Below are positions 1 to 42,204 of a stretch of 42,204 bases of DNA, piece after piece. How positions within the stretch are numbered: position 1 is the stretch's first letter; every line of letters begins with the position of its first letter. The stretch spans positions 1 through 42,204 of the forward strand of contig MHTV01000001.1 of NCBI GenBank assembly GCA_001823215.1, given 5' to 3'. The stretch comes from Candidatus Wildermuthbacteria bacterium RIFCSPHIGHO2_02_FULL_45_25. Its GTDB lineage: Bacteria; Patescibacteriota; Minisyncoccia; Minisyncoccales; UBA10102. The translations under genes were made by a program, and so were the position numbers. The notes under the pieces are model-generated. The model saw only the letters and a list, made by a program, of their open reading frames with translations, was not told the origin of the DNA and did not search any database.

Positions 1-1874
1 CGGTCCGCTAAAATTTGAGATTCATCATTTGAGAGTTCTTGCCCGTCTTTTACTTTTTTCACCAACGGCTCGGCTTGCGCAAGCTCCTGCACCTGCCGCT
101 CCCATGCCGTTTGATAATCATCAGAGTCAATTTTTTCTCCCTCGGCTCCAATTTCAATATAGGCGCGTTTTATAACGACATCGGTATTTTCTTGAGCGGT
201 CTCTGCAACCTGAATAAAACCAGCCGGTACCTCAATATTTTCCTCGACAAAATCCTTAATTTCTGTTCCCCACGGGATACCAGCTTTGGCTTTGGCGATT
301 TCTGAATATGGATTATAACTTTCGTCATTAAAATACTTAGTAACGCCGGCAAAATCATAAATCCTAAATGATTTTTTATTAATTCGAGAATCAAGACGAC
401 TGCCACGGCCACGCATCTGCTGGTATAAGATTGGCGATCGTGTCGGCCGAACCATGATTATATTTTCAACCGCCGGCGCGTCAATGCCGGTATCCATCAT
501 ACCTACAGAAACAGCAATCGCTGGCATTTCTTCCAGCTTAAAGCGGCGAATAGCCCCGCGAGGGTCTTCGGTATCGGAAGTGATGACCTCGGCAAACCTA
601 CCTTTATACTCCGGCTTGGCTTGATTGAAGTAATACGCAAGCTGTGCGGCGTGGCGTTTTGTAACAGCGTAAACAATGGCTTTGCGTATCTTCTTTGGCT
701 CTCGCTTTTCTTCCTCGGCAAAATAAGCTTGGACAACCTGCTCATTCCTGGCCGGTATGTTTATCTTTCTTTCCAAATCTTCCGAACTGTAGTCTTCACC
801 CTCAAAATTCACGCCTTCAAGCGATACTTTTGTATCTATCTGAACAATGTCATAACCGGCAAGGAAACCATCTTTGACTCCCCGACGAATGCTGTACACG
901 AAAGTCGGTTTACCTTTCTGTTCCGTCTCATTCCAACAACCAAAAAGTTTATAGGTATTGCGATCAACATATCCGCTGGGAGTTGCTGTCATCCCGATGC
1001 GGATAGCATCAAAATGCGAGAGAACAGAATTGTAAACACCGAAGATTGCTCTATGCGCCTCATCTGAAATCACAACATCAAAATAGCCGCTAGTGATATT
1101 TGATAATTGAGAATGAAGAGTTTGCAATGTAGAAATAACAATCGTTGATTCTTTCCTCTGACTACCTCCATAAAGCAATTCCGATGGATAACCCTCAAGT
1201 ATTTCATCAAACACTTCTTTCGTTTGAACGCCAAGCTGAATACGATCTACTAGAAATAAAACTCGATTGGCAAGTCCGGCTTCAAATAACCGCTTGAGAT
1301 AGAGAGCTATTGTGTCGGTCTTACCGGTGCCTGTTGCCATAACCAAGAGCATCTTGCGTTTGCCTCCCTCAATAGCTTTATCCATAATCTGCATCGCTTC
1401 TTTTTGATATGGCCTCGGCATTCGCCATTCACTGCCTTTGTAATACTTTTCTGGAATAGGGACGACTGACAACGGTTTTTGTTCAAGCCGGAGAGTTTGA
1501 ATTTTTTCAAGATCGCGTTGAGAGAAAAAAGTGGCGACTTTTTGTTCCGGCCGATATTTATAATCCCAGAAATAAATTTCTTCGCCATTTGATAAGAAAA
1601 TAAAACCGGCATTGATAGATTCCGCGTATGAAAGAGCTTGTTGCTTGGCGGAAGCCGGATCAACAGCAAAACGCTTTGCCTCAATAACCGCTATGGCGCG
1701 ACCCCTTGAGTCTTTAAGAATATAATCAGCGCGGCCGCTCTGTGAAGTCTCCTCGGTTGAGACCTGATTCTTCTCTTCTATATCCCAATCGGCTTCGCGA
1801 AGTCTGCGGTCAATAAGAATCCGCGCGTCAGTCTCGCGCATGAACTTTTTTCCGGTTGTGTCTTGTGTAGCCAT
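1..1874 (-). CDS. hsdR: Type I restriction enzyme R subunit (DEAD/DEAH helicase-nuclease); 5' part only, runs off the left edge
   Basis: Not in the ORF track. Manual translation from ATG 1874 gives MATQDTTGKKFMRETDARILIDRRLREADW..., nuclease motif RADYIL...VIEAK, Walker A MATGTGKT, VLFLVDR, DEAH and GMTATP. The same frame is open at the window edge. Confidence 0.85.
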   Translation of the reverse strand, partial: MATQDTTGKKFMRETDARILIDRRLREADWDIEEKNQVSTEETSQSGRADYILKDSRGRAIAVIEAKRFAVDPASAKQQALSYAESINAGFIFLSNGEEIYFWDYKYRPEQKVATFFSQRDLEKIQTLRLEQKPLSVVPIPEKYYKGSEWRMPRPYQKEAMQIMDKAIEGGKRKMLLVMATGTGKTDTIALYLKRLFEAGLANRVLFLVDRIQLGVQTKEVFDEILEGYPSELLYGGSQRKESTIVISTLQTLHSQLSNITSGYFDVVISDEAHRAIFGVYNSVLSHFDAIRIGMTATPSGYVDRNTYKLFGCWNETEQKGKPTFVYSIRRGVKDGFLAGYDIVQIDTKVSLEGVNFEGEDYSSEDLERKINIPARNEQVVQAYFAEEEKREPKKIRKAIVYAVTKRHAAQLAYYFNQAKPEYKGRFAEVITSDTEDPRGAIRRFKLEEMPAIAVSVGMMDTGIDAPAVENIIMVRPTRSPILYQQMRGRGSRLDSRINKKSFRIYDFAGVTKYFNDESYNPYSEIAKAKAGIPWGTEIKDFVEENIEVPAGFIQVAETAQENTDVVIKRAYIEIGAEGEKIDSDDYQTAWERQVQELAQAEPLVKKVKDGQELSNDESQILAD

Positions 1875-1879
1875 AATAT

Positions 1880-2542
1880 TTAAATCAATTTGTGCTCTTT
1901 GAAGCTGAAATAATTCGCCTTACTTACAATTACATGGTCTTTTACCTCAATGCCGAGAAGTTTACCGGCATCAACCAACTGTTTTGTGCTTTCCGAATCC
2001 TCCTGCGATGGAGACGGATCACCGGCCGGATGATTATGAGCGATAATTACTTGGGCGGCCAAATGCCGGACAGCCGGCTCAAAAACTTCGCGCGGATGGA
2101 CAAGGTTGGCATTAAGCGAACCGATTGAAACTACCTCGCGTTTGATTTCCTGATTTCTGGAATTCAAAAAGAAAATCACGAAATGTTCTTTTTTATGATC
2201 ACGAATGTCTTTGAGCTCATCCCAAACGTCTTTAGGTGATAAAAGCAGAACCGACTGCTTGTTTTGCAGATGCCGGCGGCCAAGTTCATAGCAGGCGACG
2301 ATTTCGCACGCTTTCGCACTTCCAAGACCAAATGTATTTTTTAATTCCTTAACCGACGCCTTTGCCAAACCGGCGACTCTGAATTTTCTTAAAATCTTGC
2401 CTGATAGCTCAACGACATTGATACCCTCGCTTCCAGTCCGTAAAAGAATCGCCAAAAGTTCAGAATCTGAAAGTCGCTCGGGTCCGTATTTTTCGAGCTT
2501 CTCTCGCGGTCTATCAACTTTTGGCAAATCTTTTATTTTCAT
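1880..2542 (-). CDS. radC: RadC family JAB/MPN-domain protein
   Basis: RPREKL, LSDSELLAILLRTG, VHPREVF, AHNHPAGDPSPSQED, DHVIV. Start at 2542 overlaps the fic stop (ATGA). Confidence 0.93.
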   Translation of the reverse strand: MKIKDLPKVDRPREKLEKYGPERLSDSELLAILLRTGSEGINVVELSGKILRKFRVAGLAKASVKELKNTFGLGSAKACEIVACYELGRRHLQNKQSVLLLSPKDVWDELKDIRDHKKEHFVIFFLNSRNQEIKREVVSIGSLNANLVHPREVFEPAVRHLAAQVIIAHNHPAGDPSPSQEDSESTKQLVDAGKLLGIEVKDHVIVSKANYFSFKEHKLI

Positions 2543-3411
2543 ATCCCGATTTTCCAATCGCCTTTCTCGATAAATGCTTCGATAGTCTGACGTTTGGCTT
2601 TATTGAGCGCGTTCGAATGAGAGAGACGACTCTCTTTGGCATATTCGGAAAGCGGAACGATTTTCTTATGTTCCAAATACGCTAGCCGCTTGTGATAGCT
2701 GTTAGCAAGCGCGCGGCCGACTATTTCTTCCATAACCGACGTTTTGTTATTTGTTTCAAACTCTTTGAACGCGTCATAGTATCTGGCGCGATCAATGAAT
2801 TTGATGTTGATGGGCACATAACCTTCACGGATAAGCAAATAATTATTGATCGCCCTGCCGATCCGGCCGTTGCCATCAATAAATGGATGCGTCCATTCGA
2901 AGGCTAGGTGCAGACGGGCGATCCTCCGCACGATATGTTCATGGCTTGAGGCATTGTATTCCGCGATCATCTTTTTCATGAGTTCGGGAATTTCGGATGC
3001 ATGAGGCGCAATATGCGTACCTACGCGTACACGCTCCTCGCCTTGGCGGAATCTTCCGGAGATTTCATCGCGGATATTGGAAATTAGCATTTTATGTAAA
3101 AACAAAATGACCTCTTCAGTAAGCTCCTGCTCTTTCGCTCGTTTGTCGATATATTCGACCACGCGTGCAAGATTTTTCGCTTCAAATAGTTCACGCTCGG
3201 AAACGAACCGATCAAGATCAATCTGAAGAAGGATTTTTTCCGTCTCTTCCAGCGAGAGCGTACTACTCTCGATAGCGTTGGAGTTGTACACCTGCTCCGG
3301 AATTTCCGCCTCAGAGATCATCTTGAGCAATGACTCTTTCCCTGGTACGGCTCGATAATAGCGCTCGCGAAGTTCGATTACTTTTTTGTATATATTTAGC
3401 GTTCTAGCCAT
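2539..3411 (-). CDS. Fic family protein with probable C-terminal DNA-binding domain
   Basis: Canonical Fic motif HPFIDGNGRIGR and N-terminal YNSNAIE. ATG 3411 chosen because it follows the promoter. Confidence 0.9.
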   Translation of the reverse strand: MARTLNIYKKVIELRERYYRAVPGKESLLKMISEAEIPEQVYNSNAIESSTLSLEETEKILLQIDLDRFVSERELFEAKNLARVVEYIDKRAKEQELTEEVILFLHKMLISNIRDEISGRFRQGEERVRVGTHIAPHASEIPELMKKMIAEYNASSHEHIVRRIARLHLAFEWTHPFIDGNGRIGRAINNYLLIREGYVPINIKFIDRARYYDAFKEFETNNKTSVMEEIVGRALANSYHKRLAYLEHKKIVPLSEYAKESRLSHSNALNKAKRQTIEAFIEKGDWKIGI

Positions 3412-3419
3412 ATAAGCCA

Positions 3420-3448
3420 AGTATAGTAAAGTTAACTTTTATTGTCAA
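3420..3448 (-). promoter_or_regulatory. Sigma70-type promoter of fic-radC-hsdR with palindromic operator
   Basis: TTGACA-17 bp-TATACT on the minus strand. Palindrome AAAGTTAACTTT (3428-3439) lies in the spacer. Confidence 0.75.
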
Positions 3449-3856
3449 ATAACCGTGAATTACACAAAAAAATCTAGTTATTTCACGATATTACGTTGCT
3501 AAAAGTCCTTTTTTGCATAGTACAGCATGTAAACTATGCATAATCGGTGCTGTATTCTGCGTTTCTCGAATAGTACAAAAGTGTACCATTCGCGAAATTT
3601 GCTTAAGTTAAGCAAATCGTTCCAGACTCTCAAATTTGGTCTTACGGCTGGGACCGGGTGCAACAGGTGGCAAACTCTTACCCTCGACACAAAGCTCGCC
3701 ACAGGGGCAACGAACGACAAATTCGGGGTAACGTAAAAACCGCCTTTGGGGCGGTCTTGGTTTAAATCGTGGCAACTGGGGTTTTTCGGGATGTATAATC
3801 TCCCCCTCTCTTACTTCGCTCGGATTTCAGCGGACCGATATGATCATTCAAAACTT

Positions 3857-3889
3857 AAAAGCTCCAGATTCTATAAACCTGGAGCTTTT
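3857..3889. terminator. Intrinsic terminator downstream of the SPFH gene
   Basis: AAAAGCTCCAG-loop-CTGGAGCTTTT inverted repeat with flanking A/T tracts. Confidence 0.6.
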
Positions 3890-3915
3890 CTTTATCTCTT
3901 ACAGAGAGACTTTCA

Positions 3916-4623
3916 TTACGGGGTGATATTTATGAATGGCACCACTCCACTCTCCCCCATCATAAAGTTTGGAACAGTACCATTCCATTGCTCGGTCTTT
4001 TGGTATTCGAGATACGCAGCAGAAGAAGAAGCGAGCGCATCTTGAACCTTCCTGATTCCTTCATCCCCTGCTTCCGCCTTCGCTTTAATTGCATACGCAT
4101 CAGCGCTTGCAATCGCCTGCTTTGCTCTCCTCTCGCCATCCGCACGAGCTTCTTCCGTGTTTGCGTCTTTCTGCGCAACATTGAAGCGAGTATCTGCGGC
4201 TGTTTGTTCAGCCTTCTGCAAAGCAAGATTTACCGCATTTTGTTCTTCCGCCTGTTGTTTTTTAAATTGGACCTCCTGCACCTCCTTGAGGAATGCCTCA
4301 ATTTCTGGAGGATAGCTGAAACTTACAATTGTGACCTGCTGGACAAATACTATTGGGTTGCCATTTTCGTCTAGCAGTTCACTTTGCAGAGCATCTTCCA
4401 CCAAATTTTGAAACTTCACGCGCTCATTCCCGACATAATCGTAACTGTGCGCTCCCTGAACAGACTTGAGAGCGGAGATATACACTCGCTCGATCCACTC
4501 ATTGATGTACCGAGAGCCGTACCTCCGATGCAATTCAATGATCCTGTCAGGATTCGGAGAAGCCCACGTTCGCGCCCAGAAATAGACAGCAGGACGACCA
4601 TGTGAGTTCGAATCCGCTTGCTT
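3916..4623 (-). pseudogene. SPFH/Band 7/prohibitin-like gene, 5'-truncated
   Basis: Ala/Glu/Lys coiled coil (EARADGERRAKQAIASADAYAIKAKAEA) and C-terminal WNGTVPNFMMGESGVVPFINI. The frame is open up to an in-frame TAA at 4624-4626, with no N-terminal membrane anchor and no good start. Confidence 0.65.
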
Positions 4624-4651
4624 TTACTGCACGCAGCCGCCATGTCGCCGC

Positions 4652-6047
4652 ATCTACAAAAGTAGAAATTTTATATGGGTATTAGACTTTCCAGAGGTGA
4701 ATTATACTGTGGATCTACAAAAGTAGAAATTTTATATGGGTATTAGACCCGAACAAAAACAATAAAACCATGAATATCTACAAAAGTAGAAATTTTATAT
4801 GGGTATTAGACCCTTGTGGTAGGAGGAGATGGAGTATATCTACAAAAGTAGAAATTTTATATGGGTATTAGACTGCGAAGAAGAATAATGTACCTTACTC
4901 ATCTACAAAAGTAGAAATTTTATATGGGTATTAGACGCGATGTCCTGCTTGTCGATCCTATAATCTACAAAAGTAGAAATTTTATATGGGTATTAGACGG
5001 AATTGAATAGCCATAAGGGCAAGCGATCTACAAAAGTAGAAATTTTATATGGGTATTAGACGGATGGAATTCCGAATCAGTGTTTGATCTACAAAAGTAG
5101 AAATTTTATATGGGTATTAGACCTATTTACAGGCGCAACACCCGGGCATCTACAAAAGTAGAAATTTTATATGGGTATTAGACCAATAATTAACTGTTCG
5201 TAGGGTATGATCTACAAAAGTAGAAATTTTATATGGGTATTAGACGGGGATGGTTCAATCAAATATCTTTATCTACAAAAGTAGAAATTTTATATGGGTA
5301 TTAGACATTGGAAGAGTAGAACGAAGTATTGCTATCTACAAAAGTAGAAATTTTATATGGGTATTAGACAAATTATAATCAAGCCGATTGTAGAAATCTA
5401 CAAAAGTAGAAATTTTATATGGGTATTAGACAAAATATACAAGTAATAAACCCAGAGATCTACAAAAGTAGAAATTTTATATGGGTATTAGACAAGTATG
5501 GACGCTCTCATCCTGTCTGATCTACAAAAGTAGAAATTTTATATGGGTATTAGACGGTGGTATTGCTGGATTCGATTCTTATCTACAAAAGTAGAAATTT
5601 TATATGGGTATTAGACTATTCCACGGAATGTTGCCCTTTTTATCTACAAAAGTAGAAATTTTATATGGGTATTAGACATTTCAAAAGGTTAAATCTCTTC
5701 CTATCTACAAAAGTAGAAATTTTATATGGGTATTAGACGACAAAACAGAACGTACTTCTGTTACATCTACAAAAGTAGAAATTTTATATGGGTATTAGAC
5801 AATTGGGGGCATGACGTACCCCTATATCTACAAAAGTAGAAATTTTATATGGGTATTAGACTAAAACAATGAATGTTATCCCTTATGAATCTACAAAAGT
5901 AGAAATTTTATATGGGTATTAGACCCTAGAAGAAGAAATGTTTTCTTTCCATCTACAAAAGTAGAAATTTTATATGGGTATTAGACAAAGAAATTGCAGA
6001 GAAGAACAATGATCTACAAAAGTAGAAATTTTATATGGGTATTAGAC
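4652..6047 (-). CRISPR. Type V-A CRISPR array: 23 identical 36-bp repeats and 22 spacers (25-27 bp)
   Basis: Minus-strand repeat GTCTAATACCCATATAAAATTTCTACTTTTGTAGAT ends in the Cas12a handle AATTTCTACT-N-GTAGAT. Repeats counted by hand from 4652-4687 to 6012-6047. Confidence 0.99.
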
Positions 6048-6261
6048 AGTAGAAATGGCTTTGTTAAGCGGAAAAGATACAAAGATCTCAAAAATGAGTA
6101 ATCCGACTTTTGGCTTAACAAAGCCATTTCTCCCTAGAGTGTTTTTATAAAGGCAAAGGTTTTCCACCGTTATATATTGAGTCTAAATTAATATCCACAC
6201 GCAATTTATACTTTATGCTTCAGTATAAGTTGTCAACGAACATCCATCAACATCTAATCTA
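6048..6261 (-). promoter_or_regulatory. CRISPR leader containing a 19-bp inverted repeat and a TTGACA box
   Basis: AT-rich region between cas2 and the first repeat. IR arms at 6051-6069 and 6113-6131; TTGACA on the minus strand at 6231-6236. Confidence 0.7.
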
Positions 6262-6296
6262 CTCTACAAAAGTAGAAATTTTATATGGTATTAGAC
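6262..6296 (-). repeat. Orphan degenerate CRISPR repeat
   Basis: GTCTAATACCATATAAAATTTCTACTTTTGTAGAG: one-base deletion and terminal T>G versus the array repeat. Confidence 0.92.
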
Positions 6297-6316
6297 AAGA
6301 ATGTCCGGACCCGCCA

Positions 6317-6598
6317 TCAGCTAAAAATCACGACCTCCGCTTCTTCATTCTTGGCATATCCATACCGTTTGATTTTCCCTCTATCCCCCGCGCACACCTG
6401 AAATATGAGAATACTATCAGCTCCGGTAAATTTCTTTCTATACACTAATTCTACTTCATTGAGAATGTTTTGCAATACCCGCGAGCTGTCCCTTACTTCA
6501 TAAATGGAATACTGAACTTTCCTTCCATATTTATCAAGGAATCGGGAAAACTTCGCTCTCGTTCTGTCATTTGAAAAATCGTACGCAACAATAATCAT
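6317..6598 (-). CDS. cas2: CRISPR-associated endoribonuclease Cas2
   Basis: MIIVAYDF...R..KF..FL.KYG.KVQYSIYE; 93 aa; overlaps the cas1 stop. Confidence 0.96.
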   Translation of the reverse strand: MIIVAYDFSNDRTRAKFSRFLDKYGRKVQYSIYEVRDSSRVLQNILNEVELVYRKKFTGADSILIFQVCAGDRGKIKRYGYAKNEEAEVVIFS

Positions 6599-7572
6599 TT
6601 TACATCAAACTTCTTCTTTAGCTTTATCCTATACTCGGGAAACTCATTTTTCTCATCCATAATAAAGCGATAAAATCCCTGCACAAAGCTAAAAATATCT
6701 TCTTTATTATCCATAAGCGCCTGCAAAAATATCTGCGCATATTTTTGGTTATTTTGAAATGGCAAAGAGTATTTCCCCTTTGAGAAAATAAAATCGGGGT
6801 GAACGATTTGCTTTAAGTTATAGGACTTTACAAGTTGATGCTCAATAATGCAGCGAAACGGCTCTGTAAGATCGCAAGCCAATGACCTCCGGCTGAAAAA
6901 TAGTTTATGATAGCACCCCTTAAATGTATCGAATCCATGAAGCCGCAATAAGGAGTCCACAAAGTTGAAGAGAAATGTATAACCCATATCCAGCAGAAAA
7001 TTTTGGATATCTTCTTTTGTTCGAGGCGCGCGTCTTCGCCAGCAGATTTCAGCAAAATATTGCTGAAAAAAAGATTTTGAAAAGTTACCTTCCAATCCAA
7101 GAAGCGACTGATTATCTTTTGCGCTTTCTATCTTCTGGAGAATCTCCTGCTTTTCTTGTTTGCTATACAATGTTCCGATACTTCCCAAAAGCTCCATTTG
7201 ATTTATCACTTTTGCTTTCACAATATTTTTGGCAATCCACAATTCTTTATCACCACTCATGCCATATTGCTTCATTCGCAGCAACCAATTACCATCTGCC
7301 TGCGAGCGAAAGCTCGCATACACTTCAAAATTTGGCTTGAGAAAGAAAAAAGATACTCCAAGCTCTGCCGCTCTTTGAATCAATTTTGTGGTTACCGCAA
7401 TATCTCCCATTACGAAAACAGCAAATGCTTTATGGCAAGAAGTTCTATTGATAACTTTGCCGTCTTTCAAAAAAACGATATGGTCATTCAAAAAACGCAG
7501 AGTGGACTTCTCTCCCCATTCTGCACGCACAAACACAATTTGTTTTTCCTTAAAATCAGGCAGTGAAATCAT
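6595..7572 (-). CDS. cas1: Type V CRISPR-associated endonuclease Cas1
   Basis: LLGLEGN, NFLLDMGYTFL, GCYHKLF, SLACDLTEPFR motifs; lies between cas4 and cas2. Confidence 0.96.
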   Translation of the reverse strand: MISLPDFKEKQIVFVRAEWGEKSTLRFLNDHIVFLKDGKVINRTSCHKAFAVFVMGDIAVTTKLIQRAAELGVSFFFLKPNFEVYASFRSQADGNWLLRMKQYGMSGDKELWIAKNIVKAKVINQMELLGSIGTLYSKQEKQEILQKIESAKDNQSLLGLEGNFSKSFFQQYFAEICWRRRAPRTKEDIQNFLLDMGYTFLFNFVDSLLRLHGFDTFKGCYHKLFFSRRSLACDLTEPFRCIIEHQLVKSYNLKQIVHPDFIFSKGKYSLPFQNNQKYAQIFLQALMDNKEDIFSFVQGFYRFIMDEKNEFPEYRIKLKKKFDVK

Positions 7573-7573
7573 A

Positions 7574-8113
7574 TTACCAGCTTAGATTTGAATAGATATT
7601 CCCGCGGCACTGGGAGCATGAATGATCCAAAAGAGATTGTGGCGTAAAACTTCGCATTGCGTCTAAAATACTTTGAAATTTTGACTCTTCGTACTCCCCT
7701 GGCACATTCACTTCATATCGCTTGTTATCTTCCAATGAATGAATAAATAACTTTTCTACAGGATATCCCATTTCTTTCAGACAAAAATATTGAGCATAGA
7801 GCTGACATTTATACCCATCATGAATTCTCTTTATTCTTGTTTTTCGCTCGATAAGGGCTTTTGATTCTCGATCGTATACGTCAATTTTACCCATAATGTG
7901 GTATTTTTCGCTTGATACTTCCAGCCCCATAATAAAGCGGCGCGCAGTGGAATACGTTCCCGTTTCAATATTTTCATGCCTAATCTTCCCCACAGTTTGC
8001 GGTGTTTCATGGTAGATTTTTGTATTAAACTTCTCATAAATTGAATGGAGATATAACGACATCGGACAGTACAAAAAGTCGTTAATCTTGGATATTTGAA
8101 TATATTGCTCCAT
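7574..8113 (-). CDS. cas4: Type V CRISPR-associated protein Cas4
   Basis: YCP, GKIDVY, IERK, QLYAQ and C-terminal C..C Fe-S ligands. Confidence 0.95.
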   Translation of the reverse strand: MEQYIQISKINDFLYCPMSLYLHSIYEKFNTKIYHETPQTVGKIRHENIETGTYSTARRFIMGLEVSSEKYHIMGKIDVYDRESKALIERKTRIKRIHDGYKCQLYAQYFCLKEMGYPVEKLFIHSLEDNKRYEVNVPGEYEESKFQSILDAMRSFTPQSLLDHSCSQCRGNIYSNLSW

Positions 8114-8167
8114 AAGAAAACAGCCATCTCGGCTGTTTTCTTATAGCATATCTTTGACAGGAAGTCA
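8112..8167 (-). promoter_or_regulatory. cas4 promoter overlapping a 14-bp hairpin/terminator
   Basis: TTGACT-17 bp-(TGc)TATAAG on the minus strand; perfect IR ATAAGAAAACAGCC/GGCTGTTTTCTTAT at 8112-8144. Confidence 0.6.
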
Positions 8168-8184
8168 ATAAATACTAGCATGGA

Positions 8185-8430
8185 TCATTTCGGGTGTTGC
8201 ATAATATCTATACAGTAATACATATCATCTTTAATAACAAAGTAGAACCTCCAATCCCTATTTACCCTCGCCTGCCAAATATTATGCGCCTCGTTATATT
8301 TCTTGGCATGAAGTGAGGGATGCCGCAAATCTTTGAGCAAGCAACGAATCTGTTTCTCGAAATCTTTTTGCACACGAGCTGGCGCAAAATGATACGATTT
8401 TCTAAAACGGTTTGTGTATAACGCCTTCAT
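8185..8430 (-). CDS. RelE/ParE-superfamily toxin
   Basis: 81 aa, basic; YTNRFRKSY...HPSLHAKK...WQARVNRDWRFYF; ATGA-coupled to the upstream antitoxin. Confidence 0.8.
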   Translation of the reverse strand: MKALYTNRFRKSYHFAPARVQKDFEKQIRCLLKDLRHPSLHAKKYNEAHNIWQARVNRDWRFYFVIKDDMYYCIDIMQHPK

Positions 8431-8702
8431 TCAGAGTGAAGCGAGTTAATCATATCTTGCGCATTATCAAACGGTCCAGATACTTTTCCCTCATCAATAT
8501 CTTTTAATCCTTCTGCCAGTCGCTTTTCCATAAATGTGTACGGAGTCAAAACAAGCTTTTCTCTCTCTACCTTTATTTCAAGATAATCGCCCGCACCCAA
8601 ACGAAGCGCATCATAGAGCTTTTTTGGAATAGCTACCTGTCTACTTGATCCTATTTTTACCATACGAGAAACAACTTTGTTTTGAGAAGTTTTTGTTTTC
8701 AT
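8427..8702 (-). CDS. AbrB/MazE/SpoVT-family antitoxin
   Basis: VKIGSSRQVAIPKKLYDALRLGAGDYLEI swapped-hairpin motif; acidic C-terminal GPFDNAQDMINSL. Confidence 0.85.
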   Translation of the reverse strand: MKTKTSQNKVVSRMVKIGSSRQVAIPKKLYDALRLGAGDYLEIKVEREKLVLTPYTFMEKRLAEGLKDIDEGKVSGPFDNAQDMINSLHSE

Positions 8703-8729
8703 ATAATTATACTATATGATTGTTGAATC

Positions 8730-8831
8730 TTAGTCAATTATCTGTAGCTGATCTTCAACAAGTTGCATTGCCCGCTCTTTCCCCCGCAAATAGTCAATAA
8801 TCACAGGGGTCTCGATCAGATATTTCTTCAT
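8730..8831 (-). pseudogene. Truncated PIN-domain (VapC-like) toxin remnant
   Basis: Manual translation MKKYLIETPVIIDYLRGKERAMQLVEDQLQIID* resembles the PIN N-terminus (YLxDTxVxIDYLRG); ATGA overlap with the Phd stop. Confidence 0.7.
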
Positions 8832-9091
8832 AAATCTATTAGTGTCTTGCGTGATTTTTTCTTTTGCGCTTCCCGCCAGATATCACCATTGTCGAGAGAT
8901 GTGTCTTTCCAAGCGCCGGCAGATTTTTTCAAGCGTTTCTTTTTCTCTTCGGGAGACGCTTTGAGAATAGCGAAGGGCTCTCCTCCTTTTGTGAGAATCA
9001 AAGAATCTATTTCCGCAAGTTTTGCGGTAATCGCGCCAAAGTTGCGGCGAAGCTCTGTAATAGGGATAATCTTTTTTGAGGATGTCTTCAT
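8828..9091 (-). CDS. Phd/YefM-family antitoxin
   Basis: IIPITELRRNFGAI...LILTKGGEPFAIL Phd fold; VapB-like C-terminal AGAWKD. Confidence 0.8.
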   Translation of the reverse strand: MKTSSKKIIPITELRRNFGAITAKLAEIDSLILTKGGEPFAILKASPEEKKKRLKKSAGAWKDTSLDNGDIWREAQKKKSRKTLIDL

Positions 9092-9165
9092 ACTTTATGA
9101 ACAGCTTATCGAACTATCGGCACAATATCTGTCAAGTATTTTTCTGCACATTATTGCGCATGAAT

Positions 9166-12100
9166 TTATTCTTTTTGAGTGAATTTATCCCATTCTTCAA
9201 TACTGATGCTCAAATCTCCCCATCCCATTTTTTCCAAATTGCCATCGTTGTCCTTTTTAAACTGCTTAATCTTTTCTAGAATCATGATCCCTTTTCTAGC
9301 GATATTATAAGCTCCGTTAGCATCCCCATTGAATTCCTTTATATCCTTAAATCCTTTGCGTGAGTCAAATTCGCATTCCGGACACTGAATGTAATCGGTA
9401 TTTCTCCCAGAAATTGAATGCCGCGTTTCGGTAAGCAAAAACAACGCATATAAGAAATCTTTATAAAATTCTCTTCCGCGTGCAACAGATAAAATCTGCT
9501 CTCTTATGCCTCCATGCTCATAATCAATCTCATAGGTCTTTAATAATCCTTTTAGATACTCTGTGAGATTAAACTCTTTAACAACGCCCTTTTTTGTTTC
9601 GCTTTCATTTACTTCGCCCTTGTATTCATCAATACCGCGCTTTGCAACTTTTGCTTTTTCCGAGTACCGATCGTACCATTTGTAACGCAATGCGTTTTTT
9701 GTAGTCAGAATAAAAATATCTTTTTTTAGTGTTTTTGCATACAACTCGTTTGATACCTTCTTCTCTTTCTTTTGATCTTTACTAGATAACTTTTCTAAAG
9801 AGTAGCTGATTTGAAACACATCCTCTTTCTTATTATAATTAATAGACTCAAGATTTTCTATGAGTGTCTTTGCTTGTTCTATATTCTCAAATAGACATTT
9901 GATATTTCGTCTATAACCACACTCGGGACATGTTTTTGATGTATACCCAGCTTGAGTATAGAAAATGAGACCCGTTTGTTTCCCCATATCCTTAAAAGCA
10001 ATAACTGGCGCCGCCAATTGGTATGCTCTCAAGATATGACCTGTTTGTTTTGGATCTTCTTCTCCCTTTTTTACTAAGAAACTCAATTTATCTATAAGAG
10101 CGCGCTCCAATTGCTGATACGCACTTTTCTCAATACCACCTCGTATTTGTTTGAAACGCATATTCAAATCTTCAAACACGATAATGGCATTATGTTTAAT
10201 GATAAGATCAGCGAGGTTCCGTATCACCTGTGAAATATAACCTTTTTTGAGGTCTTTTATCGCTTCTACTTCTTCCCAATCTCGCCGTGAAGCTTCCCGC
10301 TCCTGCGCCCTTTTTTCCAATTTAGACGCATACTCAACTGGCTTGCCCCTGCCATCTTTCCCAATGGAATTGAGAGTATCTGTCTCAATGATTTTCCCAT
10401 TTTGATCAATTACAGAGTAATAGGCAAGATGCTTTTCTCCACGATCAACACCAATAATATGTACCCCGGGAGTACTACTTAGCACCTCTCGTATTTCAAC
10501 ATCCATTTCACGCTTTGTCTTACTTTCAGAAACACGATTGAGAGTAATCGGACAATGAAATAGAATAATGTCCTTAGCATAGCGTTTTCGATCTATAACC
10601 GCCCCGTCCTCTTTCTCCTTTGCCTTAACCCACTTCTTTTCGCCTGCGTCCCATACCTTATACCCAAGCCTTTTTTCTTCAGTTTTTGGCCGAAAGAATA
10701 ATTCAGCTTCACCGTTCAACTGAAATAAAAAGTTTTCTTGCTCGTTTTCCTTGCTGAATAATTGCTCAAAGTACAGCGTGTGCAGATTCTTTGTTCTTTT
10801 TCGATTTTTATCCATGGGACCCAAACTCCAATCTTTATTGTATATTTCAAAAAGAAATAATTCCCCATTATCATTTTTTTCTTTTATGTACTGCTCTGAA
10901 ATCGGAACAAAAGAAATATTATATGTAAGCGCATTGATGTCCTGATAGAAAGCGTCCAAAGATTCATATTCTTTTGCTTCTCTCAACCTAGAGTAATCAA
11001 AGATAGTCGTACTCTTATATGCCTTTAGGAAACGAATACAAAACTCTATCCACTGCGCCAGAGCTTGCTTGTATCCATTGTTATCTCGGCTTATCTCCAA
11101 ATACTGCCTTTGGAACTTCTTGACGCCAAGTTTCTTTTCGAAGTCATTCTTAGGGACAAACGATTCTTCAATATTATCCTTGCGATAGAAGACATTATTC
11201 AGTTCATATATATTCTTTGTGATTGCCACAGAAATTTTATAATCTTTCTCATGAAAAAGATTATAATCAGATGAAGACTTTCTAAAATGCTCCTTCACAT
11301 TTTTAGTTTGTGTTGAGCATTTTGGGATCATCTTTGACGCCTCCGGGAAAAATTTGTAGGCCATCTTCTGAAACGATCCGCTCTCTATACCCTCCGACAT
11401 CTCTTTTGAATAGCGATCGGCAAAAAGACTCTTACAATCTTCTTTTATTATCCCAAGATAATACCGGCCATCTTTTCTTAAAATGACCGCAGCGTTTGTT
11501 TTTTCTTTATTCTTGTCCCATCCATCCGCAAGAGTCGGATTTTCAAAACTTAATACCCACTTATTAGTATTGTATGGCTTCTTAGTAAGATAATTACGAA
11601 ATAAATTGTATGGGCGAACAATTTGTTCAAATGCATCGCGATAAAAATTCAAATATCCTATATCTGAAGATTTATAAAATCGATCGTCTAGATCATAGTT
11701 ATCCAACCAACCCCTTCTTTTCTCAACAGCAAAATACTTCGCTATTTGATAAATCAATAGCGTCGCATCTGCAAAATTTTTAATGGCTATCTTCTCTTCC
11801 AAATCAATAACTGGATTCTCGCGAGTAATTAACTCATTGATCTTTGTTACAAATATCTCATATCCAATTTTTGTTTGTTCTCCAGTTTGCGCGCTCGTGG
11901 TTTTACGAAAGAATTGCTGTTCAAGTTCAAACTTAAAAACGCACAAAAATTGCGTAAACACATCCTTAATCTTTTCGAAATCTACTATATCTTCATAATA
12001 TTCCCCTTTCCATATCCTCCCTTCCTGCTTTTCAAGAGCTCGCTTTATATGTGAACACTTTATAAAGTCAGGAAAAGAAAACTTGCCATCTTTATCGCTT

Positions 12101-13338
12101 ATCTTGGAGTCGTTTTTGTGTGTTCGTAATAATTCGTATACGAGTTTATTTTGCTTCTCTGCAACAACCGCAAACAAATCTCGTTCGAATGATTCAAAAC
12201 TTGCGAACCAACGGCTCGCATTATGACTGACTGCTTCCTTGGTTAAATAAATCTTATCAATATCATACCCGGAATAATCAGTTACAATATCTGCGATTAG
12301 ATTCCTAAAAGATTGGATCTTTACTTCTGCATTCTCATAGAATGTTTTTAATTTCCCTACAAGTTCCTTATTAGTCTCAATGCTCTCAATAAATGCCTCC
12401 TTCGCGCTATGAATCTGCTTATCGAGTTGCTTCAAAAATGGTATCTTTTCTCCGGAATTATCCTGACGATATTTATTTATCAGCTCATTTATACCTGGTA
12501 TTTTTTTATCTTTCTCGTCCACTTCGCCGCCGATGATTTTGTTATATGTGTCAATCCCACCCTGAAGAAGACATGCATTGTAGTATGCTAAAGAAAATAT
12601 GCCAGCGCATGAGATATCAAAGCTCTTCTCGACTTCAGAGAACTCAATTTTTTCTGATATTTTTTCGAATATCTGAATATTTTCACAAAATCGGCGGAGA
12701 TTTTGATTGATAACACGATAGGCAATTGCTGTTGAAGTATCGTCTGACTTGTAGAAGTTCTTCCGCGTTTCAAAAAATTTCTTGAAATAACCGGTCCATC
12801 TAGTCCATTCGTCAAAAATGTTATTTCCATCAACAGTTGTATCTTTTTCATTCTTAAATCGTTCTTTAAGAAGCCGGAATACACCAGCTTCAAACAGCAT
12901 ACCGAGACCCTCCTTTTTTATGCCGAGTAACTTGTATTGTTCACTCCTCACCCATATATTAGCAACCTCTTCAAAACGCCTCACAATCTCTTCGCGCAAA
13001 CCAACCTCTATCTTAACGAGTGTATCTTTCTTTTGCTTTGATTTTCTATCTTTTTGCCATGTCTGAAAAGTATCTTGATAGATTGCTAAATTTTTGAACT
13101 TAAAACTTTTTAGAGCATCTTCAATAAACTCACGGTGCAGTTGATCAAACCATGGTTTTACTGCTTCATATTTTTTTCGGCGCGTTTCGTCATTCTTTAT
13201 TACCTGTTCATCGTCCAACATCTTCGGTGTATTCAAAATTGGACGCAACTCAAACCGTAATGTTTTTGAAAGCTGATATTTCCTTGTAAAACCATCAAAG
13301 ACACTCCCCTCTTTCTTCTCTTTTGTATTATCTATCAT
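9166..13338 (-). CDS. cas12a: Type V-A CRISPR effector Cas12a (Cpf1), 1390 aa
   Basis: FTRKYQLSKTLRFEL, GWDKNKE, NLHTLY, RuvC-I IIGVDRGE, RuvC-II IVFEDLN, RuvC-III NGDANGAYNIARKG; adjacent cas4-1-2 and V-A repeats. Confidence 0.97.
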   Translation of the reverse strand: MIDNTKEKKEGSVFDGFTRKYQLSKTLRFELRPILNTPKMLDDEQVIKNDETRRKKYEAVKPWFDQLHREFIEDALKSFKFKNLAIYQDTFQTWQKDRKSKQKKDTLVKIEVGLREEIVRRFEEVANIWVRSEQYKLLGIKKEGLGMLFEAGVFRLLKERFKNEKDTTVDGNNIFDEWTRWTGYFKKFFETRKNFYKSDDTSTAIAYRVINQNLRRFCENIQIFEKISEKIEFSEVEKSFDISCAGIFSLAYYNACLLQGGIDTYNKIIGGEVDEKDKKIPGINELINKYRQDNSGEKIPFLKQLDKQIHSAKEAFIESIETNKELVGKLKTFYENAEVKIQSFRNLIADIVTDYSGYDIDKIYLTKEAVSHNASRWFASFESFERDLFAVVAEKQNKLVYELLRTHKNDSKISDKDGKFSFPDFIKCSHIKRALEKQEGRIWKGEYYEDIVDFEKIKDVFTQFLCVFKFELEQQFFRKTTSAQTGEQTKIGYEIFVTKINELITRENPVIDLEEKIAIKNFADATLLIYQIAKYFAVEKRRGWLDNYDLDDRFYKSSDIGYLNFYRDAFEQIVRPYNLFRNYLTKKPYNTNKWVLSFENPTLADGWDKNKEKTNAAVILRKDGRYYLGIIKEDCKSLFADRYSKEMSEGIESGSFQKMAYKFFPEASKMIPKCSTQTKNVKEHFRKSSSDYNLFHEKDYKISVAITKNIYELNNVFYRKDNIEESFVPKNDFEKKLGVKKFQRQYLEISRDNNGYKQALAQWIEFCIRFLKAYKSTTIFDYSRLREAKEYESLDAFYQDINALTYNISFVPISEQYIKEKNDNGELFLFEIYNKDWSLGPMDKNRKRTKNLHTLYFEQLFSKENEQENFLFQLNGEAELFFRPKTEEKRLGYKVWDAGEKKWVKAKEKEDGAVIDRKRYAKDIILFHCPITLNRVSESKTKREMDVEIREVLSSTPGVHIIGVDRGEKHLAYYSVIDQNGKIIETDTLNSIGKDGRGKPVEYASKLEKRAQEREASRRDWEEVEAIKDLKKGYISQVIRNLADLIIKHNAIIVFEDLNMRFKQIRGGIEKSAYQQLERALIDKLSFLVKKGEEDPKQTGHILRAYQLAAPVIAFKDMGKQTGLIFYTQAGYTSKTCPECGYRRNIKCLFENIEQAKTLIENLESINYNKKEDVFQISYSLEKLSSKDQKKEKKVSNELYAKTLKKDIFILTTKNALRYKWYDRYSEKAKVAKRGIDEYKGEVNESETKKGVVKEFNLTEYLKGLLKTYEIDYEHGGIREQILSVARGREFYKDFLYALFLLTETRHSISGRNTDYIQCPECEFDSRKGFKDIKEFNGDANGAYNIARKGIMILEKIKQFKKDNDGNLEKMGWGDLSISIEEWDKFTQKE

Positions 13339-13383
13339 GACAATGAATTATTCTTATTATCCCCTTCCCCGATTTTGAATATC

Positions 13384-13536
13384 AAAAAAGGACGACGGTG
13401 ATCGCCCAATAGAAGAATGCTTACCAAACGGTTAAGCGCTACTGGCACCGTCGTCCTTTTTTAATCTCAAAGACGAGGTAAGCATATTCTATTTGGGCGA
13501 TAAAATCAATATATCACATCAAACTCACTCATGCAA
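13384..13536 (-). promoter_or_regulatory. cas12a promoter and structured 5' leader (two interleaved inverted repeats)
   Basis: TTGCAT(13531-13536)-17 bp-TATATT(13508-13513). IR pairs are 13384-13400/13446-13462 and 13401-13425/13477-13501. Confidence 0.65.
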
Positions 13537-13637
13537 ATTTATCATTCTTTCTCCAATAAATTCTTAGCCATCTTTGTTCAATAATAACAAAACCCCGCAC
13601 AAGCATTCATGCGGAGTTAATTGTCTTAAAAGTATGT

Positions 13638-14396
13638 TCATTTTATAAGGTTGCCAACGAGTTTAATAAACTCCTCTGCTTCCAAAGACGCGAATCCCAC
13701 CAGCGCGCCTTGGGCGTTTCCTTCGAGAAGAAATTCTTTGATATTGGAGCTATTTACGCTTCCGCCGTAGAGAATTGTCATGTTTTTCGCAATCGTCTCA
13801 TCCCAAAGTCCTTTGAGCGCATCTCGCATAAAGGAGATGGTTTCTTTGCAGTCTTGAGGTGTAGCAGGTTGAGCATGCACTTGAGAACTTATCGCCCATT
13901 CTGGCTCATACGCAAGCACAATTTTTGAGATCGCGGAGCTTGGAATATCCTTGAAGATACCCTTCATCTGCCATTCTAATTCCGCTCGAATCGCTCCCTT
14001 CAGACGCTTTTTCTCCCCAATGCAAACCACAGGAATAAGTTTTGCCGCCAATACTGCGCGGACTTTTTGATTGATCATTTCCGGTGTTTCTCCAAGAAAA
14101 TTTTTGCGCTCTGAATGCCCCAAGATCACATAGGAGCATCCAAGTTTCTTGAGCATCGCAGGAGATATTTCTCCGGTATACGCGCCTTCTTGCTCCCAAA
14201 ACGTATTTTGAGCTCCCAAACTCGCCTTTGCCAAATGTTTCTTGATCTCTATCAAATACACAAATGGCGGACACAGCGCCACCTCCACTCCTTCCACATT
14301 CTTGATCCCCTGCTCCACCTTCGTGGCAAGCTCAACAGCCACGTCTTCGTCAAGCGGATACATCTTCCAGTTCGCAACGATAAGTGTTTTTTTCAT
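13638..14396 (-). CDS. tpiA: Triosephosphate isomerase
   Basis: ANWKM, GAYTGEIS, GHSER, AYEPEWAI, LYGGSV; start trimmed to MKKTLIV. Confidence 0.95.
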   Translation of the reverse strand: MKKTLIVANWKMYPLDEDVAVELATKVEQGIKNVEGVEVALCPPFVYLIEIKKHLAKASLGAQNTFWEQEGAYTGEISPAMLKKLGCSYVILGHSERKNFLGETPEMINQKVRAVLAAKLIPVVCIGEKKRLKGAIRAELEWQMKGIFKDIPSSAISKIVLAYEPEWAISSQVHAQPATPQDCKETISFMRDALKGLWDETIAKNMTILYGGSVNSSNIKEFLLEGNAQGALVGFASLEAEEFIKLVGNLIK

Positions 14397-14415
14397 ATAC
14401 ATTTCAAAAACATCG

Positions 14416-15045
14416 CTATCTCTTATTTTCCCCGCGCAATAGCTTGATATGCCTCCACACCCACCAAACTCCGCCCGCAATAATCAATCCCGCTATCGCC
14501 CAATCAAACGTATGGAAATACTCTCTCAACGAATCCCAATTTTCACCCATTTTAACTCCAATATACGCCAGCGCAAAGCTCCACAACAGCGATCCCGCAA
14601 ATGTGTAGAGCGAAAACTTCCATATATTCATGCGGGCAATTCCAGCCGGCACCGAAATAAATGTTCTCACAATAGGCAAAAGGCGGGAAACAAACGCAAT
14701 GGCGTTGCCATATTTGGCAAACCATTTGTCCGCCAAGTTCAGATCGTGCTTGGTAATTAGGAAAAACTTTCCGTATTTCTCCAAAAACGGCCGGCCGCCA
14801 ATATATCCAATATAATATCCGATGATCGAACCCGCCAAGTTTCCGACAGCTCCCCAAAATACCGCCCAATACAAATTAAATACACCCGTAGATACCAGAT
14901 ACCCCGAGAACGGCATAATCACCTCCGAAGGAATGGGCACATTGGCGCTTTCCAAAGCCATCAGGAGCATAATCCCTCCATATCCCATACTTTCAATCGT
15001 TTGAATTACAAACGTGGCCAAAAGCGTTAAAATATGCTCAATCAT
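14416..15045 (-). CDS. DedA family membrane protein
   Basis: ESANVPIPSEVIMPFSG, RLLPIVRTFISVPAG. Confidence 0.92.
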   Translation of the reverse strand: MIEHILTLLATFVIQTIESMGYGGIMLLMALESANVPIPSEVIMPFSGYLVSTGVFNLYWAVFWGAVGNLAGSIIGYYIGYIGGRPFLEKYGKFFLITKHDLNLADKWFAKYGNAIAFVSRLLPIVRTFISVPAGIARMNIWKFSLYTFAGSLLWSFALAYIGVKMGENWDSLREYFHTFDWAIAGLIIAGGVWWVWRHIKLLRGENKR

Positions 15046-15049
15046 AGTC

Positions 15050-16078
15050 TTATTGTTTTCTCAAGAAAGCGGCGGCTTTTTCAGGTTCAATCGTGGAAAT
15101 CTCAATCCCCGTTCCCAATTCAAAACCAGCTGGCACGGACGTCTTTGGCAAAATTTCTATATGCCAATGATAATGCCCATAATCACTCCCTCCACCAACC
15201 GGAGCCGTATGCAAAAAGTAATTATAATCCGGGTCATTCAGCCCTTTAGAGAGTTTTTTCAACGCCATTTGCAAAGCTTCCGCTAATCCTTCCCGTTGAC
15301 TCTCATCTGTTTTTTCAAAATAAGGCAAATGCCCTTTAGGATAAATGCGCATTTCAAACGAGACCCGCGATGCGAAAGGACAAACCACCGCGTACAAACT
15401 GTTTTCAAAAACAATCCGTTTTTTGTCTTTCCGATCCCATTCCAACATCATGCAATGAATGCAGTCTTTGTGCTCCATGAAATACGCGTAGGAACCGCTC
15501 AAACTTCTTTGGATATCCGGATCGGTCATGGGAATGGCGATCAACTGGGAATGGGGATGAGCAATGGAAGCCCCAGCTTGCAGCCCTTTGTTCTTAAAAA
15601 TCGAAATGTAATGCACGTGATCCTCATCTTTCAGATCAACGTATCGAGCATGGTACAAGTCAATCATTTCTTTGACCTGCATCAAAGAAAACTGCGGGAT
15701 ATCCTTCTTGTGATCTTTCGTAATAATCACCTCGTGGAACCCGACCCCATCCATTACCGGGTAGGGCCCTACATACCGCTTTCGCAAAGATTTGCTCGGG
15801 GCGAACGCGGGATATTTATTCGCCACCGAAATTGTCGTCCATTCTGACGGAATACAAACTTTCCCGCGCGAGAAATCCACTCGCTTCCCTTTATTGTACG
15901 CGATCGTAGCACATTCTTGTTTTGCTAATGCGTCGAACGGACACGTCTTTCCGGTTTTGACTTCTTGCCGCTTTTCCGCGCCAAAGGTTTCCGGCCTTCT
16001 CGCGCGGCCTGTTGCAATCAAAACCCAATCTTGAGATACAAGATCATACCGCAATTCTGATGGAAATTTTTTTTGCAT
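15050..16078 (-). CDS. galT: Galactose-1-phosphate uridylyltransferase family protein
   Basis: RARRP, CPF, NKYPA, GASIAHPHSQ, AGFELGTG. Confidence 0.9.
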   Translation of the reverse strand: MQKKFPSELRYDLVSQDWVLIATGRARRPETFGAEKRQEVKTGKTCPFDALAKQECATIAYNKGKRVDFSRGKVCIPSEWTTISVANKYPAFAPSKSLRKRYVGPYPVMDGVGFHEVIITKDHKKDIPQFSLMQVKEMIDLYHARYVDLKDEDHVHYISIFKNKGLQAGASIAHPHSQLIAIPMTDPDIQRSLSGSYAYFMEHKDCIHCMMLEWDRKDKKRIVFENSLYAVVCPFASRVSFEMRIYPKGHLPYFEKTDESQREGLAEALQMALKKLSKGLNDPDYNYFLHTAPVGGGSDYGHYHWHIEILPKTSVPAGFELGTGIEISTIEPEKAAAFLRKQ

Positions 16079-16094
16079 AAAAGGCAATCGCGTG

Positions 16095-16225
16095 AAGAGT
16101 AAAATGGTTTTTTCGGCATCTGCTTGAAGAACCTTGCGAGCTTGACTGAAGCGAGCACGAGGAATTTTCTAGTAAGAAAATATCCGTGTTCTTCAAGCAG
16201 ATGCCGAAAAAACCATTTTACTCTT
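16095..16225 (+). repeat. Palindromic intergenic element, variant copy D (38-bp perfect arms, shared core)
   Basis: Arms at 16095-16132 and 16188-16225. Core GAGC..GACTG..GCGAGCAC.AGGAATTTT...AGAAAATATCCGTGTTCT is shared with copies A-C. Confidence 0.85.
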
Positions 16226-16230
16226 TACAT

Positions 16231-16959
16231 TCATTTATACTTTCCCTTCCACATATTCAACCGAATCTGCCCAATTTCCAACAACATATTAATCATCCCG
16301 GACAACTTCACTTTGCTATTGGCGTCATTAATCCATGTTACAGGAATTTCTTTGACCTTATAACCATGTTTTTTGGCGATTACCAGCAATTCCACGTCAA
16401 AAGCCCAGCGATTGACCGTGGCCTTACTGAAAATTTCTTGCGTGGCTTTTGCCGAGAACCCCTTAAATCCGCATTGCGTATCCCAAATCCCCCACAATTC
16501 AGAAAGAACTTGAACCATCAGATTAAATACATCTCCCAAGCGCCGGCGCAACCAAGACTGGGGTACTGGAATAACCGCTCCTTTTATATCACGAGAACCA
16601 ATGATCACCTCAAACCCTTGATCTTTTTCTAACCACATACGATGGATGTGATCAATAGACGTGGAGTTGTCCGCGTCCATAAACACCCGCCACTCCCCTT
16701 TTGCCGCCAGCATACCCTGACGCACCACAAATCCTTTTCCGTGATTTTCCTGATTATCCAGCAACCGAAGCGAAGGAATGTTCTTCGCTAATTCGCGCAC
16801 AATAGTTGCAGTGCCATCTTTGGAACCGTCATTTACCACCAAAACCTCCGATTGGTACGTTTGTTTAGCCAAATACGAGATAACAGATTCCAATGTCTTG
16901 GGTAAACGTTTTTCTTCGTTATACGCGGGAATGATAACTGATAACTTTGGAATAGACAT
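16231..16959 (-). CDS. Glycosyltransferase family 2 (dolichyl-phosphate glucosyltransferase-like)
   Basis: LSVIIPAYNEEKRL, VNDGSKDGT, NHGKG, FMDAD, DTQCGFK; start trimmed to MSIPKL. Confidence 0.92.
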   Translation of the reverse strand: MSIPKLSVIIPAYNEEKRLPKTLESVISYLAKQTYQSEVLVVNDGSKDGTATIVRELAKNIPSLRLLDNQENHGKGFVVRQGMLAAKGEWRVFMDADNSTSIDHIHRMWLEKDQGFEVIIGSRDIKGAVIPVPQSWLRRRLGDVFNLMVQVLSELWGIWDTQCGFKGFSAKATQEIFSKATVNRWAFDVELLVIAKKHGYKVKEIPVTWINDANSKVKLSGMINMLLEIGQIRLNMWKGKYK

Positions 16960-17022
16960 TTTTCTATTATACCATATTTTCTTTAAGCAAAAAACTGCGC
17001 GTACGCAGTTGTTCTTTAGATA

Positions 17023-17185
17023 CTTTGAATTACGAAACAAATAACATATAAGGTTCAGAGAACGTTGGGAGCGCGACTGGCGCGAGCCCCTCACCGCAAG
17101 GTGGAAGGGGGAGCACCAGGAATTTTTCAGCAGAAACATATCCGTGTTCTCAAAACCTTGTATGTGCTGGTTTCGCAATTCAAAA
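17023..17185 (+). repeat. Palindromic intergenic element, copy A (~163 bp)
   Basis: CTTTGAATTACGAAAC...GTTTCGCAATTCAAA with ~40-bp imperfect arms; near-identical to copies at 34625 and 36716. Confidence 0.9.
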
Positions 17186-17935
17186 TTAGATATGCGTGAG
17201 CGCTTCATATCCATTCTCGATAACCGCAATGGTATCTTCAAAATGCGCGGAGAGCGAGCCGTCTTTGGTTACAAATGTTTGGCCATCTTTCGCAAGCTGC
17301 ACCTGCCAGCCGCCAAGGGTTATCATGGGCTCGATACAAATGACCATACCCTCTTTGAGTGTTTCGCCTGCATGACGTTCTCCATAATTTGGAATTTGCG
17401 GCTCCTCGTGCAGCTCCTTTCCGATGCCATGCCCGCATAACTCCCGCACAATACCGTACCCTACAGGGCCAATAGCCCGCTCAATGGTATTCCCCAAATC
17501 TCCTATGGTTACACCGGGCCGCACTTTTTTTGTCCCTACCTTGAGAGCTTTCCATGCAACCCGAAGCAAACGGGCGGCATCCGGAGAAATTTCTCCCACC
17601 GGAACCGTGCGAGCCATATCCAAATAATAACCTTTCCAAATAAGGCCAATATCCAACGTGAGAATATCCCCCGCTTGCAAGATTTTCTCGAGAGACGGAA
17701 TGGCATGGACAACTTCTTCATTAACAGAAGTACAAATGGAAGCTGGGAATCCATTATAATTTTTAAAAGCCGGCTTTGCTCCGGCTTCTCGTATCTTTCG
17801 TTCCGCGGATTGATCCAATGCTTTTGTCGTTACTCCCGGCCGAACCTCTTTTTTCAACTCCTCCATGATCTGCGCGAGCATACGTCCTCCTTCGCGCATA
17901 AGCGCGATCTCTTCTGGAATTTTGATAGGGATCAT
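17186..17935 (-). CDS. map: Methionine aminopeptidase type I
   Basis: CTSVNEEVVHAIP, GHGIG..LHEEP, IEPM, SAHFEDT. Confidence 0.96.
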   Translation of the reverse strand: MIPIKIPEEIALMREGGRMLAQIMEELKKEVRPGVTTKALDQSAERKIREAGAKPAFKNYNGFPASICTSVNEEVVHAIPSLEKILQAGDILTLDIGLIWKGYYLDMARTVPVGEISPDAARLLRVAWKALKVGTKKVRPGVTIGDLGNTIERAIGPVGYGIVRELCGHGIGKELHEEPQIPNYGERHAGETLKEGMVICIEPMITLGGWQVQLAKDGQTFVTKDGSLSAHFEDTIAVIENGYEALTHI

Positions 17936-18522
17936 TTTTCAAAAAATGAATGTACCTTTTCGAGAATCTCTTTATGCACATTCTCGATTGCCTGTTCGCC
18001 TTGGATGTGAATAAGTTTTCCTTCTGCTTGATAAAAATCAATCACAGGCATTACCTCTTTTTGATACCATCCCAATCGTTTGCGAATTGCCTGCTCTTCG
18101 TCATCATTGCGTCCGCGCGCGAGCAAGCGTTTCAAGGATTCCTGATCTGAAATATCCAAATGCAGCGCCATCGTATTGCCGGCCAGCTGATAAAATTCCA
18201 TGGTTTCGTTCAGCATATACGCTTCATACAGCTTTCGCGGGCTTCCCTCAAAAATAATTCCGGACGCGTTTTCATCTTCCCTTAAACGCTCTAACTCATG
18301 GAGCCACAGATGAAAAATGATTGGAGTTGCAACAAGCCCTCCCTTGTCAATAATTTCCGAAATTCTGCGTCCGACAAAATCATCCTGCTTTTTTCGCTCA
18401 CGCAAAAGATTGCCAGAGCTGATAATCCGAAGATTATATTTCTGCGCCAATAACTCCACTTGAGTTCCCTTTCCAGAACCAGACTTACCCAAAAATACAA
18501 GGATTTTAAAATTGTCTTTCAT
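17932..18522 (-). CDS. adk: Adenylate kinase (short, LID-less type)
   Basis: GKSGSGKGTQ, SSGNLLR, GSPR, RGRNDD; lies between secY and map. Confidence 0.88.
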   Translation of the reverse strand: MKDNFKILVFLGKSGSGKGTQVELLAQKYNLRIISSGNLLRERKKQDDFVGRRISEIIDKGGLVATPIIFHLWLHELERLREDENASGIIFEGSPRKLYEAYMLNETMEFYQLAGNTMALHLDISDQESLKRLLARGRNDDEEQAIRKRLGWYQKEVMPVIDFYQAEGKLIHIQGEQAIENVHKEILEKVHSFFEK

Positions 18523-18544
18523 AGGAAAATAAACGCTTTTCCCT

Positions 18545-19819
18545 TTAGAACTTATCGTAATCGCGCATTTCCAATTGCGCGCGCAATTGCCGCATCGTTT
18601 CCAACACCACGTTTACGATAATAAGAAGCGCAGTTCCTCCCACCAGAAAAGAGAACGCTTGAATGGCAGTTACTTTCTGCACGAGAAACGGCATTACCGC
18701 GATAAAACCGAGGAAGAACGCGCCAATAAATAAAATCCTGTTTAAAATATAAGAGATAAAATGGGCTGTGGATTGCCCGGGACGAACTCCGGGAATAAAT
18801 CCTCCCATCTTTTGAAGATTGGTCGCAATGGACTTGGGATCAAAAGTAACGGCAGTATAGAAATAGGTAAATGCCGCGACCAATACAAAATAGATAACCA
18901 AATAGAGCCAAGCTGTGGGATCCAAAGATTGGATTATTTTTCTCGCAACATCGCCAGCTACTCCGCTCGCATTTTGGAAAAATGACCCCACCATGGTGGG
19001 AAAAGTCATTAAAGATAAAGCAAAAATAATCGGAATCACTCCTGCAGGATTCAGATTGAGAGGCAAATAGGTGGAAACTCCCCCAAATACTTTATTCCCT
19101 CTCACGCGTTTGGCATAAGAAACAGCGATATTTCTTCTTGCTTGCGTTACAAATACCACGGAAGCGATAATCGCGACCGCCAGAGCCAAGAATTTTCCTA
19201 AGTTCAGTAATTCATCACCCGTACCGCCTTGCGTGTTGGTATAAAGCTGCCAAATATTTGCGGGAAAATCCGCCACAATCCCGGCAAAAATAAGTAGCGA
19301 CACCCCGTTTCCAATTCCTTTTTCCGTGATCAATTCTCCCAGCCACATGAGCAAAACGGTACCTGCGGTAATTGTCGCAAGCGTGGTTACCATGCCCAAA
19401 GGATCCATAGGAGAAATAATTCCCTGTCTCGTGAATAATGTCAGAAACGCGTATCCCTGAAGAAGCGCAAAAGGCACCGTCAGAATTCTTCCGTACTGAT
19501 TAAACTTTTGCCGGCCCGCATCGCCTTCTTCCTTGTACATCTTCTCCAATTGCGGGAAGATCATCGTAAGAAGCTGCATGATAATGGTAGCGGTAATATA
19601 AGGGCCCAAACCCAGCATCACGATCGAAAAACGTTCCCCTCCCGTGAATAAGCTCACGAGCTCAAGAAACGCGTTTCCGCCCGCGTTATCCTGAAGAACA
19701 TTGACGTTAATAACCACATTCGCCATCAAACGATACACCAAAAAAACACCGAGAACAAAAAGAATCCGATTTCGCAGGTCGTGCAACTTAAAAATTTGAA
19801 AAATGCGTTGAAGCCACAT
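18545..19819 (-). CDS. secY: Preprotein translocase SecY
   Basis: LGLGPYITATIIMQLL, GIGNGVSLLIFAGI, GGFIPGVRPG. Confidence 0.97.
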   Translation of the reverse strand: MWLQRIFQIFKLHDLRNRILFVLGVFLVYRLMANVVINVNVLQDNAGGNAFLELVSLFTGGERFSIVMLGLGPYITATIIMQLLTMIFPQLEKMYKEEGDAGRQKFNQYGRILTVPFALLQGYAFLTLFTRQGIISPMDPLGMVTTLATITAGTVLLMWLGELITEKGIGNGVSLLIFAGIVADFPANIWQLYTNTQGGTGDELLNLGKFLALAVAIIASVVFVTQARRNIAVSYAKRVRGNKVFGGVSTYLPLNLNPAGVIPIIFALSLMTFPTMVGSFFQNASGVAGDVARKIIQSLDPTAWLYLVIYFVLVAAFTYFYTAVTFDPKSIATNLQKMGGFIPGVRPGQSTAHFISYILNRILFIGAFFLGFIAVMPFLVQKVTAIQAFSFLVGGTALLIIVNVVLETMRQLRAQLEMRDYDKF

Positions 19820-19821
19820 TG

Positions 19822-20253
19822 TTATTTAATAGTACCGCCCACTGCTTCAATTTTCGTCTTCGCTCCAGCTGAAACGACACAAGATTCAATGGAAAGGGTT
19901 TTTGTTAATTTTCCTGTTCCCAATATCTTTACGGCTGGGGTTCGCTTTCCCGTGATTTTGATCAATCTTTTCTCCCGAAGCGCAGAAGGTGTAATATGCG
20001 CTCCTTTCTCGAAGTTTTTTTCTAATATGCCCACGTTCAAAGTAACTGGTTTTGCTTTCACAATACCAAATTTATATCCGCGCAATTTCGGATAACGCTT
20101 AATAAGTTCGCGAATCCGCGGCTGCATCTTTCTGCCGGAACGCGCTCCCTGCCCCTTAATCCCCCGGCCAGAATACGTACCGCGCTTTCCGCCGCGTCCG
20201 ATTCGTTTTCCCCGATGCGTTTTATGTATAGGTTGAATTTCGTGAGTCTGCAT
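19822..20253 (-). CDS. rplO: 50S ribosomal protein L15
   Basis: RIGRGGKRGTYSGRGIKGQGAR, KILGTG. Confidence 0.95.
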   Translation of the reverse strand: MQTHEIQPIHKTHRGKRIGRGGKRGTYSGRGIKGQGARSGRKMQPRIRELIKRYPKLRGYKFGIVKAKPVTLNVGILEKNFEKGAHITPSALREKRLIKITGKRTPAVKILGTGKLTKTLSIESCVVSAGAKTKIEAVGGTIK

Positions 20254-20257
20254 ACAA

Positions 20258-20854
20258 TTATTCTGAAGCTTGTGTCGTTGTATCCACCGGCTCCGCTTTC
20301 TGTTCTTCTTTTTTATCTACTTTCTCCGCTTCCTTTTCTCTTACATGAAGCTTTTTCAGAGCTTCCAAAGTTACCAGTGCATTGTTTAATTTATTATGCG
20401 TTTTGGAGATAAATTTCGCGGAAATATCCTTAATTCCAGCCAATTCACAAATGATTCTTGCGGGGCCGCCGGCTACTAAACCTCGGCCAGTCAATTGGGG
20501 CTTTAGCATTATGCGGGACGCTCCAAACTTCGCTGTAACCATATATGGAATGGTATTCCCCTGAATAGGCAACGCAATCATGCTTTTCTGCGCTTTGCGA
20601 GTTGCTTTATCCATTGCTTGGGCAACATCAGATCCCTTGGCAACTCCTACGCCTATTTTCCCTTTTCGATTCCCGGCAATTACGGTTGCGCGAAAACTAA
20701 ATCGGCGGCCTCCGGCTCGGACTCTTGTTACGCGAGCCAAATCCAAAAGCTTGGTGTCAAATTCCGATTTTATCGCAGGAGCAGATCCCCGCCGTCTGGG
20801 CGATCTTTGAGGTTGCTTGGAGGTACCAGATGATTTTTGTTTCTTGTCGTTCAT
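20258..20854 (-). CDS. rpsE: 30S ribosomal protein S5
   Basis: RVTRVRAGGRRFSFRA, GRGLVAGG; start trimmed to MNDKKQ. Confidence 0.95.
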   Translation of the reverse strand: MNDKKQKSSGTSKQPQRSPRRRGSAPAIKSEFDTKLLDLARVTRVRAGGRRFSFRATVIAGNRKGKIGVGVAKGSDVAQAMDKATRKAQKSMIALPIQGNTIPYMVTAKFGASRIMLKPQLTGRGLVAGGPARIICELAGIKDISAKFISKTHNKLNNALVTLEALKKLHVREKEAEKVDKKEEQKAEPVDTTTQASE

Positions 20855-20858
20855 ATCG

Positions 20859-21209
20859 TTAAAATGAAAGTCCGCCTTCCCGCGCACCTTCCGCTATTGC
20901 CTTTACGTTTCCGTGATACATGTACCCGCTTCGATCAAAAATTGCTTTTTCAATCTTTTTATCTTTTGCCATTTGAGCGATCTTTTTCCCCAATTCCTTT
21001 GCTCTTTCTTGGCGTTTTGCGGGAAGGGTCTCTTTAAGGTCGGAAACAGAAGCAATGACTCTCCCTTCGAGATCATCAATCAATTGCGCGTACAGATGCT
21101 TATTGGAACGAAAAACCGTCAAACGAGGTTTTATCGCTGTTCCTTGCATTTTTCCGCGAATGCGTAATTTGCGCTTCTGCCGCTGTAATTGTTTATCTTG
21201 AATATTCAT
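20859..21209 (-). CDS. rplR: 50S ribosomal protein L18
   Basis: PRLTVFRSNKHLYAQLIDD, FDRSGYMYHG. Confidence 0.96.
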   Translation of the reverse strand: MNIQDKQLQRQKRKLRIRGKMQGTAIKPRLTVFRSNKHLYAQLIDDLEGRVIASVSDLKETLPAKRQERAKELGKKIAQMAKDKKIEKAIFDRSGYMYHGNVKAIAEGAREGGLSF

Positions 21210-21215
21210 ACATTG

Positions 21216-21761
21216 CTATTTTCCGGCGCCCGCCGCTCGTTTTCCAAGTTTGCGTCGAACTACTTCGCCCTCGTATCGAATACCTTTTCCTTTATATGGT
21301 TCCACAGGACGTATTGCTCGAATACGAGCGGCAATCTCCCCTACTTTCTCTTTATCAATACCGCTCACGGTAATTATATTCTTCTCTACCGAAAAGGCAA
21401 TAAACTCCGGAGCTTGCATCACGATAGGATGACTGAATCCCACAGTCATATTGAGCACCTTCCCTTCAGTGGAAGCGCGATATCCCACTCCTTCAAGTTC
21501 TAGTTTCTTTACATAGCCCTGCGTTACTCCAATAATCATGTTTGCGAGCAGTGTTCGAGTAAGACCCCATAATTCCTTTCCTTTCTTGGAATTCGTATGA
21601 GGCGTTACTGTAAGAACATTCTCTTCATGGATGATTCCCATCTCATGGGGAAAAACGCGGCACAATTCGCCCTTTGGCCCTTTCAACTGGACCGTTTGCC
21701 CCTCAATTTGCACTTGCACGCCTGTCGGTATTTCAATTGGTTTTTTTCCTATTCGAGACAT
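21216..21761 (-). CDS. rplF: 50S ribosomal protein L6
   Basis: MSRIGKKPI, EPYKGKGIRY. Confidence 0.97.
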   Translation of the reverse strand: MSRIGKKPIEIPTGVQVQIEGQTVQLKGPKGELCRVFPHEMGIIHEENVLTVTPHTNSKKGKELWGLTRTLLANMIIGVTQGYVKKLELEGVGYRASTEGKVLNMTVGFSHPIVMQAPEFIAFSVEKNIITVSGIDKEKVGEIAARIRAIRPVEPYKGKGIRYEGEVVRRKLGKRAAGAGK

Positions 21762-21791
21762 ACCACGTGTAAAAAAATTACCGCTTTCTTT

Positions 21792-22181
21792 TTACCACAC
21801 CTCGCAAAGCACTTCTCCTCCCACATTACTTTTCTTTGCGTCTTCATTTGTCATAATCCCCTTTGAAGTCGAAATAATTGTCACTCCATACCCGCCTCGA
21901 ACTCTCTTTATCTCGTTGGCGGGTTGGTAAATGCGTTGGCCCGGCTTGGAGATGCGCTTTACTCCCGAAATTCTTGGGGCTCCTTCTTCATATTTCAATT
22001 TCAGTTCAATCAGCTTGCGAGTTTTCTTCCCCTTGAAATCAACCGCTTTAATAAATCCTTTGCGCTCTAAGATTTTCGCAATGGCATATTTCATTCTGGA
22101 AAATGGAAGCTCTACCGTCTCTTTATTGACGGCTTGCGCATTACGGATTCTTGTAAGCATGTCTGAAATTGGATCTATCAT
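21792..22181 (-). CDS. rpsH: 30S ribosomal protein S8
   Basis: DPISDMLTRIRNA, RISKPGQRIY, GGEVLCEVW. Confidence 0.97.
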   Translation of the reverse strand: MIDPISDMLTRIRNAQAVNKETVELPFSRMKYAIAKILERKGFIKAVDFKGKKTRKLIELKLKYEEGAPRISGVKRISKPGQRIYQPANEIKRVRGGYGVTIISTSKGIMTNEDAKKSNVGGEVLCEVW

Positions 22182-22196
22182 AAAATTCGTGTGAAA

Positions 22197-22382
22197 TTAC
22201 CAGCTCGATTTCGTTATTCCAGGGATTAAACATTTATTTGCCATTTCCCGAAAACAAATCCTGCATAAGTTAAAATCTCCTAAATATCCGCGCTTTCGTC
22301 CGCATCGAAAACAACGATTTGTTTTCCGCGTTGAAAATTTTGGTTTTTTGCTTGCTTTTGATATTTGAGCTTTACTCGCCAT
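22197..22382 (-). CDS. rpsN: 30S ribosomal protein S14 (short Zn-binding type)
   Basis: 61 aa; RCFRCGR...LCRICFRE...PGITKSSW. Confidence 0.96.
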
Positions 22383-22392
22383 ACTCTATGTT

Positions 22393-22959
22393 CTATTTCT
22401 TATCTTTTATTTCTTTCAATGGGAATCCCAATTGCTTCAATAATTCCAGTCCTTCTGCCTTATTGTGAGCACTTGTGGTAACCACCACCTGCAATCCAAA
22501 GATATTGCGCACTTTTTCAGGAGAAATTTCCGGGAAGAAAATATGTTCTTTGATACCGATTGATAAATTTCCTTGCTGATCAATCGCTGTGGCGTTCAAA
22601 CCCTGAAAGTCGCGCGAACGAGGCAACGCAATAAGAATCAATCTCTCCAAAAAGTCGTACATGCGTTTCCCTCGAAGCGTTATCTTTGCTCCCACTGGAG
22701 ATCCTTGCCGCAATTTAAATCCCGCGATGGATTTTTTTGCTTTCGTTACCACGGCCTTCTGTCCGCAAATTCTGCTCAAGTCATCCACAATGGCTTCAAT
22801 AGTTTTTTTCTGATCATCTCCTGTTTTTCCCGCAACCAAACGCGCAAACCCGGTATTCACCACCACGCTCTTCAAACGAGGAATCGCGTTCCGATTTTCA
22901 TATCCGAATTTCTCAATCAAGGCAGGCATTGCTTGTGTTGTATACATTTCCTGTAGCAT
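22393..22959 (-). CDS. rplE: 50S ribosomal protein L5
   Basis: AKKSIAGFKLRQG, LPRSRDFQG, FPEI. Confidence 0.96.
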   Translation of the reverse strand: MLQEMYTTQAMPALIEKFGYENRNAIPRLKSVVVNTGFARLVAGKTGDDQKKTIEAIVDDLSRICGQKAVVTKAKKSIAGFKLRQGSPVGAKITLRGKRMYDFLERLILIALPRSRDFQGLNATAIDQQGNLSIGIKEHIFFPEISPEKVRNIFGLQVVVTTSAHNKAEGLELLKQLGFPLKEIKDKK

Positions 22960-22961
22960 AT

Positions 22962-23267
22962 CTATACTTGGGCTCCGCATTTTTTGCAGATTCGATATTT
23001 ATTCTCTTCTTCCACCCGATAACCAACTCGCACAGCTTTTCCGCATTTTTCACAAATAAGCTTCACGTTCGAAATAGCAAAGGCCGCTGGCTTTTCCACG
23101 ATTTGTCCTTTTTGTCCTTGCCGGCGGGGCTTTGTATGGCGTTTTCGCATATTCATTCCTTCAACCACAACTCTTTGCTCTTTTGGAAGAGCTTGCAATA
23201 CTTTGCCTTTTCTGCCTCTATCTTTCCCGGCAATCACTAATACGTTGTCGCCTTTCTTGATTTTCAT
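22962..23267 (-). CDS. rplX: 50S ribosomal protein L24
   Basis: MKIKKGDNVLVIAGKDRG KOW motif. Confidence 0.96.
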   Translation of the reverse strand: MKIKKGDNVLVIAGKDRGRKGKVLQALPKEQRVVVEGMNMRKRHTKPRRQGQKGQIVEKPAAFAISNVKLICEKCGKAVRVGYRVEEENKYRICKKCGAQV

Positions 23268-23298
23268 AACTTTTCTGCTGTATTACCTGCAAGAGTTC

Positions 23299-23667
23299 CT
23301 AAATAACCTCCGGAGCCAATGCCGCAATTCTGGTATATCCTTTTTCTCGAATTTCTCTTGGAATAGGCCCAAAGATACGTCCACCTTTCGGCTCTTTATC
23401 TTTTTCCAAAATCACTGCCGCATTTTCGTCAAATCTGATATATGATCCGTCTGCCCGGCGGAATTCCTTTTTCTGGCGCACCACAACCGCTTTTACCACA
23501 TCATGCTTTTTGACCAGACGGCGGGGTTCGGCATCTTTTACCGCAGCCACGATAATATCGCCAATCTGCGCATAGCGATGCTTGGATCCTCCAAGTATCT
23601 GAAAGCATTGGATCACTTTTGCTCCCGTGTTATCTGCAACTACTAATTTTGTTTGATGCTGGATCAT
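23299..23667 (-). CDS. rplN: 50S ribosomal protein L14
   Basis: [26 protein letters not shown]. Confidence 0.97.
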
Positions 23668-23690
23668 ACAATAAGCTGTCAGCTTATGGC

Positions 23691-23924
23691 TTAACGCTTT
23701 CCTACAACTAGCCATCTCTTATCTTTGCTTATGGGTCTCGTCTCTTCGATGATTACTTTATCGCCTGCTTTGTACTCTCCTTTTTCATCATGCGCCTTGT
23801 ATTTTTTGTGAGACCGAAATCTTCGCAAATACTTGGGATGTTCCTTCATTGTTTCCACCTGAACCACTACGGTCTTCTGCATTTTATCTGATACCACAAT
23901 TCCGGTAAGTTGTCTTTTGGGCAT
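23691..23924 (-). CDS. rpsQ: 30S ribosomal protein S17
   Basis: [25 protein letters not shown]. Confidence 0.97.
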
Positions 23925-23932
23925 AAATATAT

Positions 23933-24121
23933 CTATTTACTGATCATGCGCATCGCAGTTAAAATCTGTGCGATGTTTTTTCTCCCAGTTCGCAATTCTT
24001 TCACGCTCGCATTCTTCCCGGCAGCAACGTCAAACCGAAACTGCTGCATTTTACCTTTTTGCTCTGCAAGCATTTTCTCTAAATCTTCTCGCGATTTCTT
24101 TTGTAAATCTGTCATTTTCAT
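23933..24121 (-). CDS. rpmC: 50S ribosomal protein L29
   Basis: RKNIAQILT; lies between rplP and rpsQ. Confidence 0.9.
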
Positions 24122-24128
24122 ATCACAT

Positions 24129-24536
24129 TTATTCCGATTTGACAAATTTGGTCTTTATCGGCAATTTTGCCGCGGCTTTGCGCAACGCATCTCTTGCCTG
24201 ATCTTCCTTAATTCCTTCCAATTCAAATAAAATTCTTCCTGGTTTTAATGAAACCACATAATGATCTACCGCTCCCTTTCCGCCGCCCATAGGAGTTTCA
24301 GCTCCCTTCTTGGTAACAGGTTTGTCCGGGAATACCCGAATCCAAAGCCGTCCTCCTTTGCGAAGATATCTAATAATCGCTCTTCTCGCAGCTTCAATCT
24401 GACGGGCGCTCACCCATTTTGTCCCTTCGCATTTGAGGCCATAGGTTCCAAAAGAAAGTTCCGTTCCTCTTGTTTCCAAACCCTTTGCATGGCCCTTCAT
24501 CTGTTTTCGATATTTTACTTTTTTGGGAGTCAACAT
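24129..24536 (-). CDS. rplP: 50S ribosomal protein L16
   Basis: QIEAARRA, RVFPDKP, MGGGKG. Confidence 0.97.
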   Translation of the reverse strand: MLTPKKVKYRKQMKGHAKGLETRGTELSFGTYGLKCEGTKWVSARQIEAARRAIIRYLRKGGRLWIRVFPDKPVTKKGAETPMGGGKGAVDHYVVSLKPGRILFELEGIKEDQARDALRKAAAKLPIKTKFVKSE

Positions 24537-24541
24537 AGCTT

Positions 24542-25201
24542 TTATTCAAATTTTTCTCCGCGATAAATCCATACTTTTACTCCAATAACTCCGTATGTCG
24601 TATGCGCTTCCTCCACCGCGTAGTCAATATCCGCGCGAATAGTTTGCAATGGCAGTCGTCCTACGCGCAATTTTTCTCTTCGTGCGATTTCAGCTCCATC
24701 CAAACGTCCCGATATCTCAATCTTTGCTCCTTGAATACCTTTATTCAGCATGATTTTTCCTATTCCCTGTTTGAGCACTCTTCGAAAGGGCATACGCCGC
24801 TCAATCTGCTGCACAACCCATTGCGCTGAAAGCGTCGCTGATTCCCACGGATTTTTAATTTCTCGAATTTCCATTTTCAGTTGCGTTTTTTTCTTGGACA
24901 CGCTCCCTGCGGGCCCAAAAAGCTTTCGCTCTAATCCCTTGCGTAATTCTTCAATACCGGCTCCCCCGCGGCCGATAATCAATCCCGGTCGCGCGCTTGA
25001 AATAATCACGTTTACTCTTCCGGAAGATCGTTCAATTTCAACTTTCTCTACCCCCATATCTTTTAGCTTCTTCCCTATAAACTGACGAATCAAAAAGTCT
25101 TCCCGCAAAAGGAATGCGTAGTTTTTCTTCGAAAACCAGCGCGATCGCCAGTCTTCCATCTTATGCAATCTGAATGATAATGGGTGAACTTTATGAGACA
25201 T
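24542..25201 (-). CDS. rpsC: 30S ribosomal protein S3
   Basis: KVHP..FRL, RPGLIIGRGG, SGRLDGAEIAR, GVKVWIY. Confidence 0.97.
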   Translation of the reverse strand: MSHKVHPLSFRLHKMEDWRSRWFSKKNYAFLLREDFLIRQFIGKKLKDMGVEKVEIERSSGRVNVIISSARPGLIIGRGGAGIEELRKGLERKLFGPAGSVSKKKTQLKMEIREIKNPWESATLSAQWVVQQIERRMPFRRVLKQGIGKIMLNKGIQGAKIEISGRLDGAEIARREKLRVGRLPLQTIRADIDYAVEEAHTTYGVIGVKVWIYRGEKFE

Positions 25202-25217
25202 ACGAGGATATTAATCT

Positions 25218-25763
25218 TTATCCTGTTTTTCTTCTAAAAATTTTCTTCGCGACTTGCTTTGATTTTTCTGCTTGTTCCCGATATCCATGATTCATGACAT
25301 TTTTCGCTCCGGAGCCGCGAATCTTTTTCACCTTCTTGGCGGTTGATTCCTGCCCTTCCGCCCCGGCATTTGCAATTGTGCTTGCTTCCTCCGTTTTCTT
25401 TCTTTGCTCTTTGTCTGCCCCAGACGGCAGAGTTATTTCCGCCAGAACAACAGAGATATGAGAAGTTTTTTTCTGAATGGGAAACGCTTTTCCGCGCGCT
25501 CGCGGACGGATACGCTTGAGTTTCGGCCCTTCATTCACGATAATTTTGGAAATATACAATTGAGTTTCCTCTACGCCAAAATTATGTTGAGCGGAAGCCA
25601 CGGCTGATTCGATAAGCTTCAAAAGCGATTCCGTGCTTTTATTCGGAGTAAATTTCAAAATCATCCGCGCGCGAGCGAGTTTTTTCCCTCGAATCAAATT
25701 GGCGACAAGACGCATTTTTCGAGGAGCTATTCTGATATATCGCAAATGGGCTGTTGATTCCAT
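25218..25763 (-). CDS. rplV: 50S ribosomal protein L22 with C-terminal extension
   Basis: IAPRKMRLVANLIRG, PRARG, TSHI. Confidence 0.95.
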   Translation of the reverse strand: MESTAHLRYIRIAPRKMRLVANLIRGKKLARARMILKFTPNKSTESLLKLIESAVASAQHNFGVEETQLYISKIIVNEGPKLKRIRPRARGKAFPIQKKTSHISVVLAEITLPSGADKEQRKKTEEASTIANAGAEGQESTAKKVKKIRGSGAKNVMNHGYREQAEKSKQVAKKIFRRKTG

Positions 25764-25782
25764 ACCGTTTCAAAAATCTGAT

Positions 25783-26112
25783 TTATTTTTTGGCTGATTT
25801 TGCCGGCGCCGCAGCTACGGGCGCGGCAGGTTTTCCCTTTTCAATTTCTTTCTGCATTTTTCCTCCATGCCGGACAAACTTTGTCGTAGGAGAAAATTCT
25901 CCCAGTCGGTGCCCTACCATCTCCTCTACTACAAGCACAGAGATAAATAGCTTCCCGTTATGCACGCCAAAAGTAAATCCGATCATTTCAGGAGTAATTG
26001 TCGCAGCCCGAGACCATGTCTTGATGATTGTGCGATCTCCGGCTTTCATACCAGAGAGCTTTTTCATCAATCTCTCGTCAATATAGGGACCTTTTTTCAG
26101 ACTTCTTGCCAT
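25783..26112 (-). CDS. rpsS: 30S ribosomal protein S19
   Basis: [27 protein letters not shown]. Confidence 0.97.
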
Positions 26113-26124
26113 AGATATCAAAAT

Positions 26125-26910
26125 TTATTTCTTCTTTTTCTTTTTTCTTCGCTGAATAATGAATTTATCGGTAAATTTCCTCCTTCTTGTTTTTACTCCG
26201 CGCGCGGGCTTTCCCCATGGAGTTTTCGGCGCCTTCATTCCAATGGGAGCACGCCCCTCTCCTCCTCCATGCGGATGGTCCACCGGATTCATTGCTTTCC
26301 CGCGAACATTCGGTCTTTTTCCCTTTAATCGCGCGCTTCCCGCATTTTTCACTCGCTCATACATAAATTCAGGTCGAGATACCATTCCGATAGAAGCGTA
26401 GCATTCGCTCAACACTTTGCGTATTTCAGAAGACGGCAATGTAACCAATGTGTATTTTCCTTCATGCGCCTCTATTTTCGCCCATGTCCCCGCCCCCCGG
26501 ATCATTTTGCCGCCCGCATTCGGATTAATTTCCACATTATGAACAAGTTCTCCTGTTGGGATATTTTTCAATTTCATCCGGTTCCCTTTCTTCGCGTCTG
26601 CTTTCTCGTCGCACCGGATAACATCTCCAACTTTCACGTCATGGGGAGCCAATACGTAAGCCATTTCTCCTCCTTCATATTCCACCAGCAGAATCCACGC
26701 ATTACGGTTTGGATCGTACTCAATCGCGGTAACTGTACCGTTCTTTCCAAGATATTTTTGGCCGAACTCAACCAGTCGGTACTTTTTTCTGGTTCCTCCT
26801 CCTCGTTGCCATGCAGTAATTCGTCCTTGATTATTCCGGCCTGCGGTTGTTGGAATCCGCACCATCAAATTCTTTTCAGGACGTTTTTTTGTAAGAATTC
26901 CCCGTTTCAT
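26125..26910 (-). CDS. rplB: 50S ribosomal protein L2
   Basis: GRNNQGRIT, EYDPNR, MNPVDHPHGGGEG, TPWG. Confidence 0.97.
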   Translation of the reverse strand: MKRGILTKKRPEKNLMVRIPTTAGRNNQGRITAWQRGGGTRKKYRLVEFGQKYLGKNGTVTAIEYDPNRNAWILLVEYEGGEMAYVLAPHDVKVGDVIRCDEKADAKKGNRMKLKNIPTGELVHNVEINPNAGGKMIRGAGTWAKIEAHEGKYTLVTLPSSEIRKVLSECYASIGMVSRPEFMYERVKNAGSARLKGKRPNVRGKAMNPVDHPHGGGEGRAPIGMKAPKTPWGKPARGVKTRRRKFTDKFIIQRRKKKKKK

Positions 26911-27344
26911 TATGTTGGCAATATATCAATCTTTTGTCCTTCTGGCAATTGAACAATCGCTTTCTTATATCCCTTCTTGATTCCTGCGCGTCTTCCAACC
27001 CGAATTTTCTTGGCTGGGATATTCACAATATTCACATGAACAGGACTCACTCCATACGTTGCCCTCACTGCTTCTTTGATATTTCCCTTGGTCGCGGCCG
27101 CAGAAACAACAAAAACATACCTATTTCTTTCCGCAAGCATACTTGCTTTTTCAGTTACATGGGGTTTGCGCAGGATACCCGACACACCAAAAGGAACACT
27201 CTTATGCTCTTTGCTTTCCTTTTTACCGGTATCAGAAGCAGTCCGCGTTTTTATTTTTTTCGCAGTCTTTCTTGGAGTTTTCTTCTCCTCTTTCTCAAGC
27301 TTCTCTTGCCCTTTTGTTTCTTTGTTGAAAATCTTCAGCGCCAT
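26910..27344 (-). CDS. rplW: 50S ribosomal protein L23 with N-terminal extension
   Basis: PHVTEKA, YVFVV, KKAIVQL. Confidence 0.94.
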   Translation of the reverse strand: MALKIFNKETKGQEKLEKEEKKTPRKTAKKIKTRTASDTGKKESKEHKSVPFGVSGILRKPHVTEKASMLAERNRYVFVVSAAATKGNIKEAVRATYGVSPVHVNIVNIPAKKIRVGRRAGIKKGYKKAIVQLPEGQKIDILPT

Positions 27345-27356
27345 GCAAATTCGATA

Positions 27357-27998
27357 TTATTTAGATTTCCGTCCGGTAAATTTCTCCTCCAAAACTTTTA
27401 CGGCCTCGCGCGGCATAAGGATATAATGCGCATTCAATAAATCCAGCGCACTCAAATCGGCCGCCTGCATTGTTCGGGCATTTTCAATATTTCTTCCTGC
27501 AAGAATCAAGTTTCTGTTCATATCCGCAAGCGCGATCAGCATACTCTTTTTTTCTATGGGAAGTTTTGCTAACATGCGGGAAAATTCCTTTGTCTTTGGT
27601 TTTTCCATCTTGAGTTCTTCGATTACAATCACAGAATTTTTCCGAGCTTTTTCTGAAAGCACCATTAGCAAAGCTTTCCTGCGCATGAGCGTACTGATTT
27701 TCTTCTTAAAATTCTTTTCCTTTGTAGGACCGGTCGAAATTCCTCCACCAATCCAAATGGGAGAACGGATTGATCCATGCCGCGCGTTTCCTGTATGTTT
27801 CTGCGCCCACGGCTTTTTACCTCCGCCGGATACTTCCCCTCTCCCCTTTGTATTTGCGGATACCTGTCTGCGATTCGACATCTGCATCACTGCAACTTGA
27901 TGCACCAAATCCGAATTTAATTTCACATCAAAAACAGAAGCTGGCAAATCCATCTTTCCCACCTCTTTTCCTTCTTGATTGTACACAGTAGCTTGCAT
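27357..27998 (-). CDS. rplD: 50S ribosomal protein L4
   Basis: RGEVSGGGKKPWAQKHTGNARHGSIRSP. Confidence 0.97.
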   Translation of the reverse strand: MQATVYNQEGKEVGKMDLPASVFDVKLNSDLVHQVAVMQMSNRRQVSANTKGRGEVSGGGKKPWAQKHTGNARHGSIRSPIWIGGGISTGPTKEKNFKKKISTLMRRKALLMVLSEKARKNSVIVIEELKMEKPKTKEFSRMLAKLPIEKKSMLIALADMNRNLILAGRNIENARTMQAADLSALDLLNAHYILMPREAVKVLEEKFTGRKSK

Positions 27999-28018
27999 AA
28001 ATCGTAATATCCAATGGT

Positions 28019-28609
28019 TTATCCGCGGATTTCCAACAGCGTCCCCTTACGCCCCGGGACTGCTCCCCGAATGGCAAGGATATGATTTTCTTGGTCAATT
28101 TTTGCAATTTGCAAATTCTTCACACTAATACGATCGGTGCCCATACGACCTGGCATTCTTCGTCCCTTAATCACGTGCTGGGGAAATCTGCTTCCCGTTG
28201 AACCGATTGTCCGTTCTTCATGCTTTACCCCATGGGTCGCATTTCTGCCGGAAAATCCGTGGCGCTTCACACCTCCCTGAAATCCTTTCCCTTTCGAAAT
28301 CCCAGAAACTTTTACTGTATCTCCTTCCGAGAAAATCGTAACATCCACCATATTGCCTAATGCAAGATCTTCTGCGCCCTCCCGAAATTCTTTGATATGG
28401 CGCATTTCTTTTCCTTTCTGGCTTTTTCCGATCAGATGTTTCTTTGTAATTTCTTCAAACCCAAGCTGAACAGCCGAATATCCGTCTTTTTCTTTTGTCT
28501 TGATCTGTAGCACTTTGCAAGGGCCAGCTTGCACCAAAGTTACTGGCACCACGCTCCCCTCTCGGTAAATTTGCGTCATTCCTATTTTTTTCCCTAGAAT
28601 TGCTTTCAT
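28019..28609 (-). CDS. rplC: 50S ribosomal protein L3
   Basis: GKKIGMTQ, DGYSAVQLG, KGKGFQGGVKRH. Confidence 0.97.
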   Translation of the reverse strand: MKAILGKKIGMTQIYREGSVVPVTLVQAGPCKVLQIKTKEKDGYSAVQLGFEEITKKHLIGKSQKGKEMRHIKEFREGAEDLALGNMVDVTIFSEGDTVKVSGISKGKGFQGGVKRHGFSGRNATHGVKHEERTIGSTGSRFPQHVIKGRRMPGRMGTDRISVKNLQIAKIDQENHILAIRGAVPGRKGTLLEIRG

Positions 28610-28785
28610 GAATCAATAAATCTTCACAGTTTTCTATACAAAAACCCCTGCTAACCCAGGGGCATCCAAATCCTCGTTTTCAGGTTAGTCTATACCTTAC
28701 ATTGTCGAAGCAGACAATGACTTTTTCGCATCGCAAAAGATATAATACTCTTATTCTCAATTGTCAAAATAAACAGCTAACATTC
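28610..28785 (-). promoter_or_regulatory. Putative promoter and structured leader/attenuator upstream of rplC
   Basis: TTGACA box, two short hairpins, then a CCCCTG/CAGGGG stem followed by a T5 run on the minus strand. Confidence 0.45.
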
Positions 28786-29142
28786 CTACATCTTCATTTC
28801 AATATCCACTCCCGCCGGCAGATTCAAGCTTGTTAATGCTTCGATGCTTTTAGGAGTCGGATTCACGATATCAATCAAGCGTTTATGCGTACGCATCTCA
28901 AACTGCTCTCTGGCATCCTTATGCACAAAGGATGATCTATTCACCGTATATTTTCGGATTTCAGTCGGAAGCGGCACAGGCCCGATCACTTCTCCTCCCT
29001 GCCGGATTACGGTATCAATAATTTGACGACAGCTTGTGTCAATCACCTTATGATCATACGCGCTAATTTTAATACGCAACCTTGCCTGCGTATTTGCGGC
29101 TTTCGATGCTCCTGTTGTTGTGCTTGCGGTTTTAGCTGGCAT
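28786..29142 (-). CDS. rpsJ: 30S ribosomal protein S10
   Basis: [27 protein letters not shown]. Confidence 0.97.
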
Positions 29143-29196
29143 ATACATCCACAATGAAGAGCGAAAGGCGGTGAAGCCCGTCGCTCTTCAAAATTT

Positions 29197-30390
29197 CTAA
29201 GCAATTATCTTGGTGACAACTCCTGCTCCAACTGTTTTTCCACCTTCACGGATGGCAAATCTCTGCTGATCCTCCATGGCAATCGGAACCAAAAGTTTTA
29301 CTTTCAAATTCACGGTATCTCCTGGCATTACCATTTCTGCGCCTTCCGGCAATTCAACCTCACCGGTTACATCAGTGGTTCGGAAATAGAATTGGGGTTT
29401 ATATCCCTTAAAGAAAGGCGTATGACGTCCTCCTTCTTCTTTAGACAAGATATACACTTCAGTTTCAAAGTCGGTATGTGGCGTTACCGATCCCGGTTTT
29501 ACCAAAACCTGTCCACGTTCCACATCTTCTTTTTTCAATCCGCGAAGCAAAATTCCAACGTTGTCGCCGGCACGGCCTTCATCGAGAAATTTTTTGAACA
29601 TTTCCACGCTTACCGCAACTGTCTTAGCAGTTGGCTTAATTCCCACCATTTCCACTTCATCGTTCGGCTTGATTACGCCGCGTTCAATACGTCCGGTTGC
29701 TACGGTACCGCGTCCTTCGATGGAGAACACGTCTTCGATTGCCATCAAGAACGGCTTATCGGTCTCGCGAACGGGTTCTGCAATATTGGTATCCACCGCG
29801 TTCATTAAATCAAGAATTGGCTTTACAGCTTCGTCGTCAACAGATTTCGCTTCTAATGCCTTCAACGCAGAACCTCGAATAACCGGTACGGTATCTCCAG
29901 CATAGTTATATTTGGTGAGAAGTTCCCGAACTTCGGATTCTACCAAATCAATAATTTCAGGATCGTCCACCATATCGCATTTGTTCAAGAAAACAACGAT
30001 ATATGGAAGGCCCACCTGACGCGCTAAAAGAATATGCTCTCTCGTTTGAGGCATGGGCCCGTCTGGAGCAGATACCACAAGAATGGCGCCATCCATTTGA
30101 GCAGCTCCCGTAATCATGTTTTTGATGTAGTCGGCATGCCCGGGAGCATCAATATGCGCGTAGTGCCGTTTCTCTGTTTCGTATTCCAAGTGAGAAAGAG
30201 AAATAGTGATTCCTCTCTGCTTCTCTTCTGGAGCAGAGTCAATCTGATCCACGCTTTTTTCGCTTACCTTCATTCCCTTCAATTTCAACACATGAAGAAT
30301 AGCCGCGGAAAGAGTGGTTTTCCCGTGGTCTACATGACCAATTGTTCCGACGTTGACATGAGGCTTGGAGCGCTCAAATTTTTCTGCCAT
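29197..30390 (-). CDS. tuf: Elongation factor Tu
   Basis: [28 protein letters not shown]. Confidence 0.99.
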
Positions 30391-30498
30391 AGTGTTCGTC
30401 TTATGATTTATAATTTGTTACACAATAAATTATGGGAAAAATAAACTCTCAAATTCACACAAATGTATTATACGCTTCGCTGAAAAAAAGTCAACTTT

Positions 30499-30762
30499 CT
30501 ACACCGGCAAGTCGTCAATCGTCAGATCTTCTTCCCTCCCTCCACGCTGGCGTTCTGGCAAAGCCCCAACGGGACGATCTCCCACAGACCGGTTATATAG
30601 AGGAGAAGACTCTTCCTTACGCGGCATACGCGCTTCCTGTTTGATCGGAGTCTTCTGATACTCATCAAAAGACATTACAATCAAAGTCGGTTTTTCCTGT
30701 TCTACAATCACAATCTTTCCGCCCTCCCTATCTAAAATTTCTTTGAGTTCGCGAATATTCAT
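30499..30762 (-). CDS. Hypothetical protein with Phd-like N-terminus and acidic DDLPV tail
   Basis: ~88-aa ORF directly after fusA; GGKIVIVEQEKPTLIVMSFDEY. Confidence 0.65.
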   Translation of the reverse strand: MNIRELKEILDREGGKIVIVEQEKPTLIVMSFDEYQKTPIKQEARMPRKEESSPLYNRSVGDRPVGALPERQRGGREEDLTIDDLPV

Positions 30763-30779
30763 ATTCAATCTTTCCTTTA

Positions 30780-32885
30780 CTATTTTGTTCTTCCCGCGAC
30801 AATCTCTTGCGTGATATTCGCAGGCACCGGATCGTATCTGTCGAATTCCATCGTAAATGTTCCTCGGCCCTCTGTCAATGAACGCAAATTCGTTGCATAC
30901 CCAAACATTTGGGCAAGAGGCACTTTTACATGAATGACTTTCATTTGAATGCGGTCTTCAGTTTCTTCAATCCGTCCGCGGCGGGAAGACAAATCGCCAA
31001 TAACGTCTCCCAAGAAATCCGGAGGGATAACAACTTCCATTTTCATAATGGGTTCGAGCAAAACGATTCCTGATTTTCGCGCACCTTCCTGCAAGGCAGA
31101 AGAAGCCGCAATTTTAAACGCCATTTCAGACGAGTCCACCTCGTGATAAGAACCATCGAATAACGTTACCTCCACATCAACCATGGGATACCCGGCTAAC
31201 ACTCCTTTGGCCATTGCTTCTTTGGTTCCCTTTTCCACGGCGGGAATATATTCTCTCGGAATCGCTCCTCCTTTCACTTCATCTACAAATTTGAAGCCGG
31301 ATCCGCGCTCCAATGGCTTCAAGCGAAGCAACACATGTCCATATTGTCCGCGTCCTCCGGACTGGCGAACATACTTGGATTCCGCCTGGCCATCTTTTGT
31401 AATAGTTTCTTTGTACGCCACTTGCGGCTGACCCACGTTTGCTTCCACGCCAAATTCGCGTTTCATGCGATCCACAATAATATCCAAGTGCAATTCTCCC
31501 ATTCCCGAGATAAGCGTTTCCCCTGTTTCAAAATCACTCGTTACTTTAAATGTGGGATCTTCATCGCAAAGACGCTTGAGGGAAAGGCCCATTTTTTCCT
31601 GGTCTGCTTTGGTTTTAGGTTCAATTCGAATAGAGATAACCGGCTCCGGGAAGGTAATTTGTTCCAAAAGAATCGGATTATTTTCCGCGCATAAGGTATG
31701 CCCGGTGCTTGTTCCTTTCAAGCCGACGGTAGCAGCAATATCCCCTGCGAATAACTCATCCACCTCTTCGCGTTCAGCTGCGTGCATACGCAAGATACGG
31801 CTGATTCGCTCTTTTTCTCCGTTTGTCGCATTCAACACATAAGAACCCTTCTGCAACATCCCTGAATACACGCGAAAATAGGTCAGCGTTCCCACATACG
31901 GGTCAGACGCCACCTTAAACGCAAGCGCGGAAAAAGGATCGCCATCAGATGGCTTGCGAGTCATTACTTCTCCGGTTTTCAGATTTGTCCCCTGAATTGC
32001 TTCCACGTCCACCGGGCTTGGCAAGAAATCCACCACACCATCAAGCATCAATTGAACCCCTTTATTCTTTAACGATGAGCCGCAAAATACCGGCACCAAA
32101 GACCCTTCCAATGAGGCCTTTCGAAGAACTTTTTTATATTCTTCGTTGCTTACGGTCTTTCCTTCCAAATACGCAGTCATGAGTGTTTCATCTTCCGCGG
32201 CGATTTTCTCAATAAGTTTCTCCCGCCATTCTTTTGCCTTTTGTTGAAACTCCGCAGGAATGTCTTCCCTCACGATTGTCTGTCCAAAGTCGCCATCGAA
32301 ACGCACCGCCTTCATATCCAATAAATCAATCACGCCTCTCATCTGCTCTTCCTCGCCGAGAGGAATTTGCAATGCAACGGCATTCGGTGTAAGTTTCTGC
32401 CAGATAGAACCTAAACTTTTTTCAAAGGATGCTCCCAAACGATCAAGCTTATTGATAAAACAAATGCGAGGCACTTTGAATTTATCAGCTTGCCGCCACA
32501 CTGTTTCAGATTGCGGTTCAACTCCGGCAACTCCGTCAAAAAGCACAATCGCGCCATCCAGCACGCGAAGAGAGCGCTGCACTTCTGCCGTAAAGTCAAT
32601 ATGGCCAGGGGTATCAATGAGGTTAAAACGATATTTGTTTTCTGGAGATACGGGAAGATATGTAGGATTCCAGAAACAAGTAGTCGCGGCCGCAGTAATG
32701 GTAATCCCCCTCTCCCGCTCTTGCACCATCCAGTCCATAATCGCGGCTCCCTCATGAACTTCTCCTATTTTATGAGAAATTCCGGTGTAAAATAAAATGC
32801 GCTCGCTTGTCGTGGTTTTGCCAGCGTCAATATGCGCGATAATTCCGATATTTCGGTATTTTTCGATAGGAAAAGCTCGAGCCAT
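30780..32885 (-). CDS. fusA: Elongation factor G
   Basis: [27 protein letters not shown]. Confidence 0.99.
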
Positions 32886-32974
32886 AAAATAATAGTAATC
32901 TACTCACAACCGGCGAGACATTTCTCTTAGTTCTCTTTAGCTATTCACCCAACCGGATTCGTCTGTATGTGCTC

Positions 32975-33442
32975 TTACCATGCGAAATGAGCAAACGCGC
33001 GGTTCGCTTCTGCCATGCGATGAGTATCTTCTTTCTTTTTAACGGCAGAACCTTCATTTTTATACGCCGCAATTAATTCTTCCGCTAATTTCGCTTGCAT
33101 CGCGCGCCCCTTCTTCGCACGGGCGGCATTCAAAATCCAGCGAGAAGCCAAGCCGATTTTCCGATTTCCCTTTACCTCCACCGGTACTTGATATGTAGCT
33201 CCTCCCACACGCTTGGAACGGACTTCCAGCAAAGGAGCCGCATTTTCGATTGCTTTTTCAAAAACTTCCAAGGGATTTTGCTTTGTTTCTTTTTCGATAA
33301 TTGAAAAAGCGCCGTACACGATTTTTCTTGCTACGGATTTTTTCCCCTTGCGCATCACGTAATTCGTGAATTTCGAAACCAGCTCGCTATTATACAAAGC
33401 GTCTGGATCTACCGGATGCCGTGAAATTTTTCCTCGTGCCAT
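32975..33442 (-). CDS. rpsG: 30S ribosomal protein S7
   Basis: [23 protein letters not shown]. Confidence 0.98.
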
Positions 33443-33462
33443 AGTGAGCTTTCAATAATTCT

Positions 33463-33876
33463 TTATTTTTTCTCTCGTTTCGTTCCGTACTTCGATCGTT
33501 CCTGTTTTCGTCCTTCCACACCAGAGGCATCAAGGACCCCCCGGACAATATGGTATCTGACGCCAGGTAGGTCTTTGACTCTTCCTCCTCGAATCATCAC
33601 AACCGAGTGCTCTTGAAGTTTATGTCCTACCCCTGGGATATATGCCGTTACTTCCATGCCGTTGCTCAAGCGCACTCTCGCTACTTTCCGCAAAGCAGAG
33701 TTCGGCTTTTTGGGTGTCATAGTAAATACCCGCAAACATACGCCTCTCTTGAAAGGAGCTTCGTAGCGGACAATACGATTTTTTTGCGCGCGAAACCCAA
33801 ATGCTAAAGCAGGAGTTTTATCCTTCTTCTTTACTCGAGTCCGTCCTTTCTTTATAAGTTGTCGAATTGTTGGCAT
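33463..33876 (-). CDS. rpsL: 30S ribosomal protein S12
   Basis: [21 protein letters not shown]. Confidence 0.98.
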
Positions 33877-33942
33877 AAGAAAATACTGTAAACTCTATCA
33901 CAACGTATAATCTATCAAATAAAAAAAACAATGTCAACGCTC

Positions 33943-34584
33943 TCATGGCACACCGACAAGAAAGTCCACGAGAGGGCGCTCTATTCCTTTGAAAAAAATA
34001 TCCAGCACAGCGCCATTCAAAACCAAATTCAGAAGGATAAGCCCCATCACCAGGAACATACCATACTGCAGGAGAAATACTTTCATGTGCTCAAGAGATG
34101 TTGGGAGAAACGTAAAAAGGATATGAGAGCCATCAAGCGGCGGCAGAGGAAGAAGATTAAACAGACCTAGCGTCACATTCACCAAAACGATCCAGACAAG
34201 GATTTGGACAAAATTCTCGTTCACCGCATCCAATTGAAGAGCAATCCTGGTAAAAGCGGCAAACACAATCGCAATCGCGAAATTGGAAGCAGGCCCCGCA
34301 ATGCTCACGAGGGCCGAAGCATATTTGCCGCGTAAATTAGAAGGATTCACCGGAACTGGCTTTGCCCACCCAAAGAATCCTCCAGTGGCAAAGAAAAATG
34401 TAAGAGGCACAATAAATGATCCAACTACATCTACATGAGAAATTGGATTCAGAGTAAGTCTTCCAGCATTCCGTGCGGTAGGATCCCCAAGCATATTCGC
34501 CACCAAACCATGAGACACCTCGTGAAGCACAACCGAAGGCAAAAGAAGAATAAGGAGAATAAAAAATTCAAAAAAATCCGGCAT
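33943..34584 (-). CDS. Site-2 protease family (M50) membrane metalloprotease
   Basis: HEVSH, GWAKPVP, AGPASN, FNLLPLPPLDG. Confidence 0.93.
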   Translation of the reverse strand: MPDFFEFFILLILLLPSVVLHEVSHGLVANMLGDPTARNAGRLTLNPISHVDVVGSFIVPLTFFFATGGFFGWAKPVPVNPSNLRGKYASALVSIAGPASNFAIAIVFAAFTRIALQLDAVNENFVQILVWIVLVNVTLGLFNLLPLPPLDGSHILFTFLPTSLEHMKVFLLQYGMFLVMGLILLNLVLNGAVLDIFFKGIERPLVDFLVGVP

Positions 34585-34624
34585 TTGTTTACTATATCAT
34601 GTTTCTCTGAAGAGCTCAAACATA

Positions 34625-34786
34625 CTTTGAATTACGAAACCAGCACATACAAGGTTTGGAGAACATTGGGAGCGCGACTGGCGCGAGCCCCTCACCGTAA
34701 GGTGATAGGGGGAGCACTAGAAATTTTTCAGCAGAAACATATCCGTATTCTCAAAACCTTGTATGTGCTAGTTTCGTAATTCAAAG
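34625..34786 (+). repeat. Palindromic intergenic element, copy B (162 bp)
   Basis: CTTTGAATTACGAAACCAGCACATACAAGG...CCTTGTATGTGCTAGTTTCGTAATTCAAAG. Confidence 0.9.
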
Positions 34787-34847
34787 AAACATAGGTATGA
34801 AGCCATCCGATTTTGACTTTTGCTTTTTATCTGCTACACTGTAACGT

Positions 34848-35036
34848 ATGGCACAAATATGTGAAAAATGTGGAAAAGGAATTACACGCGTATGGCGCCA
34901 CGTAAAATTACGAGGGAAATACAATCCCACGATTAAACGTGTTCAAAAACCTAATCTTCAGCGGATGAAATTAGCCACTGGTGAAAGGATCCATGCCTGC
35001 ACCAAATGCATGAAAGCGGTTGGAAAAGCGAGATAA
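34848..35036 (+). CDS. rpmB: 50S ribosomal protein L28
   Basis: CEKCGK, KRVQKPNLQ, CTKCMK; 62 aa. Confidence 0.88.
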   Translation: MAQICEKCGKGITRVWRHVKLRGKYNPTIKRVQKPNLQRMKLATGERIHACTKCMKAVGKAR

Positions 35037-35088
35037 TCCCTTGCTTCTCCTTGTCTATTGCTGCAAGTTCTTCCAAAGTCTGCAAACA

Positions 35089-35159
35089 CGGGCCATCGTA
35101 TAACGGCAGTACATGCCCTTGGGGTGGGCAAGGCGGCAGTTCAATTCTGCCTGGCCCGA
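35089..35159 (+). tRNA. tRNA-Pro (GGG), CCA not encoded
   Basis: Acceptor stem CGGGCCA/TGGCCCG, anticodon arm TGCCC-TTGGGGT-GGGCA, T arm GGCAG-TTCAATT-CTGCC. Confidence 0.93.
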
Positions 35160-35201
35160 CTATGTATCCTCAAGTGAAATAATTCTCATCGCATTCTTTA
35201 G

Positions 35202-35241
35202 AACAGAAAAACCAGCTTTACCAAAAGCTGGTTTTTCTGTT
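35202..35241. terminator. Bidirectional terminator between tRNA-Pro and the HU gene
   Basis: 18-bp IR AACAGAAAAACCAGCTTT/AAAGCTGGTTTTTCTGTT between convergent genes. Confidence 0.75.
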
Positions 35242-35256
35242 GAAAAGCAACACCGT

Positions 35257-35529
35257 CTATCTTACTGCGTCTTTTAAGGATTTTCCCGGCTTAAATTTGG
35301 GCACTGTCATCGCAGGAATATTGATCTTAGCTCCCGTGCTTGGATTTACTCCCTGCCGTGCCTTGCGATTGGAAACTTGAAACGTGCCAAATCCCGTTAA
35401 TGCTACAGAGTTTCCTTGCTTCAAAGCACCTTCAATGGCGTCTATGAATGCGGCCAATGCATCCCCAGCCGCCTTTTTTGAAATCCCGGCCTTTGAAGAC
35501 ATCGCCTCTAAAAGCTGCTCTTTATTCAT
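35257..35529 (-). CDS. hup: HU family DNA-binding protein
   Basis: MNKEQL, GFGTF, RQGVNPSTG, PKFKPGKSLKDAV. Confidence 0.96.
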   Translation of the reverse strand: MNKEQLLEAMSSKAGISKKAAGDALAAFIDAIEGALKQGNSVALTGFGTFQVSNRKARQGVNPSTGAKINIPAMTVPKFKPGKSLKDAVR

Positions 35530-35672
35530 ATACAAGTATGCTTTCTTTGTTCTTTCTCTTGACCTTTAAACTGCTTTGATAAGCGTGTGGATTTGCGAGA
35601 GTCGCAAGCACGCCGCGCAAGTTCCCTTTTATTATACGCATCCCACTACGCAACGCAAGCTTTTGTATGGTC

Positions 35673-36083
35673 TCATGAGCTTGGAACAATTTTTACGTAT
35701 GATCCGGATACCCAGCCATCTTTTCCTCCGGGAAGTATAATATGATACCAGCCGTTTTTGACTTCCGTAAATTCGTATTGCTCTTTGGGAAGGACTTGAC
35801 CCGTTCGCGATCCCTGCACTGACGGGGCATTGCGCACATTCAAGTACCCTGTTGAGTTGCTCAAGACCTCAATCTTAGGCAAAGCAGATTTCGCAGGACT
35901 TCCCGTGGGTAACGCAAAATTCGTCTGACTGGGGGAAACACCCGGCGAAAGAGCAAGCCCAGTAAGTGAAGAGTTATAAATAATTACTGTTCTTGTCGCT
36001 TGAAAAGCGAAAAAAACGCCTACTGCTCCTGCCAGTGCCAGAAAAACCCACACGAGAATTTTACCGTTCATGCGTTGTTCCAT
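35673..36083 (-). CDS. Membrane-anchored SH3b-domain protein
   Basis: N-terminal hydrophobic helix; LNVRNAPS...NGWYHI...GWVSGSYV. Confidence 0.8.
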   Translation of the reverse strand: MEQRMNGKILVWVFLALAGAVGVFFAFQATRTVIIYNSSLTGLALSPGVSPSQTNFALPTGSPAKSALPKIEVLSNSTGYLNVRNAPSVQGSRTGQVLPKEQYEFTEVKNGWYHIILPGGKDGWVSGSYVKIVPSS

Positions 36084-36154
36084 AAAATTATACAATAATT
36101 GACAAAAGTGAAAGGCGGAGTCAAAATAGAGAAAATTTCATACTTAATTTCATT

Positions 36155-36460
36155 ATGCGTTTTCAAATCTCTCTTGGCAACCAAACACTTTCAAACTTTA
36201 TGCGATCTTGCGGATATGCTCCTGAAGGAACAGACCCTAAAACAGGTGAGCTGAAATTTTATCGTTCAATCAGAGGAAGAGATTACCCCAAATTCCATAT
36301 TTACTGTAAAGAATCAGCTCATCAATCCTCTGCTTCTCTTAACTTGCATCTCGATCAAAAACAACCAACCTACCGAGGATCCTCTGCGCACAGCGGAGAA
36401 TATGACGGGGATATTATTGAACAGGAAGCTGGCCGGATTCAATCTGCCTCGCGCTTATAA
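36155..36460 (+). CDS. Hypothetical protein
   Basis: 101-aa ORF with ATG start and an upstream promoter-like sequence; no family recognised. Confidence 0.7.
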   Translation: MRFQISLGNQTLSNFMRSCGYAPEGTDPKTGELKFYRSIRGRDYPKFHIYCKESAHQSSASLNLHLDQKQPTYRGSSAHSGEYDGDIIEQEAGRIQSASRL

Positions 36461-36502
36461 TTATTATACTCCACTTCTGTAAATTCCAAAACGGACGCGT
36501 TA

Positions 36503-36537
36503 AATAAAAACAGCCCTTCGAAAAGGGCGGTTTTTAT
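36503..36537. terminator. Bidirectional terminator (6S RNA / hypothetical gene)
   Basis: AATAAAAACAGCCCTT-CGAA-AAGGGCGGTTTTTATT. Confidence 0.7.
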
Positions 36538-36668
36538 TGCCCAACAATCCCTTATAAGGATCCCGGAAAGTTCCAGGTGGGTGCCGTAGCTGTTCGCCAC
36601 GGCGAACAGATCATATCCGGCTCCCATTCAAAACGTAATGCGGACCTTATAATGGGATCGTCTGGGCA
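36538..36668 (-). ncRNA. ssrS: 6S RNA (compact, ~130 nt)
   Basis: Rod-like fold with paired ends (GCCCAgACGATCCCaTTATAAGG / CCTTATAAGGGATTGTTGGGC). Carries TGGGAGCC and GGCACCCACCTG motifs as in Firmicutes 6S RNA, a TTGACG-18-TATAAT promoter upstream and a terminator downstream. Confidence 0.75.
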
Positions 36669-36715
36669 AATGTATTATACCGCACAACAACAATGAGCGT
36701 CAAAAAGTTATAAAA

Positions 36716-36877
36716 CTTTGAATTAGGAAACTACTACACACAAGGTTTTGAGAACGTTGGGAGCGCGACTGGCGCGAGCCCCTCACCACGAGGTGGAAGG
36801 GGGAGCACCAGGAATGTTTCAGCAGAAAAATATCCGTGTTCTCCAAACCTTGTGTGTAGTAGTTTCCTAATTCAAAG
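36716..36877 (+). repeat. Palindromic intergenic element, copy C (162 bp)
   Basis: CTTTGAATTAGGAAACTACTACACACAAGG...CCTTGTGTGTAGTAGTTTCCTAATTCAAAG. Confidence 0.9.
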
Positions 36878-36910
36878 TTCGTAATTCACTATCCTAGAAC
36901 ATTGATAGAC

Positions 36911-36947
36911 AAACAAAAGAGGCGCCGCTCTGCAAAGCGGCGCCTCT
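36911..36947 (-). terminator. Intrinsic terminator of ndk
   Basis: 12-bp stem AGAGGCGCCGCT/AGCGGCGCCTCT followed by a T-rich run on the minus strand. Confidence 0.7.
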
Positions 36948-36960
36948 CGATCAAATTCCT

Positions 36961-37566
36961 CTAATCCAAAATTCCGTCTAAATTCACGTCGTAGAAAATC
37001 TTCTCCTGAACAATGTTATATTTGATAAGCTCCTTCTCATCAAACCAATGGGGAATTTCCATTTGAGCTTCTTCTACAGAACCTGACGCATGAATAAGGT
37101 TTCTCACCGCGCGCCTGTCAATATCTGCCATTTGATAAGAATCCAACACATAATCTCCCCTGATTGTGCCGACATCGGAACTTAACGGCTCTGTGCTTCC
37201 GGTAAGCTTGCGAATAATTTGCACCGCATGAGCTCCCTGCCAAACCATGGCAATAACAGGACCTGCGGAAAGATATCTCTTTAAACCGTCTAAAATACGG
37301 GCAGTGATTTCCAAAGGATCCATCGAAGGCGGAGTTAATCCCCTTTTTTGATATCCCGCAATCGTTTTTTCCCCTGTCACTCTGCGCCAGTTTGGGTCTA
37401 ACGTGTAATGCTTTTCAATATGATCCACGGTGGGAACAAGCATTTTCACGCCCACCAGTTTCAAACCGGCTCGCTCATAACGGCCGAGAATCTCCCCTAC
37501 CAGCGACCGCTGAATTCCATCTGGCTTGATCAGCACAAGCGTTCGTTCTTCTTTAAGGTGTGCCAT
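36961..37566 (-). CDS. ndk: Nucleoside diphosphate kinase
   Basis: ERTLVLIKPDG, GTIRGD, NLIHASGS. Confidence 0.94.
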   Translation of the reverse strand: MAHLKEERTLVLIKPDGIQRSLVGEILGRYERAGLKLVGVKMLVPTVDHIEKHYTLDPNWRRVTGEKTIAGYQKRGLTPPSMDPLEITARILDGLKRYLSAGPVIAMVWQGAHAVQIIRKLTGSTEPLSSDVGTIRGDYVLDSYQMADIDRRAVRNLIHASGSVEEAQMEIPHWFDEKELIKYNIVQEKIFYDVNLDGILD

Positions 37567-37617
37567 AATTTCTTTCTTTTTACTTTTTATTTCCAAAAAT
37601 TCCATCGAGCATTTTCA

Positions 37618-38481
37618 TTATTGCGTACGATCCGAGACTCGCCAACTCCGACCATCGCTTTGAATAAAAATACCACGATTCTTATCGGTTCGCAATAAAG
37701 GAATTCCCAAACGAGAGAGCCGCGCAAGGACTTCTTCGTGAGGATGCCCATAACGGTTATTTTCCCCCACTTGGATAATCCCAAGCGAAGGCGCAATTGC
37801 CTTTATAAATTCTTCTGAACTTGAAGATTTACTTCCATGATGAGGAATTTTTACAATATCCGCTCTTAAATCCACTCCATCGTTCAGCAATTCCTGTTCT
37901 GCGCTCGATGAGATATCTCCCGTCAACAAAAGCTCGGTATCGTGATAGACAAACTTGGCAACAATTGACGTATCATTTACTGGTTTTCCCGCCTTCTGCG
38001 CTTCAGACGGATACAAAATATCCAGAAATTCATCCGGGCGCTCTGACCACTTCACAATTTGCGGCGCGCTCGCACGAAATTTCTTCGCCGGCTCTTTTGC
38101 AATCGCTTCCTTCCAGACGCCAAACACGCCTGTTTCCTTCTCCACGCCAGTCCACAAGATATTCTCCAGATGATATCTTTCTAATACTCCTGGAAGCCCG
38201 CCGATATGATCGTTGTCAGGATGAGTAAGAATAACCAGATCGAGCGATTTATCCCAAAAGGGCATCACTTCCCCTAACTCCTCCAATACCGCCTTATCAG
38301 GCCCGCCATCTATGAGAATTTGATGTCCCTGGGGAGTTTGGATGAAAATGGCGTCCCCTTGTCCCACATCGAGAAACACCATCTGCAAAGACAGAGACGT
38401 TACAATCTCTTTCCAAGTAAAAAAGTTTGCTACTCCAAGGAAAAGAAATATTCCGATTATGAGTTCCCGCCATTGATGCAT
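37618..38481 (-). CDS. ComEC/Rec2-type metallo-beta-lactamase domain protein
   Basis: FLDVGQGDA, THPDNDHIGG, LLTGD, PHHGS, NRYGHP. Confidence 0.9.
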   Translation of the reverse strand: MHQWRELIIGIFLFLGVANFFTWKEIVTSLSLQMVFLDVGQGDAIFIQTPQGHQILIDGGPDKAVLEELGEVMPFWDKSLDLVILTHPDNDHIGGLPGVLERYHLENILWTGVEKETGVFGVWKEAIAKEPAKKFRASAPQIVKWSERPDEFLDILYPSEAQKAGKPVNDTSIVAKFVYHDTELLLTGDISSSAEQELLNDGVDLRADIVKIPHHGSKSSSSEEFIKAIAPSLGIIQVGENNRYGHPHEEVLARLSRLGIPLLRTDKNRGIFIQSDGRSWRVSDRTQ

Positions 38482-38517
38482 ACGAAAATCCCCACCCGTG
38501 AAGGGTGGGGATCAGAG

Positions 38518-38688
38518 TTATACTGCTTTCGCCGGTTTTGGTAAGATTCGAAACATTCCTGTCTTACAAACTGGACATTCACCCTTCATTGCCGGTCGAG
38601 TGCCTCCGCCCTTTGCTTGCATTTCGACCTGCTGGGCATTCGCCATTTCTCTTTTCGCTTTACACTTTACACAATATGCTTCTGCCAT
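38518..38688 (-). CDS. Small zinc-ribbon protein (DUF5679-like)
   Basis: AYCVKCK...GECPVCKTGMFRI; followed by a hairpin at 38488-38512. Confidence 0.78.
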   Translation of the reverse strand: MAEAYCVKCKAKREMANAQQVEMQAKGGGTRPAMKGECPVCKTGMFRILPKPAKAV

Positions 38689-38871
38689 AAGATAAAAAAT
38701 TAATAGTGGTAAAAGACCTTTCATGCGACTACTTCAGACAACATCCTCTTATTTGGCTTATTATTATACGCTAGAACAAAGCCAATGGCTTCGTCAAGTG
38801 CGGAACGGCAATCAGCCATAAGGAAGCACGGCACTTATGCCTATCTCTTTTGTCTGCTATAATAAGAAAAT

Positions 38872-40233
38872 ATGGCTACACTTACCTTTCACGGAGGCGC
38901 GAGAAAAGTTACCGGCGCCAATTATCTTGTAGAGGATCAGGGAACGAAAATTTTAATTGACTGCGGACTTCCCCAAGAACATGAGGATAAAAGCAATAAC
39001 GAGCTTGAAGAATTTCCCTATAACCCAAAAGACATTGACGCGGTATTCATTACTCATGCGCATATTGATCATACGGGCCGCATTCCCCAGCTCTATAAGG
39101 CCGGCTTTCGAGGCGTGATTTACTCAACTGCTCCCACGAAAGATTTTGCCGAGGAACTCCTTATTGATTCTGAAGGCATCATGCGCCAAGAAGCGGAACA
39201 ACAAGGCAAGACACCCCTTTACAACCTCGATGACATTCATAACATCCTTCATCTCTGGCAAAAAGTCGGCTATCACGAGGTTATAAACGTCAAAGGGTTC
39301 CAAGTCGAATTTTTCGACGCCGGACACATTTTGGGATCTGCTTTCATTTTAGTTACGACTCCCCGAGCAAAACGAGTCGTATTCTCGGGAGACCTTGGCA
39401 ATATGCCAAATCCCCTACTCAAGGATACCGAACACATTCCGGATGCTGATTATGTGCTTATCGAATCCACCTATGGCGGACGCCTGCATGAAAACGAGCA
39501 GCAAAGACGCACAATTCTCAAGCAAGCAATTAGGGAAACAATCCATAGAAAAAGTGTTTTGCTCATTCCCGCGTTCGCGATGGAACGCACCCAACAGCTT
39601 CTTTACGAAATCAATGAGCTCAAAGAACACGAACATCTTTCCCCTTTTCCGGTGTACATGGATAGCCCTCTTGCTATCCGTCTAACGGAAATCTATCAAA
39701 GGTATTCCAAAGATCCCCAATACTTCGACCCTCAAACCATCGCGCATATTCAGTCGGGCGATTCTATTTTTGATTTTCCAGGTCTTCATATTACCCGCAC
39801 GTCCCGTCAATCAAAAGAAATCAACAAAAAACCAAATCCCAAAGTAATCCTCGCGGGCTCTGGAATGTCCGAAGGAGGCCGAGTCCTTCACCATGAAGAA
39901 AGATACCTCGCGGAACCAAAAAATATACTCCTCTTCGTAGGATACCAAGCAAAAGACACATTGGGACGACACATCCAGGATGGCGCCGCATTGGTACAAA
40001 TCTTTAATACCAAAGTGCCTATTAGGTGCGCTCGCAAATCCATCAGTGGATATTCAGCGCACGCGGATCAACGAGAACTTCTCAATTGGATTCAGCCGTT
40101 AAAAGGAAGCAACACAACATGCTTTATCGTTCAAGGGGAGATTGAGCAAGCACAAGCATTGTCAGAGAAAATTTCGCAGGAATTTCATATCCAAAACTCT
40201 ATTCCAGAACAGGGAGAAACGGTAGAATTGTAA
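38872..40233 (+). CDS. MBL-fold beta-CASP metallo-hydrolase (putative RNase)
   Basis: THAHIDHTG, AGHILGS, FSGDLG, ESTYG, SAHAD. Confidence 0.92.
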   Translation: MATLTFHGGARKVTGANYLVEDQGTKILIDCGLPQEHEDKSNNELEEFPYNPKDIDAVFITHAHIDHTGRIPQLYKAGFRGVIYSTAPTKDFAEELLIDSEGIMRQEAEQQGKTPLYNLDDIHNILHLWQKVGYHEVINVKGFQVEFFDAGHILGSAFILVTTPRAKRVVFSGDLGNMPNPLLKDTEHIPDADYVLIESTYGGRLHENEQQRRTILKQAIRETIHRKSVLLIPAFAMERTQQLLYEINELKEHEHLSPFPVYMDSPLAIRLTEIYQRYSKDPQYFDPQTIAHIQSGDSIFDFPGLHITRTSRQSKEINKKPNPKVILAGSGMSEGGRVLHHEERYLAEPKNILLFVGYQAKDTLGRHIQDGAALVQIFNTKVPIRCARKSISGYSAHADQRELLNWIQPLKGSNTTCFIVQGEIEQAQALSEKISQEFHIQNSIPEQGETVEL

Positions 40234-40239
40234 AAACGC

Positions 40240-40259
40240 AGTAGTTTCGTAATTCAAAG
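40240..40259 (+). repeat. Solo right-arm remnant of the palindromic element
   Basis: AGTAGTTTCGTAATTCAAAG matches the terminal 20 bp of copies B/C. Confidence 0.7.
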
Positions 40260-40277
40260 GAGGGTATTCCTTTACGT

Positions 40278-41165
40278 CTATAATACAAACAATTGCGCGG
40301 CCGCCGCAATCAGAAGCAATCCTCCAAATCCTACGACAAACCATGCGAAATTAAGTTTTTGAGCGGTTTTGAGAAGCAGATGAATGGTCAGCAAGCCAAA
40401 GATAAACGAACCAAGAAGTCCCCAGAGAGCAACGGGAGTTATGGTAAAATCTCTTGCCGAAAGCAAGATATTTCCTCCTAGAACCGCAGGCAAACTCATG
40501 AGAAAACTCACTCGCAACGCCGCGATATCTCCAAATCCGCGCAACAAAAGACCAGAAACTGTAAACCCAGATCGCGAGAACCCCGGGAGTGCGGCTAATC
40601 CTTGCAGAATCCCCAACAACCACGCATCTCCCATCGAAAGCTGATCAATCCCCTTCCCCCCATCGCGTGATTTCCGTTTTCGCGCTCGCAGTTGAAGCAT
40701 TCCCGTACCGATAAGCAAAAATCCCACCATCGCGGTAATAATTTGCGTACTTGATTGAAGATGCGCTTTGAGATATTCATCCGTGTATGCCAAGACAATC
40801 TCAAGCAAGGTAAATCCCACCACGCCGCTAACGAATGTCGCAACAACCAAAAACCTTACCAGCGCCACAACTTCTTTATTATGCTTTTGTTCTTTGCGAT
40901 GAAAAATATGCCACGAGATAATGAAAAATGGCCGCTCTCTGCGCACTTCAAATAACACTCGCAACACATCCAAAACATCTTTTCTGAAATACCACAAAGC
41001 GGCTAAAAATGTTCCCAAATGTAAAAACAAAGCGAGCTCAATGCCATCCGTAATGCTTTTCTCGTGGAAGAAATTTGTCTGCACAAGCAAAAGCATTCCT
41101 TTTGAACTGATGGGAAGCCACTCGGTAATCCCCTGCGCAACTCCTAAAATAATCCCCTCAAACAT
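40278..41165 (-). CDS. uppP: Undecaprenyl-diphosphate phosphatase
   Basis: QGITEWLPISS, HLGT, LPGFSRSG, SFLMSLP; start trimmed to MFEGIILG. Confidence 0.9.
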   Translation of the reverse strand: MFEGIILGVAQGITEWLPISSKGMLLLVQTNFFHEKSITDGIELALFLHLGTFLAALWYFRKDVLDVLRVLFEVRRERPFFIISWHIFHRKEQKHNKEVVALVRFLVVATFVSGVVGFTLLEIVLAYTDEYLKAHLQSSTQIITAMVGFLLIGTGMLQLRARKRKSRDGGKGIDQLSMGDAWLLGILQGLAALPGFSRSGFTVSGLLLRGFGDIAALRVSFLMSLPAVLGGNILLSARDFTITPVALWGLLGSFIFGLLTIHLLLKTAQKLNFAWFVVGFGGLLLIAAAAQLFVL

Positions 41166-41245
41166 AATTACATTATTGCATACTTGATACAAATGCTCCA
41201 AACTTGTTTGGAGCATTTGTATCTCTATCATTGTTGCGGATTTCT

Positions 41246-42031
41246 TTATCGAATTTCTTTTCCCGAACCAAGATTTAACTCCTTTGCCGCGTTTCCACCT
41301 TGCGCTACAATTTCCACAAACCGATCCTCTCCAATCCCCGAACTTCCGATTACCAATGCAATTTCCCCGTCTGGCACATCTTTTAATCGTGAATACATAG
41401 GCAGGTTTCCAAATTTTGTTTGGCAAAATTTGCCAGCTTCAAAATTTATTTCTTCAGGCAAAATTGTTGTTTTGCAATTTCCAAAGTTATCCACCCACCA
41501 CACCGACTTGGGCGCATCCGGCACCTCACTCATTGGCATGCTTTCAAATGGCAAATCATATCCTTCTTCAATCCATTGCACGGCTTTTGGCAGAAAATCA
41601 AAACTCCTGAATTGACTATTCTGGATTCGCGCCATTTCCTTTTGTCCGAGCAATCTCCTCTCCTTCGCAAACCGCAGGACAGTCGAAATATCCAGAACAC
41701 GAATATCTTGCGCAATCTTAAACTTTTTTGCCAAAGAAAGCGTCAATCCATCCACCGAAGCTAACACCAGCGCATCTTTATGCCAAAAGTACCCAAAGGG
41801 AGTCCCATTGGGCCATTTTTTTGCTCTTCCCGACCTCGGAGCCACATTTGCCATCACAACTCCCCTTTTGCTTTCTGCAGCGTCTAGTGCGTCAATAAGA
41901 TTTCCTGCCGCTTCAAGGTCATTTTGCACTCCGATAATCGTTGCTTGCCCCCGCAAAAAGGTTACTGCTCTTGTGATTTGCCGTCCTGCGGCATTCGCAT
42001 CCTGACAATCATTGATAATAACAATAAACAT
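41246..42031 (-). CDS. SAM hydroxide adenosyltransferase / chlorinase-fluorinase family protein
   Basis: SQFRSFD, WWVDNFGNCKT, IGSSG, EIVAQGGNAAKELNL. Confidence 0.78.
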   Translation of the reverse strand: MFIVIINDCQDANAAGRQITRAVTFLRGQATIIGVQNDLEAAGNLIDALDAAESKRGVVMANVAPRSGRAKKWPNGTPFGYFWHKDALVLASVDGLTLSLAKKFKIAQDIRVLDISTVLRFAKERRLLGQKEMARIQNSQFRSFDFLPKAVQWIEEGYDLPFESMPMSEVPDAPKSVWWVDNFGNCKTTILPEEINFEAGKFCQTKFGNLPMYSRLKDVPDGEIALVIGSSGIGEDRFVEIVAQGGNAAKELNLGSGKEIR

Positions 42032-42063
42032 ACAAAGAAAAGTTATCAGATTGAGCCCTTTGT

Positions 42064-42089
42064 AAAAAACCTTCGGAGTTTTCCGAAGG
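42064..42089 (-). terminator. Intrinsic terminator of a gene beyond the right edge
   Basis: CCTTCGGA-AAAC-TCCGAAGG followed by T6 on the minus strand. Confidence 0.6.
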
Positions 42090-42204
42090 ATGTGCGCGAT
42101 GTTTCTTTCTTAGCTTTTTTCTACACAGCAAACCTCCGACCCTTTCGCGGGAACAAGTTCGTCATGCCCATTATCATAAACATTTGCTGTCTCATAATTC
42201 GTCG

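Follow-up and report, generated by a model that had tools for sequence, protein, structure and literature searches.

The non-coding RNAs of class 2 CRISPR systems known as tracrRNA, scoutRNA and tracr-L pair with the CRISPR repeat. In attenuators and riboswitch platforms, among them the T-box, PyrR-type and TRAP-type leaders, a terminator is set against an antiterminator. For type V-A loci, two reports describe elements upstream of cas12a, named CreR and SRU, that are degenerate CRISPR repeats; as set out there, CreR and the repeat have 20 consecutive nt in common, CreR directs Cas12a to its own promoter at a site beside a TTTA PAM, and Moraxella and Francisella are among the organisms in which such elements precede cas12a (10.1101/2023.03.10.532045; 10.1101/2023.03.03.530964). 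The RNA-based control of cas genes that these reports describe proceeds via crRNA-like guides such as CreA/CreR, tracr-L and mini-arrays (10.1101/2023.03.10.532045; 10.1101/2023.03.03.530964).

Here we analyse an element found directly 5' of cas12a in a 42,204-nt stretch of DNA (the window), together with its relatives in other genomes and in metagenomes. Comparison of these sequences points to two alternative folds that share strands, one resembling an intrinsic terminator and the other an antiterminator, and raises the possibility that the element is a switch in the cas12a leader.

Results

A structured element between tpiA and cas12a

The genome that carries the element comprises 868 kb in 46 contigs (97% complete), a size of the CPR type. 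The order on the minus strand is tpiA, element, cas12a, a MazE-like ORF, a ParE-like ORF, cas4, cas1, cas2 and a CRISPR array (Table 1), whose repeat (GTCTAATACCCATATAAAATTTCTACTTTTGTAGAT in transcript sense) carries the canonical V-A handle. The product of cas12a shows the Pfam domains RuvC_1 (4.5e-73), REC1 (8.3e-51), NUC and Cpf1 PI-like. The MazE-like and ParE-like ORFs (8185-8702) overlap by 4 nt and are inserted between cas12a and cas4, unlike in L034 and L091, where cas4 directly follows cas12a. Searched with Rfam 15, the window gave nothing at the gathering threshold save one tRNA (35089-35159, plus strand, 54.7 bits), and relaxing the search to E-values of up to 10 added three chance matches lying outside or across the element.

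Table 1. Positions in the window of the element, its parts and the neighbouring features
Feature	Position	Strand	Description
tpiA	13638..14480	-	5' of element; Pfam TIM 8.1e-74
Terminator-like hairpin of tpiA	13591..13618	-	Between tpiA and the element's putative promoter
Promoter-like site	13508..13537	-	TTTGCA-18-TATATT, TG before -10; 9/12 matches; predicted start ~13501
B	13477..13501	-	ATCGCCCAAATAGAATATGCTTACC; 5' strand of helix P1, first 25 nt of predicted RNA
A* (anti-A)	13469..13480	-	C/U-rich UACCUCGUCUUU; overlaps end of B and extends into L1; can pair with A
A	13446..13462	-	AAAAAAGGACGACGGTG; 5' strand of terminator stem; alternative partner A*
L2	13426..13445	-	CCAGTAG-C-GCTTAACC-GTTT; local alternative partner of B'
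B'	13401..13425	-	Shared strand; partner B in fold P, L2 in fold T
A'	13384..13400	-	CACCGTCGTCC + U6; 3' strand of terminator stem; T6 at 13389..13384
Compact alternative hairpin	13407..13390	-	GGGCGAT-CACC-GTCGTCC; terminator-like, from terminator scan
Second promoter-like match	13385..13356	-	TTGATA-18-GATAAT; 10/12 matches; chance frequency in region
Spacer, U-run to cas12a ATG (13338)	13339..13383	-	45 nt
cas12a	9166..13338	-	1390 aa, directly 3' of element; translation
MazE-like antitoxin ORF	8702..8427	-	PF04014, 1.6e-09
ParE-like toxin ORF	8430..8185	-	Weak Pfam match, 2.2e-04
CRISPR array	4651..6048	-	~23 repeats; after cas4, cas1, cas2

The element occupies 13501..13384 of the minus strand and consists, in this order, of B (25 nt), L1 (14 nt), A (17 nt), L2 (20 nt), B' (25 nt) and A' (17 nt). 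A repeat search recovered A and A' as a perfect 17-bp inverted repeat with 45 nt between its arms, and B and B' as 25-nt arms, 51 nt apart, with 76% ungapped complementarity; with one bulge and one small internal loop, B and B' form 23 pairs at -32.9 kcal/mol, an energy reached by 0/300 shuffles of the 5' segment. The 136-nt stretch as a whole folds at -46.4 kcal/mol, compared with -26.8 +/- 3.4 kcal/mol for 200 dinucleotide shuffles (z = -5.75), not one of which did as well. Segment A is composed of an A-tract and GGACGACGGTG, and A* resembles A'. In the minimum free energy (MFE) structure of the window's element, CCAGTAG of L2 is paired with CTATTGG, and GCTTAACC with GGTAAGC; the latter mid hairpin (GCUUAACC:GGUAAGC in RNA letters) is joined there to CCAGUAG:CUAUUGG and to A:A'.

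The initial annotation of this DNA had already described the anatomy correctly in every detail, from the order B-A-B'-A' and the 17-bp A/A' and bulged B/B' helices (the latter put at ~22 bp) to the U6 run 45 nt before the ATG. It had also predicted transcription to start near 13501, which is the first base of B and the place where the promoter-like site at 13537..13508 puts the start. This predicted start lies ~7 nt past the sigma-70-like site, whose -35 can alternatively be read as TTGCAT with a 17-nt spacer. Sites of this kind occur at chance level in the AT-rich region (2 found versus 2.1 expected); in the other members of the family described below, a -10-like hexamer was seen by eye 4-8 nt before the (G/A)UCGC start.

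An RNA family that accompanies cas12a

At the DNA level, a search of 35 same-family genomes yielded chance matches alone (E of 0.04 or more). We then turned to 55 loci with cas12a homologues and chose the 31 in which the N-terminus was matched and upstream sequence was present. Four of them (L015, L029, L034 and L040) share 29-55 nt with the B'-A' part of the window at 87-95% identity; their Cas12a proteins are just 35-55% identical to that of the window, so that the 3' module of the RNA is better conserved than the protein. A covariance model of this module (R1), run on 56 sources, gave scores of 89-100 bits for the same four loci and for the window, with no other match. Further members came from 150 same-order genomes (G062 and G099), from a pattern search in 400 same-class genomes (G279), from 150 same-phylum genomes (G207, element 90.7 bits) and from metagenomes, where four loci (L091, L125, L179 and L197) were real among the 119 matches listed. 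The 18-19-nt IUPAC pattern used for the metagenome scan was too loose and hit at least 119 loci, so more members exist; the records of L125, L179 and L197 end short of full loci. None of 118 viral pattern loci was a real member, and a second pattern match in the 400 same-class genomes (G402) lay inside an ORF and was discarded as chance. Weak R1 matches of 23-34 bits (G107:C47:27885-27957, G180:C3:386871-386945 and G138:C1:46907-46948) are probably plain terminator hairpins.

These sequences make up one RNA family of at least 13 members, 115-156 nt long; several of the 13 are closely related, and the E-values of the model are rough. The initial annotation had recognised no named family in the element, in keeping with its absence from Rfam 15, and had proposed building a covariance model and listing the downstream genes. 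The conserved RNA element is tied to cas12a: in 11 of the 13 members the next gene, directly downstream on the same strand, bears the Cas12a N-terminal signature (..F(T/V)N.Y.LSKTLRFEL..). The downstream cas12a frame of G279 is intact (1396 aa). The element of L070 stops at the contig edge, with its downstream gene outside. In L125 (1-291, minus strand), it stands 27 nt upstream of an ORF other than cas12a (MQPTITCKNCGTKISIDE...), which has a zinc-ribbon-like N-terminus followed by a coiled coil, gives Pfam sub-threshold hits only and is cut by the contig end. In G207, one of the 11 (locus L319, ~1698-2300; G207:C8:2556-3158), cas12a is an N-terminal remnant of ~200 codons with two TGA and one TAG, and either the RNA outlived cas12a there or the decay is recent.

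Upstream, the neighbours are unrelated (tpiA, DUF212, polysaccharide deacetylase, alaS, ftsH and an AAA_14 protein), which indicates that the RNA travels with cas12a. The complete RNA-bearing loci contain cas12a, cas4, cas1 and cas2 alone, with an array too in L091, and no trans factor was found encoded in the RNA-bearing loci. Since the element marks the upstream border of the cas module beside varying housekeeping genes, and several members sit at contig ends (L070 and L071), it might be no more than a constitutive insulator, a fixed cassette of terminator and promoter bordering a mobile cas12a module, or else the remnant of a mobile-element end, with no regulatory decision involved. We hold this to be highly improbable: a genome-wide search found the element as a single copy in its 868-kb genome, the viral loci were devoid of it, its G-U pairs are strand-specific, with much lower model scores on the opposite strand, and a plain terminator would have no need of the long covarying P1 helix and the anti-A segment described below.

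A Cas12a tree of 39 rows took in the window, L091, the partial L040 and those ORFs of the loci that reached 1200 aa; loci whose longest frame fell below 1200 aa (partial or broken) were excluded, as were L027 and L066 for their over-long frames. The window, L015 and L029 form one clade with a support of 99, L034 is placed at the base of the CPR-type clade, and L040 and L091 lie deeper, L091 on a long branch. The RNA-bearing loci cluster on the tree (3 changes; 0/500 label shuffles as low). Most cas12a loci are without the element, and the RNA is absent from a 15-member CPR subclade, from L039 and, as judged by upstream sequence, from L036. With RNA-bearing loci thus clustered and reaching deep into the CPR-type clade, the distribution fits an old element that was inherited and long kept with cas12a and lost repeatedly, in some lines; such a history in turn argues for an accessory rather than an obligate cofactor. 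As a side observation, the longest table-11 frame over the Cas12a match was short (67-851 aa) in L023, L038, L041, L042, L044, L061 and L069, in several of which tblastn matched nearly the whole of Cas12a; this suggests another genetic code or broken genes.

Searches for repeat, spacer, target and peptide signals

From -500 to +200 in 12/12 members, no crRNA-handle-like or anti-repeat sequence was found, the best candidates having 5-8 mismatches of 19. When compared with the element on both strands, the complete repeats from the window, L029 and L091 gave chance matches of 6-11 nt only (E of 0.3 or more), and the motif TCTAC-N3-6-GTAGA was absent from the four RNA-bearing upstream regions searched. 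With neither repeat nor anti-repeat, the element is not a tracrRNA or scoutRNA, as the initial annotation had argued from the missing anti-repeat, and not a CreR or SRU. A stretch that could mimic the handle, UCUAU/AUAGA inside P1, was rejected, its UC not being conserved (L015, L029, L091 and L197). Separately, a perfect crRNA-handle hairpin (ATTTCTACTTTTGTAGAT) occurs 128-328 nt upstream of cas12a in three of the 27 RNA-negative loci (L020, L031 and L042), where it represents a standalone repeat unit like CreR and SRU or else belongs to an upstream array.

Spacers compared with the leader (23 from the window, 4 from L029 and 47 from L091) gave only exact matches of 7-10 nt, plus one longer alignment (18 nt, 89% identity, E 0.012) at a site well upstream of the element in L091. 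The window has three copies of TAYTGGAA, the complement of the conserved loop CCARUA, versus 3.5 expected, and none of them lies in the cas operon. The 5' seed had 71 matches with up to 2 mismatches in its own genome versus 34 for a reversed control, and nothing stood out among them; unconstrained duplex folding of the RNA with the first 200 nt downstream returned uninformative whole-length duplexes. A leader peptide was also considered and rejected: in the window, L070 and L179 an AUG at about position 17 opens a run of 16-17 codons, the frame is not the same from one member to the next, and L029 and L034 have no such AUG. No described aptamer family in Rfam 15 matched the element, so that it belongs to no riboswitch class known there.

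Covariation in both helices and two probable alternative folds

To gauge the conservation of pairing we used a model-fitted alignment of 12 sequences (A4). The 17 pairs of A:A' are formed in 98% of its cells; three of them are changed on both sides (G-C to A-U, U-A to G-C), and G-U intermediates are frequent. In P1 (B:B'), the first 7 pairs are formed in 99% of cells, and the control, in which partners were slid by 1-3 columns, paired in 34-60% of cells only. Since the 5' strands of L015 and the divergent members are wrongly placed in A4, this alignment was used for the 3' module and these 7 pairs only, and P1 was tabulated per sequence against the aligned B' columns. By this count P1 has 18-27 pairs in 12/12 members and at least 12 columns changed on both sides (e.g. 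AU/GC, UA/CG, GC/AU/UA), the distal columns holding AU, UA, GC and CG types. A table fitted per sequence favours pairing, a bias guarded against by a shuffle control in which 0/300 shuffles reached the observed energy in any of the 11 members tested. Compensatory changes are therefore present in both A:A' and P1, the two helices described in the initial annotation.

Two further pairings emerged from the same sequences. L2:B' and the mid hairpin are formed in 93% and 90% of cells, respectively, across 12 sequences. A* pairs with A at -14.0 kcal/mol in the window (0/300 shuffles as good) and at -10.6 to -17.9 kcal/mol in 10/12 members, the pairing in L091 being seen in the MFE only. Thus, B' has either B or L2 as its partner, and A has either A' or A*, and the choice gives rise to two nested folds. 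In fold T, A:A' and L2:B' form one long hairpin that leads into the U-tract, and B and A* stay unpaired; in fold P, P1 encloses A*:A and leaves A' and the U-tract single-stranded. Computationally, fold P acts on the terminator as an antiterminator would, P1 taking B' and A*:A taking A away from it, and this is conserved. The terminator itself is common to 13/13 members: on the coding strand, ahead of the gene, a G+C-rich stem runs straight into a U-tract, giving a AACCGUCGUCCC-like end with U5-7. B', A, A' and L2 are nearly invariant, with the 3' 11 nt of B' (TATTGGGCGAY) almost unchanged across the family, and the distal part of P1, which has a single partner, varies freely. Double use accounts for the near-invariance of the former and single use for the freedom of the latter to covary; on the evidence of these alignments, a terminator/antiterminator platform would be expected to show just such a pattern.

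Constrained folding of transcripts from the start to the U-run gave fold P as the MFE in 9/12. The energy of T minus P ranged from -2.7 to +15 kcal/mol over 12 members (window +2.7, L015 +15.0, L029 +11.3, L034 -2.7, L040 +12.4, L070 +1.2, L071 +0.7, L091 +9.9, L125 +4.4, L179 +1.5, L197 +13.8 and L316 +5.7 kcal/mol), in an energy model (ViennaRNA; Infernal likewise) that allows nested pairs only and ignores pseudoknots and kinetics. When A' was not yet made or the last 10 nt were hidden, P1 was part of the MFE in 13/13 members.

Could B:B' and A:A' instead form together, as a static H-type pseudoknot giving a compact RNA that serves a separate function, for instance as a ribozyme or as a scaffold for proteins? 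Both helices carry compensatory changes, and they share no nucleotides, so that the sequence alone would allow both. The linker between B' and A' is of zero nt, however, and in the window L1 has 14 nt with which to bridge helices of 23 bp and 17 bp, which, judging from helix dimensions, makes their coaxial coexistence geometrically hard. The additional conserved partners L2 and A* suit a switch and would be superfluous in a static fold, and there is no match to a ribozyme or other Rfam family. We thus regard the static pseudoknot as improbable, and the interleaved helices most likely belong to alternative folds. Of the pseudoknot topology put forward in the initial annotation, both covarying helices stand, and a single joint fold most likely gives way to the alternative partners L2 and A*. 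Its suggestion of a switchable attenuator is the reading that the comparison between members favours most, terminator and antiterminator folds with shared strands being kept across them.

A predicted attenuator or a separate small RNA gene

Taken together, these observations are consistent with an element that would be the 5' leader of the cas12a transcript and a cis-acting, two-state transcription attenuator with predicted read-through, an interpretation to which we assign roughly an even chance. Transcription and conditional termination are inferred; nine sequencing runs contain this stretch, all of them DNA runs, and none is recorded as RNA. Transcription would begin at the first base of B and produce, in this order, B, A*, A, L2, B', A' and the U-run. 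Fold T, in which an A-tract faces the U-tract, would act as an intrinsic terminator, and most transcripts adopting it would end as a ~120-nt RNA whose first ~38 nt (B and A*) are single-stranded. In fold P the U-run would be unpaired and RNA polymerase could continue into cas12a, so that the choice of fold would set the level of Cas12a. Since the nested model gives fold P as the MFE when the decision is made, termination would require either that L2:B' folds rapidly and locally (kinetic control) or that some factor keeps hold of the conserved 5' end. Candidate inputs include a protein such as Cas12a itself, an RNA, a small ligand and the speed of the polymerase; Cas12a would be an attractive candidate for the factor holding the conserved 5' strand. 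All conserved bases, block by block, are explained by double pairing, and hence no ligand pocket stands out; this speaks against the attenuator, as do the lack of an encoded trans factor and the fact that most cas12a loci do without the element.

The gap between U-run and ATG is ~25-63 nt in most members and 100-145 nt in L197, L319 and L040. These long gaps count against a pure role in cis, as do the promoter-like TTGATA-18-GATAAT behind the U-run of the window (at chance frequency there), the intact G207 element beside a decayed cas12a and the foreign gene after the L125 element. The promoter-like match, together with the G that is the first base after the U-run in 12/13 members, would allow cas12a to have its own promoter and the RNA to be a separate gene. 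Beyond the U-run and this G there is often a second U-run followed by AGGG (e.g. UUUUUGAUUUUAGGG); these bases may belong to a longer terminator tail, supply a -35-like TTG or form a small hairpin together with CCCU.

Under that alternative the element would be a standalone sRNA gene of ~120 nt, always terminated and acting in trans on the CRISPR system, with cas12a transcribed from its own promoter; the RNA could bind or titrate Cas12a or base-pair via its 5' end, and fold P could be the mature structure after release. The long gaps, the sequence behind the U-run and the persistence of the RNA in G207 all speak for it, as does the combination of an own promoter or promoter-like site with a strong terminator in 13/13 members. 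Its conserved 5' end, GUCGCC(C)AAUAG, is left unpaired in fold T, like that of many sRNAs with a seed at the 5' end, and the conservation of crRNA handles across divergent Cas12a proteins means that a highly conserved RNA would also fit one bound to the effector. An sRNA gene, however, would hardly be expected to hold a fixed position on the same strand, immediately 5' of the start codon, nor to leave in four members a gap of 25-45 nt that is too short for a separate promoter. Nor is there an obvious use for a conserved antiterminator (A*:A with P1) in a constitutive sRNA, and neither repeat or anti-repeat, nor a spacer match, nor a clear target of loop or seed was found in the window or the genome; many Cas12a loci of the same clade are without the element, which is thus not an obligate cofactor. 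On balance we consider the standalone sRNA less likely, and favour the leader with a predicted two-state attenuator.

Discussion

In the literature, covered mostly at the level of abstracts, and in Rfam 15, we found no earlier description of such a leader. A conserved terminator/antiterminator leader free of repeat sequence would, if true, tune a CRISPR nuclease in a manner different from these guides. More tentatively, and with some reserve, the element might be a repeat-independent RNA switch for a CRISPR effector that senses a signal from the cell or a phage, or Cas12a bound to the conserved 5' strand, flips between the antiterminated fold and the long terminator hairpin and exerts feedback on Cas12a, with the 120-nt product perhaps acting in trans. 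The hosts are CPR bacteria of ultra-small size, in which the regulation of genes has hardly been studied, and the element is short enough for direct testing in vitro; should a defined input prove to act on it, it could also be used as a natural part for controlling how much Cas12a is expressed.

How does the element relate to the systems that resemble it most? Akin to attenuators, it has predicted mutually exclusive folds that share strands, an intrinsic terminator with a U-tract before the gene, and frozen strands of double use. As opposed to the known ones, it is without a known sensor domain, an in-frame conserved leader peptide or an Rfam match, the gene that it would regulate is a CRISPR effector, and P1 uses the very 5' end of the transcript. 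With tracrRNA, scoutRNA and tracr-L it has in common that a non-coding RNA is encoded beside a class 2 effector gene; its complementarity to the repeat, in contrast to theirs, amounts to chance matches of 6-11 nt, and Cas12a loci without the element carry the same canonical repeat. Like CreR and SRU, as the two reports describe them, it is a small RNA element immediately upstream of cas12a, placed to control the level of Cas12a; unlike these, it has no repeat-like sequence, and its anatomy is that of a terminator/antiterminator leader. The switch would then, if true, be a functional analogue of CreR and tracr-L that is mechanistically unrelated to them.

Follow-up and report, generated by a model that had tools for sequence, protein, structure and literature searches.

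Small palindromic, probably mobile elements with a conserved folded core in Patescibacteria

The window, i.e., the whole stretch of 42,204 nucleotides analyzed, was found to hold three copies of a palindromic element of 162-163 bp (c1, c2, and c3), one short form of 137 bp, a solo arm and an extra end fragment (Table 1). A repeat search placed the three full copies and the solo arm where a preliminary description of this DNA had put them; the variant copy reported there exists, with its start at 16092 and not at 16095. The five pieces are all oriented alike and fall outside accepted ORFs, as had been described. The identity to c2 in the repeat search was 83% for c1 and 87% for c3, and the 3' core common to the short form and the full copies makes up four repeats of 44 nt. 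The loop of the extra hairpin reads GCAA in c1, GTAA in c2, and ACGA in c3. Four core copies and two end remnants are found within 25 kb, clustered next to the ribosomal protein operon, and the core pattern gave four matches in the window compared to 0.00 expected from 100 shuffles. The short form scored 104 bits with the covariance model. The copies occupy tolerated places, namely the gap separating a stop codon from a terminator, that separating divergent promoters, or intercistronic DNA. None of the window's 22 CRISPR spacers matches the elements or the loci when as many as three mismatches are allowed.

Table 1. Palindromic elements, their parts and their surroundings in the window.
Feature	Position	Strand	Remarks
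Short form, 137 bp	16092..16228	+	three-way-junction core without extra hairpin
Short-form flanks			GT2 gene (stop codon 16231) / galT-like gene
Long copy c1, 163 bp	17023..17185	+	left arm degenerate
c1 target duplication TTAGATA	17016-17022 and 17186-17192		7/7; chance 1e-4
c1 flanks			methionine aminopeptidase stop codon (17186, minus strand) / terminator-like hairpin 17010-16993
Long copy c2, 162 bp	34625..34786 (repeat search: 34624-34786)	+	repeat-family reference
c2 target duplication AAACATA	34618-34624 and 34787-34793		7/7
c2 flanks			divergent promoter-like sites, M50 peptidase gene (minus strand) / L28 gene (plus strand)
Extra tetraloop hairpin between P2 and P3	34688..34711	+	only in the three long copies of the window
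P3 hairpin of core (GAGCAC..ATATCCGTATTC)	34712..34750	+	conserved
P3 module, further copies	16153-16191, 17111-17149, 36803-36841
Long copy c3, 162 bp	36716..36877 (repeat search: 36715-36877)	+	arms perfectly compensated
c3 flanks			NDK gene terminator / promoter-like site
12-nt piece of another right end (TTCGTAATTCAC)	36878..36889	+	abuts c3
Solo right arm end, 20 nt	40240..40259	+	95% identical to c3 right end
Solo-arm flanks			convergent genes, beta-CASP RNase / UppP

The arms of c2 (34625-34663/34748-34786) are 39 nt long and 95% complementary with one C/A mismatch, and those of c3 (36714-36755/36838-36879) are 42 nt long, 98% complementary and fully compensated relative to c2. The short-form arms (16092-16132/16188-16228; 41 nt, 98% complementary) are unrelated in sequence to those of c1-c3. 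The arm pairs quoted earlier as different between copies yet complementary within a copy are correct. In c1 the left arm is degenerate, its inner arm having Watson-Crick pairs at 17 of 22 positions only. Taking all genomes together, the element is bounded by arms of 17-44 bp whose sequence varies with genome and subfamily, yet pairs.

Perfect 7-bp duplications were found around c1 and c2, directly outside the NNTTGAATTACGAAA inverted termini that are present on the long copies of the window and on the CAZVCF01 copies of another assembly, where 7-bp target duplications likewise occur. The chance of such a 7/7 match is 1e-4 per pair, and the earlier statement that there was no clear target duplication is thereby corrected. 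In c1, the gene upstream has its stop codon within the right TTAGATA copy. For c3 the flanks agree at 3/7 positions only. Among nine TTGAATTACGAAA-bounded elements the target duplication was 7/7 in three, 6/7 in one, 5/7 in one and three matches or fewer in four. The short forms of other genomes have arms without common sequence and no clear target duplication. In many short-form loci CGAG or CGAGCGAG direct repeats surround a unit of ~94 nt; these were rejected as target copies because they are too alike from locus to locus.

The core was found to be a three-way junction on a long near-perfect stem, P1. It consists of YTTGNGA, P2 (4 bp, loop GRC(N)G), GAG, and P3, the last being made up of CAC, a GA bulge, GGA, AUUUUUC, the loop AGCA, GAAAAAU, a bulged A, UCC, and GUG. 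The whole element folds with -78.3 kcal/mol (z -11.0) on the plus strand and -82.4 kcal/mol (z -13.5) on the minus strand, while isolated cores fold weaker (z -1.4 to -3.2). In 20 aligned short forms 85.9% of the paired cells were able to pair compared to 70.3% in shuffles, a value reached by 0/500 shuffles, and changes on both sides were found for 16/20 pairs of P1, 4/4 of P2, and 2/13 of P3. The P3-apex codons were compensated in 104 of 109 insert-bearing proteins (S..E 94, F..K 7, L..R 3), with four uncompensated cases and one spurious match making up the rest. Covariation thus supports P1, P2, and the P3 apex, in agreement with the structure proposed earlier. The core conservation among loci is partly imposed by the exact search pattern, which did not force the conserved junction nucleotides TTGNGA. 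GA is found on both sides of P2 in 20/20 aligned short forms, the 3' GA being forced by the pattern. A hammerhead-like or group II domain 5-like look, noted by eye, was dropped since the strand that bears the bulge is not the right one and none of the models matches.

The family extends beyond the window, as had been supposed. The exact-pattern scan found the core in 20 loci of 13 assemblies, nearly all labelled Patescibacteria, and six loci lie in one assembly other than that of the window. The locus L020, labelled Bacteroidetes, was dismissed as a chance pattern match, as it has neither arms nor 5' motif and was missed by the covariance model. At the gathering score Rfam recognized tRNA-Pro only in the whole window, and at E ≤ 10 merely long-hairpin miRNA models and Transposase-2 RNA (11.7 bits compared to a gathering score of 42.7), so that the element can still be called unnamed. 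Searches of Pfam and NCBIfam with the translated element gave no family, and blastn of c2 against plasmid and phage collections gave no match. Full-text literature searches returned no paper describing such an element or its peptide, and a MITE review (PMC10969869) contains no word that starts with 'candidate'.

As stated earlier for the window, no transposase was found by Pfam among its 58 non-overlapping ORFs of at least 60 aa. The 89 ORFs that lie no more than 2 kb from 20 of the 21 loci (L020 left out) contained neither a transposase nor a conserved neighbour. The window, the surroundings of these 20 loci and the plasmid and phage collections also yielded no insertion sequence that shares the ends of the element and carries a transposase, as a parent would. 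Genes for HUH (Y1), RAYT, TnpB, or reverse transcriptase were also absent from the 89 flanking and 58 window ORFs.

REP/REPIN sequences with RAYT and IS200/605-derived elements are hairpin repeats that show compensatory stem changes and have a linked HUH gene. IS200/605- and RAYT-type elements are not known to have terminal inverted repeats with a target duplication. Were the present family likewise ssDNA moved by an HUH enzyme, as was suggested earlier, the hairpin would be recognized and CGAG would be the cleavage or target tetranucleotide; the covarying hairpins, the CGAG or CGAGCGAG repeats around the ~94-nt unit and a GC skew that accompanies the orientation bias would agree with this. 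However, the skew is inseparable from gene direction, the 89 and 58 ORFs lack the HUH gene that such elements have, and the terminal inverted repeats and 7-bp duplications of the long form leave this reading unsupported. We regard it as improbable.

In two loci the element lies in frame within genes, i.e., in Dus and methyltransferase ORFs, with the same frame read through. Both copies found inside genes at the DNA level (2/2) have a length that is a multiple of three and are stop-free. A profile of the first frame detected 109 protein clusters (E ≤ 0.1, 8000 candidates scored), 99 of which carry a Pfam family, with at least 19 families represented, and a profile of the second open frame detected 166/8000 protein clusters. 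One plus-orientation frame profile, run on a library different from that behind these two counts and therefore not to be set in ratio to them, gave 62 representatives, mostly short ORFs, with a Pfam family in nine of the 19 longest. The profile searches covered frames without a stop codon. The hosts include PheT, MnmA, cysteine desulfurase, Dus, TsaD, and other enzymes, and many are aminoacyl-tRNA synthetases, tRNA- and rRNA-modifying enzymes, or repair enzymes. In other members of the phylum, copies are found in frame within housekeeping enzymes, at their loops and linkers.

Close orthologues with empty sites, a check proposed earlier, were found for both genes. The ~26-aa insert of the methyltransferase at L015 is absent from five orthologues with 76-86% identity (P0006, P0007, P0009, P0011, and P0013), and decayed inserts were seen in some others. 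Dus has two distinct insertion sites, and at either of them some of nine orthologues carry the insert and others do not. In the predicted methyltransferase model, residues 84-108, which make up the insert, form an unstructured loop at the surface, where pLDDT is < 50. At an orthologous site in PheT the 21-aa core was 67-90% identical compared to 50-68% for the rest of the protein (15 pairs, hits chosen by profile match). For hits selected in this way, the conservation appears to exceed what neutral junk should keep, and with a core more conserved than its host protein, a functional RNA or ssDNA module may be present.

This conservation in place in PheT, together with the direct repeats beside the hairpin at some loci, could also be taken to mean that the element is intron-like or bypassed, being excised from the mRNA or skipped during translation, with an intact core required in essential genes. 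Against this, the intragenic copies are stop-free multiples of three (2/2), both orientations and two reading frames are in use, and no ribozyme or intron family matches, which makes this explanation highly unlikely.

Copies at the same site were found in both orientations for PheT and for Dus site B. Among the elements inside genes or with co-directional flanks, 13/15 are antisense to the strand written here, or 12/14 when the orthologous pair L017/L019 is taken once. The GC skew of the loci tracks gene direction, and replication- and transcription-related orientation are therefore inseparable. Arm mismatches of the G-T and A-C type (29 and 20, respectively) were not decisive with respect to strand.

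The orientation bias relative to transcription (13/15) bears on the possibility that the core acts as a structured RNA with a function of its own, for example in protein binding or processing, that is merely spread by the palindromic element and kept by selection on the host or message. Such a module would fit the covariation of P2 and P3, the TTGNGA junction conserved without being forced by the search, the PheT core being better conserved than PheT, and the many hosts that are tRNA/rRNA modifiers or aminoacyl-tRNA synthetases; judged from its sequence, the GA flanking P2 could pair as tandem sheared G-A in a kink-turn-like manner. However, the PheT and Dus sites hold both orientations, little transcription is expected for c2 and c3 between promoters or behind a terminator, and the arm mismatches show no strand preference. 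The isolated cores have z-scores of only -1.4 to -3.2, there is no Rfam family, and inserts decay in some methyltransferase orthologues. We therefore hold this explanation to be rather unlikely.

Tolerance of both orientations, and the grouping of the window copies within 25 kb by the ribosomal protein operon, would also be expected if the dyads P2 and P3 formed an orientation-independent dsDNA binding site, operator- or centromere-like. Compensatory dyad changes would destroy a sequence-specific site, and the variable P2 sequences already weaken the idea. Since target duplications and empty sites show insertion, it is very doubtful that the element is such a site.

We favor the reading that these sequences form a family of small (~95-165 bp) palindromic elements in Patescibacteria that are mobile but non-autonomous, and we assign to this reading a probability of about 0.58. 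They are best read as MITE- and RPE-like, with a core in need of a single-stranded fold. Like MITEs they are short and multicopy, have no ORF of their own beyond read-through and have a fixed target duplication of 7 bp; like RPEs they form stop-free in-frame inserts in conserved genes that are unrelated to one another and whose orthologues have empty sites. For insertion of the long form, a transposase provided in trans would make a staggered cut of 7 bp, and intragenic copies would be translated rather than removed. A single-stranded hairpin stage, ssDNA or RNA, may matter for spread or persistence; this, helped by arm-to-arm conversion, would explain why the two arms remain complementary and why P2 and P3 show covariation. 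The core might flip between the inverted arms, which would account for both orientations at one site.

Several observations count against a mobile element. Movement of dsDNA by cut-and-paste would not need covarying internal hairpins, no transposase or parent was found in the searches above, the short forms are without common termini or clear duplications, and the PheT core is conserved and the orientation biased. A further suggestion, which we put forward tentatively, is that the conserved junction works as a module of single-stranded nucleic acid (RNA or ssDNA) that a dedicated protein of the Patescibacteria recognizes. If so, DNA movement would be structure-guided, with an enzyme recognizing a fold instead of ends, or alternatively an RNA element would have been domesticated and be under purifying selection inside essential genes, among them PheT, MnmA, and Dus.

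With respect to the favored reading, a mobile element, a close likeness is to the Rickettsia palindromic elements (RPEs), palindromic repeats often found in frame in unrelated housekeeping genes with a conserved peptide read through, as described in the review (PMC10969869). As far as that description goes, both are palindromes of ~100-150 bp in a reduced genome with in-frame housekeeping inserts, and neither has a known transposase. No relation in sequence was found, Pfam and NCBIfam having given no family for the peptide. The present family differs in belonging to another phylum, in its conserved core with free arms, the core being common to many lineages, in the inverted termini and 7-bp duplications that part of the family has, and in using both orientations at one site.

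The same review describes that RNase III cleaves Correia transcripts in their inverted repeats and that these elements are able to invert, and it describes ERIC as an imperfect palindrome strongly conserved across genera, mostly in transcribed intergenic DNA and occasionally intragenic (PMC10969869). The present elements share with Correia elements of Neisseria and other MITEs the target duplication, non-coding nature and multiple copies and, in their long copies, the terminal inverted repeats, and differ by the 7-bp duplication and by having no known parent insertion sequence. Typical MITEs keep the termini while the interior drifts, whereas the present short forms do the reverse. ERIC is, on the same account, an imperfect palindrome of similar size; here many copies are intragenic and in frame, a subset has clear target duplications, and no sequence relation was seen.

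Selfish DNA is unexpected in Patescibacteria because their genomes are very small. Counted from a single frame alone, one small element lies within the coding frames of at least 19 Pfam-defined families, which reproduces the Rickettsia phenomenon in an unrelated reduced-genome lineage. To this is added a folded core that is deeply conserved while the arms change freely, the opposite of what an ordinary MITE shows. Should the core prove functional, a phylum of which little is known would gain a new RNA or ssDNA motif. The element could mark insertion polymorphism, and it accounts for odd inserts of 25-40 aa and spurious small ORFs in genome annotations.

The palindromic repeats belong to a family of non-autonomous mobile elements of Patescibacteria that has not been described before. 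Across the window, Rfam detected tRNA-Pro only. The elements themselves matched, at E<=10, only generic long-hairpin miRNA models and Transposase-2 RNA (11.7 bits, the gathering score being 42.7). No family was found at gathering score, and the preliminary description of the repeats as unnamed is thereby upheld. Long copy c2 had no match in plasmid and phage collections. A full-text literature search gave no description of such a palindromic element, and a search for its peptide gave no paper.

The three full copies, the variant and the solo arm of the preliminary description were all found in the sequence. In c2 and c3 the arms were 39-42 nt long and 95-98% complementary by repeat search, while c1 had a degenerate left arm. 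The arms of the short form are unrelated in sequence to those of c1-c3; what it shares with these copies is confined to the 3' part of the core (the folded junction between the arms). The core pattern was matched four times in the window against 0.00 expected. Whole elements folded far better than shuffled sequences on either strand (z -11.0 and -13.5); folding of the core only did not stand out from shuffles (z -1.4 to -3.2).

Coordinates of element copies and CRISPR-Cas features in the window
Feature	Position	Strand	Remarks
Long copy c1	17023-17185	+	Repeat search; 162-163 bp class, copies 83-87% alike
Long copy c2	34625-34786	+	Repeat search; 162-163 bp class, copies 83-87% alike
Long copy c3	36716-36877	+	Repeat search; 162-163 bp class, copies 83-87% alike
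Fourth element, short form	16092-16228	+	41-nt arms, 98% complementary
Solo right end	40240-40259	+	
12-nt end fragment adjoining c3	36878-36889	+	
Cas12a ORF	9166-13338	-	Pfam RuvC_1, REC1, NUC, Cpf1 PI
Cas4	7574-8113	-	
Cas1	6595-7572	-	
Cas2	6317-6598	-	
CRISPR array	4652-6047		23 repeats of 36 nt, spacers only 25-27 nt
Degenerate CRISPR repeat	6251-6288		

Element ends were defined as NNTTGAATTACGAAA in all terminus-bearing elements tested. With these ends c1 is flanked on both sides by TTAGATA and c2 by AAACATA, which are perfect 7-bp duplications where no clear target duplication had been seen before; c3 had no target duplication. Among nine terminus-bearing elements from the window and the fetched loci, three had 7/7 matches, one 6/7, one 5/7 and four <=3. 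Random 7-mer pairs from the window agree at 7/7 with a rate of 1e-4. Duplications beyond this chance rate argue that a 7-bp staggered cut would be the insertion route of the duplication-flanked long copies. A 143-bp element in another genome (L021:1209-1351) has the TTGAATTACGAAA termini of the window and a different but likewise palindromic interior starting CATTGCGAG, with no 7-bp duplication at its flanks. It suggests that termini and junction core may be separable modules.

Encoded in the window, for the most part on the minus strand, are a ribosomal protein operon, EF-Tu, EF-G, SecY and a Cas12a locus; GC skew is negative throughout. The insertion sites are places of little harm. Copy c1 has a terminator-like hairpin on one side and on the other the methionine aminopeptidase stop codon, which is copied in its duplication; the short form separates two cistrons; c2 is flanked by two divergent promoter-like sites, and c3 by a terminator on one side and a promoter-like site on the other. 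The long form has the behaviour of a MITE, with inverted termini, a 7-bp duplication and insertion at safe sites.

Species-representative genomes were scanned with the exact core pattern, which gave 21 loci (L001-L021). L020, labelled Bacteroidetes, was without arms and missed by the covariance model, and was dropped. As to copies elsewhere, a point raised in the preliminary description, the scan thus provided 20 further loci from 13 assemblies. By label the hosts are Vogel-, Zambryski- and Taylorbacteria, Parcubacteria or Patescibacteria group, five Saccharibacteria and one Gammaproteobacteria. The latter, CAZVCF01, has six loci and also TTGAATTACGAAA termini identical to those in the window, and its label looks odd beside the other hosts. 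At L007:1560-1800 and L008 a second inverted repeat (GGTTCAGAATAT...) encloses the CAZVCF01 element, and the palindromic repeat families of this assembly thus number at least two.

All 20 loci are short forms with the order arm, YTTGNGA, small hairpin (P2), GAG, core hairpin (P3) and arm; in L012 P2 is replaced by a hairpin of ~90 nt. The arms, which form the long stem P1, are 17-44 bp, near-perfect and unrelated from genome to genome. Because the search pattern was exact, P3 identity among loci is partly forced, while the 5' junction TTGNGA, the P2 loop and the arms are not. A covariance model built on the 20 short forms recovered 24/24 pattern-bearing elements and an additional diverged second copy (L004:3259-3365, 34 bits), so that the exact pattern does not capture the whole family. 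Its one other match was weak (E 0.12), on the reverse strand and overlapping the known L005 element.

A CGAG direct repeat is found on both sides of the hairpin in L011, L015, L017, L019 and others, or CGAGCGAG in L011, L015 and L017; CGAG also occurs three times within the core itself. In L011 and L017, from one assembly, the flanking repeat unit reaches ~40 nt further left. These recurrent flanks of the short forms are at odds with a purely selfish neutral insert.

At L002 and L015 the element lies within a dihydrouridine synthase (Dus) gene and a SAM-dependent methyltransferase gene, respectively, and in each case the ORF continues through it, in one and the same reverse-strand frame. When 17 methyltransferases were aligned, five orthologues with 76-86% identity to the L015 protein lacked ~26 residues at the insert point; the insert was recognisable or decayed in five others, and shorter and unrecognisable in one. 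An AlphaFold model of the methyltransferase, of moderate quality (mean pLDDT 68.7, pTM 0.70), placed the insert (residues 84-108, pLDDT below 50) between a helix and a strand of the Rossmann fold, without secondary structure.

A profile of the translation in this frame was run against longer proteins, and gave 109 hits at E<=0.1 with 8000 candidates scored: 50 PheT, 16 class-V aminotransferases (cysteine desulfurase), 5 Dus, 4 YqeY-like and 3 RsmE; two each of leucyl-type tRNA synthetase, arginyl-tRNA synthetase, MnmA, Mur ligase, TPM-domain, ComF-like and methyltransferase; one each of ComEC, TraG-like, MiaA, uracil-DNA glycosylase, methyladenine-DNA glycosylase, integrase and one further family; and 10 without a Pfam family. 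For a second open frame of that strand, 166 of the 8000 candidates scored were hits. Among the matches listed (120 of 166) were 36 MnmA, together with Dus, TsaD, KsgA, TruB, SpoU, Tgt, Fmt, ArgRS, UvrB, UvrC, UvrD-like helicases, RNase HII, adenylate kinase, phosphomannomutase and ComEC. The use of two reading frames argues against selection on the peptide. An opposite-strand profile (one frame, a different protein library) matched 62 representatives, mostly short ORFs; 9 of the 19 longest were real proteins, namely PheT, Dus, RsmE twice, RNase HII, a cysteine desulfurase fragment, a GIY-YIG protein and two pilins.

By raw count, the in-frame hosts appear rich in aminoacyl-tRNA synthetases, tRNA- and rRNA-modifying enzymes and DNA repair enzymes. 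Those related to tRNA or rRNA are PheT, ArgRS, leucyl-type synthetase, MnmA, Dus, TsaD, TruB, KsgA, RsmE, SpoU, Tgt, Fmt, MiaA and cysteine desulfurase. Their apparent surplus likewise sits badly with an insert that is purely selfish and neutral.

In the 20 short forms 85.9% of cells were paired in the proposed structure compared to 70.3% in shuffles, none of 500 of which reached this level, and pairing dropped to 36-58% when partners were slid. Two-sided changes were found in 16/20 P1 pairs, bearing out the arm-to-arm compensation reported earlier, in 4/4 P2 pairs and in the two apical P3 pairs. The three P3-apex codons of the in-frame proteins, an independent check on this pairing, fell into compensated classes in 104/109 (S..E 94, F..K 7, L..R 3); four were uncompensated and one was a spurious match. 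Two-sided changes and compensated codon classes together argue that a hairpin is maintained in a single strand, whichever strand that may be. Arm mismatches as a strand test were 29 G-T against 20 A-C.

Between six PheT proteins (15 pairs) the 21-residue core was 67-90% identical compared to 50-68% outside the insert, a comparison biased by choosing the proteins by profile match. In one lineage three adjacent residues were changed and the P3 apex pairing was kept. Notwithstanding the selection bias, neutral DNA would not survive such divergence; the core would be either constrained in place or restored through conversion by other copies. The higher identity of the core would also suit its being functional as RNA or ssDNA, which is a live alternative.

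The family as a whole resembles the Rickettsia palindromic elements in its in-frame inserts within housekeeping proteins, the Rickettsia elements being read through in this manner according to PMC10969869. Unlike both these and MITEs, the Patescibacteria family has a conserved, covarying junction core with free arms.

The insertion in PheT has a single position, directly before the C-terminal anticodon-binding domain, with one orientation in homologues P0126, P0176 and P0224 and the opposite in P0390. Dus has two insertion sites, each empty in other orthologues: site A has either frame of the common orientation, and site B the common orientation in P0330 and P0347 and the opposite in P0401. 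The simplest account would be that the core inverts between its inverted arms. Independent insertions at one PheT or Dus site are a possible alternative to such core inversion.

Twenty-four elements were classified by position: 15 were intragenic or between co-directional genes, eight between divergent or convergent genes, and L012 had a single flank on its contig. The strand on which the core pattern reads was antisense to the genes in 13/15 and sense in two (L001 and L005), or antisense in 12/14 with L017 and L019, one syntenic site in two assemblies, counted once. Because GC skew follows gene direction, transcription and replication are inseparable as causes of this bias.

The agent moving the element was not found among the 58 window ORFs or the 89 ORFs flanking the 20 loci (L020 left out). 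The former included no transposase, HUH enzyme or reverse transcriptase, as the preliminary description had it for transposase; the latter were ordinary housekeeping genes without a recurrent partner or mobility gene, and the linked HUH/RAYT, IS200/605 or RT gene that had been proposed was absent from both sets. At 2/20 loci (L001:1349-1699 and L018:2707-3075) a gene of the 23S rRNA intervening-sequence protein family (Avd-like) is found within ~0.3-0.7 kb of the element, which may be chance.

The type V-A CRISPR-Cas locus of the window occupies 4652-13338 on the minus strand, and its spacers had no match to the elements or fetched loci. A MazE-like/ParE-like small gene pair (8185-8702) lies between cas4 and cas12a. 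The left end (3-3420) carries a defence-type cluster of a type I/III restriction helicase (ResIII, HSDR_N), a RadC-like protein and a Fic/DOC protein. A nucleoside diphosphate kinase ORF (36961-37605, 214 aa) matches the Pfam NDK model in two stretches, implying a probable long internal insert that is unlike the element's peptide. This genome has other long hairpins too, not related to the element; one of 24 bp with a 4-nt loop (35196-35247, 92% complementary) lies shortly past tRNA-Pro (35089-35160).
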